From: Eledone cirrhosa
Lineage: Eukaryota
Direction of reading: 5' to 3'
Length of the DNA: 64,000 nt
Assembly: GCA_964016885.1 (NCBI GenBank)
Contig: OZ024765.1
Span: forward strand, 3,162,001-3,226,000
The translations under genes and the position numbers were made by a program. The notes beneath the pieces are model-generated. The model made no database searches. It was not told where the DNA came from and worked only from the letters and a program-made list of their open reading frames with translations. Positions within the stretch are counted from its first letter, which is position 1. Each line of letters opens with the position of its first letter. Below, piece after piece: positions 1-64,000 of this stretch.

Positions 1-100
1 GACAAACACATTCCTGCTGTCATTCTCAAGAAATTTCTTCGAGAATTACCAGAACCTATTTTAACTTACGATTTGGCAGAACCCATTACAAGACTCTATG
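1..100 (+). CDS. ARHGAP1: RhoGAP domain exon (5' end outside window), ARHGAP1/ARHGAP8-like
   Basis: Frame 1 reads [33 protein letters not shown], matching the RhoGAP motif [20 protein letters not shown]; followed by donor GTAAGT at 101 (phase 1). Confidence 0.93.
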
Positions 101-134
101 GTAAGTAGGACCTCTTCCTTCCATATCTAAAGGT

Positions 135-240
135 CTAGAGTATGTCTCAAGCCCGGAGGTTCATTAGATCGGTTGCTTGTCTTGATTTCTGTGGTGTTAA
201 GTGACTGAGAGTACGAGACTTCCCCCTGGGCCGGAGACTT
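135..240. mobile_element. probable SINE/interspersed repeat fragment in intron
   Basis: GC-richer island (ttaagtgactgagagtacgagacttccccctgg) resembling a common invertebrate SINE segment; recognition from memory only. Confidence 0.35.
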
Positions 241-243
241 TAT

Positions 244-642
244 TTAGAAATATGGTAATGAAAGCGTTAAAGTGTTTATATTTATCTAAAAACCTTCCAT
301 CATAATTTTATATAAGAACGTTTGTTAAGTTATGTTCCAAACACCAGTTAATAAGACAGTGTCTTTCATTAGAAATATGGTAATGAAAGGGTTAAAGTGT
401 TTATATTTATCTAAAAACCTTCCATCATAATTTTATATAAGAACCTTTGTTAAGTTATGTTCCAAACACCAGTTAATAAGACAGTGTCTTTCATTAGAAA
501 TATGGTAATGAAAGGGTTAAAGTGTTTATATTTATCTAAAAACCTTCCATCATAATTTTATATAAGAACCTTTGTTAAGTTATGTTCCAAACACCATAGA
601 CAGTCTTTAATTAGAAATATGGTAATGAAAGGGTTAAAGTGT
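244..642. repeat. intronic tandem repeat, 125-bp unit, about 3.2 copies
   Basis: ttagaaatatggtaatgaaag recurs at 244, 369, 494 and 611. Confidence 0.9.
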
Positions 643-677
643 CAACAGACTGTTATATATTTTCTGTGTATTTTCAG

Positions 678-784
678 GTTTAGAAGAAGAGCAGTTACTA
701 TCTGAGGCCCGACAGATGATGTTAGAAGAACTCCCAGAAGAAAATTACCAACTCTTGAAATACATTATTAACTTCCTCAGTGAG
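678..784 (+). CDS. ARHGAP1: RhoGAP internal exon
   Basis: Acceptor ttttcAG ends 677, donor GTGAGT at 785. Phase-compatible translation (G)LEEEQLLSEARQMMLEELPEENYQLLKYIINFLSE contains the LPEENYQ motif of ARHGAP1. Confidence 0.93.
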
Positions 785-869
785 GTGAGTTAAACCCTTG
801 TCATACAAACCCCACCTAAAACTGGCCCTTGTTCTATGATACAGAACTCACCATCATTTTATGTCTGTT

Positions 870-1310
870 GTTCCATGTTTGCATGGTTCCTCTTCAGCAC
901 AGCATCTCTCCACTAGCCGCATTTCTTCGCCATCTCCTCTGTGAGTTTCAATGATTTGAGGTCAGCTCTCACCACCTCTACCCAGGTCTTTCTTGGTATC
1001 CCTCTACTGGGGCTTCCTTCCACTAGGATTTCCTTGCACTTCTTCACCTCAGCAATCATCATCCATGTGTATTACGTGTTCATACTAAAGCAGTCTTCTC
1101 TCCTGCACACCACCTCAGATTCTTCTGAAACCCAGTTTCTCCCTTGGTTCATCAAAGCTCTACCTTTCTCTCATATTTACATAGCACATCCAATGAATCT
1201 TGGTTGCTTCATTTGTCTTAAGTCAGCGCATGTCCTCTACAGTTACAGCCCATGTTTCACTACGAAGCAGTATCACACTTCGTACACAGTCATCTTTTGT
1301 ATGTAGGGAG
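870..1310 (-). mobile_element. decayed RTE-type LINE 3' fragment
   Basis: Minus strand reads RGIPRKTWVEVVRADLKSLKLTEEMAK..WRDAV, the typical RTE ORF C-terminus, with stops. Confidence 0.75.
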
Positions 1311-1386
1311 AAACTGTTCATTTTAACTCATAACATTCTGTAATAATTTAACAGAAAAAGTCTAAAAACAGCTTCATTAATTCAAG

Positions 1387-1698
1387 TGTTTATCGTATCT
1401 TTACTAGTGGACAGATTGTTGTGAAAATTTACAGTGAAGACTTTAATATTTAATGTGATGTAGTCATAGTGTTGTTTTGTACTAAATGTTTATAGTATCT
1501 TTACTGGTGGACAGATTGTTGTGAATATTTACAGTATTACAGTAAAGACTTTAATATTTAATGTGATGTAGTCATAGTGTTGTTTTGTACTAAATGTTTA
1601 TAGTATCTTTACTGGTGGACAGATTGTTGTGAATATTTACAGTATTACAGTAAAGACTTTAATATTTAATGTGATGTAGTCATAGTGTTGTTTTGTAC
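1387..1698. repeat. intronic tandem repeat, 100-108 bp unit, about 3 copies
   Basis: tggacagattgttgtgaa...tagtcatagtgttgttttgtact is repeated three times. Confidence 0.9.
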
Positions 1699-1744
1699 TT
1701 TTGAAGAATGTTTTGCCAGTTAATTTTGCCCATAAAATCTGTGC

Positions 1745-2235
1745 AGAGATTCTTTCCTTAGCCATTCTAACCACATGCCCATAGTATCGGAGCTGTGATC
1801 TCTGAATTCGGAGAAGTAGCTGCTCTACCTGGAGTGACTCTGATCTCCGAGCTAAGCACTCTATCGAGTAATATTATTCCAAAGACCCTTTGGAGGAACC
1901 CCATTTCGGTCGCTTGAATTTGGGTTCATATTTTTTTAGTCATTACCCAAGATTCACGAATAACAAATTGAAGATAGCGAGTTTGCCTTTTACACCTGCC
2001 TCCCTTCTTCTGATTACCGAATGCTGAAGCTGGCACATTACTGCACCAGCTCCTGTAATTCTTGCACTTAATTCAGCCTCCTGCCTTCCATCACTCATGA
2101 ACACAACCCCAAGATACTTGAATGTCTCCACCTGCTTCAGTGGGACTCCATTCACATGTAGAGTGTACTGCGCTGGCTTCCATGAGAGAAAGAGTGTTTC
2201 AGTTTTTACAGCATTGATTTTAATTCTAAGTGTGA
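1745..2235 (-). mobile_element. decayed RTE-type LINE RT C-terminal fragment
   Basis: ORF 1943-2239 contains LRIKINAVKTE...LKQVETFKYLGVVF, a LINE RT thumb motif. Confidence 0.85.
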
Positions 2236-2435
2236 ACATACTATAGCTATATACAGGATTAAATAGATAACTGGAGAGCGACTAAAAAATGTCATACTGA
2301 GTAGATGCTAAGACACCCTCAGCCTTCTTGGTAAATTTAGAGATGTGCTTTGTCCAATGCAAATCACCGTTGATAATAATGACTGGGAGCTTTTTACTGT
2401 GTTACCTACACGACAACATTACAGCGTGGACTGTG

Positions 2436-2752
2436 TTTTTTTTTTTGCCGTGACACCTACATGACCTTATTAGATTGGACTAGATGTTGTGGTACCAACA
2501 TAACTTTATAGAGAAAGGGTGGTGTTGGCAGGAGTGGGAGGATGGAGTAGGGGTAGTGGGTTGTGGTGTATGTTTGGTTTGGAGGGGCCTACTGGCTGTA
2601 GGTTAACTTTGCACGTAGGGAACGCGGGTCTTCTGTATTACTGTGTAGTGCCAATAGTCTCGATCTAGTGACATTGTCTTAGAGAGGTGCAAGTATGCAA
2701 GGTCGGAATTTATCAAGTAGTCCCAGGTTTTTCTGGGTCTCCCTATTCCGTA
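2436..2752 (-). mobile_element. 5'-truncated RTE-like LINE 3' end, same family as 18760-19518
   Basis: Reverse complement aligns with about 19240-19518 (agacccagaaaaacctggga..., aagttatgttgg..ccacaacatc, gtagg.gtcacg.c followed by an A tail). Confidence 0.85.
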
Positions 2753-3002
2753 ACTTTCATCACTTTATATATAATATATACTATGTATAAATAAATATTA
2801 TATATTTTTTATTTTACTATATTTATATATAATATGTATCATTTGATATTTAATATACTATTATATCATCTCTACAGCCCCCTTAGGCTGCAGCACTCCA
2901 CTGTACCTTCTCAACTATCCCTGGGGGTACGGTAGGACCTGCTTTTGAACTTCTAGTCTAAACTTTAACATACATAATCTTTATTTCTTTTTATCCATCC
3001 AG

Positions 3003-3170
3003 GTTATTGAACATTCAGAGAAAAATAAAATGGGAGCTGACAACCTGGCCTTAATATTTGGCCCGAATTTAATCTGGTCAAAGGGTCAAGTATCATTCAA
3101 TCTAATCACAGCCGTAAATAGTTTCACACGAATACTTCTTATTCACAGGGAAAAATTATTTCCGAGATGA
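3003..3170 (+). CDS. ARHGAP1: RhoGAP terminal coding exon
   Basis: Pyrimidine tract and ccAG end at 3002. Translation VIEHSEKNKMGADNLALIFGPNLIWSKGQVSFNLITAVNSFTRILLIHREKLFPR* has the NKM..NLA..FGPNL.W RhoGAP motif; TGA at 3168-3170. Orthology within the ARHGAP1/8 group is from recalled similarity. Confidence 0.93.
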   Translation, partial: VIEHSEKNKMGADNLALIFGPNLIWSKGQVSFNLITAVNSFTRILLIHREKLFPR

Positions 3171-3507
3171 TTTCAGCTGAATTTATTGAACTACGACAGA
3201 CAAACTTTGGATGTCACAAGTTTTTTTGTTTTTTTTCCAAGTATTTTTTTTTTAAGTATTTTTTTTTTTCTTTTCTCAGACTTTTAATATTTAAAAAAAA
3301 AAGGGAAAAAAGGAGAAAAAAAAAAAAACCGGAAAGAATAATTTCCATTTTTAAAAAAAATTTTTAATTTTTATTTTTAATGGCATTTTACGTAAAATAG
3401 CAGAAGGGAAAAATGGGGTAGGGGTTAGGGGAGGAAATTCAAAACAAAAACAAACATGGGGTGGGTGGGGGGAAGGAAAGACTAATGATGCAATACTTAA
3501 AAAGAAA

Positions 3508-4722
<1,215 letters not shown>

Positions 4723-4771
4723 AAACAACAAAAACAGCTCAAGAAAATTACAACAACAATAATAATAATAA

Positions 4772-4985
4772 TAGTTTCTGATTTGGGCACAAGGCCAGCA
4801 CTTTTAGGAAGAGAGGGCAAAGTCGATTAAATCGATCCTAGTGTATTACTGGTACTTTATTTACCGACCCCTCTTGTAAGGCTGAAACTCTAAGCTAACC
4901 TCAATGGGCTAGCTTTGCTTTCGTGCTTTAGGGGAGTGTGTTAATAAAATGAAGTACCCGTAATGCATTGGGGTTGATTTAACCC
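4772..4985. mobile_element. two SINE fragments in opposite orientation
   Basis: ggcacaaggccagca...actggtactttattt.ccgacccc is the minus-strand 3' half of the SINE at 5773; it is followed by a degenerate plus-strand core (taaaatgaagtacc). Confidence 0.75.
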
Positions 4986-5117
4986 TTTAGCATTTACATT
5001 ACTCTATATATACTATTGTATTTTCGCAGTAAAGGCTTTACCTCACATAAATATCGAATCTATGAGATTTTGATATTGTTTATTTTGAGAACAATACCTT
5101 AACATCAGTATGAGTGA

Positions 5118-5676
5118 CCAGTTACAGTCAGTTCAAACAGAAAGAAGTGAGAGAATTCTGGCTGGATATGATCAGCTTGAACTGAAAGAGGTGAGAGAAT
5201 TCTGGCTGGTTTAAACAGAAAGAAGTGAGAGAATTCTGGCCACTTACAGCCGATTTGAACAGAGAAAGGTGAGAGAATTCTGGCCACTTACAGCCGATTT
5301 GAACAGAGAAAGGTGAGAGAATTCTGGCCAGTTACAGCCGATTTGAACAGAGAAAGGTGAGAGAATTCTGGCCAGTTACAGCCGATTTGAACAGAGAAAG
5401 GTGAGAGAATTCTGGCCAGTTACAGCCAATTTGAACAGAAAAAGGTGAGAGAATTCTGACCAGTTTAAACAGAAAGAACTGAGAGAATTCTGGCCTCTTA
5501 CAGCCGATTTGAACAGAGAAAGGTGAGAGAATTCTGGCCAGTTTAAACAGAAAGAAGTGAGAGAATTCTGGCCAGTTACAGCTGGTTTGAACAGAAAAAG
5601 GTGAGAGAATTCTGGCCGGTTATGGCTGGTTTAAACAGAAAGAGGTGAGAGAATTCTAGTCAGATAGCCAGTTTAA
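5118..5676. repeat. minisatellite, 44-bp unit with 33-bp variants
   Basis: aacagagaaaggtgagagaattctggccagttacagccgattt recurs at 5257, 5301, 5345, 5389 and onward. Confidence 0.92.
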
Positions 5677-5772
5677 ATGCTAATTTATTTCCTTTCTGCC
5701 AAAAATTTCTGGCTTTTGTGCCTAAATCAGAAACCATTTTTATTATTATTATTATTTCAGAATTATATTATA

Positions 5773-5961
5773 AGGGCGGTGGATTGGCAGTATCGGTGGA
5801 GGGTCGGACGCCATGCTTTGCAGCACAGAGTTACGGCTCTTAATGGTCTGAGTTCAAATTCCGCCGAGGTTAACTTTGCCTTTCATCCTTACGGGGTCGA
5901 TAAAATAAAGTACCAATAATACACTGGGATAATTGCTGGCCTTGTGCCTAAAGTAGAAACA
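5773..5961 (+). mobile_element. full-length tRNA-derived SINE (octopus-type)
   Basis: A-box-like TGGCAGTATCGG, B box GAGTTCAAATTCC, core ctttgcctttcatcc...gataaaataaagtacc, tail ggccttgtgcctaaagtagaaac; direct repeat ATTATTTCAGAAT at 5751 and 5962. Confidence 0.9.
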
Positions 5962-6277
5962 ATTATTTCAGAATAATAATAATAGTAATAATAATAATAA
6001 TAATGATGATGATGATGATTAATGATTAATGATGACAATGAAAGACTTCTTGGTGAAGTTAAGAAGTAAAAAATGACTGTTGTGAAAAATCTTAACTTTG
6101 AGCTTATCAAAAAGAAGAAGAATCAAGACTGAATTTCTGTGTTGGTGGAGGGTGGAAGGGTTGTATTGTATATGTGGGGCTGTCTACCAGCATCCCCTTT
6201 TTCTAAGAATTCCATACCCACCAACAGCATCCTTCATTCTTCAGCTCAGACTGTATCATGTATTGTCTTTGTGCCTG

Positions 6278-6570
6278 TGTGTATATATATATACATATAT
6301 AAAACTGTATGTATATATATATATCTATATCTATATACATATACATATAACTGTATATATACATATGTATACATAGATATATGAACACACACTTATATAT
6401 GTGCATTTACATATTTACACACATGCACATATATATATATACATATATGCATTTACATATGTATATATATATATATATAAATACGTGTGTGTGTGTGTAT
6501 ATATATATATAAATATGTGTGTGTATATATATATATATACACACATGTATATATACATACACACACACAA
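6278..6570. repeat. (TA)n/(CA)n/(TG)n microsatellite
   Basis: Direct inspection. Confidence 0.9.
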
Positions 6571-6702
6571 ATAAATAGATGAATTTCTTGTGGTCAGTTT
6601 GTTTTTAAAACCAAACTTTTATCTTCTCTTTTGAAGAAAGAAATCAAAGGAGATACAAAACCATTTTTATTAGGAACTAAACAAAAACTATGCAACAAAT
6701 TC

Positions 6703-7930
6703 CTCCTGGGTCATTCTTTGCTCCTCTCAGAACACTTTATATAAAGAGGGACAGAACCCTCTGCCTTGGGTCATTCTTTGCTCCTCTCAGAACACTTTAT
6801 ATAAAGAGGGACAGAACCCTCTGCCTTGGGTCATTCTTTGCTCCTCTCAGAACACTTTATATAAGGAGGGACAGAACCCTCTGCCTTGGGCCATTCTTTG
6901 ACCCTCACAGAATACTTTATATAAGGAGGGACAGAACCCTCTGCCATGGGTCATTCTTTGACCCTCTCAGAATACTTTATATAAGGAGGGACATAACCCT
7001 CTGCCCTGGGTCATTCTTTGACCCACTCAGAATACTTTATATAAGGAGGGACATAACCCTCTGCCCTGGGTCATTCTTTGACCCTCAGAATACTTTATAT
7101 AAGGAGGGACAGAACCCTCTGCCTTGGGCCATTCTTTGACCCACTCAGAATACTTTATATAAAGAGGGACAGAACCCTCTGCCCTGGGTCATTCTTTGAC
7201 CCTCAGAACACTTTATATAAGGAGAGACATAACCCTCTGCCTTGGGCCATTCTTTGACCCTCTCAGAACACTTTATATAAGGAGGGACAGAACCCTCTGC
7301 CTTGGGCCATTCTTTGACCCACTCAGAATACTTTATATAAAGAGGGACAGAACCCTCTGCCTTGGGCCATTCTTTGACCCTCAGAACACTTTATATAAGG
7401 AGAGACATAACCCTCTGCCTTGGGCCATTCTTTGACCCTCTCAGAACACTTTATATAAGGAGGGACAGAACCCTCTGCCTTGGGCCATTCTTTGACCCAC
7501 TCAGAATACTTTATATAAAGAGGGACAGAACCCTCTGCCTTGGGCCATTCTTTGACCCTCAGAACACTTTATATAAGGAGAGACATAACCCTCTGCCTTG
7601 GGCCATTCTTTGACCCTCTCAGAACACTTTATATAAGGAGGGACAGAACCCTCTGCCTTGGGCCATTGTTTGACCCTCTCAGAACTGTTTTTCCTGACAC
7701 AGCTACACTTCCTATCAAGAAGAGGGACAGAGCCTGTAGCCCTGGGACATGCTTTGACCCTGACAAGACACTGCCTATGAAGAGGAGGGACAGAGCCCGT
7801 AGCGATAGAACATTCTTTGACCCTCACTGAACACTGCCTATGAAGAGAAGGGACACGGGCCTCAGTCAAGCGCCATTCTTTATCCATCACAGAAAACTTA
7901 GGAGATGGTGGGACAGAGCCCGTTGCCATT
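6703..7930. repeat. 58-60 bp minisatellite, about 16 homogeneous copies plus about 4 diverged copies
   Basis: cattctttgaccctctcagaacactttatataaggagggacagaaccctctgccttggg repeats with 60-bp period to about 7685; diverged copies continue to about 7930. Confidence 0.95.
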
Positions 7931-8014
7931 TCATGTGGATTCCAGAGTAGGGGTCATAAAACTTTCAAGGCAGTAGTACCTGTTGGTGTGGTTTAAGTAC
8001 ACCATCTATAGTTA

Positions 8015-8022
8015 GATATACA

Positions 8023-8061
<39 letters not shown>

Positions 8062-9334
8062 AGTATATATATATATATATATATACGTATTTATATGTGT
8101 GTATATATGTATTTGTATATATATATATATGTATTTGTATATGTATATATATATATATGTGTATATATATAAATGTGTGTATATATATATGTATATATAT
8201 ATATATGTGTATATATATATATGTGTATATATATAAATGTGTGTATATATATATATGTGTATATATATATATGTGTATATATATATGAGTATATATATAT
8301 GTGTATATATATATGAGTATATATGTGTGTGTGTATACATGTATATATATATATATACATGTATGTGTATATATATATATATACATGTATGTGTATATAT
8401 ATACATATACATGTATGTGTATATATATACATGCATGTGTATATATGTATATATATATATACATGCATGTGTATATATGTATATATATATATACATGCAT
8501 GTGTATATATGTATATATATATATACATGCATGTGTATATATGTATATATATATATATACATGTATGTGTATATATATATACCTGCATGTGTATATATGT
8601 ATATATATATATATGTGTGTGTGTGTGTGCATATATATGTACATATATGTGTATATATATATATACATGTATATATATATATATACATGTATATATATAT
8701 ATACATGTATATATATATATATATACATGTATATGTATATATGTGTTAGTGTGAGGTGAAGTGATGAAGGTGATGTTGGTGCTGTTTTCCTGGGTGTTGG
8801 ATTAAAACAACTACCCATAGTTATTTACATATATATATACATGTGTATATATGTATATACACATGTATATACATATATATGTGTATTCTCAGAGACTGTT
8901 TATTAATTTTCACTTTAAAGCACAAATATTTGACAAATGATGTTTAATATATAAATGTATGTATTGTTATATTTCATTGATTGTATATGTGTGTATATAT
9001 ATATAAGTAATATATATATATAGGTTTATATGTATAAGTATATATATATATATTTAACTATATATAAATATAATTATATATATATATATAAATATAATTA
9101 TATATATATATATATATAAATATAATTATTAATTATATATATATAAATATAATTATATATATATAAATATAATTATATATATATATTTAACTATATATAA
9201 ATATAATTATATATATATATATATATAAATATAATTATTAATTATATATATATAAATATAATTATATATATAAATATAATTATATATATATATATATAAA
9301 TATAATTATATATAATTATATATATATATAAATA

Positions 9335-9384
<50 letters not shown>

Positions 9385-9460
9385 TACTTATACATATAAA
9401 CCTATATATATATATATTACATATATATATATATACACATGTATGTATGTATATATATTG
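8015..9460. repeat. compound AT-rich microsatellite tracts
   Basis: (TA)n/(TG)n/(TACATG) runs at 8015-8745 and (TA)n/(TATAAT) runs at about 8990-9460. Confidence 0.93.
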
Positions 9461-9641
9461 TTGATTTTATAATGAAAAACAAGGTAAATTTTGGGGCTCA
9501 ACAATCTAGTTCTTTCTTTTTCTCAATCTATAATTCCATTGTGTAGATGACAAATATAAGTGTATATAAATGTGTGTGTGTATGTATGTATGTGTGTGTA
9601 TATATCTGTGTGTATGTATGTATGTGTGTATATATGTATGT

Positions 9642-10217
9642 ATCCCAGTACAACCTGTCTCGTAGTTGGATCGTTGGCGACTAAACTGGCAACCCCACCA
9701 AGGTTTCTTGGTGAGGAGGGTGACTTTGGACATCCTGCAGGACTAAAAACAAAACCTGTCAAAGGGCAAAGGAGCTCTTAAGAGTCAATGGCCATCCAAA
9801 ATCACCAGCAGAGATGACCCCTTAGCCTTTGTCAAGGCAGAATTCTAGGAGAAGGAAAACTCTGATATAACACCTGCAACCCTGATGGTATCCAATGATG
9901 TTGACTTGTTCTTCTTTTTGGTAAATATCATCTTGGTTAAGAGAGTGGGACTGGCTTTGTGCAGTGCCTTTGCTCACTATAAAAGCTTCACGGGACAGGC
10001 ATTGCTTTATATCTGGAGATCTCTCTGCACTTGTCGTCACATGGTACCATGGGCCCAGCACTATGTGTCAATAATTGTCACAAGTGTAGTGTTTGTACCA
10101 GAGTTTTCAAGTCGCTGGCTGGACTAAAAAGTCACACTTGTTCAGCGCATCGGTAGGGGTTCTCCTACATGGATATAAAGTAGTGGCCGTACTCGAAAAT
10201 GAGTTGGCAGCTACCAT
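9642..10217 (+). mobile_element. internally deleted RTE-BovB-like element (5' UTR joined to 3' end)
   Basis: RTE 5'UTR-like motif ctaggagaaggaaaactctga near 9845. Bases 10079-10156 encode HKCSVCTRVFKSLAGLKSHTCSAHR*, the C-terminal C2H2-like motif of RTE-BovB ORFs. No RT sequence lies between them. Confidence 0.65.
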
Positions 10218-10679
10218 ATATGTATGTTTGTGTGTATATATGTGTGTATATATCTATATTGCTGTTTACTTTTATCCACAGGTCAGAACTAAGCGACAGC
10301 GAATTTTGTTTATATATAAGTGTACACACACTCACACACACACACTCATACACACACACATAGAGAGAGAGAGAGAAGTGGTACCAATATAATCACTCAA
10401 TGCACAGGTAATGTGTGTATATAATATGAAAAAAAAACGATGATTCATTTAACAGGTGTTTATATATTTCATTGAGTATTGACACGTTACATGTGTTTCA
10501 CTGGTGATCGGCTCAGGGTCATCTATTGAAGCTGTTAACCTGACTCCTGGATTGACATGTTCATCAGACTTGGAGATTCAATAAAATACTTCTCACTGGA
10601 ATGCAGCCATATTAGCAGAACTCCTTTCAAGGGATTTAGTCAACCATGTCAACTCCTGTGCAAATATATATATATATTT

Positions 10680-11235
10680 ATACAGCTCCCAATTATGGTA
10701 ACCTCCATAGTATCAAACTAACCATGGAGCTGGAGGCAATCCAACTAAGCTACACCAAAAGGATTGCCACGATGAAGGAAATGCTACTTGGAGGGGGTAA
10801 AAGAACTGAAACTCTACTCCTTGGAAGGAAGATGGGAGAGATACGCAGTGATATACATATAGAAAATCCTTGGCATTGAGAGCTTCATCAACCTCCAAAC
10901 AGGACGTCACTGTGTGGTGCCAGAGTTCCCATCTTCCACATCTAGAATAAGGAGTAGATATTGCAACAGCCAGGGGTTCAAAGGCCCTCAACTCTTTAAT
11001 AAGTTGCCAAGGAATTTGAGAGATCTGCATGGTGTGGACTTGGATGTTTTCAAGAAACATCTTGACACCTTGCTATCCAGGATCCCGGATGAGCCCACAG
11101 CACGGTACGAAGGTAACCTAAGGGCAGAAGCAACGAACGCCTTCTTACACCAATGGCCAGCCAACAGGGTGGAGATAGAATGTGTAGCCACAAGGGCAGT
11201 GCCTCAGATGGCTGGCTGGAACACGTAAAAGAGTA
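10680..11235 (+). mobile_element. 5'-truncated CR1-type LINE 3' end
   Basis: ELEAIQLSYTKRI ... GFKGPQLFNKLPRNLRDL...VFKKHLDTLLSRIPDEP is a CR1 ORF2 C-terminus; frameshifted; tail gtaaaagag. Confidence 0.88.
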
Positions 11236-11731
11236 TATATATATATATATACATACGGGTTTTGAGAAGGGTAGATAAAATCCGTTTATGATGCCCGTGA
11301 GGGTGCTTGGTTTCAGTGTCTTAGCCTCACCATCACTCGGCGTTAGCGAGGTATCAGGTGACACCCGTGAGGGTGTTCGTTTTTTTTTTTCAGTGCCTTT
11401 GTTTCGCTATCACCCCTGATAATACTGCCAGTGCATTCGCTTGCCTCGAATTATTCCGTTGACCCTTGTGATATGATGTGCGGCCCATTGTCACACTTGG
11501 TGGTGAATTAGTAGCCGTTTTTCTCTCGCTCTGGTAATCTATTTTTGGTCGTTATATTTGTGAGGTTCTTAGCAATAGTTAATTGTCTTTAATATATGTT
11601 TATATTTTAATTCTGAAAGCATTGGGAGCGATTTGTAATGTTATTTATACAACTGTAAATAAAGTGCTAGAGTTTATTTTTTGTTCAGTAGGTATTACAG
11701 TGAAGGAAATACGGTATATATACAATTTGTT

Positions 11732-11805
11732 TCTGAATTCAAATCCCGCCGAGGTTAGCTTTACTTTTCCTCCTTTCGGAATCGATAAAATAAATTAGCA
11801 GTAAT
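11732..11805 (+). mobile_element. SINE core fragment
   Basis: ttcaaatcccgccgaggttagcttt...cgataaaataaa matches the SINE at 5773. Confidence 0.8.
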
Positions 11806-12009
11806 AAACTTTGGTAGAGATTGAAACCTCCACTACACGAAGTATTTTTCGAGAAAAAAAAAAGTGTCTGACTGAGTTATCTCGCTTTGATTCTGTTGGG
11901 TGTTTCAAAATAAAATAAAAAAATTATTTGAGATGTAAATATCCCAGAAACTACAACGTCTGGCACAACAAGACTGAGCAGGTTTAATGGTGAGCAGCAT
12001 AATATTTAT

Positions 12010-12310
12010 TTCTCAAAATTTGAACGAGTAATTCAAAGGTATGTTAACTTCATTTTACAAATTTTCAATATGTCTGCCGCCTGAGATACAGCATATATCA
12101 TGCAGGGCGGTAGTTCAGCTTCTATCAAACACACTATTGCATGTCTTGGTTAACAATATCCAGTGTGAGGTGTGAGCAGTGATTCTCTGCTTGAGTTCTT
12201 CTAGGTTTGCAGTAAGGAACTGGGGCATACACCAGTCTATTAACATAGACCTCCCCTCCCCGAGAAAATAAAATCGCAGTGTCATGGGAGGAAAACGGAG
12301 CGGACATTTT
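12010..12310 (-). mobile_element. decayed Tc1/mariner transposase 3' fragment
   Basis: Minus strand, with frameshifts, gives a relic of WPPRSPDLTPCDFFLWGYV followed by VYAP..ANLEELKQRITA...ELNYR...GGRHIENL*. Confidence 0.8.
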
Positions 12311-12449
12311 TAACTACATAACTGTTTAATGTCTTCAACACCAGAAAAAGGTACTCAATATGGAAGTAGTGTTTAAATGTTATTGTCTGATGATAATGTG
12401 AGAAGCAGACGAAACCCTAGTTAGCCTTAATAAAATGTGTGCGTATATA

Positions 12450-12563
12450 TACAGGATGTTCCAAGAAAATGTATACATAATTTGATTACCTGTACAGGCA
12501 ATATTTATTAGAATGCTGTTGAAGTATGTAGACATTTTTTAGGGGTGGGGGGAACACCATTAT
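12450..12563. mobile_element. short mariner-type MITE
   Basis: TAcagg.tgttcc..aaaatgtatac left end and an imperfect inverted right end; related to 17720-17798. Confidence 0.5.
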
Positions 12564-12565
12564 AT

Positions 12566-12745
12566 ATGTGGGAGCCCCTGCATGGACACTAGAAGAGGAA
12601 GACCAAGGTTGACATATGTTGATGCCCTAAGTGCAGACACTGGTCTCTTGGAGACGCAGGACATGGCAGCGATAATGAGGGACAGAGACCACTGGAAAGA
12701 TCTGGTCCATGGATCTCGGGGAAAATTACCCGCCCTAGATATAGA
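12566..12745 (+). mobile_element. RTE LINE 3' end fragment
   Basis: Encodes RRGRPRLTYVDAL..DTGLLETQDMAAIMRDRDHW; near-identical to 17200-17340 and 18482-18638. Confidence 0.9.
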
Positions 12746-12754
12746 TATAATTAT

Positions 12755-12810
12755 AATTGTTTCTACTTTTGGCACGAGGCCAGCAATTATTCCAGTGTAT
12801 TACTGGTACT
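12755..12810 (-). mobile_element. SINE 3' tail
   Basis: gtttctacttttggcacgaggccagcaatt...actggtact is the reverse complement of the SINE tail. Confidence 0.8.
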
Positions 12811-12991
12811 AAACATAAAATGGCGTACCAATGTAAGGGGTGTAATATGAAAAAAAAAAAGTTTTTTCGAAATGAGTACCTATATTAACTATATATGTGT
12901 GTGGTATATATATGGGTACTAACTCTGTATGTATGTATGTATATATAACCATACCATGCATCCTTATAAATATATGTATAGACGTGTATAA

Positions 12992-13180
12992 TTGTTTCTA
13001 CATTTGGCACAAGGCCAGCAATTACTGGTACTTTATTTTATCGACCCCCACTCCCACCCCCCGTAAGGATGAAAGGCAAAGTTAATTTCGGTGGGATTTG
13101 AACTCAGGATGGCAAGGGCCGTAACTCTTTGCGTCAAAGCATGGCGTCCGACTCTCTATCGTTACTGCCAATCCACCGCA
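12992..13180 (-). mobile_element. near full-length tRNA-derived SINE
   Basis: Reverse complement of the 5773 SINE, including B box (ggatttgaactc) and head (ctgccaatccaccgc). Confidence 0.88.
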
Positions 13181-13216
13181 CTGTGTATATATATAATGCA
13201 CGCCTAACCCGACTCC

Positions 13217-13270
<54 letters not shown>

Positions 13271-13784
13271 TTGGTTATATGTACATACCTATATAGTTAT
13301 ACTTATATGTATGTATTCATATATATAGTTAACATACACAGTTAACACATATATACACATATATGGTTATTATATACACACACACAGAGTTAATACCTAA
13401 ATATATACCACATATATATTGTTAACACCTATATATACATATATGGTTATTATATACACACATAGAGTTAATACCTAAATGTATACCACATATATATTAA
13501 CACCTATATATACATATATGGTTATTATATACACAGGGTTAATACCTAAATATATACCACATATATGGAGTTAACATAAGTACTCATTTCGAAAAACCTT
13601 TTTTTTTTCGAGTTATGTCCCTTACATTAGTCCGTTATTCTATAGGTTTAACATTAGAAAAATTAACAGAAGACAAAGCAAGTCGAATAACAATTTCTTG
13701 AAAGGGAAACCTTAATTTATTTTCAATAAAATATAAATACATGCGAAAGACAGAGAACTCCAGGGTCTTCGGTCGTTGAGATGG

Positions 13785-13815
<31 letters not shown>

Positions 13816-13842
13816 TAATGTGTGTTTGACGGATTTCCCGTG

Positions 13843-14628
13843 TACACATATGCATATATATATAAGTATGCATACGTACACACACACATATATATATACA
13901 TATGTGTATATATATACACATACGTATATATATATATATATACACATGTATCTATGTGTGTATATAAATGTATGTGTGTGTTTATAAGTATATGTATATA
14001 TATATGTATATATATATGTATATATGTATATATATATGGATATATATATGGATATATATATGGATATATATATGTATATATATATATGTATATATATATA
14101 TGGATATGTATATGTATATATATATATATGTATATATATGTATATATATGTATATGTATATATATGTATATGTATATATATGTATATATATATATGTATA
14201 TGTATATATATTTATATATATGTATATATATATATATATATATATGTAATATATATATACATATGTATATATATATATATACATATGTATATATATATAT
14301 ATATATACATATGTATATATATATATATACATATGTATATATATATATATACATATGTATATATATATATATATACATATGTATATATATATATATATAC
14401 ATATGTATATATATATATATATATACATATGTATATATATATACATATGTATATATACATATGTATATATATATATATACATATGTATATATATACATAT
14501 ATATATACATATATATATATACATATATATATACATATATATATACATATATATATATACATATGTATATATATATATGTATATATATATACATATGTAT
14601 ATATATATATACATATGTATATATATAC

Positions 14629-14659
<31 letters not shown>

Positions 14660-14820
14660 CATATATATATATATATGTATATATATATACATATATATAT
14701 ATATATGTATATATATATACATATATATATATATATACATATGTATATATATATACTTCTATATATATACATATATGTATATATATATATATATGTATAA
14801 ATATATACATATGTAAATAT
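13843..14820. repeat. compound (TA)n/(TACATA) microsatellite, about 1 kb
   Basis: Direct inspection; preceded by (GA)n at 13790-13815. Confidence 0.97.
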
Positions 14821-14862
14821 AAAAACACACACGAAAAAACTTTACACGATTTCCACTGAAAC

Positions 14863-15278
14863 TTTTTTGCACACAATTTTGCGATTAAGTAAAGACGGAG
14901 TTATCGTTCTTGAGATTTCGGTTCGGAGAAATTTAAGGAACTGATGTCGCTAAATCGCCAAATCATTTACCTGCCCCGTTGCACCATGGGAGGGTAATGG
15001 CTGCTTTTTATTTTTTTTAAACCACGGCAGGTTTTTTAATTTCTTTCTCGTTAACTTGTTTTAATTCACTACTTATATAAAACAAGGAACAAGTTGGCGA
15101 AGAGGAAATTAAAAAAATCTGCCGTGGTTCAAAAAAATTAAAAGGCAGCCATTACCCTCCCATGGTGCAACGGGGCAGATTTGGCGATTTAGCGACATCA
15201 GTTCCTCAAATTACTCCGAGCCGAAATCTCAAGAACGATAACTCCGTCTTTACTTAATCGCAAAAATGGGTGCAAAAA
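14863..15278. mobile_element. foldback/MITE-like palindromic element, about 200-bp arms
   Basis: gcgattaagtaaagacggagttatcgttcttgagatttcgg...aacttgtt is mirrored by aacaagtt...ccgaaatctcaagaacgataactccgtctttacttaatcgc; loop about 25 nt. Confidence 0.9.
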
Positions 15279-15326
15279 TTATTTCGAATTTCTTAGTAAT
15301 TATTTGTATATTAAATTGTTTACATA

Positions 15327-15830
15327 TACGAAGGTAGGCTTAAAAGTTCATAGGCTCACTATGAAGGAGTGATGCTAGGGCTGTTCAATCTTGCATGTTG
15401 AAAAATTAACCTCATTTGATCATTCCATGAGAGTATCTTGGTCAGCCTATGAAGTAGTGATGCTAGAGCTGTAAAATCTTGCCTGTTGAAAAATTAACCT
15501 CATTTGGTCATTCCATGAGAGTATCTTGGTCAGCCTATGAAGTAGTGATGCTAGAGCTGTGTAATCTTGCATGTTGAAAAATAAACCTCATTTGGTCATT
15601 CCATGAGAGTATCTTGGTCAGCCTATGCAGGAGTGATGCCAAGATACTCTCATGGAATGACCAAATGAGGTTTATTTTTCAACATGCAAGATTGCACAGC
15701 TCTAGCATCACTCCTTCATAGGCTGTCCAAGATACTCTCATGGAATGACCAAATGAGGTTTATTTTTCAACATGCAAGATTGCACAGCTCTAACATCACT
15801 CCTTCATAGGCTGACCAAGATACTCTCATG
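15327..15830. repeat. mariner-like TIR start followed by an 88-bp tandem repeat that inverts midway
   Basis: TACGAAGG...AAAAGTTC start; forward units at 15446, 15534, 15622; reverse-complement units at 15639, 15727, 15815. Confidence 0.85.
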
Positions 15831-15834
15831 GGGA

Positions 15835-17340
15835 GATCAGGTGGTTGTTAGAGGAACTGGATATTGAGACAGAGCCCTTCACCAGAGCGGAGCTAAAGGA
15901 GGATCAAGGAGGACAAGGTTCATGGAGAAGATGGAGTGGCATCAGAAGAGGTGTGATTTTGATGATATCATCCTGGGGTTCTGTAACTGTTACAGGCACT
16001 GGAGAAAGGATTTGCCCCGAATCAGTGGAGGATCAGTAACATCGTCCCAGTGCCAAAGAAGGGAGATCTCTCTCACACCAACAACTACAGGGGGATCTCA
16101 CTGACGTCACTTGTGGCAAAGACCCTCAACAGGATGATTCTTAACAGGATCCAGCCTGAGATGGAGAAGAAGCTCAGGGACAACCAGAACTGCTTCAGAG
16201 AGGGAAGATCAACCACCAATCACATTCTGATGCTGAGGAGGATATTAGAGGGAGCTAGAGCAAAGTGCCTTCCTGCGGTCATGGTTTTCATTGACTTTAG
16301 GAAGGCCTTTGATTCTGTGGACCGTCACTGCCTGATGAAGATCTTACAGGCTTATGGAATCCCCAAGAAGATAGTGGACCTGATAGCAGTGCTCTACACC
16401 AACACCAAATCCCAAGTCATTACACCTGATGGGATGACAGAGTTCTTTGAGATACTGGCTGGAGTGCTCCAAGGAGATACATTGGCTCCCTACCTTTTTA
16501 TCACCGTAGTGGACTATTGTATGCGCCTTGCACTGGAGAAACACCAGGAGTCTGGCTTTACTGTAGCACCAGCTCACAGCAGGAGAGTTAAGGCGAAAAA
16601 GGTATCAGATGCTGAATTTGCAGACAACATAGTTTTGGTGACAAATACAGTGAAGGAGGCAGAGGACTTGATGCAGGAGGTTGAGACTGTGTCGATGAGT
16701 GTGGGGCTGAGAATGAAGGAGACTAAAACAAAATATCTGGTAGAGAATGTTGAGAAGCCAGAGGGGATCACTAAGATAGGCGAGAAGCCGCTAGAATTGG
16801 TTGAGGGCTTCCTGTATTTGGGAGCAAAGAGTTGGAATACGGAAGATGATGTGGTCTAGAGGAAGAGCAAAGCCTGGGTGGCGTGCCACAGCTTGAGATC
16901 GGTGTGGAAGTCAGACCTTCGTAAAGACCTGAAAATCCGCGTCTTCATTGCTGTAGTGGGGTCTGTGCTGCTGTACGGGTCTGAGACTTAGACACTGACT
17001 AAGAAACTCACTCAGATGGTGGATGGGTGCTACACGAGAATGCTGAAGACGGCTCTGAACATTAATCAGTATACACTGAGGATGAAAAACTCAGCGCTGT
17101 ATGGGAGCCTCCCAAAAGTCAGCTCAAAAGTGACACAGAGGATACTGAGGTTAGCTGGACATGCTCACCGACATCCAGAGTTGACATTGCACTCAGTGCT
17201 CCTGTGGGAGCCCATACATGGACACACTGGAAGAGGAAGACCAAGGTTAAGGTACCTTGATGCCCTAAGGACAGACACTGGTCTGTTGGAGATGCAGGAC
17301 ATGGCAGCGATAATGAGGGACAGAGACCGCTGGAGAGAAC
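15835..17340 (+). mobile_element. 5'-truncated, mutated RTE LINE with reverse transcriptase domain
   Basis: PKKGDLS..NNYRGISL, FIDFRKAFDSV, GVLQGDTLAPYLF, EFADN (YADD equivalent), LLYGSET, GRPRL motifs; in-frame stops and frameshifts. Confidence 0.95.
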
Positions 17341-17719
17341 AAGGGCGGTGCCCCAGCATGGCCTCAGCCGGATGGCTGAAACAGGTAAAAGAGTAAAAGA
17401 GAATCTTGATCATAATAAACTACAGTAACTTTATTTATCTTACAATTACAACTTTTATTTCGACATATTTCATTATTAAACAGTTAAAATAATGTTGACC
17501 AACACGCTAATCTTTATTAAATCTCCACATATTCACCGATGTTCAACAGATTCTACACACAAATCGTTAATAAAATACATATGTATATTTATTTATACAC
17601 ATGTATGTATAAATATATACATATATATAATATGTATAGCGCTAATTAATAAATATTTCCATCTGTGACGATCCGTACAACCAATAATAGTAGAAGACAC
17701 GTTAAAAAAATGCGTATAT

Positions 17720-17798
17720 GCAGTGTCCCCACAAAATGTATACACATTCACGTAGAATGCTGTTAAAGTCTGTATACATTTTAAGGGACAACCTGTAT
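17720..17798. mobile_element. about 80-bp mariner-type MITE
   Basis: cagtgtcccc..aaaatgtataca and tgtatacatttt..gggacaacctgTA form inverted ends. Confidence 0.6.
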
Positions 17799-18097
17799 AT
17801 ATTAAGACGACTGATATATATTTATATTTATACATATATATTTTTATGTATTCCATTAAATATTCTACATGTGTGTATTACATTTATATGAATATATATA
17901 TATAAACATATATATACTCTCATATGTATACGCCTGAAAATGTATACATGTATGTAAACATTTATACATACATGTGTACATGTAGTTGGACTGTCATGCA
18001 TATAAAATATTTTACTATTTATTTATATACATACGCTGAATTATTAATTTATAAAAATTACAATGTATGATTAAATTATATTTCATTATGTCTACGA

Positions 18098-18211
18098 TCT
18101 GAGTTCAAATTCCGCCGAGGTTGACTTTGCCTTTCATCCTTACGGGGTCGATAAAATAAAGTACCAGTAATGCACTGGGTAATTGCTGGCCTTGTGCCTA
18201 AAGTAGAAACA
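18098..18211 (+). mobile_element. 5'-truncated SINE with 13-bp TSD
   Basis: SINE from the B box to the tail; ATTATGTCTACGA at 18085-18097 and 18212-18224. Confidence 0.92.
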
Positions 18212-18331
18212 ATTATGTCTACGAATGAAAATTATTTTAATAACTTGTTTTAATGTCATTTTAACATTAATTTATCTAAATAAACACTTTATTTGTCAAG
18301 AAAACCATGGCCATAATATTGCAAATAAAAA

Positions 18332-18648
18332 GAGAGGGAGTCGGGCTGCTAACTGCGAGGTACTTATCTTCACAGGCGGCTTGCCTAACCCAAGGTAACA
18401 GGTGATGCTGGGGAGAGCGCTTGGCTATTCCAGCACCTCAGCCTCGCCATCACTCGAGGTAACTGGCCATCACCCGCTACCTGGACACACTAGAAGAGGA
18501 AGACCGAGGTTAAGGTATGTTGATGACCTAAGGACAGACACTGGTCTGTTGGAGACGCAGGACATGGCAGCGATAATGAGGGACAGAGACCGCTGGAGAG
18601 AACTCGTCCATGGATCTCGGGAATTTTACCCGCCCTAGATAAATAGAT
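18332..18648 (+). mobile_element. GC-rich head fused to RTE 3' end (SINE-like or deleted LINE)
   Basis: 18482-18638 matches the RTE 3' end with a (TAGA)n tail; 18332-18481 is an unrelated GC-rich segment. Confidence 0.65.
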
Positions 18649-18759
18649 ATATGTATATATATACATACATAGATAGATATACATATATATACATACATAT
18701 ACATGGATATACATGTATATATACATAGATATATATACATACATATATACATATAACTA

Positions 18760-19518
18760 GCTCATTCCATTGCACAGATGGTTCTATAGAAATAGTGGAC
18801 AGCTTCCGTTACCTGGGTGACAAAATCAGCAGTGGGGAAGGGTGCTCTGAGAGTACAGTAGCTAGAGTCAGAACGGGATGGAAAAAGTTCAGAGAGCTTA
18901 TACCACTATTAGCCGCTAAAGGGTTCTCCCTAAAAATGAAAGGCAGGCTGTATGATGCCTGCATACGAACAGCTATGTTGCATGGCAGTGAGACCTGGGC
19001 ATTGTGTGCAGAGGATATACGCAGACTAGAGAGAAACGAAGCTTGCATGCTCCGCTGGATGTGTAATAGTAATATACGTGAACGGCAAAGCATTAACGAA
19101 CTAAGGGAGATATTAGGAATAAGAGGGATCAGATGCTGTTTACTCGAGAGAAGACTACGTTGGTACGGTCACGTGATGCGCATGAAAGACGACAGCTGTA
19201 TAACAAAGTGCAGGGCAATAAAGATAGACGGTAGCCACGGAGTAGGAAGACCCAGAAAAACCTGGGACGACCTGATAAATTCCGACCTCACACGCTTACA
19301 CCTCTCCAAGACAATGTCACTGGACCGAGAACTTTGGCGGTACTCAGTAATAGAGAAGACCCGCCTTACCTAAATACAAAGTAAAACCTACTGAAGTCAG
19401 TAGGTATCTCTAACAAAATACACCCCCGTTCCACCACCACCACCCCATCCAATGTAAAGTTATGTTGGTGCCACAACATCCAGGCGGAAACAAATGAAAT
19501 CGTGTAGGCGTCACGACA
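18760..19518 (+). mobile_element. 5'-truncated RTE-like LINE (open frame 18795-19373) with 3' UTR
   Basis: VDSFRYLGD..., LYDACIRTAMLHGSETW, RRLRWYGHVMR, GRPRKTW motifs; 3' UTR homologous to 2436-2752. Confidence 0.93.
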
Positions 19519-19548
19519 AATATTAATTTTCAATGCATTTTTGTAACC

Positions 19549-19621
19549 GTCCCTGTGGCCTAATGGTAAGTACTAGAGACGGTGGAGATCCTGATTTAGG
19601 GTTCGATTTCCGTTAGGTTTT
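19549..19621 (+). ncRNA. tRNA-like Pol III module P0 (outside the first unit; near-identical to P1)
   Basis: A box TGGCCTAATGG 19556-19566, B box GGTTCGATTTC 19600-19610, TTTT at 19618; no cloverleaf. Expression unknown. Confidence 0.55.
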
Positions 19622-19691
19622 ATACTAATAACTGCGTATTTGCTGCTTTTAATATTTATAAAGTTACTTTTTTATTTTTGTTTTATACTAT

Positions 19692-19780
19692 AAAAAAATA
19701 TAATACGACACACTGCCAGTGATTGAACCCCGGACCTGGACCTCCACCGGCTCTTATACTTACCACTAGGCTAAAGGGAC
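19692..19780 (-). ncRNA. tRNA-like Pol III module M2 (one per unit)
   Basis: Minus strand GTCCCTTTAGCCTAGTGGTAAG...CCGGGGTTCAATCACTGG; A box 19773-19763, B box 19729-19719, T6-7 terminator, TATAAATA at -35 to -28. Confidence 0.55.
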
Positions 19781-19830
19781 GGTTACAGAAACTTACTTAA
19801 AAATTGATATTTATAAACCTACTTTTTCAT

Positions 19831-20005
19831 TACTAGAAAAAACCGGAAGTGGAGAAAATTGAAAAACATCTTCTTTTTCTTCCTCTGATTTTTTTTTATC
19901 CAAAATTTGGATTTAAGTCAGAGACGAGTTATCGTTCGTGGCAAAAATCAGAGGAAGAAAAAGAAGAAGTTTTTCAATTTTCTCCACTTCCGGTTTTTTC
20001 TAGTA
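19831..20005. repeat. 175-bp palindrome (63-bp arms, 1 mismatch, 49-nt loop), one per unit
   Basis: TACTAGAAAAAACCGGAAGTGG...GATTTTT and AAAAATC...CCACTTCCGGTTTTTTCTAGTA; further copies start at 24396, 28951, 33502, 38062, 42627, 47201, 51767, 56331, 60897. Confidence 0.97.
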
Positions 20006-20045
20006 TAGGTAAGTAAATATTAATTTTCAAAAAATGTTTGTAACC

Positions 20046-20118
20046 GTCCCTGTGGCCTAATGGTAAGCACTAGAGACGGTGGAGATCCTGATTTAGGGTT
20101 CGATTTCCGTTAGCTTTT
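20046..20118 (+). ncRNA. tRNA-like Pol III module P1 (one per unit)
   Basis: A box TGGCCTAATGG 20053-20063, B box GGTTCGATTTC 20097-20107, TTTT 20115-20118. Confidence 0.55.
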
Positions 20119-21974
20119 ATACTAATAACTGCGTATTTGTTTCTTTTATTAAGTAAGATTTGAACTAATAATGCTGTACTTTGTAGTAATGTCCCATATT
20201 ATATTCAACATATTTTAATTAGAATTTTTTTTTTTTATAAAAGAAAGAACAAAAAACCTTATTGAAATTAAGAAATGAATTTTATTCAGTAAAGTTGTTT
20301 TTATTTTGTTTTCACTTCATTAACTGCTGAATACGTCTTTTGTTTTTGTTTTTGATTCTTTCTAACCATTGTTTACTGTGAATGGTGACTGAACGAACCT
20401 GGATTATTACCAAGTTTCACTGGATGATTGTATTATTTTGTTGTCAGTGGACATCTGGACATCTATCTAAATACCTGGAATAAACACAAGGTGTGTGTTT
20501 TACGTAACATTTCATTTTAATGCCTGATGTTCCTGTATTTCACATTTAAAATGTAACCAAAAATAAACAAGACAGGGACGCTACATCAAAATAAACCACA
20601 CAGACGAGGTACGAATAATCTAAAATTAATTTTAACAAACTATAAACGATGTTTAAAGAGAGACGAACATTAAAATAGGATTTCAAACAAACACGTAAAC
20701 ACAAAGACAATTACAGCCGCCATAATCTAATATCTGAAGATCAACATTTTTCACGATAGAAATAAAACTAAATATGTAAAGTTTAGTGGCCCCTGATTTA
20801 CTTGCTTTTAATTTCATTTTGATAATCTGTATTCTGTAGACATATATTTATGATTTTAATGATGAAATTTCCTCTTGTCTTTAAAAGATTATTACTTATA
20901 AAAATTATAATAGTCACCTCCTCCTCTCGATTAATATGTAGCTTACCCACAGGGGTTCCTCAATTGGGCGGTTTCAACTGTTGGGTGCGCGATGAGCAGC
21001 TGAACAGAAAATTGAGGGCCATTGGAAACTTTGGTGGCCGATATAGAATTTTGAGATTTAAGAAGGTATGCTACCCGAAAACCTATTCAAGGAATATATG
21101 CAAAGAACCTGAATAAATATCAGGAAGCTAATTGGGAAAATTAAACCAGGAACAAACATTTACGAAACATATTTGGTATACTTTGGAATATTTACTATAC
21201 AGGTGGCTGCTGGAACATTTTTTCATGTGAATGTGGGAAATGACGCCAAAATATTTGGCAACCCTTGGCTTACACCTTACTAAATGTTCTGGAGACAAGC
21301 CTCTTCGCTATATATCATAGTTCTTCAATCCTTCCTCTTCCACAGTTGGTGAAGTATTTCGATTTGATATGACGATCGCAGAGTTAGATTTAGGACGTGG
21401 TGGCGTTCATGGGTTTCTTAGTGTTGTTACTAGAAAGGGTCGACTCTGTCTTTCACACTTCAGGTTTTTTCATGAATTAAATATCCATTTTCTTTCTGAT
21501 CGGTCTAACAATGATTTCAACCTACAATGACTCCGTCTGTAATAATGTTCTCTTATTTGAAATATGCCATACCTAACTCCCGTGTCTGTGTGTGTGAAAA
21601 ATATTCCAACTTAGAGCGACGTGCCCGTAAATTGTTTAGCCTGATTCCTATATATAGATAATGTGTAATATTTGAACCTTCATGGAGGGTCTTTGCCGTA
21701 ATTTCCCGTAACTCCGACTAGAAGTCATTATGTAGTTTTTTCGTCCGTTAAAAATAATGATTAAAACAATTCTATATCCACAGTTATATACACCTCATCA
21801 CATATTATATTATTTCCACCAATAACTACATTATATCCTTAAATATGACACCAAGACATATAATTTGTAAATAAAAGATAAAATATTAAAACCTCAATTT
21901 TTAAATAATTTTACCCCACCTTTGTGTTCTCAGTGTTTAGATTAACCCATAATTTTATGATTTTGGAGCATATA

Positions 21975-22062
21975 ACTTATAGTACCAGTCATGTACTGGT
22001 ATCAATTTAACGGATTGGTTCCTCCCCGCAAATTACTTGACTTTTGCCTAAGTAAGACATAC
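21975..22062 (+). mobile_element. decayed SINE 3' half (one per unit)
   Basis: agtaccagtcatgtactgg...aaattacttgacttttgcctaagtaagac resembles the SINE tail aagtaccagt...aattgctggccttgtgcctaaagtagaaac. Confidence 0.65.
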
Positions 22063-22439
22063 TCACAGAATGTATCGATGTATATGTATGAATGTTTATA
22101 TATATTAGTATATTTCATGTTTACAATAATAATAGACAAACAATTTAATGATAATATGAAATGAAATTATTATTATTTATTAATAATATTTTTATTGTTT
22201 TCACTGCATTAACTTCTGAGTGTGACTTTGTTTTTCTTACTATTTTCTACTGTAAATGGCGGCTTAATTGGATTATTACTAAGGTTTACTGGATTGTGGT
22301 GTTTCTTTATTGTTTTATATTTCAATCAGTGGACATCAGGATAGCTTTCTATATACCTGGGATAAATGTAAACAGTACTGACTTTCATCTGCAGTTCAAT
22401 GGTGATGTCTTCTTATATTTTCATTTACTTCTGCAATAC

Positions 22440-23170
22440 TGTATATTGTAGTCTTTTCATTATTTTAAATATTTCTATCATGTCACTCGTTTGATATATC
22501 TCCCCGAAAGATATAGTTATTCAGAGCTTTACATTGGAATAGTGTACTACTATTTAAATATTAGTCCTTTAAATATATATTTCTATCATGTCCCCCCCCC
22601 CCCCCCTCTTAGATTTATCTCCTCTAAATTTGCAATCCCTAAAGTTTAACATCTTTCTTTAGAAGACAGATTTCTTAATAATTCTGGTGTTTTCTGTTTT
22701 GTTCTTTTCTGGATTCCTTCAATAGCTTCTCCGTATTTTCTGAAGTCGTCTGACCATGCCCCCAAAACAATATTCTAGGTCGTATCACACATATCATTCA
22801 ACTAGTGTTTTAGACCTCTCGACATTTAGCTAGGCAAAGGAATGTTTTATTATTCCTATCATCTGAATTCCTTTTTTTTCTTCAACATGTTTAGCCATCT
22901 TTAAAATCATATTCATACATATTCACAATTCCTCGTGGAGGGGTATAAGAGACATGTATAAATATAGCTGCATATTACTACAAAATAACTTGAACCATAT
23001 CGCGAAACATTTTGTAAAGTATCTCTGTAATTATTCTCATTTCGATTTTCTGTAGAATGTATTGACGTTTAAGATAGAGACAATTGCCCTTCTTCTAATA
23101 ATCTCTTTGTCCATTCCATGTTTAGTCTCACAAAATATTGTTAATGCAAGATTTTGCTCTAATGTAATAA
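22440..23170 (-). mobile_element. old CR1 LINE ORF2 relic (one per unit)
   Basis: Minus strand, with stops and frameshifts: MIGIIKHSFA*L...LEYC..AWS..FRKYGEAIEGIQKR....PELLRNLSSKER..TLGIANLEE..LRG DMIEI, matching the CR1 pattern MLGIIKRSF...LEYC..AWSP...IE.VQRR...LSYEERL..L.L..LE.RRLRGDMIE. Confidence 0.8.
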
Positions 23171-23346
23171 ATGTTACTTTTAAAAGACCGAAGTTCTCAA
23201 TTTTCTTCTTTCTCTTGTATATTGATATCTAAAGGATGACAAATGTATGAATTATGTGATAGGGAGGAGAAAAAAGCCACGACCTTCTTCTCTCGTTACA
23301 GAAGGCTAACTGACAACGTCTTTCGCAGGAGTGACTAGTACTACTG

Positions 23347-23357
23347 CCTTTTATATA
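23347..23357 (-). promoter_or_regulatory. candidate TATA box (one per unit)
   Basis: TATATAAAAGG on the minus strand in a GC-richer patch, preceded by two TTGTCACG motifs and GATAAG; Inr-like TCACT and TCAGTT lie downstream at non-ideal spacing. Confidence 0.35.
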
Positions 23358-23954
23358 CCGTGACAACTGGAAAGACGTGACAAATAAGGATACACTCTGC
23401 TCTCCTTATCAACATTGTCCGAGTCTGAGGACCTTTCCTCCCTGGTTAAGGAGTGAGATAAAATATTAGGGATCAATCTCTAGCAATAATTTCATTAAAT
23501 CATATTTAACCAGAGACTGTTATGTCGTGGTTGTTGCTATATTTTATAGTCGTGGTTTCAATGTTTAACAGGGGTTGTAGAATTAGCTTTATCTAATTAT
23601 TATCAAACAAAACAGATTTATATATTGTCGCCGTTGTACGTTAAAATCACATATATATTTATATACACACCAAGGATGGAGGGACGACGGAATTGAAAAC
23701 CATTATTGCTGAGTACATCACGGCAAGATCTAATACACACACACTCTCCCGTATATATTTAATAATCAGCTATGACCATGAAGAAGGTCCCTGTAGATCA
23801 TCTGGTTGTAGGATCTAATGAACCCGAAAGAAAGTGAAAATATATTTTATGAAAGCCCCAGAAGAATAAATGTAAACATTGACCCGATTATAGTAGAAAT
23901 AACAATGAGAAAGCCATGAACGCCAGCACATCTATTTTGCTTGGAAATTAAAAG

Positions 23955-24075
23955 TAGGTTTATAAATATTAATTTTTTCTTATGTTCTTGTATCTGTTTG
24001 GTAGGTGTTAGAGACTATGTAGACACTGATGTGGTGTTCAATCTCAGTCCGAATCTGTACTATATATTTTTAAAT
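23955..24075 (+). other. degenerate tRNA-like module P2 (one per unit)
   Basis: gtaggtttataaatattaattt...tggtaggtgttagagac...gttcaatctcagtc aligns with M1/M2 and their upstream flank; A box mostly deleted. Confidence 0.55.
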
Positions 24076-24097
24076 TAAAATTTTTCTCTAGTAAAGT

Positions 24098-24192
24098 AAA
24101 AAATGAAATTATTATCTATAGACTTTGACTGAAATCGAAACCCAGAGCAGGTTCTCCACCGTCTCTAATACCTACCATTAGGCCACGGAGAC
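24098..24192 (-). ncRNA. tRNA-like Pol III module M1 (one per unit)
   Basis: Minus strand GTCTCCGTGGCCTAATGGTAGG...GGGTTTCGATTTC; A box 24185-24175, variant B box 24141-24131, T6 terminator, TATAAATA at -34 to -27. Confidence 0.5.
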
Positions 24193-27100
24193 AGATATGA
24201 AAACAGTGTGTAAATTAATATTTATAAAGTTACTTTTTTATTTTTGTTTTATACTATAAAAAATATAATACGACACACTGCCAGTGATTGAACCCCGGAC
24301 CTGGACCTCCACCGGCTCTTATACTTACCACTAGGCTAAAGGGACGGTTACAGAAACTTATTTAAAAATTGATATTTATAAACCTACTTTTTCATTACTA
24401 GAAAAAACCGGAAGTGGAGAAAATTGAAAAACATCTTCTTTTTCTTCCTCTGATTTTTTTTTATCCAAAATTTGGATTTAAGTCAGAGACGAGTTATCGT
24501 TCGTGGCAAAAATCAGAGGAAGAAAAAGAAGAAGTTTTTCAATTTTCTCCACTTCCGGTTTTTTCTAGTATAGGTAAGTAAATATTAATTTTCAAAAAAT
24601 TTTTGTAACCGTCCCTGTGGCCTAATGGTAAGCACTAGAGACGGTGGAGATCCTGATTTAGGGTTCGATTTCCGTTAGCTTTTATACTAATAACTGCGTA
24701 TTTGTTTCTTTTATTAAGTAAGATTTGAACTAATAATGCTGTACTTTGTAGTAATGTCCCATATTATATTCAACATATTTTAATTAGAATTTTTTTTTTT
24801 TATAAAAGAAAGAACAAAAAACCTTATTGAAATTAAGAAATGAATTTTATTCAGTAAAGTTGTTTTTATTTTGTTTTCACTTCATTAACTGCTGAATACG
24901 TCTTTTGTTTTTGTTTTTGATTCTTTCTAACCATTGTTTACTGTGAATGGTGACTGCAACGAACCTGGATTATTACCAAGTTTCACTGGATGATTGTATT
25001 ATTTTGTTGTCAGTGGACATCTGGACATCTATCTAAATACCTGGAATAAACACAAGGTGTGTGTTTTACGTAACATTTCATTTTAATGTCTGATGTTCCT
25101 GTATTTCACATTTAAAATGTAACCAAAAATAAACAAGACAGGGACGCTACATCAAAATAAACCACACAGACGAGGTACGAATAATCTAAAATTAATTTTA
25201 ACAAACTATAAACGATGTTTAAAGAGAGACGAACATTAAAATAGGATTTCAAACAAACACGTAAACACAAAGACAATTACAGCCGCCATAATCTAATATC
25301 TGAAGATCAACATTTTTCACGATAGAAATAAAACTAAATATGTAAAGTTTAGTGGCCCCTGATTTACTTGCTTTTAATTTCATTTTGATAATCTGTATTC
25401 TGTAGACATATATTTATGATTTTAATGATGAAATTTCCTCTTGTCTTTAAAAGATTATTACTTATAAAAATTATAATAGTCACCTCCTCCTCTCGATTAA
25501 TATGTAGCTTACCCACAGGGGTTCCTCAATTGGGCGGTTTCAACTGTTGGGTGCGCGATGAGCAGCTGAACAGAAAATTGAGGGCCATTGGAAACTTTGG
25601 TGGCCGATATAGAATTTTGAGATTTAAGAAGGTATGCTACCCGAAAACCTATTCAAGGAATATATGCAAAGAACCTGAATAAATATCAGGAAGCTAATTG
25701 GGAAAATTAAACCAGGAACAAACATTTACGAAACATATTTGGTATACTTTGGAATATTTACTATACAGGTGGCTGCTGGAACATTTTTTCATGTGAATGT
25801 GGGAAATGACGCCAAAATATTTGGCAACCCTTGGCTTACACCTTACTAAATGTTCTGGAGACAAGCCTCTTCGCTATATATCATAGTTCTTCAATCCTTC
25901 CTCTTCCACAGTTGGTGAAGTATTTCGATTTGATATGACGATCGCAGAGTTAGATTTAGGACGTGGTGGCGTTCATGGGTTTCTTAGTGTTGTTACTAGA
26001 AAGGGTCGACTCTGTCTTTCACACTTCAGGTTTTTTCATGAATTAAATATCCATTTTCTTTCTGATCGGTCTAACAATGATTTCAACCTACAATGACTCC
26101 GTCTGTAATAATGTTCTCTTATTTGAAATATGCCATACCTAACTCCCGTGTCTGTGTGTGTGAAAAATATTCCAACTTAGAGCGACGTGCCCGTAAATTG
26201 TTTAGCCTGATTCCTATATATAGATAATGTGTAATATTTGAACCTTCATGGAGGGTCTTTGCCGTAATTTCCCGTAACTCCGACTAGAAGTCATTATGTA
26301 GTTTTTTCGTCCGTTAAAAATAATGATTAAAACAATTCTATATCCACAGTTATATACACCTCATCACATATTATATTATTTCCACCAATAACTACATTAT
26401 ATCCTTAAATATGACACCAAGACATATAATTTGTAAATAAAAGATAAAATATTAAAACCTCAATTTTTAAATAATTTTACCCCACCTTTGTGTTCTCAGT
26501 GTTTAGATTAACCCATAATTTTATGATTTTGGAGCATATAACTTATAGTACCAGTCATGTACTGGTATCAATTTAACGGATTGGTTCCTCCCCGCAAATT
26601 ACTTGACTTTTGCCTAAGTAAGACATACTCACAGAATGTATCGATGTATATGTATGAATGTTTATATATATTAGTATATTTCATGTTTACAATAATAATA
26701 GACAAACAATTTAATGATAATATGAAATGAAATTATTATTATTTATTAATAATATTTTTATTGTTTTCACTGCATTAACTTCTGAGTGTGACTTTGTTTT
26801 TCTTACTATTTTCTACTGTAAATGGCGGCTTAATTGGATTATTACTAAGGTTTACTGGATTGTGGTGTTTCTTTATTGTTTTATATTTCAATCAGTGGAC
26901 ATCAGGATAGCTTTCTATATACCTGGGATAAATGTAAACAGTACTGACTTTCATCTGCAGTTCAATGGTGATGTCTTCTTATATTTTCATTTACTTCTGC
27001 AATACTGTATATTGTAGTCTTTTCATTATTTTAAATATTTCTATCATGTCACTCGTTTGATATATCTCCCCGAAAGATATAGTTATTCAGAGCTTTACAT

Positions 27101-30100
27101 TGGAATAGTGTACTACTATTTAAATATTAGTCCTTTAAATATATATTTCAATCATGTCCCCCCCCCCCCCCTCTTAGATTTATCTCCTCTAAATTTGCAA
27201 TCCCTAAAGTTTAACATCTTTCTTTAGAAGACATAATTCTGGTGTTTTCTGTTTTGTTCTTTTCTGGATTCCTTCAATAGCTTCTCCGTATTTTCTGAAG
27301 TCGTCTGACCATGCCCCCAAAACAATATTCTAGGTCGTATCACACATATCATTCAACTAGTGTTTTAGACCTCTCGACATTTAGCTAGGCAAAGGAATGT
27401 TTTATTATTCCTATCATCTGAATTCCTTTTTTTTCTTCAACATGTTTAGCCATCTTTAAAATCATATTCATACATATTCACAATTCCTCGTGGAGGGGTA
27501 TAAGAGACATGTATAAATATAGCTGCATATTACTACAAAATAACTTGAACCATATCGCGAAACATTTTGTAAAGTATCTCTGTAATTATTCTCATTTCGA
27601 TTTTCTGTAGAATGTATTGACGTTTAAGATAGAGACAATTGCCCTTCTTCTAATAATCTCTTTGTCCATTCCATGTTTAGTCTCACAAAATATTGTTAAT
27701 GCAAGATTTTGCTCTAATGTAATAAATGTTACTTTTAAAAGACCGAAGTTCTCAATTTTCTTCTTTCTCTTGTATATTGATATCTAAAGGATGACAAATG
27801 TATGAATTATGTGATAGGGAGGAAAAAAAAGCCACGACCTTCTTCTCTCGTTACAGAAGGCTAACTGACAACGTCTTTCGCAGGAGTGACTAGTACTACT
27901 GCCTTTTATATACCGTGACAACTGGAAAGACGTGACAAATAAGGATACACTCTGCTCTCCTTATCAACATTGTCCGAGTCTGAGGACCTTTCCTCCCTGG
28001 TTAAGGAGTGAGATAAAATATTAGGGATCAATCTCTAGCAATAATTTCATTAAATCATATTTAACCAGAGACTGTTATGTCGTGGTTGTTGCTATATTTT
28101 ATAGTCGTGGTTTCAATGTTTAACAGGGGTTGTAGAATTAGCTTTATCTAATTATTATCAAACAAAACAGATTTATATATTGTCGCCGTTGTACGTTAAA
28201 ATCACATATATATTTATATACACACCAAGGATGGAGGGACGACGGAATTGAAAACCATTATTGCTGAGTACATCACGGCAAGATCTAATACACACACACT
28301 CTCCCGTATATATTTAATAATCAGCTATGACCATGAAGAAGGTCCCTGTAGATCATCTGGTTGTAGGATCTAATGAACCCGAAAGAAAGTGAAAATATAT
28401 TTTATGAAAGCCCCAGAAGAATAAATGTAAACATTGACCCGATTATAGTAGAAATAACAATGAGAAAGCCATGAACGCCAGCACATCTATTTTGCTTGGA
28501 AATTAAAAGTAGGTTTATAAATATTAATTTTTTCTTATGTTCTTGTATCTGTTTGGTAGGTGTTAGAGACTATGTAGACACTGATGTGGTGTTCAATCTC
28601 AGTCCGAATCTGTACTATATATTTTTAAATTAAAATTTTTCTCTAGTAAAGTAAAAAATGAAATTATTATCTATAGACTTTGACTGAAATCGAAACCCAG
28701 AGCAGGTTCTCCACCGTCTCTAATACCTACCATTAGGCCACGGAGACAGATATGAAAACAGTGTGTAAATTAATATTTATAAAGTTACTTTTTTATTTTT
28801 GTTTTATACTATAAAAAATATAATACGACACACTGCCAGTGATTGAACCCCGGACCTGGACCTCCACCGGCTCTTATACTTACCACTAGGCTAAAGGGAC
28901 GGTTACAGAAACTTACTTAAAAATTGATATTTATAAACCTACTTTTTCATTACTAGAAAAAACCGGAAGTGGAGAAAATTGAAAAACATCTTCTTTTTCT
29001 TCCTCTGATTTTTTTTTATCCAAAATTTGGATTTAAGTCAGAGACGAGTTATCGTTCGTGGCAAAAATCAGAGGAAGAAAAAGAAGAAGTTTTTCAATTT
29101 TCTCCACTTCCGGTTTTTTCTAGTATAGGTAAGTAAATATTAATTTTCAAAAAATTTTTGTAACCGTCCCTGTGGCCTAATGGTAAGCACTAGAGACGGT
29201 GGAGATCCTGATTTAGGGTTCGATTTCCGTTAGCTTTTATACTAATAACTGCGTATTTGTTTCTTTTATTAAGTAAGATTTGAACTAATAATGCTGTACT
29301 TTGTAGTAATGTCCCATATTATATTCAACATATTTTAATTAGAATTTTTTTTTTTTATAAAAGAAAGAACAAAAAACCTTATTGAAATTAAGAAATGAAT
29401 TTTATTCAGTAAAGTTGTTTTTATTTTGTTTTCACTTCATTAACTGCTGAATACGTCTTTTGTTTTTGTTTTTGATTCTTTCTAACCATTGTTTACTGTG
29501 AATGGTGACTGCAACGAACCTGGATTATTACCAAGTTTCACTGGATGATTGTATTATTTTGTTGTCAGTGGACATCTGGACATCTATCTAAATACCTGGA
29601 ATAAACACAAGGTGTGTGTTTTACGTAACATTTCATTTTAATGTCTGATGTTCCTGTATTTCACATTTAAAATGTAACCAAAAATAAACAAGACAGGGAC
29701 GCTACATCAAAATAAACCACACAGACGAGGTACGAATAATCTAAAATTAATTTTAACAAACTATAAACGATGTTTAAAGAGAGACGAACATTAAAATAGG
29801 ATTTCAAACAAACACGTAAACACAAAGACAATTACAGCCGCCATAATCTAATATCTGAAGATCAACATTTTTCACGATAGAAATAAAACTAAATATGTAA
29901 AGTTTAGTGGCCCCTGATTTACTTGCTTTTAATTTCATTTTGATAATCTGTATTCTGTAGACATATATTTATGATTTTAATGATGAAATTTCCTCTTGTC
30001 TTTAAAAGATTATTACTTATAAAAATTATAATAGTCACCTCCTCCTCTCGATTAATATGTAGCTTACCCACAGGGGTTCCTCAATTGGGCGGTTTCAACT

Positions 30101-33100
30101 GTTGGGTGCGCGATGAGCAGCTGAACAGAAAATTGAGGGCCATTGGAAACTTTGGTGGCCGATATAGAATTTTGAGATTTAAGAAGGTATGCTACCCGAA
30201 AACCTATTCAAGGAATATATGCAAAGAACCTGAATAAATATCAGGAAGCTAATTGGGAAAATTAAACCAGGAACAAACATTTACGAAACATATTTGGTAT
30301 ACTTTGGAATATTTACTATACAGGTGGCTGCTGGAACATTTTTTCATGTGAATGTGGGAAATGACGCCAAAATATTTGGCAACCCTTGGCTTACACCTTA
30401 CTAAATGTTCTGGAGACAAACCTCTTCGCTATATATCATAGTTCTTCAATCCTTCCTCTTCCACAGTTGGTGAAGTATTTCGATTTGATATGACGATCGC
30501 AGAGTTAGATTTAGGACGTGGTGGCGTTCATGGGTTTCTTAGTGTTGTTACTAGAAAGGGTCGACTCTGTCTTTCACACTTCAGGTTTTTTCATGAATTA
30601 AATATCCATTTTCTTTCTGATCGGTCTAACAATGATTTCAACCTACAATGACTCCGTCTGTAATAATGTTCTCTTATTTGAAATATGCCATACCTAACTC
30701 CCGTGTCTGTGTGTGTGAAAAATATTCCAACTTAGAGCGACGTGCCCGTAAATTGTTTAGCCTGATTCCTATATATAGATAATGTGTAATATTTGAACCT
30801 TCATGGAGGGTCTTTGCCGTAATTTCCCGTAACTCCGACTAGAAGTCATTATGTAGTTTTTTCGTCCGTTAAAAATAATGATTAAAACAATTCTATATCC
30901 ACAGTTATATACACCTCATCACATATTATATTATTTCCACCAATAACTACATTATATCCTTAAATATGACACCAAGACATATAATTTGTAAATAAAAGAT
31001 AAAATATTAAAACCTCAATTTTTAAATAATTTTACCCCACCTTTGTGTTCTCAGTGTTTAGATTAACCCATAATTTTATGATTTTGGAGCATATAACTTA
31101 TAGTACCAGTCATGTACTGGTATCAATTTAACGGATTGGTTCCTCCCCGCAAATTACTTGACTTTTGCCTAAGTAAGACATACTCACAGAATGTATCGAT
31201 GTATATGTATGAATGTTTATATATATTAGTATATTTCATGTTTACAATAATAATAGACAAACAATTTAATGATAATATGAAATGAAATTATTATTATTTA
31301 TTAATAATATTTTTATTGTTTTCACTGCATTAACTTCTGAGTGTGACTTTGTTTTTCTTACTATTTTCTACTGTAAATGGCGGCTTAATTGGATTATTAC
31401 TAAGGTTTACTGGATTGTGGTGTTTCTTTATTGTTTTATATTTCAATCAGTGGACATCAGGATAGCTTTCTATATACCTGGGATAAATGTAAACAGTACT
31501 GACTTTCATCTGCAGTTCAATGGTGATGTCTTCTTATATTTTCATTTACTTCTGCAATACTGTATATTGTAGTCTTTTCATTATTTTAAATATTTCTATC
31601 ATGTCACTCGTTTGATATATCTCCCCGAAAGATATAGTTATTCAGAGCTTTACATTGGAATAGTGTACTACTATTTAAATATTAGTCCTTTAAATATATA
31701 TTTCAATCATGTCCCCCCCCCCCCCCTCTTAGATTTATCTCCTCTAAATTTGCAATCCCTAAAGTTTAACATCTTTCTTTAGAAGACAGATTTCTTAATA
31801 ATTCTGGTGTTTTCTCTTTTGTTCTTTTCTGGATTCCTTCAATAGCTTCTCCGTATTTTCTGAAGTCGTCTGACCATGCCCCCAAAACAATATTCTAGGT
31901 CGTATCACACATATCATTCAACTAGTGTTTTAGACCTCTCGACATTTAGCTAGGCAAAGGAATGTTTTATTATTCCTATCATCTGAATTCCTTTTTTTTC
32001 TTCAACATGTTTAGCCATCTTTAAAATCATATTCATACATATTCACAATTCCTCGTGGAGGGGTATAAGAGACATGTATAAATATAGCTGCATATTACTA
32101 CAAAATAACTTGAACCATATCGCGAAACATTTTGTAAAGTATCTCTGTAATTATTCTCATTTCGATTTTCTGTAGAATGTATTGACGTTTAAGATAGAGA
32201 CAATTGCCCTTCTTCTAATAATCTCTTTGTCCATTCCATGTTTAGTCTCACAAAATATTGTTAATGCAAGATTTTGCTCTAATGTAATAAATGTTACTTT
32301 TAAAAGACCGAAGTTCTCAATTTTCTTCTTTCTCTTGTATATTGATATCTAAAGGATGACAAATGTATGAATTATGTGATAGGGAGGAAAAAAAAGCCAC
32401 GACCTTCTTCTCTCGTTACAGAAGGCTAACTGACAACGTCTTTCGCAGGAGTGACTAGTACTACTGCCTTTTATATACCGTGACAACTGGAAAGACGTGA
32501 CAAATAAGGATACACTCTGCTCTCCTTATCAACATTGTCCGAGTCTGAGGACCTTTCCTCCCTGGTTAAGGAGTGAGATAAAATATTAGGGATCAATCTC
32601 TAGCAATAATTTCATTAAATCATATTTAACCAGAGACTGTTATGTCGTGGTTGTTGCTATATTTTATAGTCGTGGTTTCAATGTTTAACAGGGGTTGTCT
32701 AATTATTATCAAACAAAACAGATTTATATATTGTCGCCGTTGTACGTTAAAATCACATATATATTTATATACACACCAAGGATGGAGGGACGACGGAATT
32801 GAAAACCATTATTGCTGAGTACATCACGGCAAGATCTAATACACACACACTCTCCCGTATATATTTAATAATCAGCTATGACCATGAAGAAGGTCCCTGT
32901 AGATCATCTGGTTGTAGGATCTAATGAACCCGAAAGAAAGTGAAAATATATTTTATGAAAGCCCCAGAAGAATAAATGTAAACATTGACCCGATTATAGT
33001 AGAAATAACAATGAGAAAGCCATGAACGCCAGCACATCTATTTTGCTTGGAAATTAAAAGTAGGTTTATAAATATTAATTTTTTCTTATGTTCTTGTATC

Positions 33101-36100
33101 TGTTTGGTAGGTGTTAGAGACTATGTAGACACTGATGTGGTGTTCAATCTCAGTCCGAATCTGTACTATATATTTTTAAATTAAAATTTTTCTCTAGTAA
33201 AGTAAAAAATGAAATTATTATCTATAGACTTTGACTGAAATCGAAACCCAGAGCAGGTTCTCCACCGTCTCTAATACCTACCATTAGGCCACGGAGACAG
33301 ATATGAAAACAGTGTGTAAATTAATATTTATAAAGTTACTTTTTTATTTTTGTTTTATACTATAAAAAATATAATACGACACACTGCCAGTGATTGAACC
33401 CCGGACCTGGACCTCCACCGGCTCTTATACTTACCACTAGGCTAAAGGGACGGTTACAGAAACTTACTTAAAAATTGATATTTATAAACCTACTTTTTCA
33501 TTACTAGAAAAAACCGGAAGTGGAGAAAATTGAAAAACATCTTCTTTTTCTTCCTCTGATTTTTTTTTATCCAAAATTTGGATTTAAGTCAGAGACGAGT
33601 TATCGTTCGTGGCAAAAATCAGAGGAAGAAAAAGAAGAAGTTTTTCAATTTTCTCCACTTCCGGTTTTTTCTAGTATAGGTAAGTAAATATTAATTTTCA
33701 AAAAATTTTTGTAACCGTCCCTGTGGCCTAATGGTAAGCACTAGAGACGGTGGAGATCCTGATTTAGGGTTCGATTTCCGTTAGCTTTTATACTAATAAC
33801 TGCGTATTTGTTTCTTTTATTAAGTAAGATTTGAACTAATAATGCTGTACTTTGTAGTAATGTCCCATATTATATTCAACATATTTTAATTAGAATTTTT
33901 TTTTTTATAAAAGAAAGAACAAAAAACCTTATTGAAATTAAGAAATGAATTTTATTCAGTAAAGTTGTTTTTATTTTGTTTTCACTTCATTAACTGCTGA
34001 ATACGTCTTTTGTTTTTGTTTTTGATTCTTTCTAACCATTGTTTACTGTGAATGGTGACTGCAACGAACCTGGATTATTACCAAGTTTCACTGGATGATT
34101 GTATTATTTTCTTGTCAGTGGACATCTGGACATCTATCTAAATACCTGGAATAAACACAAGGTGTGTGTTTTACGTAACATTTCATTTTAATGTCTGATG
34201 TTCCTGTATTTCACATTTAAAATGTAACCAAAAATAAACAAGACAGGGACGCTACATCAAAATAAACCACACAGACGAGGTACGAATAATCTAAAATTAA
34301 TTTTAACAAACTATAAACGATGTTTAAAGAGAGACGAACATTAAAATAGGATTTCAAACAAACACGTAAACACAAAGACAATTACAGCCGCCATAATCTA
34401 ATATCTGAAGATCAACATTTTTCACGATAGAAATAAAACTAAATATGTAAAGTTTAGTGGCCCCTGATTTACTTGCTTTTAATTTCATTTTGATAATCTG
34501 TATTCTGTAGACATATATTTATGATTTTAATGATGAAATTTCCTCTTGTCTTTAAAAGATTATTACTTATAAAAATTATAATAGTCACCTCCTCCTCTCG
34601 ATTAATATGTAGCTTACCCACAGGGGTTCCTCAATTGGGCGGTTTCAACTGTTGGGTGCGCGATGAGCAGCTGAACAGAAAATTGAGGGCCATTGGAAAC
34701 TTTGGTGGCCGATATAGAATTTTGAGATTTAAGAAGGTATGCTACCCGAAAACCTATTCAAGGAATATATGCAAAGAACCTGAATAAATATCAGGAAGCT
34801 AATTGGGAAAATTAAACCAGGAACAAACATTTACGAAACATATTTGGTATACTTTGGAATATTTACTATACAGGTGGCTGCTGGAACATTTTTTCATGTG
34901 AATGTGGGAAATGACGCCAAAATATTTGGCAACCCTTGGCTTACACCTTACTAAATGTTCTGGAGACAAGCCTCTTCGCTATATATCATAGTTCTTCAAT
35001 CCTTCCTCTTCCACAGTTGGTGAAGTATTTCGATTTGATATGACGATCGCAGAGTTAGATTTAGGACGTGGTGGCGTTCATGGGTTTCTTAGTGTTGTTA
35101 CTAGAAAGGGTCGACTCTGTCTTTCACACTTCAGGTTTTTTCATGAATTAAATATCCATTTTCTTTCTGATCGGTCTAACAATGATTTCAACCTACAATG
35201 ACTCCGTCTGTAATAATGTTCTCTTATTTGAAATATGCCATACCTAACTCCCGTGTCTGTGTGTGTGAAAAATATTCCAACTTAGAGCGACGTGCCCGTA
35301 AATTGTTTAGCCTGATTCCTATATATAGATAATGTGTAATATTTGAACCTTCATGGAGGGTCTTTGCCGTAATTTCCCGTAACTCCGACTAGAAGTCATT
35401 ATGTAGTTTTTTCGTCCGTTAAAAATAATGATTAAAACAATTCTATATCCACAGTTATATACACCTCATCACATATTATATTATTTCCACCAATAACTAC
35501 ATTATATCCTTAAATATGACACCAAGACATATAATTTGTAAATAAAAGATAAAATATTAAAACCTCAATTTTTAAATAATTTTACCCCACCTTTGTGTTC
35601 TCAGTGTTTAGATTAACCCATAATTTTATGATTTGGGAGCATATAACTTATAGTACCAGTCATGTACTGGTATCAATTTAACGGATTGGTTCCTCCCCGC
35701 AAATTACTTGACTTTTGCCTAAGTAAGACATACTCACAGAATGTATCGATGTATATGTATGAATGTTTATATATATTAGTATATTTCATGTTTACAATAA
35801 TAATAGACAAACAATTTAATGATAATATGAAATGAAATTATTATTATTTATTAATAATATTTTTATTGTTTTCACTGCATTAACTTCTGAGTGTGACTTT
35901 GTTTTTCTTACTATTTTCTACTGTAAATGGCGGCTTAATTGGATTATTACTAAGGTTTACTGGATTGTGGTGTTTCTTTATTGTTTTATATTTCAATCAG
36001 TGGACATCAGGATAGCTTTCTATATACCTGGGATAAATGTAAACAGTACTGACTTTCATCTGCAGTTCAATGGTGATGTCTTCTTATATTTTCATTTACT

Positions 36101-39100
36101 TCTGCAATACTGTATATTGTAGTCTTTTCATTATTTTAAATATTTCTATCATGTCACTCGTTTGATATATCTCCCCGAAAGATATAGTTATTCAGAGCTT
36201 TACATTGGAATAGTGTACTACTATTTAAATATTAGTCCTTTAAATATATATTTCTATCATGTCCCCCCCCCCTCTTAGATTTATCTCCTCTAAATTTGCA
36301 ATCCCTAAAGTTTAACATCTTTCTTTAGAAGACAGATTTCTTAATAATTCTGGTGTTTTCTGTTTTGTTCTTTTCTGGATTCCTTCAATAGCTTCTCCGT
36401 ATTTTCTGAAGTCGTCTGACCATGCCCCCAAAACAATATTCTAGGTCGTATCACACATATCATTCAACTAGTGTTTTAGACCTCTCGACATTTAGCTAGG
36501 CAAAGGAATGTTTTATTATTCCTATCATCTGAATTCCTTTTTTTTCTTCAACATGTTTAGCCATCTTTAAAATCATATTCATACATATTCACAATTCCTC
36601 GTGGAGGGGTATAAGAGACATGTATAAATATAGCTGCATATTACTACAAAATAACTTGAACCATATCGCGAAACATTTTGTAAAGTATCTCTGTAATTAT
36701 TCTCATTTCGATTTTCTGTAGAATGTATTGACGTTTAAGATAGAGACAATTGCCCTTCTTCTAATAATCTCTTTGTCCATTCCATGTTTAGTCTCACAAA
36801 ATATTGTTAATGCAAGATTTTGCTCTAATGTAATAAATGTTACTTTTAAAAGACCGAAGTTCTCAATTTTCTTCTTTCTCTTGTATATTGATATCTAAAG
36901 GATGACAAATGTATGAATTATGTGATAGGGAGGAAAAAAAAGCCACGACCTTCTTCTCTCGTTACAGAAGGCTAACTGACAACGTCTTTCGCAGGAGTGA
37001 CTAGTACTACTGCCTTTTATATACCGTGACAACTGGAAAGACGTGACAAATAAGGATACACTCTGCTCTCCTTATCAACATTGTCCGAGTCTGAGGACCT
37101 TTCCTCCCTGGTTAAGGAGTGAGATAAAATATTAGGGATCAATCTCTAGCAATAATTTCATTAAATCATATTTAACCAGAGACTGTTATGTCGTGGTTGT
37201 TGCTATATTTTATAGTCGTGGTTTCAATGTTTAACAGGGGTTGTAGAATTAGCTTTATCTAATTATTATCAAACAAAACAGATTTATATATTGTCGCCGT
37301 TGTACGTTAAAATCACATATATATTTATATACACACCAAGGATGGAGGGACGACGGAATTGAAAACCATTATTGCTGAGTACATCACGGCAAGATCTAAT
37401 ACACACACACTCTCCCGTATATATTTAATAATCAGCTATGACCATGAAGAAGGTCCCTGTAGATCATCTGGTTGTAGGATCTAATGAACCCGAAAGAAAG
37501 TGAAAATATATTTTATGAAAGCCCCAGAAGAATAAATGTAAACATTGACCCGATTATAGTAGAAATAACAATGAGAAAGCCATGAACGCCAGCACATCTA
37601 TTTTGCTTGGAAATTAAAAGTAGGTTTATAAATATTAATTTTTTCTTATGTTCTTGTATCTGTTTGGTAGGTGTTAGAGACTATGTAGACACTGATGTGG
37701 TGTTCAATCTCAGTCCGAATCTGTACTATATATTTTTAAATTAAAATTTTTCTCTAGTAAAGTAAAAAATGAAATTATTATCTATAGACTTTGACTGAAA
37801 TCGAAACCCAGAGCAGGTTCTCCACCGTCTCTAATACCTACCATTAGGCCACGGAGACAGATATGAAAACAGTGTGTAAATTAATATTTATAAAGTTACT
37901 TTTTTATTTTTGTTTTATACTATAAAAAATATAATACGACACACTGCCAGTGATTGAACCCCGGACCTGGACCTCCACCGGCTCTTATACTTACCACTAG
38001 GCTAAAGGGACGGTTACAGAAACTTACTTAAAAATTGATATTTATAAACCTACTTTTTCATTACTAGAAAAAACCGGAAGTGGAGAAAATTGAAAAACAT
38101 CTTCTTTTTCTTCCTCTGATTTTTTTTTATCCAAAATTTGGATTTAAGTCAGAGACGAGTTATCGTTCGTGGCAAAAATCAGAGGAAGAAAAAGAAGAAG
38201 TTTTTCAATTTTCTCCACTTCCGGTTTTTTCTAGTATAGGTAAGTAAATATTAATTTTCAAAAAATTTTTGTAACCGTCCCTGTGGCCTAATGGTAAGCA
38301 CTAGAGACGGTGGAGATCCTGATTTAGGGTTCGATTTCCGTTAGCTTTTATACTAATAACTGCGTATTTGTTTCTTTTATTAAGTAAGATTTGAACTAAT
38401 AATGCTGTACTTTGTAGTAATGTCCCATATTATATTCAACATATTTTAATTAGAATTTTTTTTTTTTATAAAAGAAAGAACAAAAAACCTTATTGAAATT
38501 AAGAAATGAATTTTATTCAGTAAAGTTGTTTTTATTTTGTTTTCACTTCATTAACTGCTGAATACGTCTTTTGTTTTTGTTTTTGATTCTTTCTAACCAT
38601 TGTTTACTGTGAATGGTGACTGCAACGAACCTGGATTATTACCAAGTTTCACTGGATGATTGTATTATTTTGTTGTCAGTGGACATCTGGACATCTATCT
38701 AAATACCTGGAATAAACACAAGGTGTGTGTTTTACGTAACATTTCATTTTAATGTCTGATGTTCCTGTATTTCACATTTAAAATGTAACCAAAAATAAAC
38801 AAGACAGGGACGCTACATCAAAATAAACCACACAGACGAGGTACGAATAATCTAAAATTAATTTTAACAAACTATAAACGATGTTTAAAGAGAGACGAAC
38901 ATTAAAATAGGATTTCAAACAAACACGTAAACACAAAGACAATTACAGCCGCCATAATCTAATATCTGAAGATCAACATTTTTCACGATAGAAATAAAAC
39001 TAAATATGTAAAGTTTAGTGGCCCCTGATTTACTTGCTTTTAATTTCATTTTGATAATCTGTATTCTGTAGACATATATTTATGATTTTAATGATGAAAT

Positions 39101-42100
39101 TTCCTCTTGTCTTTAAAAGATTATTACTTATAAAAATTATAATAGTCACCTCCTCCTCTCGATTAATATGTAGCTTACCCACAGGGGTTCCTCAATTGGG
39201 CGGTTTCAACTGTTGGGTGCGCGATGAGCAGCTGAACAGAAAATTGAGGGCCATTGGAAACTTTGGTGGCCGATATAGAATTTTGAGATTTAAGAAGGTA
39301 TGCTACCCGAAAACCTATTCAAGGAATATATGCAAAGAACCTGAATAAATATCAGGAAGCTAATTGGGAAAATTAAACCAGGAACAAACATTTACGAAAC
39401 ATATTTGGTATACTTTGGAATATTTACTATACAGGTGGCTGCTGGAACATTTTTTCATGTGAATGTGGGAAATGACGCCAAAATATTTGGCAACCCTTGG
39501 CTTACACCTTACTAAATGTTCTGGAGACAAGCCTCTTCGCTATATATCATAGTTCTTCAATCCTTCCTCTTCCACAGTTGGTGAAGTATTTCGATTTGAT
39601 ATGACGATCGCAGAGTTAGATTTAGGACGTGGTGGCGTTCATGGGTTTCTTAGTGTTGTTACTAGAAAGGGTCGACTCTGTCTTTCACACTTCAGGTTTT
39701 TTCATGAATTAAATATCCATTTTCTTTCTGATCGGTCTAACAATGATTTCAACCTACAATGACTCCGTCTGTAATAATGTTCTCTTATTTGAAATATGCC
39801 ATACCTAACTCCCGTGTCTGTGTGTGTGAAAAATATTCCAACTTAGAGCGACGTGCCCGTAAATTGTTTAGCCTGATTCCTATATATAGATAATGTGTAA
39901 TATTTGAACCTTCATGGAGGGTCTTTGCCGTAATTTCCCGTAACTCCGACTAGAAGTCATTATGTAGTTTTTTCGTCCGTTAAAAATAATGATTAAAACA
40001 ATTCTATATCCACAGTTATATACACCTCATCACATATTATATTATTTCCACCAATAACTACATTATATCCTTAAATATGACACCAAGACATATAATTTGT
40101 AAATAAAAGATAAAATATTAAAACCTCAATTTTTAAATAATTTTACCCCACCTTTGTGTTCTCAGTGTTTAGATTAACCCATAATTTTATGATTTGGGAG
40201 CATATAACTTATAGTACCAGTCATGTACTGGTATCAATTTAACGGATTGGTTCCTCCCCGCAAATTACTTGACTTTTGCCTAAGTAAGACATACTCACAG
40301 AATGTATCGATGTATATGTATGAATGTTTATATATATTAGTATATTTCATGTTTACAATAATAATAGACAAACAATTTAATGATAATATGAAATGAAATT
40401 ATTATTATTTATTAATAATATTTTTATTGTTTTCACTGCATTAACTTCTGAGTGTGACTTTGTTTTTCTTACTATTTTCTACTGTAAATGGCGGCTTAAT
40501 TGGATTATTACTAAGGTTTACTGGATTGTGGTGTTTCTTTATTGTTTTATATTTCAATCAGTGGACATCAGGATAGCTTTCTATATACCTGGGATAAATG
40601 TAAACAGTACTGACTTTCATCTGCAGTTCAATGGTGATGTCTTCTTATATTTTCATTTACTTCTGCAATACTGTATATTGTAGTCTTTTCATTATTTTAA
40701 ATATTTCTATCATGTCACTCGTTTGATATATCTCCCCGAAAGATATAGTTATTCAGAGCTTTACATTGGAATAGTGTACTACTATTTAAATATTAGTCCT
40801 TTAAATATATATTTCTATCATGTCCCCCCCCCCCCCCTCTTAGATTTATCTCCTCTAAATTTGCAATCCCTAAAGTTTAACATCTTTCTTTAGAAGATAG
40901 ATTTCTTAATAATTCTGGTGTTTTCTGTTTTGTTCTTTTCTGGATTCCTTCAATAGCTTCTCCGTATTTTCTGAAGTCGTCTGACCATGCCCCCAAAACA
41001 ATATTCTAGGTCGTATCACACATATCATTCAACTAGTGTTTTAGACCTCTCGACATTTAGCTAGGCAAAGGAATGTTTTATTATTCCTATCATCTGAATT
41101 CCTTTTTTTTCTTCAACATGTTTAGCCATCTTTAAAATCATATTCATACATATTCACAATTCCTCGTGGAGGGGTATAAGAGACATGTATAAATATAGCT
41201 GCATATTACTACAAAATAACTTGAACCATATCGCGAAACATTTTGTAAAGTATCTCTGTAATTATTCTCATTTCGATTTTCTGTAGAATGTATTGACGTT
41301 TAAGATAGAGACAATTGCCCTTCTTCTAATAATCTCTTTGTCCATTCCATGTTTAGTCTCACAAAATATTGTTAATGCAAGATTTTGCTCTAATGTAATA
41401 AATGTTACTTTTAAAAGACCGAAGTTCTCAATTTTCTTCTTTCTCTTGTATATTGATATCTAAAGGATGACAAATGTATGAATTATGTGATAGGGAGGAA
41501 AAAAAAGCCACGACCTTCTTCTCTCGTTACAGAAGGCTAACTGACAACGTCTTTCGCAGGAGTGACTAGTACTACTGCCTTTTATATACCGTGACAACTG
41601 GAAAGACGTGACAAATAAGGATACACTCTGCTCTCCTTATCAACATTGTCCGAGTCTGAGGACCTTTCCTCCCTGGTTAAGGAGTGAGATAAAATATTAG
41701 GGATCAATCTCTAGCAATAATTTCATTAAATCATATTTAACCAGAGACTGTTATGTCGTGGTTGTTGCTATATTTTATAGTCGTGGTTTCAATGTTTAAC
41801 AGGGGTTGTAGAATTAGCTTTATCTAATTATTATCAAACAAAACAGATTTATATATTGTCGCCGTTGTACGTTAAAATCACATATATATTTATATACACA
41901 CCAAGGATGGAGGGACGACGGAATTGAAAACCATTATTGCTGAGTACATCACGGCAAGATCTAATACACACACACTCTCCCGTATATATTTAATAATCAG
42001 CTATGACCATGAAGAAGGTCCCTGTAGATCATCTGGTTGTAGGATCTAATGAACCCGAAAGAAAGTGAAAATATATTTTATGAAAGCCCCAGAAGAATAA

Positions 42101-45100
42101 ATGTAAACATTGACCCGATTATAGTAGAAATAACAATGAGAAAGCCATGAACGCCAGCACATCTATTTTGCTTGGAAATTAAAAGTAGGTTTATAAATAT
42201 TAATTTTTTCTTATGTTCTTGTATCTGTTTGGTAGGTGTTAGAGACTATGTAGACACTGATGTGGTGTTCAATCTCAGTCCGAATCTGTACTATATATTT
42301 TTAAATTAAAATTTTTCTCTAGTAAAGTAAAAAATGAAATTATTATCTATAGACTTTGACTGAAATCGAAACCCAGAGCAGGTTCTCCACCGTCTCTAAT
42401 ACCTACCATTAGGCCACGGAGACAGATATGAAAACAGTGTGTAAATTAATATTTATAAAGTTACTTTTTTATTTTTGTTTTATACTATAAAAAATATAAT
42501 ACGACACACTGCCAGTGATTGAACCCCGGACCTGGACCTCCACCGGCTCTTATACTTACCACTAGGCTAAAGGGACGGTTACAGAAACTTACTTAAAAAT
42601 TGATATTTATAAACCTACTTTTTCATTACTAGAAAAAACCGGAAGTGGAGAAAATTGAAAAACATCTTCTTTTTCTTCCTCTGATTTTTTTTTATCCAAA
42701 ATTTGGATTTAAGTCAGAGACGAGTTATCGTTCGTGGCAAAAATCAGAGGAAGAAAAAGAAGAAGTTTTTCAATTTTCTCCACTTCCGGTTTTTTCTAGT
42801 ATAGGTAAGTAAATATTAATTTTCAAAAAATTTTTGTAACCGTCCCTGTGGCCTAATGGTAAGCACTAGAGACGGTGGAGATCCTGATTTAGGGTTCGAT
42901 TTCCGTTAGCTTTTATACTAATAACTGCGTATTTGTTTCTTTTATTAAGTAAGATTTGAACTAATAATGCTGTACTTTGTAGTAATGTCCCATATTATAT
43001 TCAACATATTTTAATTAGAATTTTTTTTTTTTATAAAAGAAAGAACAAAAAACCTTATTGAAATTAAGAAATGAATTTTATTCAGTAAAGTTGTTTTTAT
43101 TTTGTTTTCACTTCATTAACTGCTGAATACGTCTTTTGTTTTTGTTTTTGATTCTTTCTAACCATTGTTTACTGTGAATGGTGACTGCAACGAACCTGGA
43201 TTATTACCAAGTTTCACTGGATGATTGTATTATTTTGTTGTCAGTGGACATCTGGACATCTATCTAAATACCTGGAATAAACACAAGGTGTGTGTTTTAC
43301 GTAACATTTCATTTTAATGTCTGATGTTCCTGTATTTCACATTTAAAATGTAACCAAAAATAAACAAGACAGGGACGCTACATCAAAATAAACCACACAG
43401 ACGAGGTACGAATAATCTAAAATTAATTTTAACAAACTATAAACGATGTTTAAAGAGAGACGAACATTAAAATAGGATTTCAAACAAACACGTAAACACA
43501 GACAATTACAGCCGCCATAATCTAATATCTGAAGATCAACATTTTTCACGATAGAAATAAAACTAAATAAGTAAAGTTTAGTGGCCCCTGATTTACTTGC
43601 TTTTAATTTCATTTTGATAATCTGTATTCTGTAGACATATATTTATGATTTTAATGATGAAATTTCCTCTTGTCTTTAAAAGATTATTACTTATAAAAAT
43701 TATAATAGTCACCTCCTCCTCTCGATTAATATATAGCATCATTCGAGGTAGCTTACCCACAGGGGTTCCTCAACTGGGCGGTTTCAACTGTTGGGTGGGC
43801 GATGAGCAGCTGAACAGAAAATTGAGGGCCATTGGAAACTTTGGTGGCCGATATAGAATTTTGAGATTTAAGAAGGTATGCTACCCGAAAACCTATTCAA
43901 GGAATATATGCAAAGAACCTGAATAAAAATCAGGAAGCTAATTGGGAAAATTGAACCAGGAACAAACATTTACGAAACATATTTGGTATACTTTGGAATA
44001 TTTACTATACAGGTGGCTGGTGGAACATTTTTTCATGTGAATGTGGGTAATGACGCCAAAATATTTGGCAACCCTTGGCTTACACCTTACTAAATGTTCT
44101 GGAGACAAGCCTCTTCGCTATATATCATAGTTCTTCAATCCTTCCTCTTCCACAGTTGGTGAAGTATTTCGATTTGATATGACGATCGCAGAGTTAGATT
44201 TAGGACGTGGTGGCGTTCATGGGTTTCTTAGTGTTGTTACTAGAAAGGATCGACTCTGTCTTTCACACTTCAGGTTTTTTCATGAATTAAATATCCATTT
44301 TCTTTCTGATCGGTCTAACAATGATTTGAACCTACAATGACTCCGTCTGTAATAATGTTCTCTTATTTGAAATATGCCATACCTAACTCCCGTGTCTGTG
44401 TGTGTGAAAAATATTCCAACTTAGAGCGACGTGCCCGTAAATTGTTTAGCCTGATTCCTATATATAGATAATGTGTAATATTTGAACCTTCATGGAGGGT
44501 CTTTGCCGTAATTTCCCGTAACTCCGACTAGAAGTCATTATGTAGTTTTTTCGTCCGTTAAAAATAATGATTAAAACAATTCTATATCCACAGTTATATA
44601 CACCTCATCACATATTATATTATTTCCACCAATAACTACATTATATCCTTAAATATGACACCAAGACATATAATTTGTAAATAAAAGATAAAATATTAAA
44701 ACCTCAATTTTTAAATAATTTTACCCCACCTTTGTGTTCTCAGTGTTTAGATTAACCCATAATTTTATGATTTTGGAGCATATAACTTATAGTACCAGTC
44801 ATGTACTGGTATCAATTTAACGGATTGGTTCCTCCCCGCAAATTACTTGACTTTTGCCTAAGTAAGACATACTCACAGAATGTATCGATGTATATGTATG
44901 AATGTTTATATATATTAGTATATTTCATGTTTACAATAATAATAGACAAACAATTTAATGATAATATGAAATGAAATTATTATTATTTATTAATAATATT
45001 TTTATTGTTTTCACTGCATTAACTTCTGAGTGTGACTTTGTTTTTCTTACTATTTTCTACTGTAAATGGCGGCTTAATTGGATTATTACTAAGGTTTACT

Positions 45101-48100
45101 GGATTGTGGTGTTTCTTTATTGTTTTATATTTCAATCAGTGGACATCAGGATAGCTTTCTATATACCTGGGATAAATGTAAACAGTACTGACTTTCATCT
45201 GCAGTTCAATGGTGATGTCTTCTTATATTTTCATTTACTTCTGCAATACTGTATATTGTAGTCTTTTCATTATTTTAAATATTTCTATCATGTCACTCGT
45301 TTGATATATCTCCCCGAAAGATATAGTTATTCAGAGCTTTACATTGGAATAGTGTACTACTATTTAAATATTAGTCCTTTAAATATATATTTCTATCATG
45401 TCCCCCCCCCCCTCTTAGATTTATCTCCTCTAAATTTGCAATCCCTAAAGTTTAACATCTTTCTTTAGAAGACAGATTTCTTAATAATTCTGGTGTTTTC
45501 TGTTTTGTTCTTTTCTGGATTCCTTCAATAGCTTCTCCGTATTTTCTGAAGTCGTCTGACCATGCCCCCAAAACAATATTCTAGGTCGTATCACACATAT
45601 CATTCAACTAGTGTTTTAGACCTCTCGACATTTAGCTAGGCAAAGGAATGTTTTATTATTCCTATCATCTGAATTCCTTTTTTTCTTCAACATGTTTAGC
45701 CATCTTTAAAATCATATTCATACATATTCACAATTCCTCGTGGAGGGGTATAAGAGACATGTATAAATATAGCTGCATATTACTACAAAATAACTTGAAC
45801 CATATCGCGAAACATTTTGTAAAGTATCTCTGTAATTATTCTCATTTCGATTTTCTGTAGAATGTATTGACGTTTAAGATAGAGACAATTGCCCTTCTTC
45901 TAATAATCTCTTTGTCCATTCCATGTTTAGTCTCACAAAATATTGTTAATGCAAGATTTTGCTCTAATGTAATAAATGTTACTTTTAAAAGACCGAAGTT
46001 CTCAATTTTCTTCTTTCTCTTGTATATTGATATCTAAAGGATGACAAATGTATGAATTATGTGATAGGGAGGAAAAAAAAGCCACGACCTTCTTCTCTCG
46101 TTACAGAAGGCTAACTGACAACGTCTTTCGCAGGAGTGACTAGTACTACTGCCTTTTATATACCGTGACAACTGGAAAGACGTGACAAATAAGGATACAC
46201 TCTGCTCTCCTTATCAACATTGTCCGAGTCTGAGGACCTTTCCTCCCTGGTTAAGGAGTGAGATAAAATATTAGGGATCAATCTCTAGCAATAATTTCAT
46301 TAAACCATATTTAACCAGAGACTGTTATGTCGTGGTTGTTGCTATATTTTATAGTCGTGGTTTCAATGTTTAACAGGGGTTGTAGAATTAGCTTTATCTA
46401 ATTATTATCAAACAAAACAGATTTATATATTGTCGCCGTTGTACGTTAAAATCACATATATATTTATATACACACCAAGGATGGAGGGACGACGGAATTG
46501 AAAACCATTATTGCTGAGTACATCACGGCAAGATCTAATACACACACACTCTCCCGTATATATTTAATAATCAGCTATGACCATGAAGAAGGTCCCTGTA
46601 GATCATCTGGTTGTAGGATCTAATGAACCCGAAAGAAAGTGAAAATATATTTTATGAAAGCCCCAGAAGAATAAATGTAAACATTGACCCGATTATAGTA
46701 GAAATAACAATGAGAAAGCCATGAACGCCAGCACATCTATTTTGCTTGGAAATTAAAAGTAGGTTTATAAATATTAATTTTTTCTTATGTTCTTGTATCT
46801 GTTTGGTAGGTGTTAGAGACTATGTAGACACTGATGTGGTGTTCAATCTCAGTCCGAATCTGTACTATATATTTTTAAATTAAAATTTTTCTCTAGTAAA
46901 GTAAAAAATGAAATTATTATCTATAGACTTTGACTGAAATCGAAACCCAGAGCAGGTTCTCCACCGTTTCTAATACCTACCATTAGGCCACGGAGACAGA
47001 TATGAAAACAGTGTGTAAATTAATATTTATAAAGTTACTTTTTTATTTTTGTTTTATACTATAAAAAATATAATACGACACACTGCCAGTGATTGAACCC
47101 CGGACCTGGACCTCCACCGGCTCTTATACTTACCACTAGGCTAAAGGGACGATTACAGAAACTTACTTAAAAATTGATATTTATAAACCTACTTTTTCAT
47201 TACTAGAAAAAACCGGAAGTGGAGAAAATTGAAAAACATCTTCTTTTTCTTCCTCTGATTTTTTTTTATCCAAAATTTGGATTTAAGTCAGAGACGAGTT
47301 ATCGTTCGTGGCAAAAATCAGAGGAAGAAAAAGAAGAAGTTTTTCAATTTTCTCCACTTCCGGTTTTTTCTAGTATAGGTAAGTAAATATTAATTTTCAA
47401 AAAATTTTTGTAACCGTCCCTGTGGCCTAATGGTAAGCACTAGAGACGGTGGAGATCCTGATTTAGGGTTCGATTTCCGTTAGCTTTTATACTAATAACT
47501 GCGTATTTGTTTCTTTTATTAAGTAAGATTTGAACTAATAATGCTGTACTTTGTAGTAATGTCCCATATTATATTCAACATATTTTAATTAGAATTTTTT
47601 TTTTTTATAAAAGAAAGAACAAAAAACCTTATTGAAATTAAGAAATGAATTTTATTCAGTAAAGTTGTTTTTATTTTGTTTTCACTTCATTAACTGCTGA
47701 ATACGTCTTTTGTTTTTGTTTTTGATTCTTTCTAACCATTGTTTACTGTGAATGGTGACTGCAACTAACCTGGATTATTACCAAGTTTCACTGGATGATT
47801 GTATTATTTTGTTGTCAGTGGACATCTGGACATCTATCTAAATACCTGGAATAAACACAAGGTGTGTGTTTTACGTAACATTTCATTTTAATGTCTGATG
47901 TTCCTGTATTTCACATTTAAAATGTAACCAAAAATAAACAAGACAGGGACGCTACATCAAAATAAACCACACAGACGAGGTACGAATAATCTAAAATTAA
48001 TTTTAACAAACTATAAACGATGTTTAAAGAGAGACGAACATTAAAATAGGATTTCAAACAAACACGTAAACACAAAGACAATTACAGCCGCCATAATCTA

Positions 48101-51100
48101 ATATCTGAAGATCAACATTTTTCACGATAGAAATAAAACTAAATATGTAAAGTTTAGTGGCCCCTGATTTACTTGCTTTTAATTTCATTTTGATAATCTG
48201 TATTCTGTAGACATATATTTATGATTTTAATGATGAAATTTCCTCTTGTCTTTAAAAGATTATTACTTATAAAAATTATAATAGTCACCTCCTCCTCTCG
48301 ATTAATATGTAGCTTACCCACAGGGGTTCCTCAATTGGGCGGTTTCAACTGTTGGGTGCGCGATGAGCAGCTGAACAGAAAATTGAGGGCCATTGGAAAC
48401 TTTGGTGGCCGATATAGAATTTTGAGATTTAAGAAGGTATGCTACCCGAAAACCTATTCAAGGAATATATGCAAAGAACCTGAATAAATATCAGGAAGCT
48501 AATTGGGAAAATTAAACCAGGAACAAACATTTACGAAACATATTTGGTATACTTTGGAATATTTACTATACAGGTGGCTGCTGGAACATTTTTTCATGTG
48601 AATGTGGGAAATGACGCCAAAATATTTGGCAACCCTTGGCTTACACCTTACTAAATGTTCTGGAGACAAGCCTCTTCGCTATATATCATAGTTCTTCAAT
48701 CCTTCCTCTTCCACAGTTGGTGAAGTATTTCGATTTGATATGACGATCGCAGAGTTAGATTTAGGACGTGGTGGCGTTCATGGGTTTCTTAGTGTTGTTA
48801 CTAGAAAGGGTCGACTCTGTCTTTCACACTTCAGGTTTTTTCATGAATTAAATATCCATTTTCTTTCTGATCGGTCTAACAATGATTTCAACCTACAATG
48901 ACTCCGTCTGTAATAATGTTCTCTTATTTGAAATATGCCATACCTAACTCCCGTGTCTGTGTGTGTGAAAAATATTCCAACTTAGAGCGACGTGCCCGTA
49001 AATTGTTTAGCCTGATTCCTATATATAGATAATGTGTAATATTTGAACCTTCATGGAGGGTCTTTGCCGTAATTTCCCGTAACTCCGACTAGAAGTCATT
49101 ATGTAGTTTTTTCGTCCGTTAAAAATAATGATTAAAACAATTCTATATCCACAGTTATATACACCTCATCACATATTATATTATTTCCACCAATAACTAC
49201 ATTATATCCTTAAATATGACACCAAGACATATAATTTGTAAATAAAAGATAAAATATTAAAACCTCAATTTTTAAATAATTTTACCCCACCTTTGTGTTC
49301 TCAGTGTTTAGATTAACCCATAATTTTATGATTTTGGAGCATATAACTTATAGTACCAGTCATGTACTGGTATCAATTTAACGGATTGGTTCCTCCCCGC
49401 AAATTACTTGACTTTTGCCTAAGTAAGACATACTCACAGAATGTATCGATGTATATGTATGAATGTTTATATATATTAGTATATTTCATGTTTACAATAA
49501 TAATAGACAAACAATTTAATGATAATATGAAATGAAATTATTATTATTTATTAATAATATTTTTATTGTTTTCACTGCATTAACTTCTGAGTGTGACTTT
49601 GTTTTTCTTACTATTTTCTACTGTAAATGGCGGCTTAATTGGATTATTACTAAGGTTTACTGGATTGTGGTGTTTCTTTATTGTTTTATATTTCAATCAG
49701 TGGACATCAGGATAGCTTTCTATATACCTGGGATAAATGTAAACAGTACTGACTTTCATCTGCAGTTCAATGGTGATGTCTTCTTATATTTTCATTTACT
49801 TCTGCAATACTGTATATTGTAGTCTTTTCATTATTTTAAATATTTCTATCATGTCACTCGTTTGATATATCTCCCCGAAAGATATAGTTATTCAGAGCTT
49901 TACATTGGAATAGTGTACTACTATTTAAATATTAGTCCTTTAAATATATATTTCTATCATGTCCCCCCCCCCCCCCCTCTTAGATTTATCTCCTCTAAAT
50001 TTGCAATCCCTAAAGTTTAACATCTTTCTTTAGAAGACAGATTTCTTAATAATTCTGGTGTTTTCTGTTTTGTTCTTTTCTGGATTCCTTCAATAGCTTC
50101 TCCGTATTTTCTGAAGTCGTCTGACCATGCCCCCAAAACAATATTCTAGGTCGTATCACACATATCATTCAACTAGTGTTTTAGACCTCTCGACATTTAG
50201 CTAGGCAAAGGAATGTTTTATTATTCCTATCATCTGAATTCCTTTTTTTTCTTCAACATGTTTAGCCATCTTTAAAATCATATTCATACATATTCACAAT
50301 TCCTCGTGGAGGGGTATAAGAGACATGTATAAATATAGCTGCATATTACTACAAAATAACTTGAACCATATCGCGAAACATTTTGTAAAGTATCTCTGTA
50401 ATTATTCTCATTTCGATTTTCTGTAGAATGTATTGACGTTTAAGATAGAGACAATTGCCCTTCTTCTAATAATCTCTTTGTCCATTCCATGTTTAGTCTC
50501 ACAAAATATTGTTAATGCAAGATTTTGCTCTAATGTAATAAATGTTACTTTTAAAAGACCGAAGTTCTCAATTTTCTTCTTTCTCTTGTATATTGATATC
50601 TAAAGGATGACAAATGTATGAATTATGTGATAGGGAGGAAAAAAAAGCCACGACCTTCTTCTCTCGTTACAGAAGGCTAACTGACAACGTCTTTCGCAGG
50701 AGTGACTAGTACTACTGCCTTTTATATACCGTGACAACTGGAAAGACGTGACAAATAAGGATACACTCTGCTCTCCTTATCAACATTGTCCGAGTCTGAG
50801 GACCTTTCCTCCCTGGTTAAGGAGTGAGATAAAATATTAGGGATCAATCTCTAGCAATAATTTCATTAAATCATATTTAACCAGAGACTGTTATGTCGTG
50901 GTTGTTGCTATATTTTATAGTCGTGGTTTCAATGTTTAACAGGGGTTGTAGAATTAGCTTTATCTAATTATTATCAAACAAAACAGATTTATATATTGTC
51001 GCCGTTGTACGTTAAAATCACATATATATTTATATACACACCAAGGATGGAGGGACGACGGAATTGAAAACCATTATTGCTGAGTACATCACGGCAAGAT

Positions 51101-54100
51101 CTAATACACACACACTCTCCCGTATATATTTAATAATCAGCTATGACCATGAAGAAGGTCCCTGTAGATCATCTGGTTGTAGGATCTAATGAACCCGAAA
51201 GAAAGTGAAAATATATTTTATGAAAGCCCCAGAAGAATAAATGTAAACATTGACCCGATTATAGTAGAAATAACAATGAGAAAGCCATGAACGCCAGCAC
51301 ATCTATTTTGCTTGGAAATTAAAAGTAGGTTTATAAATATTAATTTTTTCTTATGTTCTTGTATCTGTTTGGTAGGTGTTAGAGACTATGTAGACACTGA
51401 TGTGGTGTTCAATCTCAGTCCGAATCTGTACTATATATTTTTAAATTAAAATTTTTCTCTAGTAAAGTAAAAAATGAAATTATTATCTATAGACTTTGAC
51501 TGAAATCGAAACCCAGAGCAGGTTCTCTACCGTCTCTAATACCTACCATTAGGCCACGGAGACAGATATGAAAACAGTGTGTAAATTAATATTTATAAAG
51601 TTACTTTTTTATTTTTGTTTTATACTATAAAAAATATAATACGACACACTGCCAGTGATTGAACCCCGGACCTGGACCTCCACCGGCTCTTATACTTACC
51701 ACTAGGCTAAAGGGACGGTTACAGAAACTTACTTAAAAATTGATATTTATAAACCTACTTTTTCATTACTAGAAAAAACCGGAAGTGGAGAAAATTGAAA
51801 AACATCTTCTTTTTCTTCCTCTGATTTTTTTTTATCCAAAATTTGGATTTAAGTCAGAGACGAGTTATCGTTCGTGGCAAAAATCAGAGGAAGAAAAAGA
51901 AGAAGTTTTTCAATATTCTCCACTTCCGGTTTTTTCTAGTATAGGTAAGTAAATATTAATTTTCAAAAAATTTTTGTAACCGTCCCTGTGGCCTAATGGT
52001 AAGCACTAGAGACGGTGGAGATCCTGATTTAGGGTTCGATTTCCGTTAGCTTTTATACTAATAACTGCGTATTTGTTTCTTTTATTAAGTAAGATTTGAA
52101 CTAATAATGCTGTACTTTGTAGTAATGTCCCATATTATATTCAACATATTTTAATTAGAATTTTTTTTTTTTATAAAAGAAAGAACAAAAAACCTTATTG
52201 AAATTAAGAAATGAATTTTATTCAGTAAAGTTGTTTTTATTTTGTTTTCACTTCATTAACTGCTGAATACGTCTTTTGTTTTTGTTTTTGATTCTTTCTA
52301 ACCATTGTTTACTGTGAATGGTGACTGAACGAACCTGGATTATTACCAAGTTTCACTGGATGATTGTATTATTTTGTTGTCAGTGGACATCTGGACATCT
52401 ATCTAAATACCTGGAATAAACACAAGGTGTGTGTCTTACGTAACATTTCATTTTAATGTCTGATGTTCCTGTATTTCACATTTAAAATGTAACCAAAAAT
52501 AAACAAGACAGGGACGCTACATCAAAATAAACCACACAGACGAGGTACGAATAATCTAAAATTAATTTTAACAAACTATAAACGATGTTTAAAGAGAGAC
52601 GAACATTAAAATAGGATTTCAAACAAACACGTAAACACAAAGACAATTACAGCCGCCATAATCTAATATCTGAAGATCAACATTTTTCACGATAGAAATA
52701 AAACTAAATAAGTAAAGTTTAGTGGCCCCTGATTTACTTGTTTTAATTTCATTTTGATAATCTGTATTCTGTAGACATATATTTATGATTTTAATGATGA
52801 AATTTCCTCTTGTCTTTAAAAGATTATTACTTATAAAAATTATAATAGTCACCTCCTCCTCTCGATTAATATATAGCATCATTCGAGGTAGCTTACCCAC
52901 AGGGGTTCCTCAACTGGGCGGTTTCAACTGTTGGGTGGGCGATGAGCAGCTGAACAGAAAATTGAGGGCCATTGGAAACTTTGGTGGCCGATATAGAATT
53001 TTGAGATTTAAGAAGGTATGCTACCCGAAAACCTATTCAAGGAATATATGCAAAGAACCTGAATAAATATCAGGAAGCTAATTGGGAAAATTAAACCAGG
53101 AACAAACATTTACGAAACATATTTGGTATACTTTGGAATATTTACTATACAGGTGGCTGCTGGAACATTTTTTCATGTGAATGTGGGAAATGACGCCAAA
53201 ATATTTGGCAACCCTTGGCTCACACCTTACTAAATGTTCTGGAGACAAGCCTCTTAGCTATATATCATAGTTCTTCAATCCTTCATCTTCCACAGTTGGT
53301 GAAGTATTTCGATTTGATATGACGATCGCAGAGTTAGATTTAGGACGTGGTGGCGTTCATGGGTTTCTTAGTGTTGTTACTAGAAAGGGTCGACTCTGTC
53401 TTTCACACTTCAGGTTTTTTCATGAATTAAATATCCATTTTCTTTCTGATCGGTCTAACAATGATTTGAACCTACAATGACTCCGTCTGTAATAATGTTC
53501 TCTTATTTGAAATATGCCATACCTAACTCCCGTGTCTGTGTGAAAAATATTCCAACTTAGAGCGACGTGCCCGTAAATTGTTTAGCCCGATTCCTATATA
53601 TAGATAATGTGTAATATTTGAACCTTCATGGAGGGTCTTTGCCGTAATTTCCCGTAACTCCGACTAGAAGTCATTATGTAGTTTTTTCGTCCGTTAAAAA
53701 TAATGATTAAAACAATTCTATATCCACCTCTTCATCACATATTATATTATTTCCACCAATAACTACACTATATCCTTAAATATGACACCAAGACATATAA
53801 TTTGTAAATAAAAGATAAAATATTAAAACCTCAATTTTTAAATAATTTTACCCCCACCTTTGTGTTCTCAGTGTTTAGATTAACCCATAATTTTATGATT
53901 TTGGAGCATATAACTTATAGTACCAGTCATGTACTGGGATCAATTTAACGGATTGGTTCCTCCCCGCAAATTACTTGACTTTTGCCTAAGTAAGACATAC
54001 TCACAGAATGTATCGATGTATATGTATGAATGTATATATATATTAGTATATTTTATGTTTACAATAAAAATAGACAAACAATTTAATGATAATATGAAAT

Positions 54101-57100
54101 GAAATTATTATTATTTATTAATAATATTTTTATTGTTTTCACTGCATTAACTTCTGAGTGTGACTTTGTTTTTCTTACTATTTTCTACTGTAAATGGCGG
54201 CTTAATTGGATTATTACTAAGGTTTACTGGATTGTGGTGTTTCTTTATTGTTTTATATTTCAATCAGTGGACATCAGGATAGCTTTCTATATACCTGGGA
54301 TAAATGTAAACAGTACTGACTTTCATCTGCAGTTCAATGGTGATGTCTTCTTATATTTTCATTTACTTCTGCAATACTGTATATTGTAGTCTTTTCATTA
54401 TTTTAAATATTTCTATCATGTCACTCGTTTGATATATCTCCCCGAAAGATATAGTTATTCAGAGCTTTACATTGGAATAGTGTACTACTATTTAAATATT
54501 AGTCCTTTAAATATATATTTCTATCATGTCCCCCCCCCCCCTCTTAGATTTATCTCCTCTAAATTTGCAATCCCTAAAGTTTAACATCTTTCTTTAGAAG
54601 ACAGATTTCTTAATAATTCTGGTGTTTTCTGTTTTGTTCTTTTCTGGATTCCTTCAATAGCTTCTCCGTATTTTCTGAAGTCGTCTGACCATGCCCCCAA
54701 AACAATATTCTAGGTCGTATCACACATATCATTCAACTAGTGTTTTAGACCTCTCGACATTTAGCTAGGCAAAGGAATGTTTTATTATTCCTATCATCTG
54801 AATTCCTTTTTTTTCTTCAACATGTTTAGCCATCTTTAAAATCATATTCATACATATTCACAATTCCTCGTGGAGGGGTATAAGAGACATGTATAAATAT
54901 AGCTGCATATTACTACAAAATAACTTGAACCATATCGCGAAACATTTTGTAAAGTATCTCTGTAATTATTCTCATTTCGATTTTCTGTAGAATGTATTGA
55001 CGTTTAAGATAGAGACAATTGCCCTTCTTCTAATAATCTCTTTGTCCATTCCATGTTTAGTCTCACAAAATATTGTTAATGCAAGATTTTGCTCTAATGT
55101 AATAAATGTTACTTTTAAAAGACCGAAGTTCTCAATTTTCTTCTTTCTCTTGTATATTGATATCTAAAGGATGACAAATGTATGAATTATGTGATAGGGA
55201 GGAAAAAAAAGCCACGACCTTCTTCTCTCGTTACAGAAGGCTAACTGACAACGTCTTTCGCAGGAGTGACTAGTACTACTGCCTTTTATATACCGTGACA
55301 ACTGGAAAGACGTGACAAATAAGGATACACTCTGCTCTCCTTATCAACATTGTCCGAGTCTGAGGACCTTTCCTCCCTGGTTAAGGAGTGAGATAAAATA
55401 TTAGGGATCAATCTCTAGCAATAATTTCATTAAATCATATTTAACCAGAGACTGTTATGTCGTGGTTGTTGCTATATTTTATAGTCGTGGTTTCAATGTT
55501 TAACAGGGGTTGTAGAATTAGCTTTATCTAATTATTATCAAACAAAACAGATTTATATATTGTCGCCGTTGTACGTTAAAATCACATATATATTTATATA
55601 CACACCAAGGATGGAGGGACGACGGAATTGAAAACCATTATTGCTGAGTACATCACGGCAAGATCTAATACACACACACTCTCCCGTATATATTTAATAA
55701 TCAGCTATGACCATGAAGAAGGTCCCTGTAGATCATCTGGTTGTAGGATCTAATGAACCCGAAAGAAAGTGAAAATATATTTTATGAAAGCCCCAGAAGA
55801 ATAAATGTAAACATTGACCCGATTATAGTAGAAATAACAATGAGAAAGCCATGAACGCCAGCACATCTATTTTGCTTGGAAATTAAAAGTAGGTTTATAA
55901 ATATTAATTTTTTCTTATGTTCTTGTATCTGTTTGGTAGGTGTTAGAGACTATGTAGACACTGATGTGGTGTTCAATCTCAGTCCGAATCTGTACTATAT
56001 ATTTTTAAATTAAAATTTTTCTCTAGTAAAGTAAAAAATGAAATTATTATCTATAGACTTTGACTGAAATCGAAACCCAGAGCAGGTTCTCCACCGTTTC
56101 TAATACCTACCATTAGGCCACGGAGACAGATATGAAAACAGTGTGTAAATTAATATTTATAAAGTTACTTTTTTATTTTTGTTTTATACTATAAAAAATA
56201 TAATACGACACACTGCCAGTGATTGAACCCCGGACCTGGACCTCCACCGGCTCTTATACTTACCACTAGGCTAAAGGGACGATTACAGAAACTTACTTAA
56301 AAATTGATATTTATAAACCTACTTTTTCATTACTAGAAAAAACCGGAAGTGGAGAAAATTGAAAAACATCTTCTTTTTCTTCCTCTGATTTTTTTTTATC
56401 CAAAATTTGGATTTAAGTCAGAGACGAGTTATCGTTCGTGGCAAAAATCAGAGGAAGAAAAAGAAGAAGTTTTTCAATTTTCTCCACTTCCGGTTTTTTC
56501 TAGTATAGGTAAGTAAATATTAATTTTCAAAAAATTTTTGTAACCGTCCCTGTGGCCTAATGGTAAGCACTAGAGACGGTGGAGATCCTGATTTAGGGTT
56601 CGATTTCCGTTAGCTTTTATACTAATAACTGCGTATTTGTTTCTTTTATTAAGTAAGATTTGAACTAATAATGCTGTACTTTGTAGTAATGTCCCATATT
56701 ATATTCAACATATTTTAATTAGAATTTTTTTTTTTTATAAAAGAAAGAACAAAAAACCTTATTGAAATTAAGAAATGAATTTTATTCAGTAAAGTTGTTT
56801 TTATTTTGTTTTCACTTCATTAACTGCTGAATACGTCTTTTGTTTTTGTTTTTGATTCTTTCTAACCATTGTTTACTGTGAATGGTGACTGCAACTAACC
56901 TGGATTATTACCAAGTTTCACTGGATGATTGTATTATTTTGTTGTCAGTGGACATCTGGACATCTATCTAAATACCTGGAATAAACACAAGGTGTGTGTT
57001 TTACGTAACATTTCATTTTAATGTCTGATGTTCCTGTATTTCACATTTAAAATGTAACCAAAAATAAACAAGACAGGGACGCTACATCAAAATAAACCAC

Positions 57101-60100
57101 ACAGACGAGGTACGAATAATCTAAAATTAATTTTAACAAACTATAAACGATGTTTAAAGAGAGACGAACATTAAAATAGGATTTCAAACAAACACGTAAA
57201 CACAAAGACAATTACAGCCGCCATAATCTAATATCTGAAGATCAACATTTTTCACGATAGAAATAAAACTAAATATGTAAAGTTTAGTGGCCCCTGATTT
57301 ACTTGCTTTTAATTTCATTTTGATAATCTGTATTCTGTAGACATATATTTATGATTTTAATGATGAAATTTCCTCTTGTCTTTAAAAGATTATTACTTAT
57401 AAAAATTATAATAGTCACCTCCTCCTCTCGATTAATATGTAGCTTACCCACAGGGGTTCCTCAATTGGGCGGTTTCAACTGTTGGGTGCGCGATGAGCAG
57501 CTGAACAGAAAATTGAGGGCCATTGGAAACTTTGGTGGCCGATATAGAATTTTGAGATTTAAGAAGGTATGCTACCCGAAAACCTATTCAAGGAATATAT
57601 GCAAAGAACCTGAATAAATATCAGGAAGCTAATTGGGAAAATTAAACCAGGAACAAACATTTACGAAACATATTTGGTATACTTTGGAATATTTACTATA
57701 CAGGTGGCTGCTGGAACATTTTTTCATGTGAATGTGGGAAATGACGCCAAAATATTTGGCAACCCTTGGCTTACACCTTACTAAATGTTCTGGAGACAAG
57801 CCTCTTCGCTATATATCATAGTTCTTCAATCCTTCCTCTTCCACAGTTGGTGAAGTATTTCGATTTGATATGACGATCGCAGAGTTAGATTTAGGACGTG
57901 GTGGCGTTCATGGGTTTCTTAGTGTTGTTACTAGAAAGGGTCGACTCTGTCTTTCACACTTCAGGTTTTTTCATGAATTAAATATCCATTTTCTTTCTGA
58001 TCGGTCTAACAATGATTTCAACCTACAATGACTCCGTCTGTAATAATGTTCTCTTATTTGAAATATGCCATACCTAACTCCCGTGTCTGTGTGTGTGAAA
58101 AATATTCCAACTTAGAGCGACGTGCCCGTAAATTGTTTAGCCTGATTCCTATATATAGATAATGTGTAATATTTGAACCTTCATGGAGGGTCTTTGCCGT
58201 AATTTCCCGTAACTCCGACTAGAAGTCATTATGTAGTTTTTTCGTCCGTTAAAAATAATGATTAAAACAATTCTATATCCACAGTTATATACACCTCATC
58301 ACATATTATATTATTTCCACCAATAACTACATTATATCCTTAAATATGACACCAAGACATATAATTTGTAAATAAAAGATAAAATATTAAAACCTCAATT
58401 TTTAAATAATTTTACCCCACCTTTGTGTTCTCAGTGTTTAGATTAACCCATAATTTTATGATTTTGGAGCATATAACTTATAGTACCAGTCATGTACTGG
58501 TATCAATTTAACGGATTGGTTCCTCCCCGCAAATTACTTGACTTTTGCCTAAGTAAGACATACTCACAGAATGTATCGATGTATATGTATGAATGTTTAT
58601 ATATATTAGTATATTTCATGTTTACAATAATAATAGACAAACAATTTAATGATAATATGAAATGAAATTATTATTATTTATTAATAATATTTTTATTGTT
58701 TTCACTGCATTAACTTCTGAGTGTGACTTTGTTTTTCTTACTATTTTCTACTGTAAATGGCGGCTTAATTGGATTATTACTAAGGTTTACTGGATTGTGG
58801 TGTTTCTTTATTGTTTTATATTTCAATCAGTGGACATCAGGATAGCTTTCTATATACCTGGGATAAATGTAAACAGTACTGACTTTCATCTGCAGTTCAA
58901 TGGTGATGTCTTCTTATATTTTCATTTACTTCTGCAATACTGTATATTGTAGTCTTTTCATTATTTTAAATATTTCTATCATGTCACTCGTTTGATATAT
59001 CTCCCCGAAAGATATAGTTATTCAGAGCTTTACATTGGAATAGTGTACTACTATTTAAATATTAGTCCTTTAAATATATATTTCTATCATGTCCCGTCCC
59101 CCCCCCCTCTTAGATTTATCTCCTCTAAATTTGCAATCCCTAAAGTTTAACATCTTTCTTTAGAAGACAGATTTCTTAATAATTCTGGTGTTTTCTGTTT
59201 TGTTCTTTTCTGGATTCCTTCAATAGCTTCTCCGTATTTTCTGAAGTCGTCTGACCATGCCCCCAAAACAATATTCTAGGTCGTATCACACATATCATTC
59301 AACTAGTGTTTTAGACCTCTCGACATTTAGCTAGGCAAAGGAATGTTTTATTATTCCTATCATCTGAATTCCTTTTTTTTCTTCAACATGTTTAGCCATC
59401 TTTAAAATCATATTCATACATATTCACAATTCCTCGTGGAGGGGTATAAGAGACATGTATAAATATAGCTGCATATTACTACAAAATAACTTGAACCATA
59501 TCGCGAAACATTTTGTAAAGTATCTCTGTAATTATTCTCATTTCGATTTTCTGTAGAATGTATTGACGTTTAAGATAGAGACAATTGCCCTTCTTCTAAT
59601 AATCTCTTTGTCCATTCCATGTTTAGTCTCACAAAATATTGTTAATGCAAGATTTTGCTCTAATGTAATAAATGTTACTTTTAAAAGACCGAAGTTCTCA
59701 ATTTTCTTCTTTCTCTTGTATATTGATATCTAAAGGATGACAAATGTATGAATTATGTGATAGGGAGGAAAAAAAAGCCACGACCTTCTTCTCTCGTTAC
59801 AGAAGGCTAACTGACAACGTCTTTCGCAGGAGTGACTAGTACTACTGCCTTTTATATACCGTGACAACTGGAAAGACGTGACAAATAAGGATACACTCTG
59901 CTCTCCTTATCAACATTGTCCGAGTCTGAGGACCTTTCCTCCCTGGTTAAGGAGTGAGATAAAATATTAGGGATCAATCTCTAGCAATAATTTCATTAAA
60001 TCATATTTAACCAGAGACTGTTATGTCGTGGTTGTTGCTATATTTTATAGTCGTGGTTTCAATGTTTAACAGGGGTTGTAGAATTAGCTTTATCTAATTA

Positions 60101-63100
60101 TTATCAAACAAAACAGATTTATATATTGTCGCCGTTGTACGTTAAAATCACATATATATTTATATACACACCAAGGATGGAGGGACGACGGAATTGAAAA
60201 CCATTATTGCTGAGTACATCACGGCAAGATCTAATACACACACACTCTCCCGTATATATTTAATAATCAGCTATGACCATGAAGAAGGTCCCTGTAGATC
60301 ATCTGGTTGTAGGATCTAATGAACCCGAAAGAAAGTGAAAATATATTTTATGAAAGCCCCAGAAGAATAAATGTAAACATTGACCCGATTATAGTAGAAA
60401 TAACAATGAGAAAGCCATGAACGCCAGCACATCTATTTTGCTTGGAAATTAAAAGTAGGTTTATAAATATTAATTTTTTCTTATGTTCTTGTATCTGTTT
60501 GGTAGGTGTTAGAGACTATGTAGACACTGATGTGGTGTTCAATCTCAGTCCGAATCTGTACTATATATTTTTAAATTAAAATTTTTCTCTAGTAAAGTAA
60601 AAAATGAAATTATTATCTATAGACTTTGACTGAAATCGAAACCCAGAGCAGGTTCTCTACCGTCTCTAATACCTACCATTAGGCCACGGAGACAGATATG
60701 AAAACAGTGTGTAAATTAATATTTATAAAGTTACTTTTTTATTTTTGTTTTATACTATAAAAAATATAATACGACACACTGCCAGTGATTGAACCCCGGA
60801 CCTGGACCTCCACCGGCTCTTATACTTACCACTAGGCTAAAGGGACGGTTACAGAAACTTACTTAAAAATTGATATTTATAAACCTACTTTTTCATTACT
60901 AGAAAAAACCGGAAGTGGAGAAAATTGAAAAACATCTTCTTTTTCTTCCTCTGATTTTTTTTTATCCAAAATTTGGATTTAAGTCAGAGACGAGTTATCG
61001 TTCGTGGCAAAAATCAGAGGAAGAAAAAGAAGAAGTTTTTCAATATTCTCCACTTCCGGTTTTTTCTAGTATAGGTAAGTAAATATTAATTTTCAAAAAA
61101 TTTTTGTAACCGTCCCTGTGGCCTAATGGTAAGCACTAGAGACGGTGGAGATCCTGATTTAGGGTTCGATTTCCGTTAGCTTTTATACTAATAACTGCGT
61201 ATTTGTTTCTTTTATTAAGTAAGATTTGAACTAATAATGCTGTACTTTGTAGTAATGTCCCATATTATATTCAACATATTTTAATTAGAATTTTTTTTTT
61301 TTATAAAAGAAAGAACAAAAAACCTTATTGAAATTAAGAAATGAATTTTATTCAGTAAAGTTGTTTTTATTTTGTTTTCACTTCATTAACTGCTGAATAC
61401 GTCTTTTGTTTTTGTTTTTGATTCTTTCTAACCATTGTTTACTGTGAATGGTGACTGAACGAACCTGGATTATTACCAAGTTTCACTGGATGATTGTATT
61501 ATTTTGTTGTCAGTGGACATCTGGACATCTATCTAAATACCTGGAATAAACACAAGGTGTGTGTCTTACGTAACATTTCATTTTAATGTCTGATGTTCCT
61601 GTATTTCACATTTAAAATGTAACCAAAAATAAACAAGACAGGGACGCTACATCAAAATAAACCACACAGACGAGGTACGAATAATCTAAAATTAATTTTA
61701 ACAAACTATAAACGATGTTTAAAGAGAGACGAACATTAAAATAGGATTTCAAACAAACACGTAAACACAAAGACAATTACAGCCGCCATAATCTAATATC
61801 TGAAGATCAACATTTTTCACGATAGAAATAAAACTAAATAAGTAAAGTTTAGTGGCCCCTGATTTACTTGTTTTAATTTCATTTTGATAATCTGTATTCT
61901 GTAGACATATATTTATGATTTTAATGATGAAATTTCCTCTTGTCTTTAAAAGATTATTACTTATAAAAATTATAATAGTCACCTCCTCCTCTCGATTAAT
62001 ATATAGCATCATTCGAGGTAGCTTACCCACAGGGGTTCCTCAACTGGGCGGTTTCAACTGTTGGGTGGGCGATGAGCAGCTGAACAGAAAATTGAGGGCC
62101 ATTGGAAACTTTGGTGGCCGATATAGAATTTTGAGATTTAAGAAGGTATGCTACCCGAAAACCTATTCAAGGAATATATGCAAAGAACCTGAATAAATAT
62201 CAGGAAGCTAATTGGGAAAATTAAACCAGGAACAAACATTTACGAAACATATTTGGTATACTTTGGAATATTTACTATACAGGTGGCTGCTGGAACATTT
62301 TTTCATGTGAATGTGGGAAATGACGCCAAAATATTTGGCAACCCTTGGCTCACACCTTACTAAATGTTCTGGAGACAAGCCTCTTAGCTATATATCATAG
62401 TTCTTCAATCCTTCATCTTCCACAGTTGGTGAAGTATTTCGATTTGATATGACGATCGCAGAGTTAGATTTAGGACGTGGTGGCGTTCATGGGTTTCTTA
62501 GTGTTGTTACTAGAAAGGGTCGACTCTGTCTTTCACACTTCAGGTTTTTTCATGAATTAAATATCCATTTTCTTTCTGATCGGTCTAACAATGATTTGAA
62601 CCTACAATGACTCCGTCTGTAATAATGTTCTCTTATTTGAAATATGCCATACCTAACTCCCGTGTCTGTGTGAAAAATATTCCAACTTAGAGCGACGTGC
62701 CCGTAAATTGTTTAGCCCGATTCCTATATATAGATAATGTGTAATATTTGAACCTTCATGGAGGGTCTTTGCCGTAATTTCCCGTAACTCCGACTAGAAG
62801 TCATTATGTAGTTTTTTCGTCCGTTAAAAATAATGATTAAAACAATTCTATATCCACCTCTTCATCACATATTATATTATTTCCACCAATAACTACACTA
62901 TATCCTTAAATATGACACCAAGACATATAATTTGTAAATAAAAGATAAAATATTAAAACCTCAATTTTTAAATAATTTTACCCCCACCTTTGTGTTCTCA
63001 GTGTTTAGATTAACCCATAATTTTATGATTTTGGAGCATATAACTTATAGTACCAGTCATGTACTGGGATCAATTTAACGGATTGGTTCCTCCCCGCAAA

Positions 63101-64000
63101 TTACTTGACTTTTGCCTAAGTAAGACATACTCACAGAATGTATCGATGTATATGTATGAATGTATATATATATTAGTATATTTTATGTTTACAATAAAAA
63201 TAGACAAACAATTTAATGATAATATGAAATGAAATTATTATTATTTATTAATAATATTTTTATTGTTTTCACTGCATTAACTTCTGAGTGTGACTTTGTT
63301 TTTCTTACTATTTTCTACTGTAAATGGCGGCTTAATTGGATTATTACTAAGGTTTACTGGATTGTGGTGTTTCTTTATTGTTTTATATTTCAATCAGTGG
63401 ACATCAGGATAGCTTTCTATATACCTGGGATAAATGTAAACAGTACTGACTTTCATCTGCAGTTCAATGGTGATGTCTTCTTATATTTTCATTTACTTCT
63501 GCAATACTGTATATTGTAGTCTTTTCATTATTTTAAATATTTCTATCATGTCACTCGTTTGATATATCTCCCCGAAAGATATAGTTATTCAGAGCTTTAC
63601 ATTGGAATAGTGTACTACTATTTAAATATTAGTCCTTTAAATATATATTTCTATCATGTCCCCCCCCCCCCTCTTAGATTTATCTCCTCTAAATTTGCAA
63701 TCCCTAAAGTTTAACATCTTTCTTTAGAAGACAGATTTCTTAATAATTCTGGTGTTTTCTGTTTTGTTCTTTTCTGGATTCCTTCAATAGCTTCTCCGTA
63801 TTTTCTGAAGTCGTCTGACCATGCCCCCAAAACAATATTCTAGGTCGTATCACACATATCATTCAACTAGTGTTTTAGACCTCTCGACATTTAGCTAGGC
63901 AAAGGAATGTTTTATTATTCCTATCATCTGAATTCCTTTTTTTTCTTCAACATGTTTAGCCATCTTTAAAATCATATTCATACATATTCACAATTCCTCG

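Follow-up and report, generated by a model that had tools for sequence, protein, structure and literature searches.

The window analysed here, a stretch of 64,000 nucleotides of Eledone cirrhosa DNA, carries the larger part of a tandem array whose unit is several kilobases long, preceded by a left flank with a probable gene end and retrotransposon debris (Table 1). A reading frame near the left end matches the end of the PF00620 domain at 2949–3167, with a ..cag acceptor near 3002 and a stop at 3168–3170, and the array begins 16.5 kb after this stop, in agreement with the earlier note, which had put a RhoGAP gene 16 kb upstream of it. Between the two lie the remains of a retrotransposon, with a hyper-abundant repeat downstream of them (18800–19535), and a solitary tRNA-like copy directly before the array.

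Self-BLAST of the window resolves a head-to-tail array with a unit of 4.55–4.57 kb and unit starts at 19649, 24215, 28770, 33321, 37881, 42446, 47020, 51586, 56150, and 60716. Gapped identity of the window units to unit 1, which is the reference for all unit coordinates given here, is 98.4–99.8%. The array overruns the window end by 13.1 kb, with three further unit starts in the neighbouring DNA, and its right end lies within unit 13, at unit position 2697. The whole array occupies C26:3181649–3239106 and consists of 12 full units (4549–4574 bases) and a piece of 2709 bases, that is, 12.6 units in 57,458 bases (57.5 kb) without N. The original estimate of at least 9.7 units and 44 kb is right for the window and too low for the whole array, and a long head-to-tail series of units well above 500 bases is what is understood by a macrosatellite.

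Table 1. Positions of features in the window (unit 1 is the reference unit)
Feature	Position	Strand	Remarks
Probable terminal coding exon, RhoGAP-domain gene	2949..3170	+	PF00620, 31.2 bits (cut-off 24.5); likely exon start near 3002
Reverse-transcriptase fragment of retrotransposon	15987..16856	+	PF00078 RVT_1, 109 bits; left flank, outside unit
Solitary tRNA-like copy, left flank	19518..19642	+	95% identical to unit 367–491; ends 6 bases before array
Array, window part	19649..64000	+	9.72 units; self-BLAST
Unit 1	19649..24214	+	4566 bases, 32% G+C, gene-free
tRNA-like (SINE-head-like) element, palindrome outer left arm	19722..19802	-	Inverted repeat I3, 75% complementary to 20024–20104; no ARAGORN tRNA
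Inner hairpin	19831..20005		Inverted repeat I2; arms 19831–19893 and 19943–20005, 63 nt, 98% complementary; 49-nt loop
tRNA-like element, palindrome outer right arm	20015..20145	+	Unit 367–497
Old internal dispersed-repeat piece, copy 1	20300..20484	+	Direct repeats D1–D3 with 22189–22366, 78–79% identity
Old internal dispersed-repeat piece, copy 2	22189..22366	+	Pairs with 20300..20484
(AC)n microsatellite	23727..23760	+	Inside unit; length varies among arrays
Third tRNA-like element	24117..24214	-	Unit end at head-to-tail junction; inverted repeat I1, 73% complementary to 20024–20121

Content of the repeat unit

No gene was recognised in the unit by the profile and tRNA searches. ARAGORN detects no tRNA gene in it, Rfam returns no family at gathering score anywhere in the window, and none of the 83 open stretches of at least 30 aa in the unit reaches a Pfam cut-off, so that neither a transposase nor a Rep/helicase nor a reverse transcriptase is found among them. 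Stop-to-stop frames reach no more than 96 and 98 aa, and a search of proteins of 52–168 residues with the 96-aa frame returned no relative. These results bear out the observation in the earlier note that the unit contains no intact ORF and no rRNA, 5S, snRNA, or histone gene; specifically, the Rfam search for a known tandemly repeated gene within the unit, by which that note proposed to check itself, was empty at gathering score. We therefore reject a tandem gene cluster (rDNA, 5S, snRNA, histone, or tRNA) as the identity of the array.

The same note described the unit interior as old, decayed transposable element (TE) sequence, and this holds in part. Each unit does contain three tRNA-like pieces, a hairpin with 63-nt arms, and two copies of a piece of about 185 bases that are about 79% alike, but no remnant of a TE protein accompanies them. 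The tRNA-like elements bear putative A- and B-box-like motifs. A first-look genome search with the tRNA-like element yielded 923 candidates, or about three for each unit of the family, and all 40 that were scored lie within units. The second copy of the dispersed-repeat piece (bin 22112–22295) has 50–100 times the depth of other unit parts in two short-read runs (X5 and X6). Variability at CpG, considered as a hint of methylation, is not significantly raised (22.8% of CpG bases variable vs 18.3% of other G/C bases, p = 0.15), and a scan for bacterial-type promoters and terminators, irrelevant in an animal, stays at chance level (26 vs 23.2 expected).

One family across the genome

The window array belongs to a single family of about 18 arrays, whose unit copy numbers are here counts in the assembly alone. 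A 32-mer marker of the unit has 231 genome matches at one mismatch or fewer (control 0). A marker in the hairpin loop has 254, at least 20 of which come from unrelated loci that have the hairpin core alone, leaving about 234 units; such matches outside the family (C11; C22:7.14; a 7.1-kb array at C22:27.03–27.16 Mb) have just 120–160 bases in common with it. The family thus comprises roughly 230–250 units. Three complementary patterns (57 + 54 + 71), with length variants of the (AC)n microsatellite serving for the census, place 182 of these units, which leaves some 50 of the 231 matches of the 32-mer without a listed place. The placed units are distributed as 154 on C26, 21 on C20, two each on C18 and C22, and three on C1777. 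Contig C26, with 23.8 Mb and 0.79% of the assembly, hence holds 85% of the placed units, an enrichment of about 100-fold, and the placed units off C26 lie on three other small contigs (≤44 Mb) and one unplaced scaffold; the largest contigs (coordinates 256–402 Mb) have none of the 182. A large majority on one chromosome is the mark of a chromosome-specific dispersed satellite, and on C26 the family is dispersed indeed, with 13 arrays between 3.2 and 20.6 Mb, in both orientations and spaced every 1–3 Mb. Subtypes exist, one with a 95-base deletion and one in which a 60-base segment is replaced, and decayed remnants of the unit, 77–86% identical, lie at the borders of several arrays.

Units of the window array differ by 0.04–0.7% in substitutions. 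Across 58 copies from 10 arrays, the mean substitution distance within arrays is 0.27–0.35% in homogeneous arrays and 0.7–1.5% in three mixed ones, and that between arrays is 0.5–2.0% among the C26 and C20 arrays and about 3% to C18. In a tree, the units cluster by array, with the C20 arrays as one group. The excess of within-array over between-array likeness (0.27–0.35% vs 0.5–3%) is the signature of concerted evolution. The window array contains two haplotypes, A in units u1–5, u7, and u9 and B in units u8, u10, and u11. The pairs u7/u9 and u8/u10 each differ by 0.4 substitutions per kb, which points to duplication of a two-unit block, and u4 and u5 also differ by 0.4 per kb, such that block duplications of one and of two units are both visible. 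The most diverged units are those of the right edge, u12 and u13 (5.5–10 per kb), and the left-edge units of the array at 16.92 Mb are basal in the tree; however, u1 at the left edge of the window array is undiverged, where simple models of unequal exchange have divergence at both edges. The word "young" in the earlier note hence suits the window array, which is freshly homogenised, but not the family, which is older, its approximately 18 arrays differing by 0.5–3% and some being edged by the 77–86% remnants.

The flanks provide a second record of this history. Upstream of the C26 arrays at 7.04, 10.92, and 14.15 Mb, the flanks align collinearly to the array edge over at least 3.0–3.4 kb (about 8.3 kb for one pair), and a flank of at least 3 kb common to three arrays indicates segmental duplication; a common flank is likewise seen downstream of the array at C20:28.4, where 2.1 kb match the downstream flank at C26:4.03 at 89%. 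Flanks common to C26 arrays differ by 1.5–3.5% in substitutions, similar to their units (1.0–1.5%), and this near equality gives no evidence of homogenisation between arrays beyond common descent. Both flanks of the window array, in contrast, are unique in the genome, and its junctions are abrupt and have no target-site duplication, so the segmental-duplication route does not account for the seeding of this array. Neither does homology-driven seeding from the tRNA-like copy in the left flank, which we reject since the array resumes at unit position 1 and not at 492.

Proposed origin and rival explanations

One rival, that the assembler inflated one or two real copies, has in its favour that assemblers are prone to err on long near-identical repeats, that the region of the related 16.92-Mb array contains a gap of 200 N, and that the short-read depth has no single-copy baseline. 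Specifically, in run X1, which may be the source sample of the assembly, a contig bridges the head-to-tail junction (24134–24297) at a depth of 1004 and interior contigs have depths of 902–1193, a word depth of about 900–1200 that yields no copy number for want of that baseline. The equal depth of junction and interior nevertheless argues against an artefact, as does a contig in run X5, which has a different organism label, that bridges the identical junction; pieces 99–100% identical to the unit in runs X5 and X6 speak for presence only, the abundance normalisers being in disagreement. (Reads of a further run, the RAD data of X15, are uneven.) Together with the structured differences among units (two haplotypes with at least 20 common sites, and private changes), the lack of any N in 84 kb around the array, and the existence of about 18 arrays with distinct flanks and subtypes, this makes an artefact extremely unlikely. 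We give no more credence to the proposal of the earlier note that the array is kept for a cassette of Pol III-type tRNA-like element and hairpin that makes a useful RNA. The cassette is conspicuous, as each unit has its three tRNA-like pieces and its almost perfectly complementary hairpin, and the DNA of 19700–20125 folds as one long hairpin (-130 kcal/mol, z -21 vs shuffles) with miRNA-type Rfam matches at E ≤ 1. Those matches, the only ones at that level, are all below gathering score (25–61 bits vs 55–171), the best being to plant miRNA families, ARAGORN finds no tRNA, and both tRNA-like heads at the hairpin face away from it. In 56 units from nine arrays, moreover, the between-array divergence of the hairpin is 1.35%, the 50th percentile of 183-base windows, the tRNA-like arms diverge by 3.4–4.4%, two to three times more, and changes in the hairpin arms lower arm-to-arm pairing without compensation in 34 of 35 changed units. 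No part of the unit, cassette included, was found to be better conserved than the remainder. Retention for the cassette is thus unsupported, and on the same grounds (median divergence, uncompensated changes, and sub-threshold Rfam matches) we reject a hairpin-RNA or miRNA locus kept by selection; the hairpin as a common MITE, suggested by its TA|CTAG...CTAG|TA ends, is also rejected, as all 40 scored genome matches sit in units.

A mobile-element origin, by rolling-circle (Helitron-like) copying or by re-insertion of extrachromosomal unit circles, would make the window array an insertion, and its unique flanks and abrupt junctions do indicate that no duplicated flank came with it. The occurrence of arrays on four contigs and in either orientation fits this origin as well, and satellite arrays carried by Helitrons are described for oysters in PMC12692304. 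The arrays, however, begin at unit positions 1, 4186, 2468, 1974, 549, 3466, 211, and 1616 and end at 2697, 2846, 4390, 4562, 4566, 1789, 3784, 3156, and 1294, these phases differing among all arrays examined except three paralogous ones, such that the arrays have no common termini, although variable phases are compatible with re-insertion of circles. The arrays examined likewise have neither target-site marks nor an autonomous protein, the unit being devoid of transposase, Rep/helicase, and reverse transcriptase matches, and several arrays clearly moved together with their flanks; on balance we regard a mobile-element origin as unlikely. A different proposal would assign the arrays a role on C26, as a chromosome-identity or architectural repeat that might mark or fold this contig via small RNAs or bound proteins, with X-chromosomal parallels in the Drosophila 1.688 satellite and in mammalian DXZ4 and FIRRE. 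Consistent with such a role are the preponderance of listed units on so small a fraction of the assembly, the 13 arrays along most of C26 in both orientations, and the confinement of the other arrays to small contigs, with no listed unit on the largest ones. Yet no part of the unit is conserved above the remainder, hairpin pairing decays, and intrachromosomal segmental duplication already accounts for clustering on one contig, and we judge the role to be quite improbable; that the arrays might be architectural anchors or small-RNA sources setting C26 apart is, in our estimate, highly improbable. If the chromosome-identity reading were true, C26 would stand out as sex-linked or as under some other special regulation. 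The idea of C26 being the Z chromosome is unsupported: nothing here ties C26 to a sex chromosome, and the word "satellite" is absent from PMC10925132 in its available part.

The locus belongs to a gene-free macrosatellite family with a 4.56-kb unit, concentrated on one contig. We consider it probable that the array grows and is kept uniform by unequal exchange and that it is functionless. The window array itself is likely a neutral or selfish composite macrosatellite and not a functional gene array. In the mechanism that we put forward, the engine would be unequal exchange, between sister chromatids or homologues, of misaligned units; arrays would have spread along C26 inside segmental duplications; and the unit sequence would be selectively neutral or selfish. 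The neutral alternative of the earlier note, with recent amplification or homogenisation, fits all tests, with the window units 0.04–0.7% apart and block duplications visible among them. The enrichment on C26 exceeds what neutrality requires, and a chromosome-specific role could lie behind it.

Relation to known satellites and significance

Human macrosatellites include DXZ4, D4Z4, RS447, and SST1, and chromosome-specific euchromatic satellites such as the Drosophila X-linked 1.688 are a subject of PMC4079201 and have reportedly been treated by Sproul et al. in 2020. Among the papers listed by full-text literature searches, none described satellites or macrosatellites from octopus or any other cephalopod. 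As macrosatellites with long composite monomers are portrayed in PMC12692304, the family resembles them in its kilobase-scale unit, in arrays of roughly 5–30 head-to-tail units with very high within-array identity, in a mosaic monomer of repeat-derived pieces, and in units that are closer within than between arrays. It departs from known macrosatellites in being AT-rich (32% G+C) with no ORF, recognisable gene, or CpG-island-like part, and in numbering about 18 arrays, of which a single 23.8-Mb contig carries 13, instead of one or two loci. With the Drosophila X-linked 1.688 satellite it has in common many modest arrays along the arms of one chromosome and few elsewhere, with local homogenisation and turnover, but the 1.688 unit is a few hundred bases long and the one here 4.56 kb. 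Like the Helitron-associated satellites of bivalve molluscs described in PMC12692304, the arrays are dispersed, non-heterochromatic, and beside transposon remnants; unlike them, they have no common termini and no Helitron protein remnant, their units are at least 10 times longer, and some of them spread as segmental duplications with 3–8 kb of flank.

The essence of our findings is ordinary repeat biology in a clean example. About 18 assembled arrays let the history of a satellite be read directly, from local duplications of one and two units through diverged edge units and subtypes to the movement of arrays together with their flanks in segmental duplications. In annotating the genome, about 1 Mb, some 3% of C26, is to be masked as one satellite family and not left as unclassified sequence, and the unit can serve directly as a FISH or copy-number marker of the C26 chromosome. 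The approximately 100-fold concentration on C26 is a feature worth a specialist's second look, and the family could serve to examine whether sequence exchange is preferential among small chromosomes.

Extent, content and surroundings of the array

Self-comparison of the window shows a repeat of ~4.56 kb running head to tail from 19649, in which the later units have 98.4-99.8% gapped identity to the first one (unit 1, 19649-24214, 4566 bases, our reference for unit coordinates). Three more unit starts lie in the adjoining 20 kb that we examined, and the array ends at unit position 2697 of the thirteenth unit (u13), giving 57,458 N-free bases made up of 12 units of 4549-4574 bases and a 2709-base piece. 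The coordinates and minimum size offered in the earlier note (9.7 units, 44 kb) are right within the window, which occupies positions 3162001-3226000 of the contig (C26), and the full array extends to position 3239106. Both junctions are abrupt and without duplication. The G+C content is flat at 31-33% across the array and varies from 21 to 42% in the left flank, and Tandem Repeats Finder, at periods of up to 500, reported no repeat across the array range. A poly-C tract of ~15 bases at 22593-22607, found in every unit, and poly-T runs make up much of the unit length variation, with 144 variable columns in the unit comparison versus 55 substitution columns.

Contigs of public short-read runs, together with RAD reads, provide the evidence on whether the array is an artefact of assembly. 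Run X1, which has the same organism label as the assembly and is possibly its own sample, yields unit contigs with word depths of 902-1193 and a 164-base contig that spans the head-to-tail junction (24134-24297) at a depth of 1004, and these depths taken together indicate that almost all units are succeeded by a further unit. A contig over the same junction (23735-24257) is present in run X5, from a second organism label, and sequence matching the unit at 99-100% identity occurs, at depths of 2-8, in both X5 and X6, the latter from a third label. The unit counts given here are those of the assembly.

The earlier note had recognized no intact ORF and no rRNA, 5S, snRNA or histone gene in the unit, and database searches agree. 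ARAGORN found no tRNA and Rfam nothing at gathering score across the window, while at E up to 1 Rfam gave only sub-threshold miRNA-type or leader-type matches on the hairpin (19846-19990). The longest stop-to-stop frames are of 96 and 98 amino acids, all 83 open stretches of at least 30 amino acids in one unit plus its junction fell below the Pfam cut-offs, and the 96-residue frame has no relative among the 52-168-residue proteins of a large protein collection. The window array is real and consists of a gene-free composite macrosatellite. Its units carry a cassette of a hairpin and tRNA-like pieces, along with a duplicated element and a microsatellite (see table).

Coordinates of features in the window (plain positions), on other contigs of the assembly (contig:position) and in the unit
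Feature	Position	Strand or detail
Unit starts in the window	19649, 24215, 28770, 33321, 37881, 42446, 47020, 51586, 56150, 60716	self-comparison
tRNA-like piece	19722-19802	minus
tRNA-like piece	20015-20145	plus
tRNA-like piece	24117-24214	minus
Hairpin	19831-19893 and 19943-20005	63-nt arms, 98% complementary
~185-base element	20300-20484 and 22189-22366	two copies, 78-79% alike
(AC)n microsatellite	near 23735	
End of RhoGAP domain	2949-3167	plus
Minisatellite and AT-rich tracts, RhoGAP exon to array	6707-7685; 3509-4722; 8026-9458; 13888-14821	
Adjoining pair of 88-base-unit arrays	15359-15831	3.2 and 2.2 copies
Reverse-transcriptase fragment	15987-16856	
Hyper-abundant repeat	18800-19535	
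Solitary tRNA-like copy	19518-19642	95% identical to unit 367-491
Family arrays on C26 (Mb)	3.18, 4.03, 5.74, 7.04, 7.76, 9.20, 9.81, 10.92, 14.15, 16.92, 18.41-18.55, 18.86-18.93, 20.49-20.56	both orientations
Family arrays off C26 (Mb)	C20:27.28, C20:28.40, C18:29.02, C22:10.76, unplaced scaffold C1777	
Decayed relic (Mb)	C20:29.46	
Hairpin-core-only matches (Mb)	C11:31.52	1, solitary
	C22:7.14 (7.137)	1, solitary
	C22:27.03-27.16	18, in an unrelated array of 7.11-kb period
Right-flank repeat on C24 (Mb)	13.82, 13.86, 13.90, 13.94; 7.30-7.49; 7.70-7.76	67-76% identity
Array start phases	1, 4186, 2468, 1974, 549, 3466, 211, 1616	unit position
Array end phases	2697, 2846, 4390, 4562, 4566, 1789, 3784, 3156, 1294	unit position

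The RhoGAP match upstream scores 31.2 bits (cut-off 24.5), and its frame is preceded by a ..cag acceptor near 3002 and closed by a stop at 3168-3170. It is probably the last coding exon of a gene and ends 16.5 kb before the array, in keeping with the 16 kb proposed from the sequence alone. Between this exon and the array lie a minisatellite with a 60-base unit (16.5 copies; higher-order periods 118 and 178), three AT-rich microsatellite tracts of kilobase length, and two 88-base-unit arrays whose consensuses look reverse-complementary, like a head-to-head mirrored array. The hyper-abundant repeat downstream of the reverse-transcriptase fragment attracts huge RAD-read pile-ups and, in run X1, reaches a summed contig depth of ~0.8-1.8 million; it probably represents the 3' part of a LINE or the partner SINE. 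The solitary tRNA-like copy lies directly before the array. The repeat of the right flank recurs on contig C24, where its ~37-39 kb spacing suggests a very long-period tandem duplication.

Placement and spread of the family

A single small contig, C26, holds the family at about 100-fold enrichment, which may reflect no more than local duplication. A 1-kb unit probe matched several sites on C26 and a single site on C20 at 98-100% identity, and a 32-mer unit marker has 231 matches in the genome at up to one mismatch (reversed control, 0), the first 100 listed being on C26 (69), C20 (29), and C18 (2). Units were placed with a set of three complementary patterns at the (AC)n site, all with fewer than 100 matches and hence fully listed: 57 (C20 6, C26 51), 54 (all C26), and 71 (C18 2, C20 15, C22 2, C26 49, C1777 3). 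Of the 182 units so placed, 154 (85%) are on C26, which is 23.80 Mb of the 2,996-Mb assembly (0.79%), where they form 13 arrays. As ~50 of the 231 marker matches fall outside the placed units, a few arrays elsewhere may exist. The host contigs are all small (43.9, 37.3, 31.8, and 23.8 Mb), whereas coordinates on C1-C4 reach 256-402 Mb. Contig sizes in this assembly are strongly uneven, C18-C26 spanning 24-44 Mb, and all family arrays are on small contigs.

A hairpin-loop marker gave 254 matches, at least 20 of them outside the family, where the similarity is confined to 120-160 bases of the hairpin core. The 7.11-kb macrosatellite on C22 (27026000-27165999) carries the loop marker in at least 17 minus-strand copies and once on the plus strand at 27.156 Mb, and has only ~120-160 bases in common with the 4.56-kb unit (loop 98-100%, one arm ~97%).

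Array ends and interiors from several loci, compared with unit 1, show that the unit phase at which an array starts or stops varies widely, which indicates that there are no transposon-like termini. How, then, did the arrays reach their sites? Upstream of the C26 arrays at 7.04, 10.92, and 14.15 Mb, each of the three pairs of flanks shows collinearity over 3.0-3.4 kb, which extends to ~8.3 kb for 7.04 versus 14.15 Mb. The flanks differ by 1.5-3.5% in substitutions, about as much as the units of these arrays do, which indicates that segmental duplication copied flank and array together before the copies diverged. A 2.1-kb match at 89% between the downstream flanks at C20:28.4 and C26:4.03 reflects an exchange from contig to contig. 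For the window array the segmental-duplication route does not fit, because the flanks here are unique, the left one apart from a 570-base repeat and the right one having no genome relative above 84%. The window array is most closely related to the younger units of the 16.92-Mb array and may have been seeded by circle re-insertion or template switch.

Homogenization and the question of selection

For the unit segment 1700-3800, compared in 58 copies drawn from 10 arrays, the mean substitution distance is 0.27-0.35% within homogeneous arrays (window array 0.35%), 0.7-1.5% within three mixed arrays, 0.5-2.0% between C26/C20 arrays, and about 3% to C18. In the FastTree phylogeny units cluster by array and the C20 arrays fall together; basal positions are taken by the units at the left edge of the 16.92-Mb array and by the first unit sampled from the 20.5-Mb region. 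From left to right, sampled units of the 16.92-Mb array are 94.5, 95.3, 98.2, 98.7, and 98.4% identical to unit 1; its region (C26:16913000-16944999) contains a 200-N assembly gap. Subtypes include a C20-array form with unit 1574-1634 replaced, a deletion form without 3845-3939 and with a tail of 93-95% identity (fetched sequence of C26:4.03, 7.04, 9.20, and 10.94 Mb), and C18 units with an inverted palindrome centre, and several arrays are flanked by much older unit remnants (77-86% identity). The earlier description of the macrosatellite as young thus holds for a freshly homogenised array but not for the family, which is itself older.

The 55 substitution columns of the window array separate haplotype A (u1-5, u7, u9) from haplotype B (u8, u10, u11). 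Divergence is 0.4 substitutions per kb both between u7 and u9 and between u8 and u10, which marks a two-unit block duplication; the adjacent units u4 and u5 are likewise 0.4 per kb apart. The greatest divergence (5.5-10 per kb) is seen in u12 and u13, at the right edge. Such a pattern is expected from unequal exchange displaced by one or by two units, and we propose that such exchange would be the engine of family evolution.

Two readings had been put forward from the sequence alone, a neutral macrosatellite or an array kept for its Pol III/palindrome cassette. The second is suggested by the tRNA-like pieces, which carry putative Pol III A- and B-box-like motifs, and by folding, which predicts 19700-20125 to be a single long DNA hairpin (-130 kcal/mol, z -21). 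However, both tRNA-like heads face away from the hairpin, and the divergence of the cassette argues against its being kept. Among 56 full units from nine arrays (C18 and C22 units, whose palindrome region is rearranged or old, were left out), the between-array substitution divergence is 1.71% overall and 1.35% in the hairpin, the 50th percentile of 183-base windows, and it is 3.43%, 4.35%, and 4.40% in the three tRNA-like pieces. Moreover, in 34 of the 35 units with hairpin-arm changes the complementarity between the arms falls by an equal amount, which shows the changes to be uncompensated. Nothing in the cassette suggests selection, and the first reading is retained: the family is most likely neutral or selfish.

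Descriptions of cephalopod satellite or macrosatellite DNA were absent from the best matches of a full-text literature search (octopus/cephalopod satellites, chromosomes, and sex chromosome), and the word "satellite" does not occur in the accessible part of PMC10925132. Chromosome-specific satellites in Drosophila are, from its accessible part, the topic of PMC4079201. As set out in the accessible part of PMC12692304, macrosatellites are satellites with monomers of more than 500 bases and possibly composite structure, and oysters have dispersed euchromatic and Helitron-linked arrays. The E. cirrhosa unit is an addition to an already known class, the composite macrosatellites.

Follow-up and report, generated by a model that had tools for sequence, protein, structure and literature searches.

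Candidate RNA polymerase III mini-genes with conserved promoter elements in tandem arrays, a DNA transposon and solo copies of Eledone cirrhosa

Introduction

Lineage-specific short RNA products of RNA polymerase III (Pol III) are described in several mammals. The rodent 4.5SH genes have A and B boxes and also, near -31/-24, a TATA-like box, give an RNA of about 94 nt that is expressed and functional, and are present in hundreds, each gene lying in a tandem repeat of 4-5 kb, while the tRNA/B2-related rodent 4.5SI RNA of about 98 nt has a type-2 promoter that depends on a TATA-like box and, in the parts of the same source drawn on here, is encoded in mouse and rat by no more than three genes (PMC10137851). 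In great apes the snaR Pol III mini-genes, which are Alu-derived and number about 30, lie in a duplication core that segmental duplication has spread into tandem arrays, and have retroposed relatives, with the expression and a protein partner known (PMC3045588). Among mobile elements, the TRIMp3 elements Helenus and Cassandra carry tRNA-like Pol III promoters and form tandem arrays, and are built with LTRs, direct repeats, PBS/PPT and TSDs of 4-5 bp (PMC10886601).

Here we analyse a family of modules found in the window, a stretch of 64,000 nucleotides (G000:C26:3162001-3226000) within the 3.0-Gb Eledone cirrhosa assembly. The modules resemble 4.5SH in having A and B boxes, a TATA motif, a similar size and hundreds of genes in a tandem repeat of similar length. 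By contrast, 4.5SH derives from 7SL/B1, whereas the modules are tRNA-like, occur as four diverged genes per unit in convergent order with dozens of paralogues, and are known here from sequence alone. They are like 4.5SI in relatedness to tRNA, promoter and size but without a sequence match in Rfam, and like snaR in the combination of tandem arrays with retroposed-looking relatives, although a DNA-transposon carrier is not described for snaR in the passages of PMC3045588 used here. Like TRIMp3 they join a tRNA-like promoter to mobility and tandem arrays, but they sit as an inverted pair in a carrier with TIRs and apparent 8-bp TSDs. The octopus SINEs also have a tRNA-like head with A and B boxes, and the solo copies of the modules, like SINEs, appear retroposed; the two are set apart in that the modules have neither a body nor a LINE-derived tail and in that most module copies keep the promoter flank, which SINE copies do not. 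These tRNA-derived SINEs include OR1 and OK. OR2 is named in PMC4758252. In the literature searched, mostly freely accessible papers, no account of the module family was found.

Results

The tandem array and its unit

From 19.5 kb onward the window consists of head-to-tail copies of one unit with a between-copy identity of 98-100%. The features of the array and of the cassette at 23,955 to 24,690 are as follows, with window coordinates.

19518..64000, no strand: tandem array with a unit of about 4.56 kb, 10 cassettes in the window
19518..19651, plus: additional copy of P1, where the array is rearranged at its left edge
23953..23975, plus: P2 upstream element including TATAAATA (23961-23968)
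23991..24071, plus: P2 mini-gene, A box deleted in the window array, B box and T5 terminator kept
24098..24198, minus: M1 mini-gene, A box 24185-24175, B box 24141-24131, T6 24103-24098
24212..24234, minus: M1 upstream element including TATAAATA (24226-24219), zero substitutions in 12 other arrays
24258..24351, minus: M2 mini-gene, A box 24338-24328, B box 24294-24284, T6 24263-24258
24366..24389, minus: M2 upstream element including TATAAATA (24380-24373)
24396..24570, no strand: foldback/MITE-type element, internally deleted, 63-nt arms
24571..24595, plus: damaged P1 upstream element, TATAAATA lost beside the foldback element
24605..24712, plus: P1 mini-gene, A box 24618-24628, B box 24662-24672
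27230..27510, minus: likely decayed LINE reverse-transcriptase remnant (weak tblastn, motif-like six-frame reading)

The whole array has 13 cassettes and ends near G000:C26:3,239,100, where it gives way to older paralogous units. Because the unit junction, which is tandem, is also contained in public contigs, the array is not an assembly artefact. A non-module 31-mer that marks the unit has 160 exact matches genome-wide, and the 100 listed all lie inside arrays on C18, C20, C22 and C26. An earlier sequence-only reading had proposed a cassette of mini-genes amplified about ten-fold. Ten cassettes are indeed present in the window, but what has been amplified is the whole 4.56-kb unit. The same reading counted about 30 copies of the RNA family, which does not hold: since the amplified thing is a near-identical unit, the window copies (10 of M1, 10 of M2, 11 of P1 and 9 of P2) represent four distinct sequences, and the whole family is far larger than 30.

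The unit has no long ORF, its two short ORFs are without Pfam match, and no protein gene was found in it; on these grounds a virus or parvovirus-like concatemer was rejected. The putative LINE remnant, which we presume to be of CR1/L2 type, gives weak tblastn scores (E 0.025-0.048) in four paralogous loci. An internally duplicated segment on the plus strand (24930-25060 and 26810-26940) is 70-80% kept among the paralogues and has a possible splice donor and a YY1-like motif, and it might represent a first exon or a promoter for Pol II; its frames are broken in most copies and a Pfam search of it gave no match. Outside the array, LINE reverse-transcriptase fragments lie at 15900-17400 and 18729-19373, the second adjoining the array start on the left, and a repeat near 18.1 kb has the look of an octopus SINE.

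Anatomy of the cassette

The order P2(+), M1(-), M2(-), palindrome, P1(+) read earlier is borne out, as is the presence of TATAAATA upstream of P2, M1 and M2. The A box and the B box stand at tRNA spacing, with 34 nt in P1 and M2, and the B box of M1 departs from the canonical form by one base, a T in place of G. T-runs had been placed shortly after the B boxes of M1, M2 and P1; they are present in all three (24680-24683 in P1; P2 has one at 24067-24071), but those of M1 and M2 lie 20-30 nt downstream of the box. For this reason the predicted RNAs are about 75-100 nt long instead of the 70-95 nt suggested before. The predicted start of M1 is at 24196-24198 on the minus strand and that of M2 at about 24349-24351, and P1 has a further T4 run at 24709-24712.

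In the window array M1 and M2 are intact, while P2 is without the A box and P1 without the TATA motif. P2 is probably inactive here; 9 of the 13 arrays that were compared have its A box unbroken. The pattern of TATA, A box and B box, itself written from the modules, occurs twice per unit and in none of 3000 shuffles.

The palindrome, around which the cassette had been described, is not part of its design, as seen from the older paralogues, which have no palindrome, and from the presence of the same element in an unrelated array on C22, where its copies are longer (about 330 bp). In the window its arms (24396-24458 and 24508-24570) are 63 nt long and 98% identical. The palindrome is missing from a paralogue on C15 that has three modules on the minus strand. 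On C18 P1 points the same way as M1 and M2 do, the foldback element lying immediately upstream, and relative to that arrangement the P1-plus-foldback segment of the window is inverted. Judging from these paralogues, the palindrome is a later, separate foldback insertion that broke the TATA motif of P1. A pre-miRNA or leader was also considered for the palindrome and rejected in favour of the foldback element, all Rfam hairpin matches being sub-threshold. It is noted that a palindromic MITE-like element of about 420 bp lies at 14860-15290 of the window, with a core that by eye resembles the centre of the cassette palindrome.

Family size, settings and carrier

Genome-wide, the core pattern of the modules has 603 exact matches, compared with 0 for the reversed control, and the pattern including the upstream element has 247. 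The family is found in four kinds of place: in young arrays, in clusters of older paralogues, as convergent pairs carried by a hAT-like DNA transposon, and as solo copies. Of 67 dispersed loci, all taken from the first 100 matches listed, 48 hold a convergent module pair within a repeat of about 1 kb, 18 are solo and one is a cluster. The 18 solo loci start at +1 without promoter flank, which may point to a SINE-like mode of dispersal.

Both 14-bp TIRs flank the convergent pair in 7 of the 20 loci read with 3-kb flanks. At these seven loci 6-8 of the 8 flanking bases are duplicated, mostly in TA-rich DNA, and at one of them (L228) 7 of 8 are duplicated in non-TA DNA. Because of the 14-bp inverted termini and the duplicated flanking bases, the carrier of the convergent pairs appears to be a non-autonomous transposon of hAT type, the superfamily being deduced from these features. 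An older relative of this repeat (L193:3740-5000, at G000:C26:1.55 Mb) has the same left end and two diverged convergent module pairs.

Paralogues of the entire unit that are older, with an identity of 65-80%, are found on C15, C18, C20, C22, C24, C25 and C26, and in them one to three tandem modules face another. In a tree of 57 modules, which is star-like, few of the deep forks have support. At two further places (L066, G000:C3:300.677 Mb; L082, G000:C13:34.452 Mb) solo modules form short head-to-tail runs with periods of 106 bp and 93-95 bp and without TATA flanks, as if one RNA-length unit had been recopied.

Other repeats of related kind were seen elsewhere in the genome. The C22 arrays, with a period of 6.2-7.1 kb, hold another TATA-A-B-T mini-gene (L243:5872-5956 and L244:6660-6745, both minus) that scores about 13 bits to the module family and 18.6 bits, below cut-off, to tRNA; this macrosatellite has 115 exact matches, of which the 100 listed are all on C22, and has the same foldback element inside. 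Its unit also has a GC-rich stretch of 130-160 nt behind an AT-rich motif (L243:6150-6310, minus; also L244, L246 and L257), with two B-box-like motifs and a T-run downstream, which is possibly a further Pol III gene, vault-like in anatomy; Rfam gave no match for it and its fold is not better than that of shuffles. On C19 (31.78-31.84 Mb, L109-L116) at least 30 U6 snRNA genes with variant 5' sequence follow one another in tandem at a period of about 1.8 kb, and ten loci (L033 and L035-L043) are dispersed near-perfect tRNA-like repeats with common upstream flanks and varying anticodons, a further repeat in which a tRNA-like gene travels together with its flank.

Conservation of the promoter elements

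Conservation was measured in 43 non-redundant modules, after 12 of 55 had been dropped as solo, truncated, indel-rich or near-duplicate; in alignment A1 one further module was exchanged for the M1 of the window. The mean column identity is highest in the 23-nt upstream element (0.93), followed by the A box and the B box (0.81 each), the DNA between the boxes (0.72), the spacer (0.57), the far upstream DNA (0.50) and the 3' part (0.43). The identity of the upstream element is 0.94 in 17 modules whose loci were picked without the TATA pattern and 0.89 in 24 modules that fail this pattern; 52 of the 55 modules recovered by a body-only profile have the element. It is rich in A and T, and gene conversion, or a role as duplication breakpoint, could homogenise it. 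Among the copies, boxes have also been lost (the A box of P2, the TATA motif of P1), and 9 variable sites fall in 6 boxes. It had been argued at the outset that a match to a catalogued high-copy MITE or SINE with neutral decay of the boxes would speak against a gene family: the modules do ride a high-copy non-autonomous DNA transposon, but their boxes decay less than the neighbouring DNA.

Class of the modules and fold of the predicted RNA

As expected in the sequence-only reading, ARAGORN makes no tRNA call and Rfam gives no match at gathering score; with RF00005 the modules have no match at E<=10. The modules are therefore not tRNA genes: there is no cloverleaf, and the acceptor and anticodon stems do not pair, as had been noticed. 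The D stem, by contrast, which had also been held unpaired, does pair in M1 and pairs in 85% of cells across 42 paralogues. The modules have the elements of a type-2 Pol III gene, namely A and B boxes at tRNA spacing, a TATA motif about 30 nt upstream and oligo-T. In 40 of 43 modules a T4 run lies no more than 45 nt from the B box, such runs being easily formed in AT-rich DNA. The absence of a SINE body or tail also holds, since the solo copies stop at or before the terminator and have no common tail. The TRIMp3 (Helenus) arrangement is not found, the modules being inverted within a TIR-bounded element rather than placed in direct LTRs. Vault or Y RNA does not fit, as there is no Rfam match and the 5' end of the module pairs with the middle of the RNA. 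The 7SL/Alu ancestry that marks 4.5SH and snaR in mammals is not seen, given the lack of an Rfam match and the non-mammalian genome, and the likeness is organisational only. In a comparison with 31 tRNA-like sequences from 13 loci as possible parents, the best scores, all modest, are to SINE-like heads and to tRNA-Thr/Arg, and no parent could be assigned from them.

RNAalifold gave no consensus structure and no covariation support for a module fold; neither of two named structures beats shuffles, and compensatory excess is absent. None of the four modules of the window beats its shuffles in folding (z between -1.45 and +0.64). The near-consensus module L088 forms a double hairpin with z=-5.5, equalled by 0 of 200 shuffles. 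Over 42 modules the mean z is -1.07, with z<-2 in 9, and the pairing probability of the 5' stem exceeds 0.5 in 19. After single-side changes, 5' pairs are kept in 49 of 113 cases compared with 36.5 expected (p about 0.009, not corrected for phylogeny).

Signs of transcription

All 17 solo copies of M1, M2 and P1 that were read are without the TATA flank. Their 5' ends lie 4-9 nt before the first G in 12 cases, the other 5 being 5'-truncated, and their 3' ends lie at or before the terminator in 15 and beyond it in 2. They have no poly(A) tails and often abut (TA)n, where microhomology blurs the boundaries. The U6 genes of the same genome have a TATA motif about 30 nt upstream, and because U6-like spacing places the module start 4-9 nt before the first G, the 5' ends of the solo copies coincide with the predicted start. 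Ten of 139 M1 matches are solo on C1-C14, compared with 0 of 160 on C1-C17 for the control, which is a single 31-mer (p=0.0004).

In 13 young arrays the M1, M2 and P1 bodies have 46 variable sites in 267, compared with 153 in 1621 for the flanks (p=0.0003, the sites not being independent), and the excess also holds at A/T sites. P2 was excluded since its deletion disturbs the alignment; with P2 the counts are 60 in 324 and 153 in 1620. Raised mutation at transcribed tRNA loci is reported in PMC6130373. Together, the solo copies and the raised variability of the bodies suggest recent germ-line Pol III transcription of the modules.

Discussion

The reading that we consider probable, with some reserve, is that the modules are Pol III genes for RNAs of about 75-100 nt, with selection acting chiefly on their transcription while individual copies are born and die. 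TFIIIC would bind the A and B boxes and TFIIIB the near-invariant upstream element; transcription would start about 28-30 nt past the TATA motif and stop at the first T-run; and selection would fall chiefly on the promoter, the RNA being under weak selection only. Of three modes of spread, segmental or tandem duplication of a block of 4.5-7 kb is directly observed, carriage of the convergent pair in a non-autonomous DNA transposon is seen in its anatomy, with hAT-like as the presumed superfamily, and the RNA may occasionally have been reverse-transcribed and inserted. As in 4.5SH, many tandem copies could supply the dose of a short RNA while single copies turn over. The conserved promoter, the retrocopy-like solo copies and the variable bodies thus favour the Pol III RNA family proposed earlier, at a size far above the 30 copies then supposed.

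The evidence has also to be weighed under a reading in which the modules are selfish mobile DNA, that is, an old element with a convergent Pol III pair and a SINE-like monomer, the arrays being passive and the promoter being kept for the spread of the element or by gene conversion. The predominance of the transposon type among the sampled dispersed loci (48 of 67), the older relative sharing the left end, the LINE remnants and the foldback element in the unit, the module bodies without covariation and the equal amplification of the unrelated C22 macrosatellite are all what it expects. It is less able to explain why modules of the clusters, which are 20-30% diverged and form a star-like tree, yet keep an upstream element with an identity of 0.89-0.94, or why tandem triplets keep exactly the TATA motif and the module; moreover, the cluster loci that were looked at showed neither TIRs nor transposase, in a TIR search that was not exhaustive. 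We regard this reading as unlikely. Conservation of the promoter elements but not of the RNA fold, together with the periodic arrangement of the modules, could also arise if their role were in the DNA, with TFIIIC/TFIIIB sites and Pol III traffic acting as periodic chromatin boundaries and the RNA being a by-product; B boxes can have boundary activity. However, nothing is seen that would be insulated, searches of the unit gave no protein gene, the terminators and the start-site spacing are kept as in real genes, and an array of insulators only, as had been offered as an alternative, does not account for the conserved TATA motif, the terminators and the solo copies, so that we give the boundary role a very small chance.

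The RNA itself might instead be a structured tRNA mimic in which a 5' hairpin with D loop and a 3' hairpin with T loop form an elbow without anticodon and acceptor parts, binding a protein that recognises tRNA or dsRNA. The double hairpin of L088, the retention of 5' pairs after single-side changes and a similar 5' hairpin folded by one of two variants of the C22 family are consistent with it, but the small fraction of modules with z<-2, the 5' stem being probable in fewer than half of them and the lack of compensatory excess make it the least likely of the readings considered here. Returning to the Pol III genes selected chiefly for transcription, a stronger form can be stated, in which the modules are the invertebrate counterpart of 4.5SH and snaR: a functional, abundant, lineage-specific Pol III RNA with a D/T-loop double hairpin lacking anticodon and acceptor, and hundreds of tRNA-derived genes that birth and death maintain in macrosatellites, C22 having another family of independent origin, and with pairs spread by a DNA transposon. 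This form we hold to be possible but doubtful.

Conclusion

Exact predictions of start and stop follow for the predicted RNAs. If the RNA is junk, the family remains a clean case of promoter-only conservation. It is chiefly mammals from which lineage-specific Pol III RNAs of tandem macrosatellites have been described, as with 4.5SH and snaR, and the module family of Eledone cirrhosa would be one in which tRNA-derived genes pass from one setting to another, be it gene cluster, satellite, DNA transposon or retrocopy.
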